Shown here: positions 1 to 64,000 of the stretch, piece after piece
Layout: each line of letters starts with the position of its first letter
Position numbering within the stretch: position 1 is the first letter of the stretch
Source of the DNA: Styela clava
Lineage: Eukaryota
NCBI RefSeq assembly: GCF_964204865.1
Contig: NC_135251.1
Location: 10,044,001 to 10,108,000 of the forward strand
Direction of reading: 5' to 3'
DNA: 64,000 nucleotides
The notes under the pieces: generated by a model
Databases searched by the model: none
The model's input: only the letters and a program-made list of their open reading frames with translations
What the model was told of the DNA's origin: nothing
Program-made: the position numbers and the translations under genes

Positions 1-239
1 ACGATGAAGTTATTTGGCACGCGAATGAGGACTCGGAAACGAGACCATCCTCCCTCAGATAAAAAGTTTTGTCTAATTTATATGCTTCTAGCCAAACAGC
101 AATTTTGGATCTCATTTCATGGGTTATTTTCCTAGTCCTTCTGTGGGTTGTTTAAGAATGCAAATAACGCCTAAATTTTACTTCTTTTCCATACTATGTT
201 TCCTGAATGAATGAACGCTCTATCATGAATACCCGAAGG

Positions 240-283
240 AAATTCAAAATTAAAAGTGTATTCTTACTTTTGAGACACCCTGT
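240..283. mobile_element. Tc1/mariner-like transposon terminus (single end)
   Basis: Reverse complement reads TA-CAGGGTGTCTCAAAAGTAAG..., a typical Tc1/mariner TIR start next to a TA target. The other end was not found. Confidence 0.4.
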
Positions 284-368
284 ATATATAGATTACTTCT
301 TTGCACTTCAAATGACTGGCGGTATATGTAGAAATATAAAGTTTTGTTTTAAAATGTTAAACATTAAC

Positions 369-1550
369 CTTTATCCTTACACATCCATGAATCTTTATTG
401 CAAAATTCCACAGATAAACAGTCATCGTCTTCCTCACACTCTGCATGAAATACAAATTAGAAATCTACCACCGTGACTATACAGATTCATTCACACCAAT
501 CCGATAAGACAAATATCGGTCACTCAAACATATTAGTGATCGATAGTTTCAGCTATATCTAAATTGTATTATGATAAATATTGAAATATAGGATATTTTC
601 TTTACATGGATTTATAATGATTGGTAACTTCATATTTCAAAGAATAGCCTCCTTTGTTGTATGGTATATAGCAATTTAGGTCACGACAAATAGAAAGAAA
701 ATTCGAAAATTTAATGAAAGACCGAACGAAGTGCAGTTATTAAATAGGACAGTTTTACTCGTTGTTCACACGTGAACGATTTCCGGCATATCAAAATACA
801 GTTTCGTCGCATAGTACGTTTTGGGTGTTGAATTTGTGATTATTTCTGGCAAAAAAATACTTTTTCGATTCGGAGTTAGGGTTGAATGTGGAATTTGCTA
901 AAAATAGGCTGAATCCGGGCTTTAGTTTGCATGCTGCCTCATACATTTTAAAAAAAAATATTTACCTGCAATCGCCTGGCATTACATATTACGGGAATGC
1001 TTTTTTGTTGTATGATATGGCAAAATTTAGAACACAGAAAATCGACAAAAATTTAGTATTTTGCTGCAAGACCGATCAAAATAAAATCGTTCAGTAAGAC
1101 ATTCGGACACGTAGTTTTCCAATCCTCACACATGTGTTATTTCGGCATTAAAACACAACTTACAATCTTAGTTTGGGTTCGGTGTTGAACTTGATTAAAA
1201 CAGGTTTAATCCGGGTTTATGTTTGAAAAATATTTTGACATAAAGAAGTAAATTCAAATAATACCAGTAAATTTGTTGAGATTTTATTTTATTTTCGTAT
1301 TCTGTTGCGTACAAGTGATCCGAATGCTGCTATAGATATATGCGATAAACTCGATGTGGAGTTTAGGTATTTGGACCAAATAAGGGCCGGTGGTAATTGT
1401 AGCAATCAAAGAATTTGTTGCATAATCATTAATTAAAGGACAATTAAAGGATTTGTTTTCATAATCATAGACATTTACCCCTTTGTTGACACGTTCCAGA
1501 CGGTTCGTCACAATATTGTGAATGATCACACTCTTCATTTACATTACAGG
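369..1550 (-). CDS. Partial gene: two tandem 72-nt phase-1 exons, each encoding a four-Cys module (C-x5-C-x5-C-x6-C)
   Basis: Exon 1550-1479 (cacag|..|gtaaat) encodes xCNVNEECDHSQYCDEPSGTCQQR. Exon 440-369 (tgcag|..|gttaat) encodes xCEEDDDCLSVEFCNKDSWMCKDK. Same length, phase and Cys spacing. The flanking intron DNA is also duplicated (~540-720 vs ~1645-1810). The gene probably continues left of the window; the 5' exon was not found. Confidence 0.75.
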
Positions 1551-2050
1551 CTGTGTAAATGACAATGTAGAAATATATTGAAACTGAGACATTTACGGTT
1601 ATCTGGTGTATAAGAAAATGACGACTCATGTAGAAAATTTATAATCGATAGTTTAGGTTATATTCGAATAGTATTATACTGAATGTGCAATTAAAGGATC
1701 CCAGATTATGGCGGGATCAAATACATTTTTATTTTTAAACAAATGCTTTTGTTGTATGATATGATGAACCAAGGTCACGACAACAGGAGATCAAATTTGA
1801 AAATTCACTACAAGGCCTACCGCAGAAAAGTTGTCAAATACGAATTTCTGCATTTTGAATGATTCCTGTCGAAATTTAAATGACTCTTTGTTGTTAGGGC
1901 CTGAAGAGAGCTGACGGTAAATGTAAAAACTTGAAATTTTGTTGCAACAAAATATTTCGGTTTCCTGGAAATTATCCGCAAGCTGTTATTGTTATTTCTT
2001 TGCACTTTAAATTAGTTTGATTATTAGACACGCACAAGCGCTTGTGCGTA

Positions 2051-5000
2051 ACGCAAATTTATTTTTAATCATCCAAGTTGAAAAAAAAATAATCGGGTTA
2101 TAGTTTTGGAAACTATCACCGCAGAAAACATTCAAAAAATATCTAACACCTAATTTTTAAGCCAAAGCAATAGCAGTTTGAAATTATTGATGCAAAATAT
2201 TTAAATCATTGTTGAACTGAAAGAATTTGCAAAATATCAGAAATATTTCAAAACGTTTTAATTGAAGTCAATTGGTGCGATTTCCACAAATACTCAACAT
2301 TTAATTTATTTTTCAAAAATATTAAATTTTAAACTGTTCCAGGGAAACTTTGGCGTGTGGCTTGTCGCGAGAACAACATATTTGTAGAAATAGAAATTAG
2401 TTGTAAATTACTTTTTGAAACGTTTTCGTATTTCATTCTCTTCTAATAATATTTCTAACCAGCTTACTGTCAGGATTGACCTATGTTTTCTGAAAACATA
2501 TTATGCTATTAAACAAACAACGATACATTTCTAATAATACCTCATACATAATGTTCTCGTAGCGTATTCAGCAATATTTGCGGAAAAAGTTCTGCGAACT
2601 TCTATTTCCATTACAGTTGCTTGCGCAAGCTATCAATTTTTAATAGAACACAAAGTGTTGCAAAACATCTTAAATTAATAGTTGTTCTAGAGAATTCAAA
2701 TTAAGTGTAGACTATTCGCTAAAACGTTTTGAGAATTTCTATTTCTTCAACTATTGAACATTCTTGTTAGAGCCGTACGATGAGGTTTTGCAAAAACAGC
2801 TTAAAAATTATGATTGACTCTAAAAGCAAAGTAGGTATAAAGTATTTATGAAAAAAAGTCTGTAATGGGATGCTTTCAAAACTAATATAGCCTTTAGCTT
2901 TTTATTTGCCCGAATCTGACAAAGCTTTGCATAAACTGCTTCAAATTAAAATTGTTTTGGAAAATCAAATATTTATATTTATTCCCGAAAGACCCTCTCC
3001 GGGGATCTATCTACTACATGGCAGATCGTATTTTACAAGTAATCATTAAACTTTAGATATCTCATTACTGAAAATTACAAACCCTGGTACGGTTATCATC
3101 ATACATCGAATATGTACACATGTTGGGAAAATTTACAAGAAAATAGTCGATTCCATGAATACATATTTAAATATAGTTACACGATGATAGATGATAGATA
3201 TTTAAATGGAAATTTATTTGATTATTTCTTGATATCATCATAATTATTTGATAGGAAATAATTGCATTTAGGTTCGTTCCGAAGGTCTAAATCCGCATAC
3301 AATTACGAATGAAATTATACGCAAATTAATATTTTAAACATTGAAGTTACAAAAAATAATCGGGTTGAAGTTTTGGAAACTATCACCGCAGAAAACATTC
3401 AAAAAAAATCTAATTCCCAATTTTTTTTGCCAGAGCAATAGCAGTTACAAGATGTTTATGCGAAACTTTGAATCATTGTTGAAACTGTAAGAATTTGCAA
3501 GATATTAGAAATATTTCACAACTTTTTAAAGAAAGTCAATCAAAGCGATTTCCAGAAATACTCAACATTTCATTTACTTTTCAAAAATATTAGATTTCAA
3601 ACTGTTTCAAGGAAACTGTGGCGTGTGCCTTGTCGTGAGAACAATATATTTGTAGAAATAGAAATTAAGTGTAAATTACTTTTTGAAACGTTTTCGTATT
3701 TCATTCTCTGCTAATATTATTTCTATCCAGCTTACTGTCAGAATTGACCAATGTTTTCTGAAAACATATTATGCTATTAACAAATACGGATACATTTCTA
3801 ATGAAAACTCATACATAGTTTTCTCGTAGAGTATTCAGCAATATTTGCGGAAAACGTTCTGCGAATTTCTATTTCCATTACAATTGCTTGCGCAAGCCAT
3901 CCATTATTTTTAGAATATGAAGTGTTGCAAAATATCTTAAATTATTAGTTGTTCTAGAGAATTCAAATGAATTGTAGAGTATTCGCTAAAACTTTCTGAG
4001 AATTTCAATTTCCTCAACTATTGAACCTTCTTGTTAACCGCGGTTTTGCAAAAATAGCTTAAAAGTTATGATTGACTCTAAAACTAAGTAGGTATAAAGT
4101 ATTTAAAAAAAAAAAAAACCATTGGGATGCTTTCTAAACTAATATACAGATCAGCTTTTCTGACAAAGTTTTGCATAAACTGCTTCAAATTACTTTCGGC
4201 AAATGAATTATTTTTTAATATTCCCGAAAGACTCTCTTTGGTGATCTATCTACTACTTGGCGGATCATATTTTACAAGTAATCATTGAACTTTCAATATA
4301 TCTTCACAGAATATCAAAACCTGGTACAGTAATATCATGCATCGATTATGTGCACAGGTCGGGAAACATGACGAGTAAATAGTCGATGCCATGAATATAT
4401 ATTAAAATATAGTTACACGATGATAGATGTTAGATATTTAAATGGAAAGTTATATGATTTTTGTCTGATATTATCATAATTATATAATATAAAATAAATA
4501 TGATTTGAGTTTGTTCCAAAGGTCCAAATCTGCATACAATTCCGAATAAAATTATACGCAAATTTATTTTTTAATCATCCAAGTTAAAAAAAATAATCGG
4601 GTTATAGTTTTGGAAACTATCACCGCAGAAAACATTCAAAAAATATCTAACACCTAATTTTTAAGCCAAAGCAATAGCAGTTTGAAATTATTGATGCAAA
4701 ATTTTTAAATCGTTGTTGAACTGAAAGAATTTGCAAAATATCAGAAATATTTCAAAACGTTTTAATTGAAGTCAATTGGGGCGATTTCCACAAATACTCA
4801 ACATTTAATTTATTTTTCAAATATATTAAATTTTAAACTGTTCCAGGGAAACTGTGGCGTGTGGCTTGTCGCGAGAACAACATATTTGTAGAAATAGAAA
4901 TTAGTTGTAAATTACTTTTTGAAACGTTTTCGTATTTCATTCTCTTCTAATAATATTTCTAACCAGCTTACTGTCAGGATTGACCTATGTTTTCTGAAAA

Positions 5001-5860
5001 CATATTATGCTATTAAACAAACAACGATACGTTTCTAATAATACCTCATACATAATGTTCTCGTAGCGTATTCAGCAATATTTGCGGAAAAAGTTCTGCG
5101 AATTTCTATTTCCATTACAGTTGCTTGCGCAAGCTATCAATTTTTAACAGAACACAAAGTGTTGCAAAACATTATAAATTAATAATTGTTCTAGAGAATT
5201 CAAATTAAGTGTAGACTATTCGCTAAAACTTTCTGAGAATTTCTATTTCTTCAACTATTGAACCTTCTTGTTAGAGCCGTACGATGAGGTTTTGCAAAAA
5301 CAGCTTAAAAATTATGATTGACTCTAAAAGCAAAGAAGGTATAAAGTATTTATGAAAAAAAGTCTGTAATGGGATGCTTTCAATACTAATATAGCCTTTA
5401 GCTTTTTATTTGCCCGAATCTGACAGAGCTTTGCATAAACTGCTTCAAAATAAAATTGTTTTGGAAAATCAAATATTTATATTTATTCCCGAAAGACCCT
5501 CTTCGGGGATCTATCTACTACATGGCGGATCGTATTTTACAAGTAATCATTAAACTTTAGATATCTCATTACTGAAAATTACAAACCCTGGTACGGTAAT
5601 CATCATACATCGAATATGTACACATGTTGGGAAAAATTACAAGAAAATAGTCGATTCCATGAATACATGTTTAAATATAGTTACACGATGATAGATGATA
5701 GATATTTAAATGGAAAGGTATTTGATTATTTCCTGATAGCATCATAATTATTTAATAGGAAATAATTGAATTTAGGTTCGTTCCGAAGTTCTAAATCCGC
5801 ATACAATTACGAATGAAATTATACGCAAATTTATATTTTAAACATTGAAGTTACAAAAAC
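2051..5860. repeat. Tandem satellite, ~1.25-kb unit, three full copies plus start of a fourth (A-B-A-b)
   Basis: Units start at ~2051, ~3319, ~4556 and ~5823 (ACGCAAATT...AATCGGGTT.AGTTTTGGAAACTATCACCGCAG). Units 1 and 3 are near-identical; unit 2 is visibly diverged and the stub of unit 4 matches unit 2. No ORF >=60 aa lies within it. Confidence 0.95.
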
Positions 5861-5868
5861 AAACCCAA

Positions 5869-6950
5869 ATCCCCAAAACAGCACTCCTACTTCATAGTGA
5901 CACCTTGTGTCCCGATCCCCAAAACAGCACTCCTACCTACTCCATAGTGACACACCTTGTGTCCCCGACTGCTTATCCTCCTCCAGGCCCCCATCCTAAT
6001 ATAGCGGTCTTTGGTGCTCAGCTGCGATCTCACGTCCCGTCACGTCACATGTCCCGTCTCACGTCCCGTTACGTCACGTGTCCCCGACTGCTTATCCATA
6101 GTTACACCTTGTGTCCCCGACTGCTTATCCTCCTCCAGGCCCCCATCCTAATATAGCGGTCTTTGGTGCTCAGCTGCGATCTCACGTCCTGTCACGTCAC
6201 ACGTCCCGTTACGTCACGTGTCCCCGACTGCTTATCCATAGTTACACCTTGTGTCCCCGACTGCTTATCCCTCCTCCAGGCCCCATCCTAATATAGCGGT
6301 CTTTGGTGCTCAGCTGCGATCTCACGTCTCGTCACATGTCCCGTCTCACGTCCCCGACTGCTCCGGCCTTTGGTGCTCAGCTGCGATCACACTTGCTCGC
6401 CGACTGCTATCCTCCAGACCCCCATCCTAATATAGCGCGGTGTTACCTGACCCTTGCAGCCAGGAGTCTTTGTCAGCTGCAGTCTCACTTGCTCGCCGGC
6501 TGTCTATCCTTCTCCACGTCGCCATTCTCATATAGCGGTCTACTGACTGCTTGCGGCACTTTCACTTTCCCACACTGAATGGCCCAGCAGTCTAAGTTAG
6601 TCTATTCTAGTGCTTCTATACTATCAGCTGCACACTCTCTGATGGCTGTTTTTCACTGGGTCGTCGACTGCCTTTCCTGCACGACCCCATCCTAACATGG
6701 CTGTGACCCCTTGCAGCTATGCGGTCTTTGGTGCTCAGGTGCGAACGGTCTACTGATTGCTTGCGGCACTTTCACTTTCCCACACTGGATGCACAGCGGT
6801 CTAGTCTAGTGCTTCTATACTCTCCTCTGGCTGTTTTTCACTGGGTCGTCGACCGCCTTTCCTGCACTCTCTCACTTGCACTTCCGCCGATATCCCCCCT
6901 TATTGCTTATCTATATAACTCCTGGCTCGCCTGCTGGCCTATGCTCATAC
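5869..6950. repeat. GC-rich, C/T-skewed patchwork tandem repeat (copy 1)
   Basis: Irregular reuse of short motifs: CCTCCTCCAGGCCCCCATCCTAATATAGCGGTCT, TTTGGTGCTCAGCTGCGATCTCACGTC, CCCCGACTGCTTATCC, CTTGCTCGCCG. A ~140-bp period is visible at 5955-6350. Confidence 0.9.
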
Positions 6951-6951
6951 C

Positions 6952-7032
6952 TCAGTCTACCTGGTGGGATTCGAGCCCCTGGCCTGATATTTGACCATGT
7001 CCCTACGCTTCCCCTGCGCCACCGCTACTGAC
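6952..7032 (-). mobile_element. tRNA-derived Pol III head (SINE-like), copy 1
   Basis: Minus strand GTCAGTAGCGGTGGCGCAGGGGAAGCGT...GGGGCTCGAATCCC..GTAGACTGA. Box A TGGCGCAGGGG, box B GGCTCGAATCC, terminal TCAGT/ACTGA pairing. No intact cloverleaf. Confidence 0.65.
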
Positions 7033-7989
7033 GAGGATCGCGTTAATTAAAATATTACTTAATCAACGACGCCACGACAGACTGCCCCGCGTTGTTACAT
7101 TGACCATACTGTAAATCTGCAAACAAAACTTCTGACTCTGAATGGAAGAATAATAAGACCGGAAGGCAGTTCATCAATTTCATCTTTTCTCTCTTCATTG
7201 CCAACTGACCGTCTGATCTATGGTCTACTGTTTTTTAATTTATGCAACATCTCAGTTTAAAATTGTCGCGGCGTCAGGCTTCTCAACAAATTGAAACAAT
7301 ATTATACACTTTAGAAATAAAACGAAAAACACCGTAAATTTTGTCTTGAAAGCTTCGTGAAAGGTGAAGGTTATAATGAAGAATATACGCTAATCAATGG
7401 AGGTTTGAACGCTATGGGCGTTATCACACGTGAAAGGAATACACGGCGCAAGGTAGTTCGCGTAGCCCGGGGGTCGAAAACCTGCGGCCCACGGAGTAAA
7501 ATAATCCGGCCTGCAACGCTTCACTGAATCACAGCGACAAAATGAACCAGGCATATACCTGACGATTTGTGAGGAGGCAGAACCCTGGATTCTCTTATTT
7601 CCGACCTGTTATATGGTGGAAAAGGGGTTTTCATATGTGATACTCTTACTATCAAAACAACGAAATCACCTTTACGTCAGGGGTGATTTGAAAAATATTT
7701 CTTTGGTGAGAATAATGCCTCTGACGCTATTATGACAAATCCAAAATTATTTTGACACAGTGTATCGGTATATCAGATTAAATCACAATGATCGGGGTAC
7801 TTCCGAGTTTGTCCAAAAAACTCTTTGCAATTCCAAAAGTCTTTTTTGAACTTACGTCTCCTGTGGCAGCAGGGGCTTTAAAATAAGCACGTGCTTGAGA
7901 GTTGAGAGAGCACGCACGAGAGGGCACGAACTTTCAATAACGCCCAGTGTCAACCTGATTCCAGCCTGCAAAACGTTTCAAAACCTCTT

Positions 7990-8968
7990 CATTTTATTGC
8001 TTTATCAGCGGTCTCCCGACTTGCTTCCACGGTGGTGTTTTCGCTTGCTCGCCGACTGCCTTTTTTCTTGTTCGCTACGCCCCCATTCTCACATTGACTG
8101 CTTGCTGCATGCTTGCATGCATGCAACAACGCAGTGGATGTTTGTTGCTCGCCAACCCACAACAACCCAGCTCAGCGGTCTAATTTCTGGCTGGTCTCAC
8201 AATTTGCTCCCCGGGCTGCTGACTTTCCTCCTCCACGCCTTATATTGTTCTTTACTTGCTCGATACGGCCCATTCTTGCAGGCTCATCGGTCTGTCTAAT
8301 GCTTTGGGTACTCAGCTGAAACTCTCCTTGCTCGCCCAACTCCACGCCCCATCCTCGTATAGCTCAGCGGGTCTACTGACCGCTTGCTGCTCTTAATGTG
8401 GATGTTGCTCGGCGACTTACAAACCCCATTTCTTTACAGCTCAGCGGTCTACTTGCTGGAACTCAACACTGTTTGGCTGGGGTCGTCTCACTTGCTCACC
8501 GGACTGCCCTTTCCTGACTTTCCTCCTCCACGCCACATCGAACACTGTTTGGCTGGGGTCGGTTGTCTCACTTGCTCGCCGAATTCACGGTCACATCCGT
8601 CACTTGCTGACAGTCTCTTCCTCCAGGCCCCCACAATATTGTCCCCAAAACTTGTTCGCAGACTGCCTTTCTCATCTGGTTTTACTCACTCACACCGGGC
8701 TGCCTTTCTTTCTCCACGTCCCAAATTAGTCTTACTTGTGCGCAGTCTGCCTTTCCTGCGGTGCAGCTCAGAGCTTTACTTTTTCGTTTCCCTACAGCTC
8801 AGCGGTCTAGTGCTTCTATACTCAGCTGCACTCTCTGTTGGCGGGACTTCACTTGCTCGTCGATTGCCTTTCCTGCACTCTCTCACTTGCACTCCCGCCG
8901 CTATCCTCCCTTCGACCGCTTGCCTATCTATATAACTCCTGGTTCGCCTGCTGGCCTATGCTCATACC
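7990..8968. repeat. GC-rich, C/T-skewed patchwork repeat (copy 2)
   Basis: Same motif vocabulary as 5869-6950 (CAGCTCAGCGGTCT, CTTGCTCGCCGACTGCC, CCTCCTCCACGCC). 8800-9248 aligns collinearly with 6794-7217. Confidence 0.85.
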
Positions 8969-9049
8969 TCAGTCTACCTTGTAGGATTCGAACCCCTGGC
9001 CTGATGTTTGACCATGACCCTACGCTTCCCCTGCGCCACCGCTACTGAC
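8969..9049 (-). mobile_element. tRNA-derived Pol III head (SINE-like), copy 2
   Basis: Box A TGGCGCAGGGG and a perfect box B GGTTCGAATCC (8984-8994). GTGGCGCAGGGGAAGCGT differs by one base from the eukaryotic initiator tRNA-Met D-arm GTGGCGCAGCGGAAGCGT. Confidence 0.7.
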
Positions 9050-9399
9050 GAGGATCTCGTTAATTAGAATATTACTTAATTAACGACGCCACGCTTGGCA
9101 GCCCACGACAGACTGCCCCGCGAAAATCACATTGAACATACAGTAAATCTGCAAACCAAATTTCTGACTCTGAAGGGAGGAATAATAAGACCGGAAAATT
9201 GTTAATTAATTTGATCTTTTCTGTCTCCTGTGTCAACAGACCGTCTGAAAATGTCACCAATATTAAATAACTCGCTGATGACCACCAAGCTCAATCATCT
9301 CATAAAAACACTATTGACTATTATTTTTTTTGTTTAGTTGGTCTGTAATATTTACGTTTCTGATTTTGCATTTCTTCATAGCGCCGGGGGCGATGAAGG

Positions 9400-10212
9400 T
9401 ATTTGGCACGCGAATGAGGACTCGAAAACGAGATCATCCTCCCTCAGATGAAAAGTTTTGAGACTCTGAATTATCTGATGAAACTAGGTTTTCGTTTATT
9501 TATTATCGTTTGTTAACAATCCGTTATTCATTTAAACTCTTTTAGTCCTTTCATGACATATGATTACAAAGAAATATATTATGACATAACAACTGAGTGA
9601 GCCCTCGCCAAATTTAGTCGAAAAGAGCGCAGCATTCCTCTGGCTACATACTTACATAACATAGTTCGTCTATTCCACCATTTTCCCTCTGTTTCTGCTT
9701 GAGTTGTACAGCTCTTGTTGGTTAGAAGAAGAAATATAAGCGATTATGGAAGAAAATATTGAGATGTCATTCCCGAAAATATTTCGTTACCCAAAAACTT
9801 TTAACTGCATTACTGTCCGTGTTTTATTCTGCATAAACTTGTGGATCTCTGTTCTCAGGTATGAACTTCAGTTAGTCTCGTGAAAGAAGTAGTCTAAAAC
9901 ATGAAACCCGTATGTCGTGTATTTCTTTGAAAGTTACAAAATATAAACCCAATGTCCAATCTCTATCAGCGGTAATGCAGCAGTGGAAGTCTCGCTAATA
10001 TATATAGAATAGGAAAAGTAATCACATATATTTGTCGGACGGATATTTTTCCAAATAGTGAATCTGTCTGTGCATGTTTAAAGGGTTTATTATTGTGTAT
10101 TTTGCTTTAAAGTAGCAAAGCATTGATTTTAATTTTTGTCGGCACGCGAAAGAATTTTGTAATTAAATTTAGTCGATTTTGGCACGCAAGCCGAAAAAGG
10201 TACCCACCCCTG
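9400..10212 (+). mobile_element. hAT (Buster/Charlie, GTF2IRD2/EPM2AIP1-like) relic with decayed transposase C-terminus and right TIR
   Basis: Translates with stops and frameshifts to FYSA*TCGSLFSGMNF...VTKYKPNVQSLSAVMQQWKSR* (ends 9998), resembling the hAT dimerisation region. Ends AAAAAGGTACCCACCCCTG. Second copy at 45300-45860. Confidence 0.7.
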
Positions 10213-11163
10213 TTCTATACTTTGCACAAAATTCACTCCCCCTACCAGGTTCCGGTTGCAACTCTGGCTTCAAGCGTTCAAAACTTTAGGATTTGACAAA
10301 ATTCTCTGAGTATTAAAAGGGTTCTCTGATGGCTCGAAAAGGTTACGAATCATTAATTTAAGAGTAGGCTAAATCTGGGATTCCAAAACTTTTACAGTTT
10401 TTATTGATTTGGTTAAGGTTGTTGCTTACTATCTCAATTTTTGTACGTATTGCTTTTCATAAACTGAATTTCTTTCTAAATCTTTTTGGTTGGAATTAGA
10501 ATTTCGTATTATATTCAATATGAACTAAAAAGCAAAACATACCTGGGACTCGTTCTAAATTGATGAGTTAGCAAGAAATACAAGCGCAGCGCTTCTCTGA
10601 TTCTATGCAATGTTTTAAAATAGTGGGATTTATACGTTTCATTAGTTTTAATAGTTGTGTTTTGAATCAAAAGTATGAAATTTACATTGGATATTCCGGT
10701 AGTACTCTGTGTGTGAAATTTGATCATTCTTTGCAACCCCCTTCGTTGCTGCGTATCACCTACGGTGTCGCAACTCTAATATGGGTAAAGCTCTGCGCTA
10801 AATCGAGACTTTATCAATTGTTACCATTGGTCTGAGAAATTAAACAGGATTTTCTCATGTAACTCGATTATATTGCTATGTATGTTATGTCTCCAACGTT
10901 TGGTTTGGACGGAGAAATTAGTGTAAATTGGACATTCAAACAATCGCAAGTAATATTATATTAAGCAAATACCAAATGTCATTTGCATTGTTTACGTTTT
11001 TTGATCACGTTTAGAAGCGTGATCCGCTCGTAGCGATCCAGGGTTGCTGGATCCTGGAATAACGGGACTAATTAAAAACGTTTAATTACAAATGACTAAT
11101 TAGCGTTTTCGTCCACTCTTCGCGCGGGAAGCGCAAGCGACAACGCCTCAGTAGCAAATTTAC

Positions 11164-12116
11164 ATGATGGAGTGCGGTCGATTTTGTGTGTGGTTGGCGC
11201 TGGAATATTACTTTTTATCAATTTGTCTCTTTGGAACAATATTCAGGTGAGCTAAATATTAACAAGTGTTTGTGAAGCTGCTATATGGTTTCCCTAAAAC
11301 TCTATATTTTTTATTGATTTAGTTAATGTTGTTGCTTACTATCTCAATTTTTGTACGTATTTGTTTTCATAAACTGATTTCTAAATCTTTTTGGTTGAAA
11401 TTACAATTTCCCATTATTTTCATTAAGAACTAAAAAGCTAAACATACCTGGGACTCGTTCTAAATTGACGATTAGCGAAAAATACAAGGTTAATAGAATA
11501 GCTCTGCTGTTACATTCATCAGATATTCGATATTTTCTCAGGCGTCCTCGCATATTTTTTATATTCAGAATTCAGTGATTCTCACACTTTTTAAGTCGCG
11601 CCCGATATAAGTCACTACGTAAGCTGCATTTCACATGACACGCTTTACATCAATGTAATATAGATAACTATCGAAACCTCAAATATAACACCAAATCCAT
11701 GGATTTAAATATACTTGGCTTTTTTACTTTTATATTTTAGTTATTGTGGATAGACGTATTCCCATTCCCACATTAGAAAGATCTGCAACAGATTATTATT
11801 GTGATATCTTAAAGAACTGTCGTTGATGTTAAAATTGAAGATGCGAAGACACGATGTAACGAAACCGAGGGAAAATCTACAGGTAATATTTATACATTTT
11901 ATTTGACTTTTCGACATCCATGGATTCCCGTAATCAATATGGTAATGCCACATACTTAACAGAAGTAACACCTCATATATTCCACAAACAGTTATGAAAG
12001 CGTCATTGGACAGTTTCTTGTCATAATAATTGTACTTCGTTATAACTGCGAGTAGTATCTTATGAAATTAAATGTCTCCAGATATCTGTGACTGTAGAGA
12101 GGATTTTCATAAGAAG
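11164..12116 (+). pseudogene. Possible decayed gene for a secreted Cys-containing (EGF/EB-like) protein
   Basis: Candidate exons: 11164-11246 (MMECGRFCVWLALEYYFLSICLFGTIF|gtgag), 11741-11882 (stops in all frames; ends ..DAKTRCNETEGKST|gtaat) and 12082-12116 (DICDCREDFHKK|gtgaa). Splice sites are good but there is no intact frame. Confidence 0.35.
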
Positions 12117-12627
12117 GTGAATTATGACATAATTGTTAATAGTTTACTCGTCATTTACAAGATGAGGTACAACACAATGTACTACCAGATGATTCCAAAT
12201 AAGTAATATTTCATAAATTTAGGGGAAATATCTGAATTATTTGCAGGGATGTATCTACGCAAAAGTTTAAAAATGCGCCTCCCTGATGGTATACTACTTA
12301 ATCAATAAAAGAAATTCGTCTGAATAAGATAGAAGCCTATCGAGTCTGACCAGCAAAGCAAGTATGTAATCGGGTTCTTTTAATTTTAATCGTATAATTA
12401 GGTTCAATCTAAAGATCGTTGTTTGGTTGAACAAATCCCTTGGTCAAAAAAAAACAATACCAAAAACTCACAAAATAATGAAATTTTTAACTACTCGGTT
12501 AAGGTTTGGGTCGAGAATGAAGATTGCGCTGGAAATTCAAATTTTAAAATTGTTCCTAACCCTAACTAGTTACTGATTTGTTATTTTAAAACTTGGCGGA
12601 AGTGTTTTTATCAAATCTCATAATTTG

Positions 12628-12820
12628 GGGTACTCCTGAAGTACACGTACCATGGCGGACACCGGAACGTAGAATGTGTACCAGGTCAGGGTTAGGCTAT
12701 GACTTTATTGCAATTTTCCTTTTTTTAGTTCTTTTTGGAGTTCTAGGACTAGCCATGTGACTCCCGTAGTACTTGTACCTAAAATTATGGCCTAACCTGG
12801 TACACATGATATGGTGTCCA
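12628..12820. mobile_element. MITE variant of the CGGTACTCC family, with an internal inverted repeat
   Basis: Starts GGGTACTCCTGAAGTA..ATGGCGGACACCGGAACGTAG. Internal IR GTGTACCAGG..TTAGG / CCTAACCTGGTACAC. Confidence 0.55.
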
Positions 12821-13135
12821 TTTTTGTAATATTTTCGAGTGCTTTTTACAAAATATCCCAATTTAGTATGCTAAAAATAGCGCTGTTTGACATTTAACTA
12901 CATGTTACACCTTGTTCAATTTTTATTTTCATCGTATATACCTCGCAAATAACAAAGATTATTTAATAAAATAGCGCAGAAAAAGTTGTTGGGTGAAATC
13001 ATGACAGAGGTCTAACTCTTGTCACAAGATATTATGTATTCTAATTTACTGCTAACAAAAAACGTAACAATTGACGTTGATTTATAACTATAGCTTTTGC
13101 TTAGAAATTAGCAAATAACGTAGCCACAGAATTTT

Positions 13136-13319
13136 TGGTACTCCCGAAATATGTGTACCAAGATGGCGGACACTGGAACGTAGTATGTGTACCAGATTAG
13201 GGTTTGGCCATAATTTTGTTCCAATACTCCTATTATAGGTATATTACGTGTTCGGGTACTAGCCGAGTGTATTTCCGTAGTATTTGTACCAGGAATTATG
13301 GCCTAATTCGGGAATACTG
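13136..13319. mobile_element. MITE, CGGTACTCC family (older copy at the same position of the duplicated unit)
   Basis: Collinear with 14653-14835; TIRs degraded (TGGTACTCCCGAAATA / AATTCGGGAATACTG). Confidence 0.7.
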
Positions 13320-14652
13320 TCTTTTTTGTATATCTCTACACCGATAATACTTTTTGTTTGATTTGGTATACACTTGGGTATATAGTATAACCCGTTAAAT
13401 ATCACTGCACTAAAAGAACATTCCAAATAAGTAATAGTTCCGATTGTTTTGGAAATCTGCTTCATTTTGTTTTATATTGAGTTATCTTATAGCAGAAAAA
13501 CTGCATTTCTTCGTTCGTCTTTTGTTTAGTTCAAGCAACAATTCCCGCCTATAAATTTTCTATGGCAAAGTCTGTTAGAACTAGACCATTTTCATTTCGT
13601 AGAATCGCACCTTGCAGTTGACTATTCCGCCCAACATAGCCGTAATTTAGCGTTAAAAAGTAGCAACAATCATTCTAAACAACCCTTTCTGGAGCAATAA
13701 CCAGTGAATATGGCGTAATGAGCACGACACTGTCGATACGGTGTTTTTTGACCTAGGTTCGATTAAACCGAACCCCTGGGGTCGATCTGTTCAAGGTGTT
13801 CTATGAAGGTCCTCTGAAATAATTTTATGCCATGAAATCTTTCCATTACATGGTTTTTTACTTATGTAAAATTTTCTATATTCCACCACAGATATCCAAA
13901 CTTCCACGTTTAGCTGTTTAATTTGGAATTAGTGATCGGGAACAATACGAGTTTCAAATATATCTAATTTGAAATTATTTATTGTAACAATTTACGATTA
14001 GAACTTTTTATTCTTTTTGCGCCGCAATCCAGAATTGTCAATGGTAGAAGCTATACCTGCCATACCCTCGATATACGTCACTGTTAATTTGAGAATGAAC
14101 TAAAGCTACATTTAATTTTAGCTTTCTAAGACACCGCTTGAAAGTTAGAAAGACAGTACATCATTTCATCAAAGGAAATGCCTCGTCATTTGTCTGTTAT
14201 TTATCACTGATCAATTTGAATGTCTATCGAACCTGGCCAGTATGCAAAGCAAGTATGTAATCGAAATATTTTGATTTTTCCCAGTTTGATTTGCATATTC
14301 AGGATAAACCTAAGGATCTTTTGCACAACCTCTATACATTGCGCGGGAAATTGAAAAAAATTCAATTTGTTTTTAACCCTAACTAAATAGTCACTAATTT
14401 GGAACTTAGTGTCAAAGTTTTTGTACAAAAGATCCCAATCTAAAGTACTAAAATATTGCTCCTGAATCTTTTACTTTTACTACGTGGTACATATTTTTCA
14501 ATTTTTTTTTGTACGTTCCTCGCAAATAACAATGGTTATTTAATAATATAAAGTAGAAAAAGTTGTTTGGTGAAATCATGACAGAAGACTTACTCTTGTC
14601 ACAACTACAGCTTTTGCTTAGAAATTAGCGAATACCGTAGCCACAGACTTTT

Positions 14653-14835
14653 CGGTACTCCAGAAGTATGTCTACTAAGATGGCGGACACTGGAACGTAG
14701 TATGTGTACCAGATTAAGGTTAGACCATAATTTTGTTCCAATACCCATATTTTAGATCTATTACGAGCTCTGGGACTATCCGAGTGACTTCTGTAGTATT
14801 TGTACCAGAAATTATCTCTTACTTCGGGAGTACCG
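14653..14835. mobile_element. 183-bp MITE with 16-bp TIRs and a 6-bp TSD (ACTTTT)
   Basis: TIRs CGGTACTCCAGAAGTA / TACTTCGGGAGTACCG. ACTTTT at 14647-14652 and 14836-14841. Empty paralogous site at ~15905-15925. Confidence 0.85.
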
Positions 14836-16302
14836 ACTTTTCTGTATATCGCCCCGCCTATAGTTTTACTTGTTTGTATACCCGGGTTCTGATTTGGTGT
14901 ACATTTAGGTATATAGTAGTATATCCGGTTAAATATCTCTGCACTAAAAGAAAATTTTCAATATAATAACTGTATTTTTTTGGGAAATCTGAGTCAAATT
15001 TTATTCTTATATATTGAGTATATGCTTATTTTATAGCAGAAAAACTGCATTTCTTTGTTCGTCTTTTCTATAGTTTAAGGAACAATGCGCAAGCAACGAG
15101 TTTCAATTACATCTAATTTGAAATTATTTGTTGTAACAATTTAGGATTAAAACTTTTCACTCTTTTTGCGTCGCAGTCCTAAGCTAAATACACCTCTGAT
15201 AATTTTAGAATGAACTAAAAATACATTCAATTTCAGCCTTTTAAGAAACTGCTTTAACGTTAGAAAGACGGTACATCAACTTCATCACAAGAATTTCGTC
15301 GTGGTCATTTGTCTGGTATTCATCACTGAGCAAGATGAGAGCCTATCGAGTCCGGCCAGCAGAGCAAGTATGTAATCAAAATCTTTTGAGTCTTTCAATA
15401 CCATTTTCATATTTAGGATCAAATTAACGATCTTTTGTACACCCCCTCCCCCGGTGAAAACAAAACACCCCCGCTATCGTTCAGAATAATAAATATGTAA
15501 TTATTCTGTCAGGGTTTGGGTCAGAAATGCAGATTCTGCTGGAAAGATAAATTTACAATAACTAGATAATTATTTATTTTAAAACTTGGCGCAAGTGGTT
15601 TTTATCAAATATCACATTTTTGCATTGGTGTCAAGTGCTTTGTACGAAAGATCCTAATCTAGTACACTAAAATAGTGCTCTTGAACCTTTTACTACGTGT
15701 TACATATTTTTCAATTTTGATTTTCTTTGTATGTACCTTGCAAACAACGAAGGTTATTTAATAGTTTAAAATAGAAAAAAGTTGTTTAGCAAAGTCACGA
15801 CAGATGTGTTGCTCTTGTAAAAAGATATATTGTGTGCTAAATTAACAAACCACCTCAAAATTAACGTTGATTTGTGACTATAGATTGTACTCAGAAATAA
15901 CGTAGCCGCAGACTTTTTCTTCGTATCTCTCCGCAAATAAATATTTTTCTGCATAATATGGTTTCTACCCGATCATGTAATTCATCTCTTAAAATTTGTG
16001 GCCGTGGATGGATAAATCGTTTGTAATTTTCGGGCGATTCTGCGACAAAATTATTCTTTTTGTATATTGAGTATAATCTTATCTTGTAGCAGTAAGATTA
16101 CATTTCTTCGTTCGTTCTCTCCTGTTTAAGCACTAATGCGCTCATATATATAACCAGACCATTTCAACTCGTAGAATCGCCCCATCGATTTAACTATTCT
16201 GCCCAACAAAAAACCGTAATTTGGCGTTAAAAGATAGCAACAATCATTCTGAACAACCCATTAACTAAAGCAATATTCCTAGTTGTGTCCTATAGTCTGA
16301 TG

Positions 16303-17220
16303 TGGAGATGTACGGGTGTATCGGTATCGGCAATAACGACCAATTTTTTGACATTAGTATTGTATCGGTATCGGCTAAATGTATTCCGATATTTCCGATA
16401 TATTTAGCTTTTATATAATCGAAAATGTTTTAAAATTCAAGTGTATCTGAACTATAAGCCATGCACATTCCCACCCCCGCGAATGGGATTCGGACTTGTT
16501 TTTAGCTATTTCAGCCAAACTAGTTAATATAGGATAATTTACTGCCAAAATTTTATATCGACATTTTAAATATTACATACATTAGGAGGAAATTTTAAAA
16601 TTAGTGGATTTTGGAATATGTAAAATACAAAATACGACGTTGTGCGAAAAGTTTTTTAATTGAATGCCGTGATCACTAGCGTCAGTTTAGAATGCACTCG
16701 AACCAATTAACGCGTCCCGATCGCAAACATCAACTTCTTTTCATGTGATATATTTATTTTTCAATCTTAAATGATGTGTTTTATGAATAATGTACAAAGA
16801 AATTTTGTGACTAATGCAAAAAAAATTTTAAATTTGAGAAAGCACCACGTTTTGAAAAAAAATCGGAGAAAAACGGAAATTTCCATGAAACTGTCAGCGC
16901 ACTTATACGGGCAACTTACGAAAAAAGCCCACTCTTTCGAAAGATGATGTTTTTTTCTGTTATGTTGTCTGGTAATGATTTGGTAGTACGCAAAGTATCC
17001 AATTGGCGACTAATCAGAATCTACTTATAATGTCTTGTGTATTAATTTAATTGTCAGTTTGATGTAACCTGAGGTAGCGCCCACAAAAGAACATTTCTAC
17101 GAAATATCGCGGTAACCCACGGCCATAAAAAGTATTTCAAACTGCATATTGCCCGATTATATTTAGTTTTGATTTGTATTTTCGTAATGTTACTAATAAA
17201 GTGGTATCGGTACATCTCAA
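16303..17220. mobile_element. Old non-autonomous hAT (Ac-type) element
   Basis: Imperfect TIRs GAGATGTAC / GTACATCTC with subterminal GTATCGGTATCGGC repeats. No TSD recognisable. Confidence 0.5.
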
Positions 17221-18874
17221 TGAAACATGCACAATTGTTTACAATAAAGGTAGTTAAATTAATTAATATTATTTATGTCATATTTTGTCCATACTATTAT
17301 TGCGGAGCACTGGTCAAGCTTGTGCGTGCACCGAAAAAATACACAGAATGAAACAAATTCATAGAAATATAAGGAAAAGATGAAATTATAATTAGATGAC
17401 AAATTGTGCGTATTTGTTGAGAGCTGTGGTTGAAAGTTTGATTTGTTAATTTGACTAGTTTATTCGCAGTCGTTTCTTCGTAAAGCTTTTTGCGTTTAAT
17501 ATTTTTTTTTCTGTCAAGACGCCTGACTATTTTTTACATTTTTATTTTTGTTGGTATAAGACAGTCCCTGCTAGTGGGAATGATTTAAACGCATTTCCCC
17601 AATATAACATGTTTCATTTTGTCGCTGTCGCATATTTTTTTTAATTTTTTAATTTTCATTCGGTTCCTAACATTTGATTAATTGAAATAGAAGAGTGCAA
17701 GTTAAGTGTAGCGTTTAGAACACAACAGGTGTATTCCTATTTTGAAGTTTGATATTGACGTGAATACAATTTTATATTTGCTCACACTAAAATACGTTTA
17801 TAGCTCGTGAATTGTTTGTGGCTGTGTTTGCCGTTTATTTATTCATTCCATGTTGGCTAGCAATAAGCACTTTAAAAAATGTTTATGCATGCTTTAGTCT
17901 TTGAGAAAGAGTAGGGTATATATTTTTGAATATACTTGTATATAACGAATATACTGACGAACTTTAGTGTAAAGTCTGATTTGTTCGAATCATCTTTTTA
18001 AATCAGGGGTGTGCAACTTTTTTCGCAGATATCAATACCTGGGTAAAACCGCGGGCCGCATCTTAAAATACCCTTATCAATAAAAATCGTCTGGATTCGT
18101 TTCCAAATATTTGCTGTTAAATCTTATATTAGATTTGATATAGACAAAATTAACTGACAGACTGGAACCAAATCTCATTTAGCTTTTGTATCTCTTAATA
18201 TTAATTTTGTTTAAACTGCTCTTCCATTGCCTAATCTCAATTGCCAGTTTTTCAAATCATCTGTTGAATCTTTTTTTTTATAAATTTATCAAAGATTTTG
18301 AAATCTATTCAATCAAAAAGTTTTGCTTTTACCCCTCAATTATTATGAAATTTATAAAAAGTATTTGAAATTAAACATTTGCCCTTACCGAACAAGCATT
18401 TGACCATAGCAATTTGTTGCAACTTGCGTAAACGTTCAAAATGACATACTTTCAAGGAGACTCTTGAGCACTGAACTTGCTTCGCTCTTTAAAATTCGTT
18501 GTTTTAAGTTTACTTTTTGTAAGTCTGACTTCTCAGAATACGCAGTCCGTATGTCGGTCAGTCGACAATTCAGGTGTTCAAAGCACTTTTCGTTTTTCGT
18601 CTCGGGAAAATATATAATAATTGTAAGAAAGTATATATTGACTTGTTGTCTGTTGATTCACCTATAAATTTGAATTACAAATTCGTCAAATTAGTTTTAA
18701 ATACTCGACCCAGATTTGTTTGGAAGCCAGTAAGTTCGAACTTTTATTTATATCATTCAAAAAAAATGATAACTAAAGTATGTATATATATATATATATT
18801 TTTTTCCATACGAACGTTCTTTTATGTAAATTTGATCAGACGATTGGAATATTCAGGAAAACATGATTTTTCAG

Positions 18875-19433
18875 ACCTCAGTAAATAATACTATTATGAT
18901 AAATATATGACTACAAATGAAGTACAATCTTATTATCAATATATAGGTATTTTGAATGTGTACAAAGTATTAGTAAAATGTTAATTGAAAAAATTGAAAA
19001 TGTGAAAATATTCGTGTTCAAAATATTCACAAATTTTAACTTTATTTTTTTCAATCAGATGCCACATTTTCGCAAAATTTCGGAAGAATTACTGAGGGTG
19101 AGGTATGGTTAAAATTATTAACAATTAAATAGACAAAATCTGCAAGTTTATTCAGAGTTGAATTACAGCATGTTTTGAATGAATGTATATCTACATACAA
19201 ATATATTTTTTTGTGTGGTTCACTTTGTTTTTAAAAAGTATTGAAAGCAAATATTTAAGAAAAATTAATAAATTGGAATATTTAAAGTTATTTCTTGATA
19301 CTTTTTAAATATTTGACTTTTAGATATTAAAGCCAACCGCATGTTGGACTACAATGCTAGGAAGGCACAAAGCGGAATTGATGCGTATTACTCTAATCCT
19401 CTAGTCACAGGCACAAGTCACAGGTTTCATTGA
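18875..19433 (+). pseudogene. Family paralogue G (exons 3-5 only; in-frame stop)
   Basis: Phase-1 exons: 18875-18946 (xLSK*YYYDKYMTTNEVQSYYQYI), 19059-19097 (DATFSQNFGRITE), 19324-19433 (DIKANRMLDYNARKAQSGIDAYYSNPLVTGTSHRFH*). The exon-5 NR-x5-A-x3-Q motif matches the family. Exons 1-2 were not identified. Confidence 0.7.
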
Positions 19434-21112
19434 TGTCTATTTTGGATAGTATCCATGTTTCCGAATTTTCAGATTTACTTTTCATATAATGTTTTTTGAT
19501 TAGATATTTACAATATGATGAGAAACAGAAAAAAATACACTGTTTTTTACCAAATGCATTGGAAAGTTGAATTGTGAGATCAGCATATCATACTTGCACT
19601 TTTCAATTTCATTTCAGTTTTATTTCTAAGTTATTTTTTACTTTGAAAGCCGTTGAAATTTCCGAATTCATTTTTCTGAAGATGGGGAGTTATCAGCCTG
19701 CTATATATTTATTGCCTATTGCCCTTTTTCATAAGGAGGTCATCTAAAAAAGATTGTGCGAAAAAACTCCGAAAATACGCAGACCTATTTATGGACAAAG
19801 GAAACAGTTAAATATATTCAGAAACAATATAGGATCATATTGGCGATTAGGTATATTTATTGACAGTGCGAGTCAACGCTATCAAGAATACAACAATATA
19901 TCAATATAAGGCGGTATATTTTACAAACTGGTTTGAATGTCTGAAATATTTGAGAGATAATTTAACGAGACAGACATTTACTACAGTCGCACCCTTATGC
20001 ATTAACACACTCAGACGCACTTTTATGCAATAACACACTCCATGAAAAATTGATTTTTTTCATCTATTTCACATGTAGTATGATGTAGAGAACAAAAAAT
20101 AACATGAAATCTGGAATTGTTTTCTGAAGTGAAAACATTAGGAACGTTTTCACACTGCTTGCATGAGCAACATGTACATAGTATTCAACAGATTGAAATA
20201 ACGAGAATATCACATGAACGAGTTAGCAGCAATCGTAGACCGCCCACTTATCGATCTAGCGGCGTGTATCCTTCGCTCTGACTTAATAGCGACACGGAAT
20301 AATACACATCCCAAGCGAGAAACGAACAATTCATTTTCAAATATTTAGGTCGATCTTATATTATATCATTGATTAATATTAATTATTAGTGTTTATTAGA
20401 AATATAAAAATGAGAATAAAATTTACTTTATAAATTTACGAGCCGAAGATATACAGGGTATTTTGCTTATTATAATTTCGTTAGAAATGACTATTCAAGT
20501 TTTAGAAACTTATGTCTGATGTCCTTCATCGAAAACATTTGTTGGTTCAAGAAGTGTTGTACCACTGATTTGTATTATTCAAACCAAAATTGCTGGAGGA
20601 AGAAAAAACAATTTCGAGACCTCACTCTTTAATTTTAGTCCGACCATGTAGATACGCATATATTAAGCAACATACATAAAAAGGGTAGCGCTTTATTATT
20701 ATTTAGAAATTGGATTCTTTTATTTGAATTATAATAATTCGAGAACTCACTCTTTAATATTTCTTGGCTCGACTACCTAGATACGCATAAATAAAGCAAC
20801 CTAAAAGTGATTTGTTGATTGAAGAAAAAAGTTATGAACCAGTAACATTGAAAAATGTTACGCTGCAAAAACCTCAGTGTCAAAAATTATTGAAAAATGG
20901 TTAAGCAGGAAGGGTATTTGTCCATATTTAATAGTTGAGAACCACATATTTCGTACGCACAAGAGATGAAAAGTATTGACTAATATACAGTTTAATTTTT
21001 ATTGTTACTAACTGTGACAATTTAGTCGTGTTCTCAGCGTTTATCACACATATTTATGATATTTATTTCTGCTTACAATTAAATGATGTCGTGAAATTTA
21101 CAACTTATTTCA

Positions 21113-21160
21113 GATAATCGGAAAAACGTATAACGAACTATTTCCTTATTGCGTCATTAA
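21113..21160 (+). promoter_or_regulatory. Conserved proximal promoter module of the five-exon family (copy upstream of gene A)
   Basis: ATCGGAAAAACGTA...ATTTCC...TGCGTCA. Equivalents at ~24232 (B), ~27950 (C) and ~35692 minus (D). CGGAAA.ACG also at ~49389 (E) and ~52469 (F), minus strand. Always 96-110 bp before the ATG. Confidence 0.65.
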
Positions 21161-21225
21161 CTGAAAGTAAACAGATATTCAGGAGTTAACCAGCTTTACT
21201 TCGATATGTAACTTCGTATCACAAT

Positions 21226-22748
21226 ATGCTTAAATTTTTGTTTGTTATGATAGTATGTCAAGCTTACTCTTGTACAAGTTTGAGAGCACCTTCGATTTTA
21301 TGTGAGTACACAATCCAAATTATTTAAAAAAAATGTGTCGAATCGTCGAATTATATTTATATTCATATTTAGTGCGCTGTGAATTCCAATATATGTTTTC
21401 AATTACAATCGACCATTCGAGTTTATGAGCTTTTATATGCCAATAAACCCACGTTAGTTCCCGAATAATCTTCAAAAGATTTGATAAGAGAGAATTGTTT
21501 TTAATTTGCAGTTCAACCTTTTTATTAAAATTTTATATATTCTAGAATTAGCGTTTAGTGTTGTTTAACTTTTTTATTTGTGTATTTTCAGCAATAGACG
21601 CGGATGGAAATAGTTATTTCAATGTAATAAATAACTGGCATGGAAGTTCTTCATGTGAGTAAAATGATGGATGTAGAAAGGATTGCGTCTTTTAATGAAA
21701 GAATTAAACCACTTACTAAAATGAAATACTTTTTAAGGACGTTTGGTATATTGGTGGCAGTATATTTAAAATCTCTAATATAATATATTTTGTAAACCAA
21801 ATTACTAATCAGATTTTATTTTTTATTGAAATGATAAATATGTTATTTTTTCTGAAATTTGAAATGTTTTTAGCCAGTTGAAATTTATCATTTTTTAGTT
21901 CTGGCTGACCGAACAACTCATCCTGAAATGATTGGTTCATATGTATTTAACCTAGGATTTGTAAATGGTGAGCTTTATTCCAACTTATAGGTAAATACGC
22001 ATTATAGATGATGATTTGCTGATTACTTTGAATATTTACTACATTGCCTCACTTGTATTACTTTGAAGTTCATGACAATTTAAGTTACGACGAATAATAT
22101 GTAACGACAATGCATTATGGCATATAGCCTATGTCAAAACATTGAAAGTTTGTTCAAATCAAAAAATATAATAAAAGCAGTATCATTTTGCTAATTTGGT
22201 TTAATTGATATTTTATTCGAGCATGGCAACATATATTCTTAGCATGAATTTGGAATCAAAATATTTGTTTTCAGACGCATCTCTAACCTTCAATGATGAT
22301 TTATCTAATCAAATTAAAGGTATTGCATGAAAATATAAATTAATTGGAAGAGCGGAGTCGTAATTTTTTAGCAAATTTTGAATGGGGTCGAAGATGGCTG
22401 CTATATATTTATACGACACTACGAATAAAACATGCTTATATTCGCTTCTTAATTTTCATATCTGATTTATCATTCCCATCAATGTTACATCCTGCCCGAC
22501 TGCCAAAATAGCCCAATTAGCTTATTCAATTCTTGCAACAAAATGAAGTCATCTTTAACTCAAAAAAAAAAGTTGCAAGCACTGTTACAGAATAATGGTG
22601 AACAAATAATAATAATAAAATATATGTAGTTTACTAAAACAATAAAACAACCTTTTTAGTGGCACAAGTCAATCGTGATGCTGGAATCAGAGCAATGCAA
22701 CTGCAACATGATTTTGATTGGGATAATTTTTTCGATTCACGATCATGA
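21226..22748 (+). CDS. Family paralogue A: intact 113-aa secreted protein, unknown family
   Basis: Exons 21226-21301, 21592-21654, 21899-21967, 22275-22319, 22660-22748; all GT-AG, phase 1. MLKFLFVMIVCQAYSCTSLRAPSIL-SIDADGNSYFNVINNWHGSSS-FLADRTTHPEMIGSYVFNLGFVN-DASLTFNDDLSNQIK-VAQVNRDAGIRAMQLQHDFDWDNFFDSRS*. Confidence 0.9.
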
Positions 22749-23399
22749 TGTAACTTCCACTATTACTGTAGAAAAACAATATTTATTTAATTTTAAACAT
22801 TCATTATATAAACGTTTTTCGTTCTCTAAAGCAAAATGAAATGTAAAACAATCGGGCTTTTTGTATTATGGATATTGTATTATATACGTATTAGTCGAAA
22901 TATCAATTAAGATTTAGCAATGCAAATCAATCAACAAAGATCAGTCATTTTTTTTTCTTTCGATGCTTTTCGATATTGGTGTAGCACATTAATATCTCGA
23001 ACCCAAACATGATGTCCAATATTTTCCTCAGTTAAACCTTTGGTAGGTTTTTCTCATATTCTGAATATGTTTTCAGCTTTATTCACATTGAACAAGTTTA
23101 TGTTTGAAACTTTAGTAAAACAAATTGATAAGCCAAAAGCACGAATAGGAGTGTAAATTAATTTGCCCCAATGAAAAAAAAATAAAAAGTATTGGCGTAG
23201 AAACTAATATAACCTTCAATTTTATTTAGAAACATGAGTTACAGTCTATATTTAAAAAAAAAAAAAAAAAGGAACCGCCGTTGTAGGCAGGGCTCTGTAA
23301 AAGGCAGTACAATCAAATTCTACTTTGCAAATCAGTAGCATAATTCTGTGTAAATACTGCAAAAATTGAATTACTAACTTATTAGCCAATCAGTTGTTA

Positions 23400-24170
23400 C
23401 TATAATGAAGGATTCTTTTTTGCTTTCCTCATCACGAGTCGTTGTTTTATTCATTATGATCTTATCAGTGTTTTGCAGATGTTGCCAGATTCGTTACCCA
23501 ATAAATCATGTGAGCGATGTTGAACAAAGCTTCAGCTACTACAGTGATTAAAGATTAGTCAAAATACTTTTCTGGTTGTCTTTGACATACGACGGTATTA
23601 CTTTCTTGCACATAAGGTCGGTTAACTATATATGTCGAAAGTTTTTCTGTTGCGGTTCCATTTGCTGATATGATTGGGCGACAAGGATAATTTTCCTTAT
23701 TGACTTTTAGCTGTGAGCGTAGACGGCCTGGTTTGGGATTTTTCGGAATCATCGCTTCGAACAGTCTATTATCTATTACGCCGGCTTCTTTCATATTATG
23801 ACATAATTTGGTCACATTATTTCCAATTTGTCTAGAGATGTCTTTAAGATTGTATTCGTACACCAGACTAACAGCTAGATGCCGCATGCCTTCAGTGATA
23901 TAATATGATCGAGAAAGAATGCACGTACCCCCACCTTTGTCAGCAGGTACGGTCACAATATATCTTGCTTTTTTTTATTCGAGCTTTTTCAAAGCGTGGA
24001 ATTTGTCTTTTTTGAGATTTGAGAACGTGCGTATTTATGATGCTCCTTTGTTAGTTTCTCGTTTAGGGTGTTGGCATAGTCATTCATATCTGAATTTCGT
24101 CCCCGAGGGAGGTTTCCATAGAAGTCTGACCTCGGTCAGACGAAACGTTACAGAAATACTTTTGTGTTAG
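23400..24170 (-). mobile_element. Penelope-like retroelement reverse-transcriptase relic
   Basis: ORF 23555-23956 contains PADKGGG..I and LKVNK..YPCRPIISANG..TEKLS. These match the ADKG and PK(I/V)HK..RPII(S) motifs of PLE RTs. Stops and frameshifts occur on both sides. Confidence 0.85.
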
Positions 24171-24340
24171 TGTGCAGCAAGACTAATGAATTGAATAGAA
24201 TACGTGTTTACAAAGATGCTATTTTCCGATTATCGGAAAGACGTACAATAAATAATTTCCTCTGTGCGTCAACAACTGGATGTAGAACTGCTCATATTCA
24301 GGAGCTAATTAGCTTTACTTGGCAAGCTTCGTATAACAAT

Positions 24341-26675
24341 ATGCTGAGATATTTATTTGTTATGATATTATGTCAAACTTGTTCTTGTACAAATGGAAGA
24401 GAGTTATTGATTGAAGGTGAGTGCAAATCAATATTTTCAATTTCAATCAACTACAAAGAATGGGGCATTTTTTTAATTATTTCGTCTATGTTGAATACTA
24501 CTCCGCAAAAAAATAAATTCGATCCTTCCTAGTATAAACAATATGATATAACGGAACAATCATAAAACGAGAATATCGGTCAGAGACCGAAGACTTATCG
24601 ATCGAAAGTTAGGGGATCCCCCCAAAACAGCGCTTTTACTCCATAGTGATACCTTGTGTCCAATCACTAATTAATTACTAACTCGCTAATTATACGACAT
24701 AACACATCCAAAATCAATAGGCTTCTGGTACGACATATGATGAATGCACATGCAAAATCTGGAGCAGATTCAATCTCGTTTTCGTGAGATATCGCGTGCA
24801 TCTAACAGACAGACAGACAAAAAGACAGACAAACACCTATCAACATACTTACCGATTAAAATCGATACGTAATACCGTTGGAGTTAGAAAATTTAATCTG
24901 TATTGCTAAACTACACAATATATCATGTGAAAAAAATTAATCAAAATCAATCAATTAATCAGATTCTGTGCGTTATGACTCTAGCTGCTAGACGGTAAAA
25001 GTAATAAGTAATAAATAGTAATAGGTAAGTAATTTTCATAAATGTAACTCATTTGTGTTATGGGTCGCGACCGTAAAAAGTCATGATCAATCATTTTTCA
25101 AAGTATCTATAGAATATGAAGAATAAAAGGGATATTTAATAAAATTTATATACACTTTATAATAGTACTATTATTGTGGTAGAACTGTATTCATTTTCAA
25201 TTCTGACATTCCTCTACGCGTCAACGACAGGATGTAGAATTGCTGCTATTAAGAAGCTAACTAGCTATACTTTGCCTGCTTGATATCACAATATGCTTAA
25301 ATATTGTTTTATTGGGATAGTCTGTCTAGTTCGCTTTTGTGGAAGTGTAAAAGAGGTTGTAAGTTGATCAATATCATTTGAAGGAATGTTGTAAATTGAT
25401 TTTTTTCAATATTATTTTAATTGAGTTTTTTATTCTAACATTCAAAATAATTTGTTTATAAATAGCTGAAACAAATAGGAATATAACGAATAAAATAGGA
25501 AGTGAAAATGATTTATTTATAAAAAAAAAATCTTGTCTGACCAAACTACTGTCGTAGTACGCAATTGTGTCTACAAAATCTAATTTGTATTTTAACTTAA
25601 ATATTCAAATTTTGTATATATTAGAATTAGCATTTGTTCCTATTTATTTTTCAATGACTTTTTTGAATTCATAATATTTTCAGCAATGAAAGAGGATGGA
25701 ACTATTGATTTCAATACAATAAGTACTTGGTATAAATCTTATGAAAGTTTTTCTGGTGAGTAAAATCTAATTTATAGGTATGGAATGTGTTTTCAAGGCA
25801 TAAATCGAATCAATTGGTAAAAGTCTTTTGTTAGTTTAACGTTCACAATTCATAATTTTTCAGGGCCGACTGATGGTACAACAGCTCCTGCAATGATTGG
25901 CTCATACGTAATCAACCTGGGATTTGTAAGCGGTAAGCAAAATTTTTAACTTATAAACCTACAGACTTTTCTATAGTAAACAAACCTCATGAAAAAGGTT
26001 TTGTTTTATATATATTGTTGTCGTAAATAATGCTCTCACTATGGGTTTATGATTTAGTAAAGACGAATGGCGAAAGTTAAATTTTTATTCGCCGTATTGG
26101 ATATGTGTCAAAAAATACAACGTTTCAACTTGGTGCATGGGACATAAACAATGTCGCTTGAAGAATTTTCAGTAATTAATGTTCAATTTCATTTTCAGGT
26201 GCATCTCTAACATTCTGCGATGGATTAAATAACCAAATTTTGGGTAAAGCATAACTATATATACATATATAAGGGGTGACAGGGTCTTAATTGTTTCTCC
26301 ATGTTTCAGCAGAGCATAACTTGTGGCCGTTACGTTTTTTAAATTAGAGAGACTGAGTAAAATATTTGTCTACCTTTGTTACAGAAATTCTTCCTGTTTC
26401 CTTTTTAATTTTCTTATTTTACAGTTCGTTATAAAATGCCAAAATGGTTCAATTCGCTTCTAAAAACTGCACTATAAGAAAGTGACCATCAATATGAATA
26501 AGATCACGAGAACGATTGAAACTATATTTAACTGTCATACCAAAAATGAAAAAAAAAAGATAATGAAAGCACGTTTGTGACTAAAAGCCATAAAATAACT
26601 TTTTCAGTTGCACAAGCCAATCGTGAAGCTGAAGTCGAAGCAATGCAACAGCAACTTGACGCAATCATGTTTTGA
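24341..26675 (+). CDS. Family paralogue B: intact 109-aa secreted protein
   Basis: Exons 24341-24416, 25684-25755, 25864-25932, 26199-26243, 26608-26675; all phase 1. MLRYLFVMILCQTCSCTNGRELLIE-AMKEDGTIDFNTISTWYKSYESFS-GPTDGTTAPAMIGSYVINLGFVS-GASLTFCDGLNNQIL-VAQANREAEVEAMQQQLDAIMF*. Which first exon is used (24341 or 25293) is inferred from phase. Confidence 0.8.
24566..24874 (-). mobile_element. HINE / DINE-1-like non-autonomous Helentron, full length
   Basis: Reverse complement of 31920-32228. Has subTIRs, a (CAGA)n microsatellite and a terminal hairpin TCGGTC-AGA-GACCGA. Confidence 0.85.
25215..25364 (+). pseudogene. Duplicated 5' region and first exon (B') inside intron 1 of B; out of phase
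   Basis: GCGTCA...ATCACAAT-ATG (25293) MLKYCFIGIVCLVRFCGSVKEV|GTAAGT. It has 22 codons and a phase-0 donor, versus 25 codons +1 nt in A-D, so it is frameshifted relative to exon 2. Confidence 0.7.
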
Positions 26676-28050
26676 ATGGAATTATATTTATATTCCAAGA
26701 TTATGATGTAACTTCCAATATTACTGTAAATAAACACAATGTACCTAATTTCACTTTGATGCGTAATATATAAATGAGAAAAAAACACACTAGACTTGAA
26801 GCTTTATATATATGTGAAACTTGAAAATATATATTCAACGTATGAAAATTTCTTTTAACCTAGAATGAATTCATCTTTACAAGAACTTCAAAAACTTCAG
26901 ATCACAAACGTCCTTTTGTTTTATTATACATTATATATTTTGATTTATTGAAGTTAGTCAGTGAAAAAACACTTATATATATTTCACCTCATAAAATTGC
27001 ACAAGCCCTAAAACACTACACTACATAAACGTTGAAATGTGGGGTATCAAACTCAAGAAAATTGGACAAAATATGAAAAAAAGTATATGTAACAATACAA
27101 GGCCGAGCTTGAGATAGTCACTTATCTGCCGAAATGTATTTCATTGTTATCGTGACGTAAGATAATATATTTTACTTATTTAATCGAACATGGTCTGTAA
27201 GTGAAAGGTTAAATATTCAATGTTTACGCGTTCATGGGGCACGTATTTTATTTTGAGGCCAAGTTATACACTTATTGAAATTTTTCAATTTATTTTTTTC
27301 AGCGACCCAAAAAATGTAAAAAGCTAGTAGTTTGTTGCAAAATGTGAGATGAGGATATTTCTTTTCAAGATACGTATTTTTTCTGGATAGCTGTGTTGAA
27401 ACTAGGCTAACGACGATGTAAGACAAAAAGATGTCCTGGCAAGCCCAGTTTTAGAAATAACACTATCGTTCGACATATTTCAACAAATACAATAAATCAT
27501 TTTTTAGTCTTTGCTAACGATCTTCGATACATGTTTCTTAAAGAGCATTCAAAATAAACTCCTGATGCTTTTCATGAAATTTTTCGATTTTTGTTTAACA
27601 ATATAGGCTGGCGCTCTCCGATTGTTTTATGCTACTCAGCTGAACGTAATTACTATTCACAATTACCATTTTTGATATTTTGTAATCTGAATCAGACTGC
27701 TGGTCCAAAACATTTATTCTGAACATAAAATATTATACCAAGAATAAAAGCGTAAATACGTGTATTGTTTGTTTTGAGGATGGAGTTTTGGATTGATTTT
27801 GGAATCACACAACAGAAACAAATTGTTATATTATTTTTTGAAATTTAGCGTGTTTTCGAATGGCACAAATTTTGGTAAGAGAATTTTTAATATTAATTCA
27901 AACTGATATAGTATCATCAAAACATGAGTGGTGAGTAAATTTGGCAATAATCGGAAATGCGTTAGTCGACGGATTTCCTTAGTGCGCAATATAGGTCGAT
28001 TAACATTCAATATTTATTAAGCGATGGTTGGTCTGGCGTAATTACACGAT

Positions 28051-30098
28051 ATGTAGATATTTTTATGGCTATTGTGTATTTGTCAAGGTGACATTTGTGC
28101 TAAAGTAGGATCATTATCTCTGGAAAGTGAGTGATGTTTGTTAATTACAGTAGATAAAACAAAACCAATGCTAATTTTTATTTAATATATCAATACTTCA
28201 TGTAAAAGAAACTTTAGTAAGCCGCAGTCGCGTCCGGATCATTTCTGAATTTTCTAGTTCAATATTTTGAAATCGATCAAATTCAGAGATACTTTATGAA
28301 ATTTGTTTCTACTAGCTTATAACCACTCAGTTTTAAATCTCAGTTTTTGCACAGCATTTTCCGAATTTCCGGTAAATCCAGTATTTTTTGGCGATAGTAT
28401 TTGTTTTTCAATAATTAATTTATGATACATATATATTTATTTAATTATATTTGTAGTTACGGATTTGGACGCCCCCCTTTTGCTCGAAAATAATGGAGTT
28501 GGTAAGATTCTAGTTTATATAGAAGCAAATTGCAAATAAGACTAATTGTATTCAGGCGATTACTAACACAATACCGATGCTTCACTAGCTATACATGACA
28601 CTTTTTTTATAGTTATATAATAGTAGAACTATATATATTGATATTATTAAAGAATATTATATTTCGCATAAAATTGAGCATGCTTTCCGCTTGCGATGGC
28701 AAATTAAGTCTTAAGTTTCACAACCGAAACATCCGTCATTTTGTACGCATAAGAAATCAAGTTTCAATTGGTATTGAACAACTTATGAGCCACTTTGCCA
28801 AGTTCGTGTTGTGTTGCTGTTGATTTGAATTTTCTCTGTGAAACGAGGTGTGGTCATGGAGATGAACCTCAATAATCCGCCCATAATTTATAGCTATTCC
28901 GTCACCACCTGATTTTATTTCAAATCACTGTGAAAACATTCGACTGGCGTGACTTGTAGTTTTAATATTTCACACTTAGTCAGGTTTATTGATGAAATAA
29001 TGGATCATTACTTTTATATTGCACTATTTTATTTAAAACTTTTATCTCAGTTTTTCAAATAAGATAGATATTTACCGTTTTTCGTAACAAATCATAATAT
29101 TTAAATTTGTATTACTGAAAACTGGACTTGATTAAATCGTACGCTATCTCGTATTCAAAAATTTTCACATGTTTAGTTTGTTATTTAACCGCAAAGTATG
29201 AAAGTGCCGATTATCATTTTGTATTTTATTTTTTTAGTCCACGTCATAGATTTTTTAACATCTTCTGGTACAACGACTGGTTTATATGCATTCAATAAAG
29301 AAGTTTATGGTAAGAAATGTAATATAGGTATTTGCATAATATTTATATATTTGCTTATATTGTATCATAGACATATGCCCAATGTTACAACTACTGACAT
29401 TTTCAATATTTATTAGGGCTGCAACAGATATAAAATAACATTACTTTTGTTCGATCTGCTAGACTCAACAGAATTTGAACAATAAAATGTTGAGCAGAAT
29501 CCAAATTGAATAAATATAATATACGCGTATATTTTACGTTGGTTTTATCTATTTCAATGTTGGAACTGTAAATGTAATCCCAAATTTTAGTTAGCCAAGC
29601 CAAATCAAAACGCTTCAGGTGTTCAATGTAGATTGCGATTTTTTGCTGTGCATCAAAATATGCATGATTTAACCTTTTTTTTTATGAAATGCGTTACGAA
29701 GGATTATTAAAAATTCACTTTATGTTTAGACGCGGTAATGACATTTCATCAAAGTTTCGAAACGGTAAGCCAATGTAAGTCAAAAACAGTGAGAAAGACA
29801 ATACTTCAATTCTGGCCATCTATGCATAGGATCATAAGAGTAAATAAAACTGCATTTAGGGTTCTAAAATATATTTATATTACCATCGATCAACGTTCTA
29901 ACGAAATGTATTTTTTTAAGTTTTCTCAAAAATTTTATTCCCTGAAAATATCTGAAAATCATTTCGAATTGAAACTGGCTAATTTTATTCTTAGTAATTC
30001 GAATCAACCGCGGTATGCACTCCGATATCGTGAAGGCAAGAAGAAGCCCTAATGACGGACACACTAAACTTGGCATCAGCACGTTCGCTTATAAATAA
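28051..30098 (+). pseudogene. Family paralogue C: complete five-exon structure but TAG at codon 2
   Basis: Exons 28051-28126 (M*IFLWLLCICQGDICAKVGSLSLE), 28457-28501 (ITDLDAPLLLENNGV), 29238-29309 (VHVIDFLTSSGTTTGLYAFNKEVY), 29730-29774 (DAVMTFHQSFETVSQ), 29995-30098 (LIRINRGMHSDIVKARRSPNDGHTKLGISTFAYK*). All phase 1 and otherwise open. Confidence 0.8.
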
Positions 30099-31680
30099 TA
30101 TTATTATTTGTTATCATTGTACCATGTTGGATCAATTCATAAAATATTATTTCAATAAAATTTAGTGTTGACATTTTATTATCAAATGCTTCAGTAGCAT
30201 TAAAGAAGCAATTATTTTTCGTACATTCTGAATATTCTATTCTATTGTCTTTTTAATTTATATTCTGAAATTACTACTAATAAAAATTTATTGGCTTTAA
30301 ATAGTGTACAAAACAGTAATTAAATACTGTATATTCACGGTCAGAAAAGTTTTAAAAATAGGCCGGCTCAATAGTGAGTATAAATATACGAACACGCCAT
30401 TTCCCAGGTTTCAAGACGTCAAAGTGATCTATATAGCGCGTTCACTCTGTCTTGACAAAACAAAAAATTTGGAAATACAAAACAAGCCTATTGCTGTATT
30501 AATATAAAATACATATAAAGTTTAAAAAAAATGTCATAGTCAGGGATAATTCAATGAAAATATATATCACCTAATTAGACCATCCAACTCACTGAAAATA
30601 AATCATAGTTCTATTCAGACATTTTCATCTATTTGCCTAACCAATAGGATCGGCCTGGTCATGAATGGCTAATCTGTGTCATAATTTGGAATTATGGCTG
30701 AATTAAATGTATTTTAGGGAGTCAATAGTATTCCATAGTGGTCTGCATGTGAACAAAACCAATTTCAAAACTCAATATGTTTGAGTTTAAATTATCCATG
30801 CTTGATCCGAGTGTTCTTAATTACGGTGACGTCATCATATTTTTTTATGTATAATTTTTGTTTTGCAACAAGGTCAATTTTATTTGTATGAGTATTTCAA
30901 AGCTTAAAAATAGATAAATCTGTTGTTAGTTGAAAACGAAGTATTTTGAACGCGCGAGCAACGTTCTCCGGCTCATAATAAACAAACAAAGATACCAGAC
31001 AGCACGCGATCAAATGCTCTTCGATAAAACGAATACCACCTCACTTACAAATCCCACTCTTGTTTTATTTTGAATGTGACGTAAAGCTCTTTCTCTCGCA
31101 TATCAATCACGTGTCGACCACAGCGTTAAAAGTGAGAAACTTTTTCTCGAAATTTTTTGAAATTTCTCTCTTCTTACCAGCGTACGACCGTACACATTTG
31201 CGTACGTAATTTGGGCGCGTTATAGTGGAAAGCGACGAAAATAAGCTTTTTAAGGACACATTAATGATGTTTTTGGCATTTTTGGTTGGTGAAATATTAA
31301 AAAAAATATAGAGGGGTTTCAAAATGACCCAGGAACACCGGGGGTTATTAGGCTAAATATGTGTTCTTTGATCTAGATTTTCGACTGCTACAATAATAAA
31401 GATAGAAATGGACCATAAATATGTCAGTCTCATTGCTCTATCTGTTTTTGTGTTTAGAGATAACAAGTATGATCAGCATATGCATTGTCGTTGATGAACT
31501 ATCCAACTTACGAACACATTCCGTTCACAAAAGTACGTGAATTTGAAACGAAATTTCTATGACGATTAGTCATGTTGTTTGCCTATTGTTGAATGCATTT
31601 TAGATTCAAATGTAAAATTGTTGACTTACCTGATGGGCAAACATATCACAAAAATCTAACGTGAAATGGTATACTTATCA

Positions 31681-32474
31681 CTATGTCGGTAGAGTAGTGA
31701 CGTAATGATGACGTAATGACAAAATGATCAAATGTAATAAAATTTTTAATGGAGCAACTATCCGTTCTCGAAGTGGTAGAGATGGACTTGCTTATAAAAG
31801 TAAAGGAATTTGAAATGAATCTTTTTAAGAAATTAAGCTTAGTGGTGAATATATTTCTGATTCAAACGTTAATTGTTAATAATAACATATTGAACGAAGT
31901 CCGCAAAGTGGACCTATGTTATTACTTATCAATTTTAATCGGTAAGTATGTTGATGGGTATTTGTCTGTCTATCTGTGTGTAGGTCTGTTAGATGCACGC
32001 GATATCTCACTAAAGCGAGATTGAATCTGCTCCTGATTTTGCATGTGCATTCATCATATCTCGGACCAGAAGCCTATTGATTTTGGGCGATCTATGTCGT
32101 CTAATTAGTGAGTTATTAATTAGTTATAGTGATGGGACGCAAGGTGTCACTATGAAGAAAGAGCGCTGTTATGGGGATCTCTTAACTTTCGATCGATAAG
32201 TCTTCGGTCTCTGACCGATATTCTCGTTATCATGGTGTCGTTGTTCGTGTTAGAAATTTTCTTCGCCAAGGGGCTATTACTTTTTTTCAACGTGAGTTAC
32301 ATGCTGCCATAAATATAGGCAATCGAAATGACTTTCGATAGAAGGAACAATGGTTATAGTAGAATTTGAAAGATTTGTTGCATAATAATATAAATTTACC
32401 TTTATCTAGGAGACACTGTCTCAAAGTTTGATCGCAGTATTGGGAACCAAGACAGTCGCTGTTAACATCACACA
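31681..32474 (-). CDS. Partial gene: four-Cys module exon plus a putative hydrophobic terminal exon
   Basis: Exon 32474-32400 (75 nt, phase 1-1) encodes xCDVNSDCLGSQYCDQTLRQCLLDK, paralogous to 1550-1479. The candidate next exon 31790-31681 encodes ASPSLPLRERIVAPLKILLHLIILSLRHHYVTTLPT* and is less certain. No convincing first coding exon. Confidence 0.6.
31920..32228 (+). mobile_element. HINE / DINE-1-like non-autonomous Helentron, full length
   Basis: 5' subTIR ACTTATC(A/G)AT followed by its inverted copy ATCGGTAAGT; GTCT microsatellite; 3' subTIR ATCGATAAGT; hairpin TCGGTC-TCT-GACCGA; ends in TT; no TSD. This is the known DINE-1/HINE layout. Confidence 0.85.
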
Positions 32475-34058
32475 CTGTGTAAATGAAAAATTAAAAATGT
32501 AACTTAGACATTCACAACAGTCTGTTAGGATGAATATCGGTCATTCAGATAAGCTATATCTGATTGATATTGAACTAACGCGAAAAAGTCGTCATATGAA
32601 ACCTCCATCGTTCACTTATTGGTATAACAAACGTTTGCAACCCAAATATACCGCGATAGTGTTTAAATGTGGTAAAGTTTAAATTGACATCAATATTTAG
32701 CTGGGACAGTTGTAGTATTCCATTTGATGTCACTTTTACTGACGAAAAATCAAGTTCTTTTCATTCATTTGAGCTTGTTGTAGTGTGGAACTGTGTGTCT
32801 CTATTATCTTAATGGCAAACTCAACAAGGATTTTTAGACCCATCAGACATTTTACCACTCAAAATCTTCAATTACTGGCCACTTGAATTGAATATGCTTC
32901 AAAGCAAACTAAACCTATTTTCACAAAATCAAAATTTACAACGAATTAAGGTGATTTTCTCACTCTATCTGCCAAAGGCTAACAGGAAATCTAGGTATAA
33001 AACTGGGAATTTTATTTTTTTGGTACACAGTCCATGCACCGCAAATGTTCTTTAACCTATAGTACTCAAACTTGACATATTGTGGTGCGAAGTTTATAAA
33101 AAAAGGGGGTCCAGGGGAAGTAAGGTCTATGTACATAAGGACCGACTTTCGCTGCATTTATAACCGGTATCAGCTTATGATCAGCATATCTATAATAAAC
33201 AAGTGAACCTGAGATTTATATTCTTTTATTAAATACAGCAAATAAACTTCGTCTCCCACAGGGCTCCGAGATCTTTGAATTTTGTCAGGTTACCTTCAAT
33301 CATTTGCGACTATTTAGCTTAGTTAGTAACTTAAACGAGATGAACTCTATGAGAAATAGTCTTGCCCAATCACTATGACCTATGAAAATAAAACTGGCAT
33401 AAGGTTTTCCAGGTTTTTTCCTCGGATGGTAAGGTCCTTTTTGCATGAGTCGATTGAAGCTTCGCCTACGAATTCGAAATCTTGGCCTTCAAGAATAACC
33501 GTCACTCAAATAAAAAGAGTGTAGCGAGTGAAAAGCAATTTGTTTTCTGTTTTCATATATGGAAGGTTTTAAATGTTTTATTAAAAATCACTATCATTAT
33601 TACTTGTGTAACGAAGCACCACAATATTGGCGAAACACTGATAAAACTATGCATGGAAAAAGCAAGTCATAAGATGGGGAAAGCAGACAGTGACCTATAT
33701 TTTTTGGTTGTACCCTATAAGTTGTAATCTTGGCTTTATGTGACGATCATACCAAATTATATCAAGAATTTACAAAATATAATCTGGTTGCAATATGAAT
33801 GCTGAGCGCTAACTAGACTGTGACAGCTGATAACAAAAATGAAATCCAATACTCTCCATATTCTCATGCTTTTGGTACATATGCTTCTCAACGGTTCAAT
33901 TTGCACAAATAACTTTCCTGCCCTTCCATTTTGAAGCCTCTGATTTTTTTCTATTGAAAGATTTTTTCATACTTTTTCGCGAAACAAATAACTTTTATGT
34001 AATGTACAAATCAAAAGTACGTAAATATTACTCTTCTTCAGTCATGTTGGAAGTTACA

Positions 34059-34163
34059 TCATGATCGTAGAGGGAGCAAATAAAGTTTCAATGAGAGTAG
34101 GAGTGCGTGAAGTTGCTGTTGCATTGCCTCGATTTAAGTAAGCTTCACGATTGGCTTTTGCCA
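34059..34163 (-). pseudogene. Orphan exon 5 of a deleted family paralogue
   Basis: Minus strand TGGCAAAAGCCAATCGTGAAGCT..GAGGCAATGCAACAGCAACTTCACGCA..TCATGATGTAACTTCC. The acceptor is AC instead of AG, and there is a small frameshifting insertion. Confidence 0.75.
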
Positions 34164-34218
34164 GTAAATTTTTTCTTTATTATTTTCAGACAATTGCATA
34201 CGTACCTTTATTATCACC

Positions 34219-34333
34219 TATTACTTATCGATTTTAATCGGTTAAATATGTTGATAGGTATTTTTCTGTCTGTCTGTCTGTCTTCGAGTATGTCTGTTAG
34301 ATGCACGCGATATCTCACGAAAGCGAAATTGAA
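34219..34333 (+). mobile_element. 3'-truncated HINE copy
   Basis: TATTACTTATCGATTTTAATCGG..(GTCT)n..GTTAGATGCACGCGATATCTCACGAAAGCGA. It breaks off directly into the 3' UTR of paralogue D. Confidence 0.85.
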
Positions 34334-34342
34334 GTTACATCA

Positions 34343-35589
34343 TTATAGTGAAGAGATGAAGGCTTCTAATGAAAAACAAGGTGCGTTAAGTGCCTGTTGC
34401 ATTGCCTCGACTTTAGCTGCAAGATTGGCCTGTGCCACTGAAAAAAGTTGTTTTATTGTCTTAGGCGATTGCATACGTACATTTATTATAATTTATTTAC
34501 ATTCTTGATATGGCTATTATAAGGTAGTAATAGTTGGATTCGTGCTCTTTTTCAGTTTGTCATGAACTCTAACTAGATCGTTCAGTTTTTATCGTTATGC
34601 ATTATCTTTATTTTGGATATTTAGACCATCATAGAAGGTTGAAGCAGCACCTGAAAATAAATGATTTTCAATTTCAAAGTGGTAATAATATTAAATGTGA
34701 TTATATCTCAAAAATCTTCTATTCCCCAAATAATACTGTTTATATATTTTGCACCTACTAAATAATACAGAACAAAATTTTGTTATAATATTTAAAATAA
34801 CCAAACACGGATCATTGAATTATTATTTTTTATGAAGTCTGTTTGAGTAAGAAAAGTCTCAACATTTAAGATGTGGTTAGCACTGCCTCACCACCTGCAA
34901 ATCCTAAAGTGATTGTATTTGCAACAACAGTTGTCATATCTTCGGGTTCGAACACTGAAAATAAATATTGCAATTATAAAACTGGCATTAATATTGCAAA
35001 TTTATAATAATAATATTTGATCAATAAAATATGATAACTGACTTGGTCGACACAATATTCCACTATAGTCATAATACCTACACACAATATATATTATTAC
35101 TTGGAGTCTTGTAATATATACGTTTTATCGAAAAGTAAAAATATTCTGCGACGACCATGATTGACCTCAAAAAAACTGTAATTATTATTAAATGTATATT
35201 AGAATAGAAATTAATTTTTGCAATGAAAAATACAATTTAATAGTTTTAATTACATTTTACTGACTAGACATACTTCCATAAGATTCATACGAAGAAACAA
35301 CCAGATTGAAAGAAACAGTCCCGTCATCGTTCATTGCTAAAAATATATTATTCATAAAATTTCGATTCCGGAAATTCAAGATACAAAGAAGAAGCAAGCT
35401 GAGTTAACATTTAAAATTGTAACAAAATGGTTTCAATTTTTGAGTATTAGTATAAATATAGGTAAAATATTACAAAGAAACATCCCTCAAAATAACGTTT
35501 AATGTTTACTTACCTACAACCCATATTGCATTGTTATTTCTACAAGAGCAAGCTTTAGCTAATATCACAATAAACAAATATCTAAGCAT
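34343..35589 (-). pseudogene. Family paralogue D: open exons, but the intron-4 donor is mutated GT>AT
   Basis: Exons 35589-35514 (MLRYLFIVILAKACSCRNNNAIWVV), 35336-35274 (AMNDDGTVSFNLVVSSYESYG), 34954-34892 (MFEPEDMTTVVANTITLGFAG), 34650-34606 (GAASTFYDGLNIQNK), 34437-34343 (VAQANLAAKVEAMQQALNAPCFSLEAFISSL*). The donor reads AAAG|ATAATG, versus AAAG|GTATTG in A. Confidence 0.8.
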
Positions 35590-36444
35590 ATTGTGATAGC
35601 AAGCTAGCAAATTTTACTAGTTCGCTTTTGCATATCAGCTTTGCATCCAGTCTTTGACGCACAAAGGAAATTGTTCGTTATACGTTTTTCCGATTATAAG
35701 GGAATAGTTGAAAATTAGGCATAATTGTTTATTTTTGATTATAATATATGTATCGCAAGCGGCTGTAAAACATTCATTTCGGTGCCCGAATGTGACTGAA
35801 AATAAATTTTATTTTGTTTTATATTGTGCTAGGGTAAAATAGTCCATATAAGGGTTTTCATTAATACACATTCCGGTTGGCTGTGATAATGACTGTGGTC
35901 TGGAAATCAGAGTGTCTTGGATTCGAATTTCTGTTCTCATGTTTCATTTATTTTTGGCTGTGTGACATTAAATCGACAAAATTATGAAAATAAGTTTGAA
36001 TTAACAATAAATATGAAGACAACGCTATCTTCGACATATTCATTTAGTTTTTTTTTGACGACTTATACTACAGGATAGGACGTCATACTCAGCAATACTT
36101 TCCTGAGTCTATGGATATAAGATTATTAAAAAGCTCGAGGCAAACAATACTGTATCAAATGTGATGTTGACAAATGGAATATTATCGGATGATGCTTGGG
36201 GCGTGTCTTCGAATTCCGATGAGAAGATAAAGTGATTTTTATAAAAGTAATTGACGTCATAATTTACGCTTTTATGTCACCTTGACGTCGAGGGGAAACG
36301 GACATAGATCAGGGGAAGTTGATAAAACCAGCCGTTGCATTCAAAACAGTGCAAACAGTTGGCGGCCTAAAGATATAGCTGATATAATATAGAATTTAGT
36401 CCCAATCATATCAGTTTCCGCTTGTGTAAAACCGTGTTCTAGGC

Positions 36445-37918
36445 CAGTGATTCCCAAAGTGGGCGATATCGCCCCCCAGTGGGCGAAAACGATACAGAGG
36501 GGGGCGAAAAAGTCTAAGGGGGCGATAGGGGGGCCATTTCGCGAAACCTGTTCTATGTTCGGCGCACTTAATTCTGTACTCTGTGTGCATTGGCAGTCTT
36601 GAATCATGTGGGCGATATTCACACGCGAAAGAATTTCTGGTCTCGTCTTCGCAGTAAGGTAAGGTAGTTTGCGTATCCTAGTATTCGGCAAAATACGGCC
36701 GGAATAAAATAATCTGGCCCGAGCTATTCACTGAATGGACCTTTCCCCGACCTTTGACTGCGGAAAATTCTTCCCGTACTTCACTATTTCAAAATTTTTG
36801 TTGTTGCCTGTAAAATGGGGTATTTGTTTCAAACTATCATTCTAATACACACCATTTATTATTACCATTTTATTATTTATTACAAAAAAACAGCAAAGAA
36901 CTGGGTTTGGTGATGCCCATTTAGAAAATGTTTCAATCTTGGCGTCGTAAAGCTTTCCAGCGTGATGCAGCAACGAGACAGTGTCACATTAAATATCATT
37001 GTAATATTTTTTTAATAAGACAAAGAACAAGCAAAGAAGTGGGTTTGGTGATGCCCATTTAGAAAATGTTTCAATCTTGGCGTCGTAAAGCTATCCAGTG
37101 TGATGCAGCGACGAGCGGTGTCACATTAAATATCATTGTAATATTTTTTCAATAAGACGACTGAGTTGAGTTCACGAATTGTCGCAGTTTTCCCGCGCTG
37201 TTCCGTTTTTAACTTTCAAAAAATATATGCGACCCGCAAAAGACTAGCAACCCTGAATTTTGTCCTGCGAGCGACATAAAATTTGCAGACCCCTGGGCCG
37301 TAGTTGATAGTCAGTCACGGCTTCTTCCACATCCGAGTCAATGAATCCAAAAACAAATGGCTGGTTAATTATGGACTGATGATCGGACTGGAGGCCGTGA
37401 TAGGATGAGGAATCGGGGATGAATTTTTCCGAAATATTTTAGTGCAGGTCATCAGGCTGTACGAATGAATGAGATGTACGAAAATCATTATTATAAGTTT
37501 GGGAAAATTGACTTTGTTTTTATTATTTTAATGTGAAATGGGATGAATTTAGGAAGTGAAATGCCATAAGGCAAGAGTACACGACGGTTTTTGAGGAGGT
37601 AGAACCCTGGATTCTTTCATTTCCGACCTATTATATGGTGAAAAAGGGGTTTTCAGCCGTGCTACTATTGCTATTAAAACAACGAAATCACCTTTCCATC
37701 AGTAAACGGGGTAATTTTAGATATAATAAAAAACTCGCTGAAGAACACCAAGCTCATGTATCTCATTAATAAAAAACACTATAAACTATGATTTGTCTTC
37801 TTATTTGGTCTGTAATATATTCGTTTCTGACTTTATATTTTTTTGTAGTGCAGGGGGGCGATGAAGTTGCATAAACTACTTTAGGGGGGCGATGGTCAAA
37901 AAAGTTTGGGAACCACTG
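36445..37918. mobile_element. 1474-bp non-autonomous hAT (Charlie/Buster-type) element
   Basis: TIRs CAGTGATTCCCAAA / TTTGGGAACCACTG. Perfect 8-bp TSD TTCTAGGC. Subterminal GGGGCGA repeats and an internal ~140-bp tandem duplication (36890-37160). Confidence 0.92.
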
Positions 37919-38907
37919 TTCTAGGCGAAGATCTAAATATCACAAACACGTTTAAATTTTTTCAATAACAACACGCATAGTTACTATAAGCAAACATAGA
38001 TGAAACGTTATCACTTTGTTGTCAGTATTACATGCATATGCCGCCTACGTCTTGAATAGTAACATGTAGGATGTGATATTGAAAGGTTAAAATAAACATG
38101 CTTCAATTGTATAAATACAATTCACTTTTGAATGGTTTTGACACTTTCTTTCCCACTATGTGCTAGGCTTTAGAAAGCAGTCATCTGTGATTACAGAGTT
38201 GTAATTGTATTGTGATATGTACGGTACATATCACCTACTCCCTGAATGAAAAGTCGCGTGTAGGGCGGTTTATTTAATGTCAGAATAAGAACAATAGAGC
38301 ATTGCTCAAATATAATATTTTGTGCTCTATAATAAAAAGTTGCCGTGATTCAAAATAAAACAGCCAATTCAGGGTGAAATATTGGGCTTTGATATATAAT
38401 AGCCTCGATATCGACACCCACTAATACAACAAACAAACTCCGCATAGACAAAACGTAATCATCATTAGCATGACATTCATATACCACCTACTCTTTGATA
38501 GTAACATATATGAAAAGATATTGAGAGTTCAAATAATAAACATACTTCCATGATATCAACATCATTCAGTTTTTTCAGTGGTTTGATACATTATCTCTCA
38601 CTCTTTATTGTGGTTTAGACCAGCAGTCACCTACGAATATAGTGTTGTTGTTATGTTAATGTATGTCACCTGTACATCGAATAGTCGCATGTATCGCAAG
38701 CACAGCGAGTTGAGATTTGGCAGTTAAAATTTTTATCAACCTGTCGGAGTTCAATTCAGTGCGATTCGCTGGCCCTACTGCGTGAGTTAGCAGTTTCAAA
38801 TTCTTTCAGAAAACATAAAGTGAAGGAGAATTGTAGGATCAAGATAGTTTTGTAATCCTAGAATTACAGTCCACATTCCGTTTTCAAATTGAAGCAATAG
38901 TTTAAAT

Positions 38908-39143
38908 CAGAGTTTCCCAAACTTTTTAGGCCGCGGACCCCTGTTGGTGAATCTTGTTTCTGACGGGCCTTAATCCTATGTCGTATCAATTTCTGTGCTT
39001 AAACAACGAGGAAGGACGATGTTTCCGTTGACGAAAGAAAACTCAGGGAAGTCTGAAGTCTGAGACACTTGTCCTATCGTTACGGACCCCTGTGCGTCAT
39101 CACGGACCCCCAGAGGTCCGCGGACCCCAGTTTGGAAACCCTG
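38908..39143. mobile_element. 236-bp hAT MITE
   Basis: TIRs CAGAGTTTCCCAAACT / AGTTTGGAAACCCTG, with subterminal CGGACCCC repeats. TSD GTTTAAAT / GTTTAATT (7 of 8 match). Confidence 0.85.
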
Positions 39144-39997
39144 GTTTAATTGATTTCAAGTTGGACTGACCTTTTGCCACTGTTGCGCGGAAGTCTGAAT
39201 TCCAACTCAGATCGAGTCAAGGGTCAACCTAGTTCCGAGTCAAGTCAATTACTAAGTTTAATCTCACTTGCGGATAGTGGAGTACGATTCATTTTTAATA
39301 AATGCATGAAGTCTTTGATAAATGGTGACTCGAGCTCTCTCAGAACTGCCTGTCGCAGTAGTTTGGTTCACGTATAGTCACTTATCAAAAGCAATTTATC
39401 TATACAACTAGTATCAAACCATTTACCGGTCTATACCGGAAATGAGACTTGACCACGTGCTTCAAATCTTACTTAAAGCTTTGAGTTACTTCAATGAATT
39501 TACGTTACGAGTTTTGTCATTTGTTTGTACCATGACGGGGTTAAAATATATATATATCTATTTGCCTCTGTTCTCATGCGCGTGTTGTCTGTCTAACAAT
39601 CATTTAGGCTCTTCTTTGCCAGGTAAATATAAAATAAATGAATAAGATTGTCTTTGGGAATATCGAGAGTGTCTTTACATTGCTCGTTAAATGGCTGATG
39701 GAGTATGGACATGGCGTGGTGGCAGAGTATCATTCGAATGATCCGGATTAGAATGGTAAAAGAAACAATGTTCAGTGGTCTAACCGAACTCGGTTCATCC
39801 AATACGGCGGTAAAACATCTGCGGCTGTGAGATTTCAAAATTCTGTAATCGTTTTGCATTTCCGTCATTTTCCCCCGCTGCATCTTTTTATAATCGCTTC
39901 GCATCTCATTTCCGCCATTTGGTCATGCTGCAGCTGGTGCGTGCGTGCGCAAGCTTCGTATTAGTGAATAAAACCATTTTTTATGATTTAACTAACC

Positions 39998-40100
39998 CAT
40001 TGGTTCTCAAAGTGGGCGAAACGGCGCTGAGTACAAATTGGGCAATTGGGGGGCGATGACAATTAAACTGGGCAATTGGGGACTTCGAAAACAAGCCATA
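39998..40100 (+). mobile_element. Left end of a hAT element related to 36445
   Basis: CATTGGTTCTCAAAGTGGGCG...GGGGCGAT resembles CAGTGATTCCCAAAGTGGGCG. The right end was not found. Confidence 0.45.
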
Positions 40101-41444
40101 ATATAGTTTTTTTTACTCATTTGTTTTAACCTGGTTTGTTCGTAATTTTGGTGTGGGGGATTCTTTAGACGTATTATACTAAGTTTTTTAAAATTTATTC
40201 CGCATTCTATTGTAATAATACTAGTCTGGCGCACGACAAACGTGTTTTAACGCTTCATTCACCGACAGGGTTGCCATAACAATTTAATAATCCCAGCATT
40301 TTTAAAACAAGTTCGGCTTCAGAATTTCCGTTTGGCTTTTGAATATGAACCACTATGTTAAATTTGCAACAGTTGCCTATCGTTTAGCTACTTTACATTT
40401 GAATTTTCCTAAGCATCGATTTCTTTATTCATTTGCATATCCATAACCATTAAGAAATGAGTCAACAATAAGGTAACAATTGCAATTTCTGCAGCCGCTC
40501 AGAAAGATATTCAAGCAAGTGTTAGTGTTTAGTTGTGTTTTCAAAAAATAATTGGTAATTAAATACTTTAATTGTTATCATGTCTTCCGATGAGCTTTAG
40601 TATAGTTGAAGTAATCAAAATTTAGTCTTGCGAACGCTGCAATAGACTGGGCCAAAATTATTTATTAGTACGGCAGTAACTGTAAGAGGCACGTGGTTGG
40701 ATAATTCTAATAAAAATGATGGATTCAAACATATACACCACTTATAATCGCCAATACTCTAAAACGCTCTCAGAATAGGCATGGAAAATTTCCAATAGTA
40801 AAGTATAAGGAGAATTTTTTCAAGTTTGTCGTATATTGAAGTAGAAACCTTTAGGTATAACTTTTTGCGATGGATTAATGACCCAGTAATATTTTCGAAT
40901 ACATAATTCCTGAGGAGTAACTTATAACTCTTGCGTAGAGCTGGGTATTTCCAATCGAATATTCGGATTGATAGGTAATTAATTTCAATTGATTGATTGA
41001 TCAAGACGATCATTTCGAATGGCCGCTTTGTTTTTTTTTATCCGGCAAAAATCGGAGTTAATACCTCTCTTTTTTATTGAAGCCATATTTTTAAAATGCA
41101 ATTGTGACTCATGGCTCTTTTTGTCTTAGTGAGTTATTGACGAAACATGTTTCTGATTGCGTGTGAACACTCAGCACTCACTCAACTGAATGAGTGATGG
41201 ATTCTATAGTTGTCAGTAATTCAAAAGTCACAAACAAATTTGTCGTATTAATTTCAATATTTTCCAAGTATTTGAAAATCGATAAAATATCCGATTCGTT
41301 TCTGACATGATCATCTAGTACTTGATCCTGTAAGCAATTTTCTTAGTCGCCCTGATCTCTTGAAGATTTATGCTTAATCTCATTTTATCCTTGATTGTTT
41401 TTATAGAAACTAATTAATTAGTTTCGGTCTATCTAAACGTGAAC

Positions 41445-43979
41445 ATGCAATTTTTCAAAGCTATTGTTGTTATCTCTTTCATCTGTAGCTTGTGTGCAGA
41501 GAAAAAATTACCGGGTAAGATTTCTGTAGGATATATTCACTTATTAGATTTCGTAATAACTGTTTGCTGGCAATCTTTGCCTATGTTAATCCCTGGCTTC
41601 TGGTATCAAAAATGCTTAATATAAGACAATTTTGATCTAAAAAATATGACATTAAACCAGTGGCCTGGCCACACCTCGGATTTTGGCGCAGAGTGATCTT
41701 CTTTCATTTATCACTAAAATATTCAGTTTAAATTTTTACAGCTAGAGCCTGCGTTTCCAAGATCGTCAAGGGAAAACTCGTTCAAGTTGGAGATTGTGAG
41801 GTAAAACAAAATTTGATTTTTTTCTTATAACTTTGAGGTATTAATTGTTATTGTGCAACGAACCGAGGCTTGTTTGGTCGGCATTGGCGACCCAGTATTT
41901 ACACTGTTATCTTGGTGAAGGCATTTGGACCCGAAATCTTTATCTTTCGATGCTAAAACTGTTGGCACCATCAGAGCTCTAGCTACCGCCCAAACATTTT
42001 GATCCCAATGAGGATTGGCTGTTCCGACTTCTGCATGTCACACAAATATTATATTCTAAAACAACTTGAATTTTATAATATTTTTATTAATCATCCTAAT
42101 TTTGTATTTATTTTACAGAAAAACGATGGATTTGGTAAGTTCAATCCTTGATTATTTTGGGTTCAAAAATACTTAAATTAATATTTTAGAACCTGAGCGT
42201 CATCTTGGACATGGGTTATAAAAACAGAAATATTTAACCAGTAAAAGTCCGTATTTGCAACTCTTATAAAACAATATTTTGTTTCTCCTTAGTAGAAGAT
42301 ATTTTCAATGGGCAAAGTTATTTGACAGGAAAAAGCTACGGACATTATAATATAACGAAAACTAAATGACTATATGACAAAATTTCAAGATATCTATTTT
42401 CTTCCAGAAATCGCCAGACTCATTAAAAAGAGCCTCGATGAAAAGAAACAAGCCATAAAAAATGCTCAAGGTAATTGATATTGTGTTGTTGCTAACTGGA
42501 ATATAAAATCTGCCACGCCCATCAAAGATTTTCATGGCTCATGGTATTAGATTCAATTTACTGAAGATTTTAAGTATTGGACCCTCGCTGGGTGTAAACT
42601 GGGTGTATGAAGGAAGTCTCACTTAACTAACAGACCGATGAAATTTGAACTTTTAATCCCATATACGTTGAAGTTTTTCTTAACTAAAAGTGTTTCGTTT
42701 TTTGAATTAAAATATTCAACGACCACAATAATGGTTTCAGAGAAATGTGATGTCACATACGATTTCAACTGCTTCCACGTATTCGTGTATAATACAAATA
42801 ACATCACTTTCACCCATTCTAAATCAATTTGCAAATCAATGAACGGCGGAAAACCGTCGAATATTTACGACATCAAGCAATTACAATTCTTGCTCACATA
42901 TCTACGTTCACGTATCCCTGCTGGTGGGTCTTGGATTGGTATTTCGACCGGGATGCAGTATAAGATCAGTTTTATATGTCACAAACTGAAAATTCGAGTA
43001 ATCAGCGGAGTTCGACTCTTTTTTGCAAATTTCACTGGGTCAAAGATTCAAAGGAAATAGTTTTATCATTTCCATCGAATATGTCAGTTACATTAACACT
43101 TCATGCAGACCGACATTCAAATTTGAACAGTCAATTTTAATCCGTTTTTAATTGTTGAAAGCGTGAAAGTACAATTTGTATTTGTATCTTTGTTCCAAAC
43201 ATTCCCGTTTAAAATGTTACAAAATTGAATACGGGCACATTTTCTGTTAATTTTGAGAACTCTAAAGTTTCAATCTCAACAAATTAGAATTGCGAGCTAT
43301 TGAAGAAAGTCTTCATATTTTAAAAAGAATAGGAGAATGATAATAAGATTTTCTGTACTAATTTGTCTACTCAACATGAATTTTTAGTATTCCGGATTTT
43401 TTTTTACATCGTAGAGTTAATGATTTTAAGGAAAGAAATGGTAATTTCAATCATAACTAATATTTTATTCAGTATTATTCGGGCCATTAATCCTCCCCAC
43501 CTTGCAACTAGTATTGTGACTTCACGTTTTGTGGTGTCATGGTGTTTTAAAACAGCCTTGGGATTTTTTAAATTAGTTTTGGGTTTTAATTGTCAACTAA
43601 TATACTTGTGGGATTAGCACAAGCATGTTGCCTGTAACTAATTTTTTTATTTCACCGAAATTTTGGAAATTTGTTCATAAGTTCTTAACGAATTTTAGAG
43701 ATATTAAAATATCTTAAAAATACACCCCATCGTCTAAATTCAGCCCTAATTTGGGCAAAATTGTCGCTACAGAACAATCAGCTTTTGCTTACAAATGGCG
43801 GAGGAATTACTGTTTCCACTGAATCATGGCGGCCTGGTTACCCGGTAGCCAATGCAACATGGTACTTGTCGTACACAAATGTTGTTCTTGCTGTTGCAAA
43901 AGATCCAGATCATAAAGACCAGGGGATATTTAATTATCGACCATCTTTTGAGTTCAACGGAGGCATCTGTGAAATATAG
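41445..43979 (+). CDS. Secreted C-type lectin-domain protein (~212 aa), six exons; intron-5 donor mutated, so possibly a pseudogene
   Basis: Exons 41445-41514 (signal peptide MQFFKAIVVISFICSLCA..), 41742-41800 (ARACVSKIVKGKLVQVGDCE), 42119-42134 (16 nt, KNDGF), 42408-42470 (helical neck), 42741-42964 (CDVTYDFNCF..SKSIC..GGKP..IGISTGMQYK), 43773-43979 (NNQLLL..WRPGYP..QGIFN..GGICEI*). CTLD Cys and W-x-P-G-x-P pattern present. Phases are consistent. Confidence 0.85.
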
Positions 43980-45299
43980 ACCAAACAGACCAAAATCTGA
44001 CAGAACTTCGTTCCAGGATTGATTGAGACAAATTACAAAAATAAATAAAAGACTTGAATTTTACTGTAATAAATATAGATAACATTGCTATGATTCATTT
44101 TATTATAGCTGTTGACTTTATATAAAAATCTAAATATTGTTGGCCCATTTCCGACTATGTGCAAATTGTAATCGCCCTTTAAATTCTCCAAACCTAAAAT
44201 ATTCTTCACTGATACTAAATCGCATATTTTACGATGTCTGTATTACAGGCATAATGTGATAACGGAAGACAAATTTACTTTTTTAAAAAGATTAAATATG
44301 TATTCCACTGTAAAATTGATCTTCGATTAAAATGAGACAAAATTAAACATGATACAAGCATGTGTGTCGTAATAAATAAAACTTGTTTCTACTCATTATA
44401 TTATTCCTATATTATTATCAACTGTATAAAACTGCCTTGAATTTGTATGCTTGCATATTGGAACCATTGGCTCAAAAATAGTCTCATTCCTTATGCTATC
44501 TATATATATCTAAACATACTAATAAATTTTGATTTGAACCTGGTGGATTTCCTTTATTCTTATTCTACACCCTTTTGAGTTAGGTATTTGAGACGAGTAT
44601 GATACCTGAATACCGAGTCTGAGCTCAGTAGAATTATTTGCGGTTAATTATTAAAAGGAAATATGTAACTTAAAGCATTTTAATTTGTATCAGTTTTTTG
44701 TTGTATGTATAGACAAGTTCTTATACAAACCTTCGATATGAATAACTTTACTTTAACTTTATGGAAACCTATTTGAAGCAATTAAAATATTTTGTGGTGA
44801 TATAAACCTAACCTGATCTAATATAGGATGAATATGACAATAAAAAAAATTTGAGTATGATAAATAATATATGTGCAGTATGTTTACAATGGTATGACAG
44901 AGAATACATAAGTCCTGCAGATATGTGTAGTTGAAATGTCACAAATGACAATTTGATATCAAATCGCTCGAATCATGTCTTATGCACTCGATTACTTTAC
45001 ATCTCTTCACATCTCACCGTTTCATTTCAATCGAAATAGGAAAGAAACCTAAAATAAAATGTCTATTTTATTGTGATTTCTGACTCCGACCATCCCTAAT
45101 TCACAAACCTTTTTTCAACCGTCATTTTTAAGCCGTTAACAAGAGCATCCCAACAAGCTGTCAGTGGGCAGCAGAGTTGCGTTATTTTGCCGGTGGTGAT
45201 TCTTTATACTTGGAGAGTTAATACTTCAAACTGATTTAACAAATAAAAGCAAAGTTTTTTGAGTGACGTAGCTCCACAACATTTACGAAAAAAACTGAT

Positions 45300-45860
45300 A
45301 AAAAATCATGCATAGGTGATGAGAGCACGCGTTGTGATGAAGGAAGCAACAAATACTCTTTATCTGGTTGTATATATGCTTGTTAATCTCATTTCTAAAT
45401 TATGAACTTTCTTAAGTCTTGTAACAGCAGTATCCTGACTGGTGAATCTAGTAGTTTGTTTATTTCTCTGAAGGTTACAAAATATAAATCCGACGTAAAA
45501 TCTCTGTCAGCGGTGAAGCAGAAGTCGCACTGATATAGCAATAAGAAAAATGAAAGATTTTGTCGCAATGATCTTTTCTTGAAAAGTAACTAATACATGA
45601 AAGTAATTGATAATGTTTAATACAGTGATGTGTGTGTTTTCTTTGAAATTACCAAGGCGTTGTTTTGAAGGTGAATAAATTCAATTTTGATTGTTTTATG
45701 TTTTCACTATTTGGAGGAATTTTTATTGCTTTTTCAGAGCTTTTTACATATACTTTTGAAAATGCCATTAGTATGTTTTTGCATTGTTGGCACGTGGAAG
45801 TATTTTGTTTGTTAATTTGTCGATTCAGCACGCGAACCAAAAGAGGTTGCCGACCCCTAC
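45300..45860 (+). mobile_element. hAT relic with decayed transposase C-terminus and right TIR
   Basis: ..LTGESSSLFISLKVTKYKSDVKSLSAVKQKSH* (stop at 45533), the typical Buster-type 'Q.SH*' end. Ends AGAGGTTGCCGACCCCT. Homologous to 9780-10212. Confidence 0.7.
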
Positions 45861-46272
45861 ACAATACTGTTTTATGAGCCGACATTACACATCTGATGTC
45901 AGTGGATTTTTGATAATATAGACTGTGACAGTTGATAATAAAAATTGTCTCATGTTTTCAGTACATATAGCATGACATATAAATTTTTGTTTAACTGTTG
46001 CCCAACTTTTATTATTTTTTTTTTTAACTGTTTGGCGAAAATTGTTCTTTTCGCAGATATTTGTACTTGGGATTCTATAACGAAACATTACGAGTATTTT
46101 GACAAACTTAACCTCATAATGGGGTAAAATTTAACATTCGCATAAATAGGTCCGTGGAAAAAAACAAATTCATTCAACTATTTTAAAATAATGTTATCCT
46201 TAGTACGTAGAGTAAAGTAATCTCAGTACGGAACAATATAAAAATATTCATTTGTGCAAATATTGAGCATGG

Positions 46273-49200
46273 TTAAATATAGAATGGATCTGCTACAAAA
46301 TGCACTTGATTTGTTGATGAACCCTGATTTAATCCCTCTGTAACTACTTCATACTGTCTTTTCATGGCATTGATTTGAATTTGGCGATTGATTTGTATTG
46401 CTGAAAAGTAAAAAATAGTTGAGAAAAAGTAAAAATTGAAAATTTCGAGTACAGAAGTTTTAAAAAAGAATATATTTATGAAAAATTCATAAAATGTTTA
46501 AACATGGGAACTGGTCTGTGGAAATGGCTTCTGTTGATAGAGAGTAGAAACAGTCAAATGTTTATCTACATTATTGATGCATAGCAAAAAATCACAGAAT
46601 GTCGAATAACATAAAAATAAATGTCAGTTCTAAAACGATGATTTGATCTATATTCTTATAATTCTTCAGAAGTAATGTATGACATAATAAATCGTATACA
46701 ACTTGAATTTTCAATGCAACCATTCTCTGTTTACAGAAATTTCCGTCTTGTTTCTATACAATTAAATATTTTAACTAAATTCACCTTTAATCTGCATATT
46801 GTATATGCTAACGAATGGTAAATTCGGTCCTGTGAAAGTAAAAATTGGAGTTAGATTTCGGATTCAATGACATTGAGAGTCTCCCATCTCATATAAAAAT
46901 TCACACTTTTGTCCTCATATTTTTTGCATATTGAGAAATATAACAAAAACTAAATTGAAATGATATTGAAACGTCCATCTACTCGAAGAAACCTATTTGC
47001 ACGATAGGTAAGTTTTTCCCTGGAATAATATCGAGGTTATAATATTGGATAAAATTTTGGCAATTACAAATTTATATATTAACTTTAATATTTTATTTGA
47101 TATAGAATTAATAATAACGATATTCTATGCACTTACTTCCATATTATGCTAACTTTTGAGTGTATTTCGCTTTATATTGATATATTTTATAAGTTGACAT
47201 TAAAAAATAATACTGTCAACATACAATTAAATGCAAGTGTCCAAGTGTTTAGAGCAGTGTTTCCCAACCCGAGTCCGCGGTCTCAAAAAAGTCCTCGGAG
47301 CGTTTGAATGAGTCCGCAACGAGCCAGAAATTCACTGCGGGCGCAAACGTTTTTATGAAAGTTAACATCAGCCAAGTTACGATTTACGTTAAAATTCACA
47401 TAAAACATAAAATGCAAGTTTATTCACATAACATTAATCAAGTCAATTATTACTAGTTACTGAGTATGACTGGGCATATATTCGAATATTCAACTATTAG
47501 ATTAGCAATTCACTATTCGAAAATTTGTTACCAGGTGACGCGCGACTGGTCAAAATGATTGGATTTCGCAACTCACTAGCGAATTTCCGACGAAAACACG
47601 AGCAGACGCGTGGTGTTTCTCGCGAGTTCGAACAACGAGAAATAAATTTTTTTTAGTAGGTGTCACTGGTGGCAACCCAAATTTTCTAAATTGAAATGCT
47701 GCAATACGAAATACTAAAAATAAAAGGGAGAACACCATAACTTTTGTTTTGTGATTGTATGCGACCGATTAAAAACGCTTCTTTAGAAATTGCAAATCGC
47801 AAACTTTCGGTGATACTGTAGTAATATGTGCCAGGGCAGTTTCCCTTAGGCATCCACATTGGTACGTGTACAGTACTGGAGCGCCGAAAGTGTTGTACGA
47901 ACAGCTCAGATTTGTTAACTTCACAATAATACGAATCAAAACCAAATATAATCGGGAACTTTACAACGCATTTTGTGTCAATATTTTTACAATATTTTTA
48001 ATAAGTACTAAATCAAGTTGTATTTTCTGGAAATTTATAGCAGATAGGATTTTTCCAACGACGATAACAAATTGGCAAGATCTCCAAAAATATGTATCAA
48101 AATAAATATAATCGTGCAATATGTTAGCAGATTGCATTTTAAAGAAGTAATGCTATCATCTTGTCATAAGTCGACGCAACCGCGAGTTACCATGAACACA
48201 ATTAAAATAGAAAGACATTTTAAATTCTCCTCGTTGTCATGGATTGAATATAGTGCGACAGAAAAGGCCATTACAGTATACAATAAAAAAGTCGGCTCTT
48301 TTTAACGGACGCGTAATTGCGTCGAATTTTCGATTTTAAAATTCGTTCAAATTCCGTTGTGTTTGATTTTATTGCCTATTCACACAGAGTACGGTTGCAA
48401 TAAACGCACCTTGAGTCCGCATAGGTTTTTGCCGGTGAGAAATTAGTCCGCGACCAAAAATGGTTGGGAAACGCTGGTTTAGAGACAATGACTCGTCACT
48501 CACGAAAGTAGATTCCAGTCGAGACAAAAGTTGACATGATGAATTCGGTAGACACGAGAGATGCCACTACAATTAAATTGGTTTCTGAATGAGATTAAAC
48601 AATAAATTGAGGTTAATGTAACAAAACTGATGCATGGGATGAAAAAGAACTCAAAGTCAGTGTTGAGATATTTCATATTAATCTGTAAATACCCTGGTGA
48701 AATATGAACCTGTGTTTACTTTTTTCAGTCACAATCTGACCAGCGATTCCTTTTGTTGAATATGTTGTAACTATGCTCTGTACAATATGAAAAGGTAAAT
48801 GACTGATATAAGCATATCAGAAATTCAGAATGGAGAATTTATGAAGCACTGATTTATATTTTTAGGTAGTCGCAAACTATCACTTAAGATACTTGACACA
48901 AACCAGAATGAATTGACAAGTCGTTTATGGCTGCCATCAACGTGTAATAATCCTTCGTTTGAGCAGCATACAAAGCTTAATACATAAATATAAAATTGCA
49001 TTTATTTTGAATATAGGTATATAAATAGGTATCAAATAAAATGTAATCACTATATTACCAATAGTTTAGCTTGCCTCAAATTAAAATACTATTCAGAACT
49101 TCGAATGTCTCCCATTAATTTTCTGATCAAGAAGTTTCGGTAGAATGTTGCATATGCTTTTTTTATTTATTATTGATAAAAACTACTTGACTACAAAAAA

Positions 49201-49293
49201 AACATTCTTCAAAGTCTCACCTCCTCCAACCACCAATCCATGAGTTGTTGAATAAACTTGTAGAAAACTCCAAATTAACAGTAATATTATCAT
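46273..49293 (-). CDS. Family paralogue E: intact 132-aa secreted protein
   Basis: Exons 49293-49221, 48975-48904, 48584-48504, 46829-46785, 46400-46273; all phase 1. MIILLLIWSFLQVYSTTHGLVVGG-ALYAAQTKDYYTLMAAINDLSIHS-ETNLIVVASLVSTEFIMSTFVSTGIYF-RPNLPFVSIYNMQIK-AIQINRQIQINAMKRQYEVVTEGLNQGSSTNQVHFVADPFYI*. Confidence 0.85.
47255..48476. mobile_element. 1222-bp non-autonomous hAT element in intron 3 of paralogue E
   Basis: TIRs CAGTGTTTCCCAACC / GGTTGGGAAACGCTG. Perfect TSD GTTTAGAG. Empty site in paralogue F at ~51535-51550. Confidence 0.93.
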
Positions 49294-50601
49294 AATGAAT
49301 GAAAAATATTCTGAAGGCAAGCAGCACAAAATCATCGATTACATATTTCTACCTCGCGTTCGAAGGCAACCCGGATGTGCGTCTTTCCGTACATATTTCC
49401 CAATAGCCTACGTATTTCGAACAATTTTTATTTTAATTTATATGCGTGTGTAATTATTTTTGGTTTTGAACCAAATAATTCTAATTGTTTCAATAATTTT
49501 AATGCATCAACTCGATACTTTGCCATGCAACTGTTAACAGTATGAATAATTACACGGTCCCAGTCGCCATTTGAATGGCCACCACCTTGGAGAAAATATT
49601 TTATATTTTTCTGTTCAGTAGAATTCCCAATAAAAAAAAATCTCGCTCATTACAACGTAGAAAAAAAAAATATTTTTAATATCATTTCAAGGAAATAATG
49701 CATTCTACTCTTTTTTAGTTTATTGACACTCTTTTTCAGATATAGAAAGACGCTAATATGAGTGAAGAAAAAAAAAATTGGAATTTTGGTTAGAAATTGA
49801 TATAGCAATTTGATATAGCAATTATTTTGATTTTTATTGATTTAATCGACTCGATTTTTTATAAATATCCAGATAAAATGCAACTCAAACTAAGTTTTGT
49901 TTCATTTTATTTTTTTTTTGTTCGAATCAAAATTCCAAAAAACTCAACCTCAATCTAAAATTAGAAATCTCAGTTACGAGAGAATAAAGCGCCGACGAGT
50001 GATATGATCAGTTATTTTTCAGATATGTTTGTATTTTCCAGTAGTCTGTATTTCCTATCCTGCATTTCATTCTAGCTTTTCCTTGGGTATAGTAACACAA
50101 TATTATGTTACTGATTTGCAGAGGAGAACCTGATGGCACTATAGTATAAACTGTTTTATGAGGCGGGGACACACATCTGCCGTGATTGCGGTTTATAGTG
50201 GCAGTTGGTAAGAAAAAATAGAGTCAATTGACCTCATCTTTCCCTGCGTTCAGTACATGTAATATAATTTTCGTTTAATAAATTTTAACAAATAAATTTT
50301 TTGCTCAACCTTTGCCCAACTTTTGGTCTTTTTTCAAACCTTCAACGAAAAATGTTCCATTCACAGATAACTGTATTTCGGTTTCAACAATAATAAAAAT
50401 TTCTCGATATGAGAAAAATTGCGAGAATTTAAAAAAAACTTAATTTGAACATTGGTATAGAGATAGATGGAGGAATGTGGTAAAAACACGAAGTCTTTAA
50501 ACTATTGTAGAATACTCTTATTCTTTCTATAGAAATACAAGATAATATAAAAATATTTATTTGTGCAAATATTAAACATAATTAATTATAAAGTTAATCT
50601 G

Positions 50602-52359
50602 CTATAAAAGCACTTGGTTTGTGAATGAACCCTGTTTTAATCCTTCTATAACTACTTCATACTGTCTTTTCATGGCATTCATTTGAATTCGGCGATTTAT
50701 TTGTATTGCTGAAAAGTAACAAATAGGTTAAAAAAATTAACATTGAAAATTTCCGAGCATGCAAGTTTTAAAAAAGAATATATTTACGAAAAATTCATAA
50801 CATTTTTAATCATGGGAACTGGTCGGATGAAATAGTTTATATTGGTAAAAAGTAAAAATAGTCACATATTTTTATACATTGTTGCCTAGCAAGAAAATCT
50901 ATATTTGCAAAATGTAGAATAACATGAAAATAAAAGTCAGTCCTCAAACGATGATTTGATCTATATACTTATAATTCTTCAGTAAAAAAGTTTGAAATAA
51001 TAAATGGTTTCTAGAATTCAAGAACAAGTCTACAGAAATATTCTTCTCATTTAATATACAAATAAATCTTTTAATTTAATTTACCTCCAATCTGTATATT
51101 GTATTGGCTAAGGAACGATATAACCTGATCTGTGAAAGTAAAGAATTGGATTTATTGACATCAAAAGTCTTCCACCCCTTATCGAAAATTCTAACTTTAG
51201 TCTGTTTCATATTTTGTGTATATTGAGAAAAGGAAAAAACTAAGTTAGAACTATATCAAAACGCCTATCTAAGCGAAGAAGTCTATTTGCACAATTGATG
51301 AATTTGTTCCTAGAATAAGACCACAGTTATAATTTTGGATAAAATTTTTGCAATTACAAATTTATATTTTAACTTCTACATTTTAATAGATATAGAATTT
51401 TAATAATAACGATAATGATATATACTTACTTTCATATTATGCTAAATTTTAAATTATGTGAATTATATTGATATGTTTCATAAGGTGACATTAAAGATAA
51501 TATTGTCAACGTACAAATCACTGCAAGTTTCTGAGTGTATATAGGCAATGGTTCGTCACTCACCAAAATAGATACTAGATGAGACAAAAGCTGGTATGAT
51601 TACATTTGTAGACTCAAAACCTGCCACTCCAATCAAACTAGCTTCTGAAAGAGATGAAATAAAACATTGAAGTTAATGTAAAAAATTTAATGCATAGGAT
51701 AAAAACGAAACACTTAAAGTCAATATGGAAACATTTCAAATTTATCTGTAAACAAGCCGTGAAATATAAATCTATATATAAATTTGTTTATTTCTTTCAG
51801 TAGCAGTTTGAACCGTACTTACATTTGTCGCGGTATACAAGTCACATCTAACAAATGAGCATCTTTTATGAATGAATATGCTGTGACCACCCTCCTCACA
51901 ATATAGTAAGTTAACTAAATAATAAGCTTAGTATAGATTTGGAGAATCTATCAAGCACTGATTTGGATTACTGAATAATTCACAACAACATATTATAATA
52001 CAATTCACGAACCATGATAAATTTCCAAGTCGTCCAATGCCGCCATCAACGTGAGTGCACCTCCTGTTACAATGAAGTCTTCATAAATGAATATAAAATA
52101 ATAATCATTTGTTTTTTTAGGTACATGTATTCTCAACTTTTGTTTTTGCAAAGATGTAATTGAAGAAAATAAAAGTATCAAATTATAAATAGTTCAGATT
52201 GTATGAATTTTTTTAGAATCCTGATAAAATCTTTCAAAAATATGATTACAATTTATCTCATTGAGAATATGTCTTACCCGTCTTACCTACTGCAGACACC
52301 GACCCATGAGTGGTTGAATAAACTTGTAGAAGGCTCCAAATTAACAATAATATTATCAT
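50602..52359 (-). CDS. Family paralogue F: 123-aa secreted protein (tandem duplicate of E)
   Basis: Exons 52359-52287, 52078-52013, 51644-51564, 51129-51085, 50708-50602; all phase 1. MIILLLIWSLLQVYSTTHGSVSAV-DFIVTGGALTLMAALDDLEIYH-EASLIGVAGFESTNVIIPAFVSSSIYF-DQVISFLSQYNIQIG-AIQINRRIQMNAMKRQYEVVIEGLKQGSFTNQVLL*. The exon-2 acceptor could instead be 15 nt downstream (same frame). Confidence 0.85.
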
Positions 52360-55300
52360 GCTGAATGCCACATGCAGAAGAATTTTTCGATGGCAAGCAG
52401 CATAAAATTACTGATTACGTACGTATTTGGGATGCACATTAGAAGGCGACCCGGATGTGCGTTTTTCCGAACATATTTACAATGAGCTACGTACTCTTAC
52501 GAAATTATAGGAGTAGGTAATTATTCTGGGATTTGTAACCACATGATTTTAAATATTTCAGTAATATCAACTCGATACCTTGTCAGGGAATTGTTACCAG
52601 TAGGCACAATTTCATGATTCTAATCTCTATTTAGAGCTCAGAGCGTAGGGCAAAATCATCTATCGAAAATTTATATTTAAAATTATATTATATTTATATT
52701 TTTTTTTGATAAAACACTGTCTTGTATTTAATTAATCGGCTCCATTTTTTATAAAATATCGTTTAAACTGCATCTCAAACGAAGTTTTGTGCAATTCTTT
52801 TTATGTTATTTCAAATCAAAATTCCACAAAATTTGACCTCAATCAAAAGATTGATAAAACACTGCCCTTGTATTCATTTAATTGACTCGACTTCTATAAA
52901 ATATCATATGAAATGCATCAAGTTTTGTGTAAATATTTCATGTTATTTTTTTCGAAATAAAATACCAAAAAATTCAACCTCAATTAAAAATTAGAAAACC
53001 TCAGGTATAAAAAAGAACGAAGCCGCCGACGAGTAATAGGATCAGTTATTTTATCAAATATGTTTGCATTTGTCCGTAGTTTGTATTTCCCATTATGCAT
53101 TTACTCCGTGATCTATGTTTGGCTTTAGGACTACCATTTTGAACTAGTTTTTAAATTTCTGCTTTAAATCAAATAAAAATTAAGCACGAAGCGGCATATG
53201 CCGTAGCGACTATAGCTGAACTAGAATTGACTTGGTAAATCTTCTCGTTTGCAGTGCTTCACGTACACGCCATGCCTCAACAACTAAAACATAATAAAAG
53301 CAGTTGTAAAATCCAAAAAATAAATTTAATTTCAAAATATCTTTACGGACTTGCGCAACGCAAATCGGAATAAATATTTAGATATTTTATGGAAGGACTT
53401 GCGGATCCATTTGAAATCATTGCATTTCTTTCTGTATAATTCAACTGAACCAGACAAAAAAATAATAATAAAAACTCAATATCAATTTGAGATTGTTCCT
53501 ATAGCTGTGCTTCAATGTTCATCAGTAAATAAACGCTTCGTGTATATAGATTGTTTCATTCGCAAATAGAATGTTGTAATTAAATCTTAGTTTTTTAATC
53601 TAAAATATCGTGTATAGGATGCAAGTTTAAAATATCTAAAATATCGTGTATAGTATGCAAGTTTATTGTTAAGTCGGGTTTTGTTCCTATTTCTAATGTT
53701 TGACGAATAAAAATTCTGCTTTTTCACATTATGCAATGAATTTGTCGTATGTGCGGCCAGGTCACGCAGCAACATTTTTATTTTTCATCATTATAGATTA
53801 TGATATATCTTTCTGCTCGCCTGTTGTGGATATTGAAGTCTTTATATTAACTAAAATGCGACCACAAGTTCAATCATTTAATTTTTGCCTAACTAGGTTT
53901 ATTACAAGCTCAATCCACCAATGCTTTTCAATATCAATTATGTATGACTATAATTTTCAAATTGTTTGCAAAGCAATGAGTTTATTCAATTATTCGTTCT
54001 TCTAAAATCTGTTTGAAGGGAACACAAAATAGAAGGTTTATATCACAAAAATCCACCCACTGTTGGTTGTGCAATTTGCATTCAATCACTCAAGAAAATA
54101 ACAACATTTATTGCTTTACATTTAATAGTGTTGTACACGAACGTATATTTTGCAAAACAGGAGCATACGGACATCCTCAAAGCTAAATATAAAAAACCTA
54201 AACCTATTTTTTAATAAAAATTTGGTAGATTCATTTAGTTATATTGCGTAACAAAGCTTTGTCGCTTTGTCACCCACCCACACGATTTTCTTTCAGAAGG
54301 GGTAATTTGTAACTGAATAAACATTGGGTCTTCTGCTATCGCACCCACGCACTTTTTCTTATACTAGGTTGAGAACGATAATTATAAATCTAAACCCGAA
54401 ATAAGAAGAAAAAGGAATCCTCAAAGTTCATTTTGTCACATTTCACACAATTTCCTTTTAGGGAACTGAGTGGAAGGGAAAATTTTGTAACTAAATAAAC
54501 ACATACGCTCTTTTTTTATCAAGTTGAAAAACTGAAAATTCCGTCTATCCGAGATAAATAAGATATAAATTGTAAAATAATATATATCTTACAGATAGAG
54601 AAATATGTGTATGAACATTGCAACTTGTTATTTGATTTTTTTCATGCATTGCAATATTTTTAAAATTATCAAAAAATGTACTTGGAATTATTTTATTTGT
54701 TATTAAAAAAATGTACGCATTTTTACTTAAAATCTTTTACCTGTCCAAATATAATTTCAATTGTTTGTCGAATAATTATTTTCTGTCTGCACTGACGTAA
54801 ACTGCTTCGTGAAGAATCTGCGAAAAATCTGAAGTTTCATTAAATATTTTTTTGATAGATTAAGCAAACGTTTTTCATTGCAATATAATGTTTATTAAAA
54901 AGGGAATCTTATTTCATTAACTAATTTTATTTCAAAAAAGTTTGAATTCGTATTCGTATTGAAAACGCTCACATTAAATGCCCCAGTTTCACCAAGTAAT
55001 CAAATCTATCTTTAGTCATGAATTAATTGTTACGAAAATTGGTAAGTTCGGAATATAACAGCCATAAGCTGTAAACAAATTATATAATGTTAGCTTGAAT
55101 ATTCTTCGCGTTTTATTTCTGGAAATTTAAATAAAGAAGAAGACTTAATAAGAGTGCTTCCCATGCTTCGCTGGATATCTTATATGGTCATTTTTAAACT
55201 TTAATAAATTTAAATTACCAGCAAATTCTGGTAATAACGTTTATCTTTTTCATGAATACGCCCCCAGCACGCCCACGCATAAACAATTACTGACGAGAAG

Positions 55301-56199
55301 GAAATAAATATCTTGTTCAGCAAATGTGGATTTAGTATAAAGCACATACAGCAGTTTTGATTGAAAATATACGGAATGTAACGTACCATAATGGTCGTGG
55401 GTTGTAGTCTATACAGCTGACTCGGAAATGTGACATCCAATTTTCGAATTTTAAGTCAGTTTTTCGTTTATACAGAGCGTTTTTGGCTCTAAATTTGGGA
55501 TGGCTATAGCATACCTCATACATGGTGCCGAATTTTGAGAATTTTGGCTCATTTTTAGTTCTTTCATTTATGTTTAAATTAAAAACTGCGTGGAGTAAAA
55601 TTAATACACATGAGCGCGAGTCAATTATATTATCTACACAGAACGTTTTCGGCAATAATGTTTGGGTGTGGAGCATTCGATTTTATGTCAGTCCATAGTG
55701 TAAATATAATTTAGTAAAAAATGTAATCTCAAGTAATTAGTGATTTGTTGGCTGGACGCTGAAGATATTATTAAATCATGTTGTTTGCTCATAATTTACG
55801 TATGCTAAATGATTTAAAGATGGGCAATGCAGCAATATATCATGCAACATGGAGTTGCAATTGGAATATAGACCAGACCCGGGCCTTATGAGATTAAAAA
55901 GAGCAAGCGATGTTTCTTTCGTCAGACTTAAATTCAATTACATGAGGAACTGGTCGCCAAGTACAGCAGAAGCTTTTCAGCCCATTGATTTATTACTAGT
56001 ATCGAGTCTGATTGAGAGTTTGGAATAAATTATTTCCCCCGAACGCATCCCTGAGTGTAAAGATGGAGGATATATGTAACTTGTATAAAGCCGAGAATTT
56101 ACTCCCAGTTCGTTGTTTTGACCTTAATCGATTCAAGTGGATTCGCTTGAGCAATCGTAAATGTCCCGCTGAATTGGGAAGGATATAAAGAGCAAATAA

Positions 56200-56750
56200 A
56201 TGCAGCGAGCGACAAAAAGTCGTTCAGTGTTGAACAGAATGTCATACAGCGCTTAGTCTGTGTTATTGTATGGCCAATATGCTGTAGCCCATTGTATTAA
56301 CTTTTGTCTGTTTAACACAATTTATAAAGCACGTGCCCGATTTCCATAAATGTTGAGTATCAGGCACAGCTCTAGGTCGTTGTTGGGTAGCATAAAAAAT
56401 ATAGCACTCGGATGCAGCGAGTAACAAAGTTGTTAGCTGTTGGGTCAGAATGTCGAACAGTGCTTAGTGTGTGTTATGATATGGCCAATTTGCAGTGTCT
56501 CATTGTATTCACGTCAGTATGTTAGACTTATAAAGCGTATAAAACACGTTTGGGTAACGTTTTACAGTCCGATTTCCACAAATTTAGATATATAATTTGA
56601 GAATATCAGACATAGCTCTGCAGTGAGTAAAATAATTTATTCAGTGTTGAATCCAATTGTGCTTAGTCCGTGTTATGCCATGGTCAATCTGCAGTTTGTA
56701 TTCACGTGAGTCTGATAGACTTGGCGTATAAATCACGCTTGGGTAACGCT
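56200..56750. repeat. Diverged tandem repeat, three ~210-bp units
   Basis: TGCAG(C/T)GAG...GCTTAGT..GTGTTAT..(T/C)ATGG.CAAT.TGC...TTGTATT.AC recurs at ~56201, ~56414 and ~56619. Confidence 0.75.
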
Positions 56751-59700
56751 CTATTGTGCGTTTTGCACTAACATACATAGTATGGGAGGTAAGTGGCTAA
56801 AGCACGGCTTATATGTTGAAGTTCGGAATTGTAGCGTTAGTAGAAAAATCTGGCTGACACAGCGCGAATGGGTAATACCTTAATTTTTATTAATATAAAT
56901 ATAGATTATGGTAGCATATAGTTTAGGCACAAGGGTAGACTTTATCAGGTAGATACATGGAAATACAAGTTGAAATTTAGCGTGAGCAATGTACTTCCGA
57001 AACACTGTATGTTTTATTTATATTAAACTGGGCTCTGAGGTATACGAGTATGCTCATTCGGCAATCAGCAGTAATCAGTTCTTTACAAAAAAAAATGGGT
57101 GATTTATTTATTGAACCTGAAAACCCTCCCTCACAAGGTGTTAAAAGTATCAGCTCTGGTAGTAATAGCGGAACTAGGTGTAAGACGTTGGTATCAGCGG
57201 CGTATTTACATTGCGCTATTAAACATGATCAGTTCGGCCGTACTAAGTTTTAACAGATTTCAACTCTGGTACGACACTAATAGCTCAGCTTAGGCTAAAA
57301 CAGAAGTTGCTGGGATTGCCTGACAGATGACGAGTAACCACAATTTAATTTGAGGTCTATTGTGCCACAAATGGGAACATCTGAATGCGTGGGAGTGTTA
57401 CGCTGCTTGATATCTTTATTTCGGTGATGGGGAATTCCATTTGCCCCATTTGGTTTAAATGAGTTCAACAAAAGTTATTTGCAGAAGTCATGTCGGAAAG
57501 CGACTGCGTGGGATGTTGATTTAAACAACTCTAAACGTTGCGTTACCCTATCAAATTGCAGATTCTTTCGTACTTTTGCGAAGCTTTTTTTTTTTGAATT
57601 GTGGAGTGTATTCCAAATTTGCAAAATCCAAAATTTTCCTCACAAAGCCTTTGTATTATAGCAGTGCGTTTTATTAAGTAATTATAGAGTTGGTAATTAA
57701 ATTCTAAAGTTTGCAAACTCTGCTATTTTAATGAAAAGTAAAAATAATATGTGGAAAATATAACAACCCTGTGTTCGCATAGTCGTTATGGTTTTGAACT
57801 AATAACCCGTAACGCGAATGTAGTTTTTATATATATCATATGCAAAGATGCTACTTGTTATCTGGAAACAGCAGAATTTAACCAATTTAATACTCCGTGG
57901 ATGAGGGGCATAGGCTTAGAACCCGGTACTGTAACCTGCAATAGCAACACAGCCAAGTCTAACGCTTTAAAAGCTAATCCATCGCGCGACCTCATCGCTC
58001 CGCTAGTTCAGATTAATAGTTGCAATAATGTACGTAATTAGCTATACTAGAATTCATTTCCCAGTCGAGTATCGAAAGTGCGGATATAGCACTAATTTGA
58101 TACGTCCCATCCGTGATCTACCCTCGCGTTTCTAATCAAAACTTTTTTATCTCACTTATAATTGGATCGCGACGTTATTAGATTACACACTCACTTAAAT
58201 AAACAAAATTATTTTCGCTTGAATCTTTTGGGCAACTATCGAAACTGTATTCAATAATGATATTATCTCACGGGGTTAGGTTTGATTCATCAGTGTGAAT
58301 CACCGCTTTAATTTAGGCATGTCGAATAGACTATAATTAAATTTTAAGTTCTATTTGGAGCAAGTCAAAATTAGCCTGTCAATGTATTTAAAATTCAGGT
58401 AGAAGTAAAAAAGGTTTTTATTTGTTGTTTGATTAAGTTATATGTTTGTTAAGTTATTAAGTTCTGTGTCTGCAGAAGTTAGAATATGATTTAAACAAGC
58501 TTGTTTATATACTTAATATTACGTATAGAGATTATGTTGTTCCTATTTGCCACCTTATCAATACTACCTCTTTCAAGCATCCTTGTGTCAACTGACACAT
58601 ATTGATCGAAGTAGGAATTAGACAAGGACTGTTTCATTACATTTGGACCCACGTACATTTGAACCCATAGTAATGGCATCTGCATACTATTGCACCTATG
58701 GATTTTTTGTTTTGTTTTACGGATATTTAAACCCATACTCTCCCCAACCCGTGGGTTTTAGCACCCGCATATAGATTGAACCCGCTGATATACGCATGGG
58801 TTCAAATGTACAGTCACCGACAAGGAGAGCCTGCAGTTCAATTTACAATATTACTCCCCGTGTCTGCTAAAAAATAAGTAAAAATTACTAAAACTCTTCA
58901 AAAATATTTGCCATCTGGCATTGATATAAATTATGAAGAATAAAAATATAGTTATGACCTGATTTCATTGTCTTCTTGTGTATTTACCAAGCAACTAACT
59001 GCCGACTTTTACTTGGTCGGAATTCGTATTACAAAAAATCCCTCATCAAATATTTCAATTCTCCTGGGTTCAATTTATCAATCATTTGAGGTTTTGTAAA
59101 CACTTAATATTTGACTTTTTACATATTTTCATTCACACAGCATTCCATTGAATTCTCTTGAGAGAAATCTACATGTCATGCCTAATTACAATAGCGGAAA
59201 AATACCCTACGTTTTACAAAATTTTATGAACAGTGAGATATATTTTATTTTTACTTTTTCATTTACTGTAAAAATACATTCAGGCTTTTGTGCTAAATTT
59301 CTCTTTCTGATGTTTACCAAGAAACACACCCAGCCTGGCGGGTGGCGGATCCTGCTAAGCAAAAAGAATAAATACGCTTAGGGTGGTATACATAACCGGC
59401 CAGGTTTCCGCTTCCTTCGCCATAAAATTTGTACATTTGAAAGGAATAACTAGCTAAATAATCTTCTACGACATGGAGTGGTGATAGTGCGACAAGACGT
59501 GGTTCGCCATATGATTAAGCCGTCTTATCGGCTTTCCTTTTTCCTGGGGTAAATATGAAAGTCATATCCTGAGAAAGGATACTCGAATGGGATTTTCAAA
59601 TCATGTACTATTTTTATTCAAATTAAATCGTCTATTTAAATTCTTAGACGAAGTCTTATCTGTGCGACATGTTATTGGTGAAACTATGAATCGATAAACA

Positions 59701-59814
59701 TGCAGTAAGTAGAGCAATCGTAATAATAGACTACATAGATACGTTGTTCATCTGAAAACTTACCTAATTTTACCAAATATTCAATTCTCAAAGAACTGTT
59801 TTGGTCTCCTCTGG

Positions 59815-60014
59815 CAGGGGCATAGCCAGGGATTTTCGAGGGGATTCTGATATTTGTAATTGCCAAGTTAAACCGAAACAGCTCGCGGGTCCAGCCGGGA
59901 AAATGTGGGTTTTCAGAATACTTGAGAGATTGTAAAGAGTTTCAAGCTGCTAAAACTGGTTCTTTATTGCATTTCAAAAGAGGGCCGCAAAGCCACACCC
60001 ATGGGTACGCCCCT
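59815..60014. mobile_element. Degenerate ~200-bp MITE
   Basis: Imperfect TIRs AGGGGCATAGCCAGGG / CCCATGGGTACGCCCCT. No clear TSD. Confidence 0.4.
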
Positions 60015-63000
60015 AATAAAACACCAATAATTTAGAATTCAGATTTACACGGGGTATACTATTATTTTTGTTGCTAATTCAGCGTGGGCTCTATCATTAC
60101 ATGTCGCCTCATAATTTTCAATAATCTATTTGAGTTATCCCTAGGTAGGATTAAGAAAATTAAGTGTTCATGCCTTGAGATATATCTTACGCTATAGTAA
60201 TGTAGACCTCACGATAAAGCAGTACCTATTTTTTTATTCCTCCCAGAAAAATTTAATGTGAACTTCTCTATGTCATTGCCTAATTAACTTCAATTGGCAG
60301 AAAGTGCCTTTGTCTTCGCATCCGTGCGACCTTGCAAATTGGTAAGTTAATCCTTAGCATAAGCGACCCTCAACCAACAAAGAGAACCAATAAAAAAAAA
60401 CAAAGGAAATTTTATAGGCGTAACTAATTAGAGAACTAATAAACAAACTTAGCGGTGGTTGAATACCAGTTAATTAAGATAAAGTTACGCTTACATATAT
60501 TTATGTTATTAAAAAAAGCGTTCTAAAATGCAGGTACTGTCGGATGGTTCAATCTATTCCGGTTGGTTTACAACTGTACAGTATAGAAATTCCCCTTATT
60601 TTACCAATTTTATCACTACAAAGCCTACCCAAAATGACGCATCGATATCCCAGCGGGAATCCGCATTAGGACCGTGGTGACGGGTCATGATGGCTTCAGT
60701 ACAAATAGGTCACTCTTCGCGTCAGAAATGGCATTCGCGAGGACGATAAACAAAGAGGGTAGACTAACATTTTTAATAAACATAGATATATTATTAATTC
60801 TTGTTATAAGGATATTATAAGAAAGAGAGGATGGATAATTGTCTAAGTGCAAATATGTAGATATGTGCAAGTAAATTATATAGCGAGTAGTAAATTTACA
60901 TCTTCTTGTCAAACAAGCTAATTAGCCCTAAGTCAAACTACAGAGTTTGCGGATTACAATCCAAATTTCCATAGCTGTGTTGTTATGGCGTTGTTTACCC
61001 CTGATTTGTCTTTGCATATGAACGCTCATGGCTATGCGTTTGCGTTAGAGGGTATTATTTTGGAAAAGGTATGTCACACCTTGAAATTGACAACTGCTAT
61101 ATTAAGGAGAATTTGTACCTGCGAACGTATAATACAAAAGTTGTCAACATCTCATTGTTTTCTGTCTGACAGTTTTTCGTTTGGCAATTTTTTTTCATTT
61201 TCCATTTGATAATTGTGGTTTTGAGTACACGATGGAAGGCAGAGGAAACATCACCATGAACTTGATATAAAGGTTAGCGAGTATATTATTTGAATGAGAG
61301 GCTATTTGTTCGTGCGAAAACCATTTTCGCGATCTACTGATGTTAAGCCTAATTCTTTTCAAACTTGGATAAGATTCGGTAAAAATTTGTAGATTAGATT
61401 GGTGATGTAAACATAACTGACTTACTAATTTCATACCCGACATGGGCGACTTTCTTATAAGCAACTGGTTGAAGTAATCATACGGAAGCATTAAAAATTA
61501 AGTTTAATCAACAATTCATTTCGTGAAAATTTCTCTTTCCGCCAACTCATCAAACATCCGACAGACGTTTACCGAACTCGACTTGCTTTATTTATCATTT
61601 TTTGTTTCTTTGAATTAGATTCCCATTTTTAATAGTATTATAGTATCACGTGAAAGAACTGTAAGACTCTCGATATTCATGGTTGTCAGAGCAAATCTGC
61701 TGGCATTTTTATAACGTTCTATTGAGGCATTTCAAATTAGCGTTGTGGGTAAAAAAAAGTTCATTCTTTGTTTGAATCATGAACTTAGTAAATAGTGAAC
61801 TTCATGAATCATTCTCAAATACAGCAAATTGATTCGGTTCACTTTTAATGTTTTAAATCATCTGCAGTTAATCAAGCAAAGTGCATTAGGGGAACGTATA
61901 AATTTCAATGTTTAAAATACCAAACTTCATAAATATATAGGAAAAGTTGTTGCAGACGGGTGCTGAAGCATAATGTAAATTAACAACGGAAATTCATCAA
62001 TTTTTCAAGAACAACAACAGGAACGCCATGGAACGATTGTTATTCTCCGTTTTAAAAATACTCCGTATATTAAATATAATTTCAAGATGACTGTTATCAA
62101 AAATCTTTTGCCTTATAATCAGAGATATTCGCTCAACACTTGATAGCTGAGTTCGATTACATTGAAATTTACACATAGACTAATTCAAATACTTGCTGAG
62201 AGTATTAGTTTTCTGCTTTCCCAAATACTTATTCTGTGCTTACAAAAACTTGGAATTTACATGCCATATATATTCAATGACTCTCGTAAGTTACACTTGT
62301 CTATATACTTACTTATAAATTCCACTGAAATATTTGGTTTTTAGCATACCTCGAACAAGACCCGTGTTTCCACCGTGAATAATTTATGCCTTTAGACGGT
62401 AATATTTACAATCTTTCTCGAAGCGTTCAAGCACGAAACGCACGTATTTTGTTGAGTGGCACGTGCAATATTTTCTTGAAATATCGCCATTGTGCTGGTA
62501 CGGCCTCGGTAATAAATCTTATAAGAAATAAATTTTCAAACTTGACTGAGCATAGATACTCTGATATTTTTCAATTCAATGTTTTGATGTTACTAAACTT
62601 TTTTCTAATAAACAGGCCATTAAACCGCGGGTGCATCTTACAAAAGCTTTGTTAAGCGCTGAATCTTGTTTATTTGCGACACAAAAGCCTTGAAAAACTT
62701 TTCAAAACATCTGTAAATAGTATGTCGAATGATAACAAATTTTACTTTATTTCCAGAAGTAATAATTTCTGTGCTGTAACTGTATTTTATTTTTAATATC
62801 CAATACGTTTTTATTTCCAAACTCACAGCTGAAATATTTTGCGTCTCAAATTTACCCTTATTTCTTAAAATTATATAAATGCAAAATTGTACCTAGCTTG
62901 GACAAAATTCATCTATTACAAAAATTCCTGAAGCCATAATAGTCATATTTTAGTTTCTAATTGATTTGTATTCACAAAATTACAGTTAATTTAACCTCTT

Positions 63001-64000
63001 CAAAAAAATCAGCTATTTCCATACAAATCGCCTAAAAATATAAGAGTGTAAAATAAAACATGTGTATACCTAGCTCAAATGAAATATAATTGTTTCTCTA
63101 CTTGCTGGCATATTTTGTTCATGAGAGTAGATAATTTCCATCAAAAATTCCTGAGGGTTTTTCAATGCGTATAGCTTTAGCGTATGTGCGCTCAAGAAAC
63201 GGGAATACATTCAAGCATTGAAAATCATAAATTTTAAAGCCAATATTTCAAAACCGAGAACGAATCTAATTCTAGTTTGAACTTTTACTTCCCATCTGAT
63301 GTTTTTCCGATTATCGAGAACTCGCAATTTGTTTTTGTTCTTTGAAAAACCTCTTTATCCCAGACCACAATAATCATCCCTTTTTAGTTTAGTAGACTAA
63401 TTATTTCTGCGCGGAAAGTCGGGTTTGACATTTCAAATCGATTTCCGTGATGTAAAATACATTTTGGAATTCTGGCATTGATTTTTAGGGAAACAGGTTA
63501 GACTGTTTGTTCAATTAGTAAATTATTTATTCATTTCAAATAGACTTATTTTTTCGAAGACTGTTTGAAGTAACGGTGAATTTGTGACAAGGCCAAGACT
63601 GCACTCTTAACTTAAAGCCTCAATTATGAACGGAAAGCATCGGGAATTCCCTAACCGATCAGTTTTCTAACTTTAACTGGTATGCGAACTTCTAAATATT
63701 TGTAGGAATCCACGTAATAATTTGATCAATTTCATTTTTATATATTATGACCTGCATTTGAAATTTTCATTCCAATTTAAATTATTATATTCAGGCTTTC
63801 TGAATTGACCTTTACTCTAACAACGCTTCCACGTCGGGTCACTGAAAATTTTGACTGAATCATCAAATGTATATAGAAAAATAGAAATAAATAAACACAC
63901 TTACACTCTTGTAAACTCAGATATATAAGTCGTACGGATAACATTTCATTGTCGTTTTTGTCATTGTCGAAAAAAATTTTCGTCCATTTTGATTGAAATG

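Follow-up and report, generated by a model that had tools for sequence, protein, structure and literature searches.

Does the window, a stretch of 64,000 nucleotides of Styela clava DNA, encode a family of secreted proteins, and if so, what might these proteins do? The first-pass annotation of this DNA had described seven five-exon paralogues and two orphan exons. We found all seven loci (G, A, B and C on the plus strand; D, E and F on the minus strand) and both orphan exons, and the tandem family of small genes for predicted secreted proteins is real. However, just four of the seven loci have intact five-exon frames. They are A, B, E and F, whose open frames encode 109–132 amino acids in our gene models. 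As had been claimed, every modelled intron is in phase 1, exon 4 has 45 nt (39 nt in G), and F-x6-QI occurs in it in A, B, E and F. The exons are as follows.

15238..15367 (+): upstream exon with a phase-1 donor; RefSeq model P0002 joins it to A exon 2, replacing the signal exon
18875..18946 (+): G exon 3, 72 nt, Tyr-rich, in-frame TAA at 18886
19059..19097 (+): G exon 4, 39 nt, Phe-to-Asn spacing retained
19324..19433 (+): G exon 5; the alignment of at least one probable-RNA contig begins at the acceptor
21226..21301 (+): A exon 1, 76 nt, predicted signal peptide, identical in RefSeq P0003
21592..21654 (+): A exon 2, 63 nt, predicted beta-hairpin
21899..21967 (+): A exon 3, 69 nt, joined to exon 4 in contigs of X1 and X3
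22275..22319 (+): A exon 4, 45 nt; the predicted helix begins here
22660..22748 (+): A exon 5 through the stop; tail acidic and aromatic
24341..24416 (+): B exon 1, 76 nt, predicted signal peptide
25293..25358 (+): orphan duplicate of exon 1, phase-0 donor
25684..25755 (+): B exon 2, 72 nt
25864..25932 (+): B exon 3, 69 nt
26199..26243 (+): B exon 4, 45 nt, spliced to C exon 3 in RefSeq P0001
26608..26675 (+): B exon 5 through the stop
28051..28126 (+): C exon 1, 76 nt, TAG at codon 2; located via paralogue H
29238..29309 (+): C exon 3, 72 nt
29730..29774 (+): C exon 4, 45 nt
29995..30098 (+): C exon 5 through the stop
34057..34163 (-): orphan duplicate of exon 5, frameshifted, without an acceptor
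34343..34437 (-): D exon 5, NL where the others have NR
34606..34650 (-): D exon 4, 45 nt, donor AT not GT
34892..34954 (-): D exon 3, 63 nt
35265..35336 (-): D exon 2, 72 nt
35514..35589 (-): D exon 1, 76 nt, predicted signal peptide
46273..46400 (-): E exon 5 through the stop
46785..46829 (-): E exon 4, 45 nt
48504..48584 (-): E exon 3, 81 nt, hydrophobic
48733..48777 (-): E exon 2, alternative or extra candidate, 45 nt
48904..48975 (-): E exon 2, candidate used in the model, 72 nt, weak AAG acceptor
49221..49293 (-): E exon 1, 73 nt, predicted signal peptide
50602..50708 (-): F exon 5 through the stop
51085..51129 (-): F exon 4, 45 nt
51564..51644 (-): F exon 3, 81 nt
near 51846-51914 (-): F exon 2, second candidate, read by eye
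52013..52078 (-): F exon 2, candidate used in the model, 66 nt
52287..52359 (-): F exon 1, 73 nt, predicted signal peptide

The other three loci are damaged. D has an AT donor at intron 4 and, in exon 5, NL in place of NR. The second codon of C is TAG, and no exon 2 was found at the C locus. G has an in-frame stop in exon 3, and neither exon 1 nor exon 2 was found at the G locus. Because of the damage to C and G, the signal exon, which had been thought common to all seven loci, is demonstrated in fewer than that; where found, the first exon does have 73 or 76 nt, and it is hydrophobic (we predicted signal peptides from composition, by eye). The orphans are an extra first exon beside B, whose phase-0 donor puts it out of frame with exon 2, and an extra last exon beside D. 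Upstream of the window we found two more copies, L with an open frame and H a pseudogene, and another chromosome, C13, carries two relics, both damaged. Of nine copies on C2, five are open (A, B, E, F and L) and four damaged (C, D, G and H); with the two C13 relics, this indicates that the family evolves by birth and death.

The protein family is undescribed and has mostly been missed by annotation. Our sequence searches turned up no proteins for D, E, F, G or L. The cluster is not wholly hidden, though: gene A is RefSeq LOC120336913 (XP_039260631.1, XP_077966051.1) and exons of B and C lie within LOC120336029 (XP_039259569.1), both named "uncharacterized protein." These records are automatic models with no function or family assigned. 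P0003 has the same five exons as our model of A, with 109 of 113 residues equal; P0001 combines B exons 2–4 with C exons 3–5; and P0002, the current RefSeq model, has the upstream exon and A exons 2–5, with the signal exon of A dropped. Spliced reads had been proposed as a check on the predicted junctions, and among the matches listed, probable RNA contigs of X1 and X3 contain the junction of A exons 3 and 4. No junction of B, C or D was seen among the best 15 of 26 contig matches, and E and F had zero RNA coverage in four of four runs; both results are uninformative. We found no paper on the family and none of its RefSeq identifiers in a main text. The searched part (about 4 million characters) of the supplements of PMC10980280, PMC9953650 and PMC11988888 contains no "LOC1203" identifiers, and expression data may exist under other identifiers.

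No characterised family was matched, in agreement with the first reading; with a spliced junction present for A, neither of the two outcomes named beforehand as refuting that reading was obtained. Word-index searches matched three Styela records only and no relatives outside Styela clava; for the last exon of L, they gave three candidates, none at E 10. A profile scan of 1.84 billion representatives, which could miss short divergent or unannotated orthologues in other ascidians, gave four matches. Two are P0001 and P0003 themselves; the other two are repeat proteins of bacteria, which we rejected, as their scores sum 11 and 4 weak stretches. Pfam gave nothing above the cut-off for seven queries, and nothing up to E 5 for P0001 and P0003, including lectin, collagen, C1q and fibrinogen domains. 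P0003 had no match among PDB sequences; the best PDB profile match (E 0.0016) was a repeated beta-propeller hairpin and was rejected. The ESM Atlas held nothing usable for P0003 or P0001. DNA searches of the genome with B, E and G recovered the cluster copies alone. A genome pattern with CGY had 18 matches (37 in the control), with 7 in the cluster and none of the other 11 convincing; with AGR there were 62 matches (65 in the control), and of the 30 inspected, none had an exon-4-like partner.

What defines the family is a short segment across the junction of exons 4 and 5. By leave-subfamily-out scoring, from which G was excluded for its shorter exon 4, this segment is homologous across subfamilies in all seven members tested (z 3.9–6.6). 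Of the open phase-1 acceptors in 464 kb, 2436 in number, just 7 are followed directly by the motif, and each of these belongs to a member of the family. The exon 5 motif reported earlier does fit A, B, E, F and G, while C retains its first five residues alone. All eight members, including G, have Phe at -14 and Asn at 0, which is exactly two heptads; the 6-nt deletion in G sits upstream of the Phe. Hydrophobic residues occupy -10 and -3 in eight of eight, and +1 is Arg in seven of eight. L provides an independent test of this signature: it was found by scanning for a signal exon and a 45-nt exon, and its last exon, which was read later, carried the motif. The signature (a phase-1 45-nt exon and Phe-14-Asn-Arg) can be used for searching other ascidian genomes. 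A constant C-terminal part, as first described, is not what we see: exon 4 is identical at 6 of 14 positions between E and F, and exon 5 is variable after about 15 codons, with a tail that is acidic in A, almost absent in B and strongly basic in L. Across the leader and the exon 4/5 segment, open copies from different subfamilies are 18–33% identical.

The segment is predicted to form a helix. The AlphaFold model of A, which is of low confidence overall (mean pLDDT 58, pTM 0.32), has strands in exons 2–3 (residues 25–27, 33–42 and 58–68) and a helix at residues 77–101 (block pLDDT 59–73). Searches with a low-confidence model gave no Foldseek matches at E 0.001, and the best VIA match (Z 4.6) was to the helix alone. 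All eight members fit a hydrophobic residue at heptad position a and Asn at d over two heptads (p = 0.024, which is partly circular, as the register was picked after the Phe and Asn were known). Past the Asn, the heptad pattern weakens: +4 is polar and the hydrophobic face shifts. According to PMC13580157, Asn at position d is typical for the cores of trimeric coiled coils.

We compared exons with introns between E and F. Their introns diverge by 20–24% and exons 2–4 by 27–32%, so these exons change faster (Fisher p = 0.005–0.035 across three gap settings; the candidate exon 2 is included). Exon 1 diverges by 14%, and exons 1 and 5 together differ at 25 of 200 sites, which is slower than the introns (p = 0.0002–0.012). 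This pattern supports the conserved leader and variable core of the first-pass annotation. The dN/dS ratio is 0.44 in exon 1, 0.51 in exon 5 and 0.96 in exons 2–4; synonymous sites in the core are also diverged (pS 0.35, from small counts).

We tentatively propose that the products are secreted intact, are probably oligomerised by the helix, and thereby present a rapidly changing front end that would serve in recognition or defence outside the cell. The predicted secreted proteins would likely stay whole, with no release of the core. The conserved helix of exons 4 and 5 would join copies, most likely into trimers, and the oligomer would display the variable front end; the variable tail would tune where each protein sticks. 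The divergence of exons 2–4 and the kept Phe-Asn spacing, both read from sequence, count for this proposal, as does the lack of processing signals around the core. Of the three roles that had been offered for the helix, oligomerisation appears to fit best. However, a helix of about 25 residues is short for a stable coiled coil, and packing against the protein's own sheet would explain it equally well. Other points against the proposal are a dN/dS near 1 in the core, the uncertain exon 2 in the E/F comparison, and the current RefSeq model P0002, from which the signal exon of A is missing.

We also considered that the products might be monomers with a single domain, a small sheet with the C-terminal helix packed on it, acting for example in signalling, in the matrix or on the gamete surface; the conserved residues would then be a structural core. 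We consider this rather unlikely, though the strand-strand-strand-helix order in the A model agrees with it. Also, A, B and D can be aligned through exons 2 and 3 (35–68% per exon). Exons that change faster than introns are also known in gamete-recognition proteins such as abalone lysin. But the length and character of exons 2–3 differ between subfamilies (hydrophobic in E, F and L, rich in Tyr in G), whereas the spacing in the helix stays the same, and this is hard to reconcile with one compact fold. Furthermore, the monomer models reach a pTM of just 0.20–0.32.

A field of decaying duplicates, with one or two functional genes, the rest dead or dying, and neutral drift as the source of the variability, is unlikely. 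It would account for the damage to four of nine copies on C2 and both on C13. An overall dN/dS of 0.63–0.89, with values near 1 in the core, is compatible with relaxed constraint too. And the older RefSeq proteins differ from our models at 4 of 113 positions in A and 2 of 73 in C, close to a rough neutral expectation at 1.72% heterozygosity. Counting against decay are the slow change of E/F exons 1 and 5 relative to introns and the five copies that keep open frames and splice sites despite their low identity between subfamilies.

We think it improbable that the proteins are precursors that release a variable peptide from exons 2–3, with the helix as a sorting signal or as a follower for a modifying enzyme. 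A conserved leader before a variable middle suggests such precursors, the core of G is Tyr-rich, E, F and L have dibasic sites within exon 5, and in Styela clava, modified peptides do arise from precursors whose prodomains are anionic (PMC10608444). However, the cores (40–50 residues) are acidic, with a net charge of -3 to -6 in six of six models, and none of these six has a Gly-basic amidation signal or a dibasic site at the edges of the core. A, B and D lack dibasic sites anywhere in the model. The mature regions have 0–1 Cys, as first noted, and no Cys framework. The analogy with conotoxin, clavanin and styelin precursors, also drawn earlier, is not supported. We saw no repeated cassettes or cores and no Gly-X-Y runs in the models, and no modifying-enzyme gene among the nearby exons, in a scan that was not designed for such genes. 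Exons 2–3 of A, B and D are still alignable, which is more in keeping with a folded head than with the release of a hypervariable peptide. (We also dismissed, by eye, an EF-hand in exon 2, which lacks ligand positions 1 and 12 of the EF-hand consensus.)

Least probable of all is a combinatorial recognition locus, in which cross-gene splicing would mix the heads, helices and tails of paralogues and the shared helix would co-assemble mixed trimers: cross-gene splices would stay in frame as every intron is in phase 1, two of three RefSeq models join exons across gene borders, and B and D have duplicated first or last exons. If the idea were true, the sister group of vertebrates would have a secreted family of a new kind, one that generates diversity.

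Many invertebrates have tandem families of small secreted proteins that are restricted to their lineage, and 547 families are reported as exclusive to Styela clava (PMC7540406), so this one is at present a moderate surprise. If our proposal of oligomerised heads is true, then the family becomes a candidate for recognition in immunity, at surfaces or between gametes.

How does the family compare with known systems? Conotoxin precursors have a conserved signal exon, a variable region that evolves faster than introns, and a Cys framework in a C-terminal mature peptide that follows a basic cleavage site. The family shares the conserved signal and the fast variable region, but it has no Cys framework, and its variable part is central, with the conserved helix after it. 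Clavanins and styelins, as covered in PMC10608444, are released, amidated, His- or Phe-rich helical peptides of 23–32 amino acids. Their precursors come from the same animal and, like the predicted products here, are small, secreted and nearly Cys-free. However, no cationic or His-rich amidated mature peptide is apparent in the family: the core is acidic, is predicted to be beta in A, and lacks amidation and cleavage signals, and there is no sequence match. As in trimeric coiled coils with Asn at d, the predicted helix would have a hydrophobic a and Asn at d, in a pattern that weakens past the Asn. Collectins and tetranectin are secreted recognition proteins that are trimerised by a neck, and the short helix could likewise present a head in several copies. 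Unlike these proteins or C1q, the family has no lectin, collagen, C1q or fibrinogen domain in the two proteins searched, P0001 and P0003, and its head, which has no known fold, lies on the N-terminal side of the helix. If the helix does oligomerise variable heads, then this basal chordate would have a new minimal design for a secreted protein that recognises its targets multivalently.

Gene models were built from splice signals and from comparison among the paralogues. A (113 amino acids), B (109), E (132), and F (123) are open, with five exons and only phase-1 GT-AG introns, as the first-pass annotation had claimed. (The first exon of B is the copy at 24341; a second copy, at 25293, lies nearer, but its donor is phase 0.) Its count of seven five-exon genes holds for these four; in C, D, and G, the gene is damaged or exons were not found. 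D has an open frame, but the donor of its intron 4 is AT, and the gene is followed by a second exon 5 that has decayed. An upstream paralogue led to the first exon of C (76 nt), whose second codon is TAG; exon 2 was not found at the C locus. G has TAA at 18886, and exons 1 and 2 were not found at its locus. E and F have two exon-2 candidates apiece; those used in the models keep the frame and differ by 6 nt in length, but their acceptors are weak.

These genes are a real, undescribed, lineage-restricted family. Over the first 30 residues encoded from exon 4 onward, compared without gaps, all seven members tested (G, which has a shorter exon 4, was left out) scored z = 3.9–6.6 against other subfamilies (20,000 shuffles). 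The exon-start motif was present at 7 of 2436 candidate acceptors, and all 7 belong to members. Because the motif was derived from these genes, the clean test is L, a gene upstream of the window: it was flagged by its exon sizes first, and its last exon, read only afterwards, had the family motif. Five open first exons and that of C share Gln at position 12, which is absent in D. Between subfamilies, the leader and exons 4/5 are 13–33% identical. The original observation is partly confirmed, and its interpretation partly supported.

Members were sought within 100 kb on either side of the window. L (L020:4066-3125, minus strand, about 16 kb upstream) is open and encodes 98 or 112 amino acids, with a 73-nt signal exon, a 45-nt exon, and a last exon in which the motif is followed by a Lys/Arg-rich tail. 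Exons 4–5 of L have a net charge of +22; this strongly basic tail could bind sulfated glycans or membranes. H (L021:7330-8590, plus strand), just upstream of the window, is a C-like pseudogene: its start codon is lost, a donor is broken, exon 4 carries a frameshift, and a GC-rich repeat has inserted after that exon. A segment of about 20 kb from the upstream region has a duplicate on another chromosome (G000:C13:2700600-2720400; L097-L099), which holds decayed copies of L and C and a Cys-module gene of at least 7 modules. Pattern and DNA searches gave no further convincing members (for the second pattern, 30 of 62 matches were examined).

The uncharacterised RefSeq protein P0003 consists of the exons of our A model, with differences at 4 of 113 residues. 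P0002, from the same gene, may come from the same assembly, so it is not independent support. Splicing was seen at one predicted junction: 21967->22275 of gene A (GT-AG) is in contigs from two of four runs of probable RNA (X1 and X3, from one study). The X1 contig retains flanking intron sequence and is therefore a partly processed molecule. A hint that G is spliced comes from an X1 contig whose alignment begins at the last acceptor of G (83 letters upstream are unplaced in the table). Low-depth contigs from X1-X4 tile the G-to-A interval (19323-22663), which suggests read-through or unspliced transcription.

Two automatic models join exons of different genes. In P0001 (LOC120336029), C exon 3 follows directly on B exon 4; in P0002, A exon 2 is preceded by an exon at 15238-15367. 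Such joins are in frame because every intron is phase 1. Annotation error, or read-through from neighbours expressed at a low level, is a likelier explanation than the boldest reading, a regulated system. Positions 12300-16300 hold three tandem units that are degenerate but whose donor sites are conserved, and P0002 uses one exon of these units ahead of A exon 2.

With the transposon in the third intron of E taken out, E and F differ by 12.5% in exons 1 and 5, 20–24% in introns, and 27–32% in exons 2–4, which bears out the proposed conserved leader and variable middle. The proposed constant C-terminal motif survives in part: since exons 2–4 diverge more than the introns, exon 4 counts among the fast-diverging exons, apart from its anchor residues, which are kept. 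E/F dN/dS is 0.44 for exon 1, 0.51 for exon 5, and 0.96 for exons 2–4, and that of whole pairs is 0.63–0.89 (all from small counts). Between exons 2–4 of B and P0001, 6 of 61 residues differ, more than the roughly 4% expected under neutrality (p = 0.035); P0001 could also be a different paralogue. Differences of A and C from RefSeq proteins are not above that 4%. The divergence data fit diversification but are also compatible with relaxed constraint.

Other secreted-type genes lie among those of the cluster (Cys-module exons and the gene at 41445-43979), a context that slightly favours a role in extracellular defence or at the surface. The Cys-module family has 60-75 nt phase-1 exons encoding C-x5-C-x5-C-x4..7-C, with a signal exon of 76 nt in one gene. 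Its best Pfam match, Dickkopf_N (E = 0.023), is below the cut-off. Fifteen such exons lie on the stretch of the contig examined:

32400-32474, minus strand, Cys-module exon
1479-1550, minus strand, Cys-module exon
369-440, minus strand, Cys-module exon
L017-L021 (stretches by the window), twelve more Cys-module exons

The gene at 41445-43979 (plus strand) combines a 70-nt signal exon and short phase-1 exons with two larger ones, which by eye look like a divergent C-type lectin domain; no lectin family matched in Pfam or PDB. In front of the Cys-module genes, 2051-5859 holds three tandem 1.27-kb units, two of which share 97% identity; related units occur upstream and on the other chromosome. 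Remnants at 9838-10211, in which no exon 5 is recognisable, resemble the stretch downstream of E (45379-45858). High-copy interspersed repeats are inserted at four places:

24566-24874, in B intron 1
31920-32228, between C and D
34219-34333, between D's two last exons
47260-48470, in E intron 3

In the conserved segment, Phe lies at -14 from the Asn in all eight members; positions -10 and -3 are hydrophobic, -7 is mostly Gln, +1 is Arg in seven of the eight, and five members have Ala-Met at +7/+8. These positions read as heptad d-a-d-a-d, in a post hoc register (p = 0.024) that is weaker beyond the Asn. AlphaFold predicts strands in exons 2–3 of A and a single helix at 77-101 (mean pLDDT 58). 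Asn at d is frequent in the cores of trimeric coiled coils (PMC13580157). We infer that the helix mediates an oligomer. The likeliest reading, though at somewhat less than even odds, is that the products stay intact as secreted proteins and that the helix would build an oligomer carrying a variable head.

A protein search with the aligned last exons returned three records, all uncharacterised Styela clava proteins. Outside this species, no relatives were found among 5.8 billion proteins by word index or among 1.84 billion by full profile scan; the shortness and divergence of the sequences, and gaps in annotation, limit all these negative searches. Pfam, PDB, Atlas, and fold searches gave no match, in agreement with the earlier statement that no domain is recognisable. 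Literature searches found no paper on the family (supplements were searched without usable identifiers).

The alternative, that these are peptide precursors with a variable exon 2-3 core, is not borne out. That core has almost no Cys, as first noted (0–1 in all six models), and in the same six it is acidic and without an amidation signal; dibasic sites are confined to exon 5 of E, F, and L. Conotoxin precursors carry a Cys framework, which these models lack. Clavanins and styelins are short helical peptides released in amidated form (PMC10608444), whereas the models of this family have no signal for amidation.
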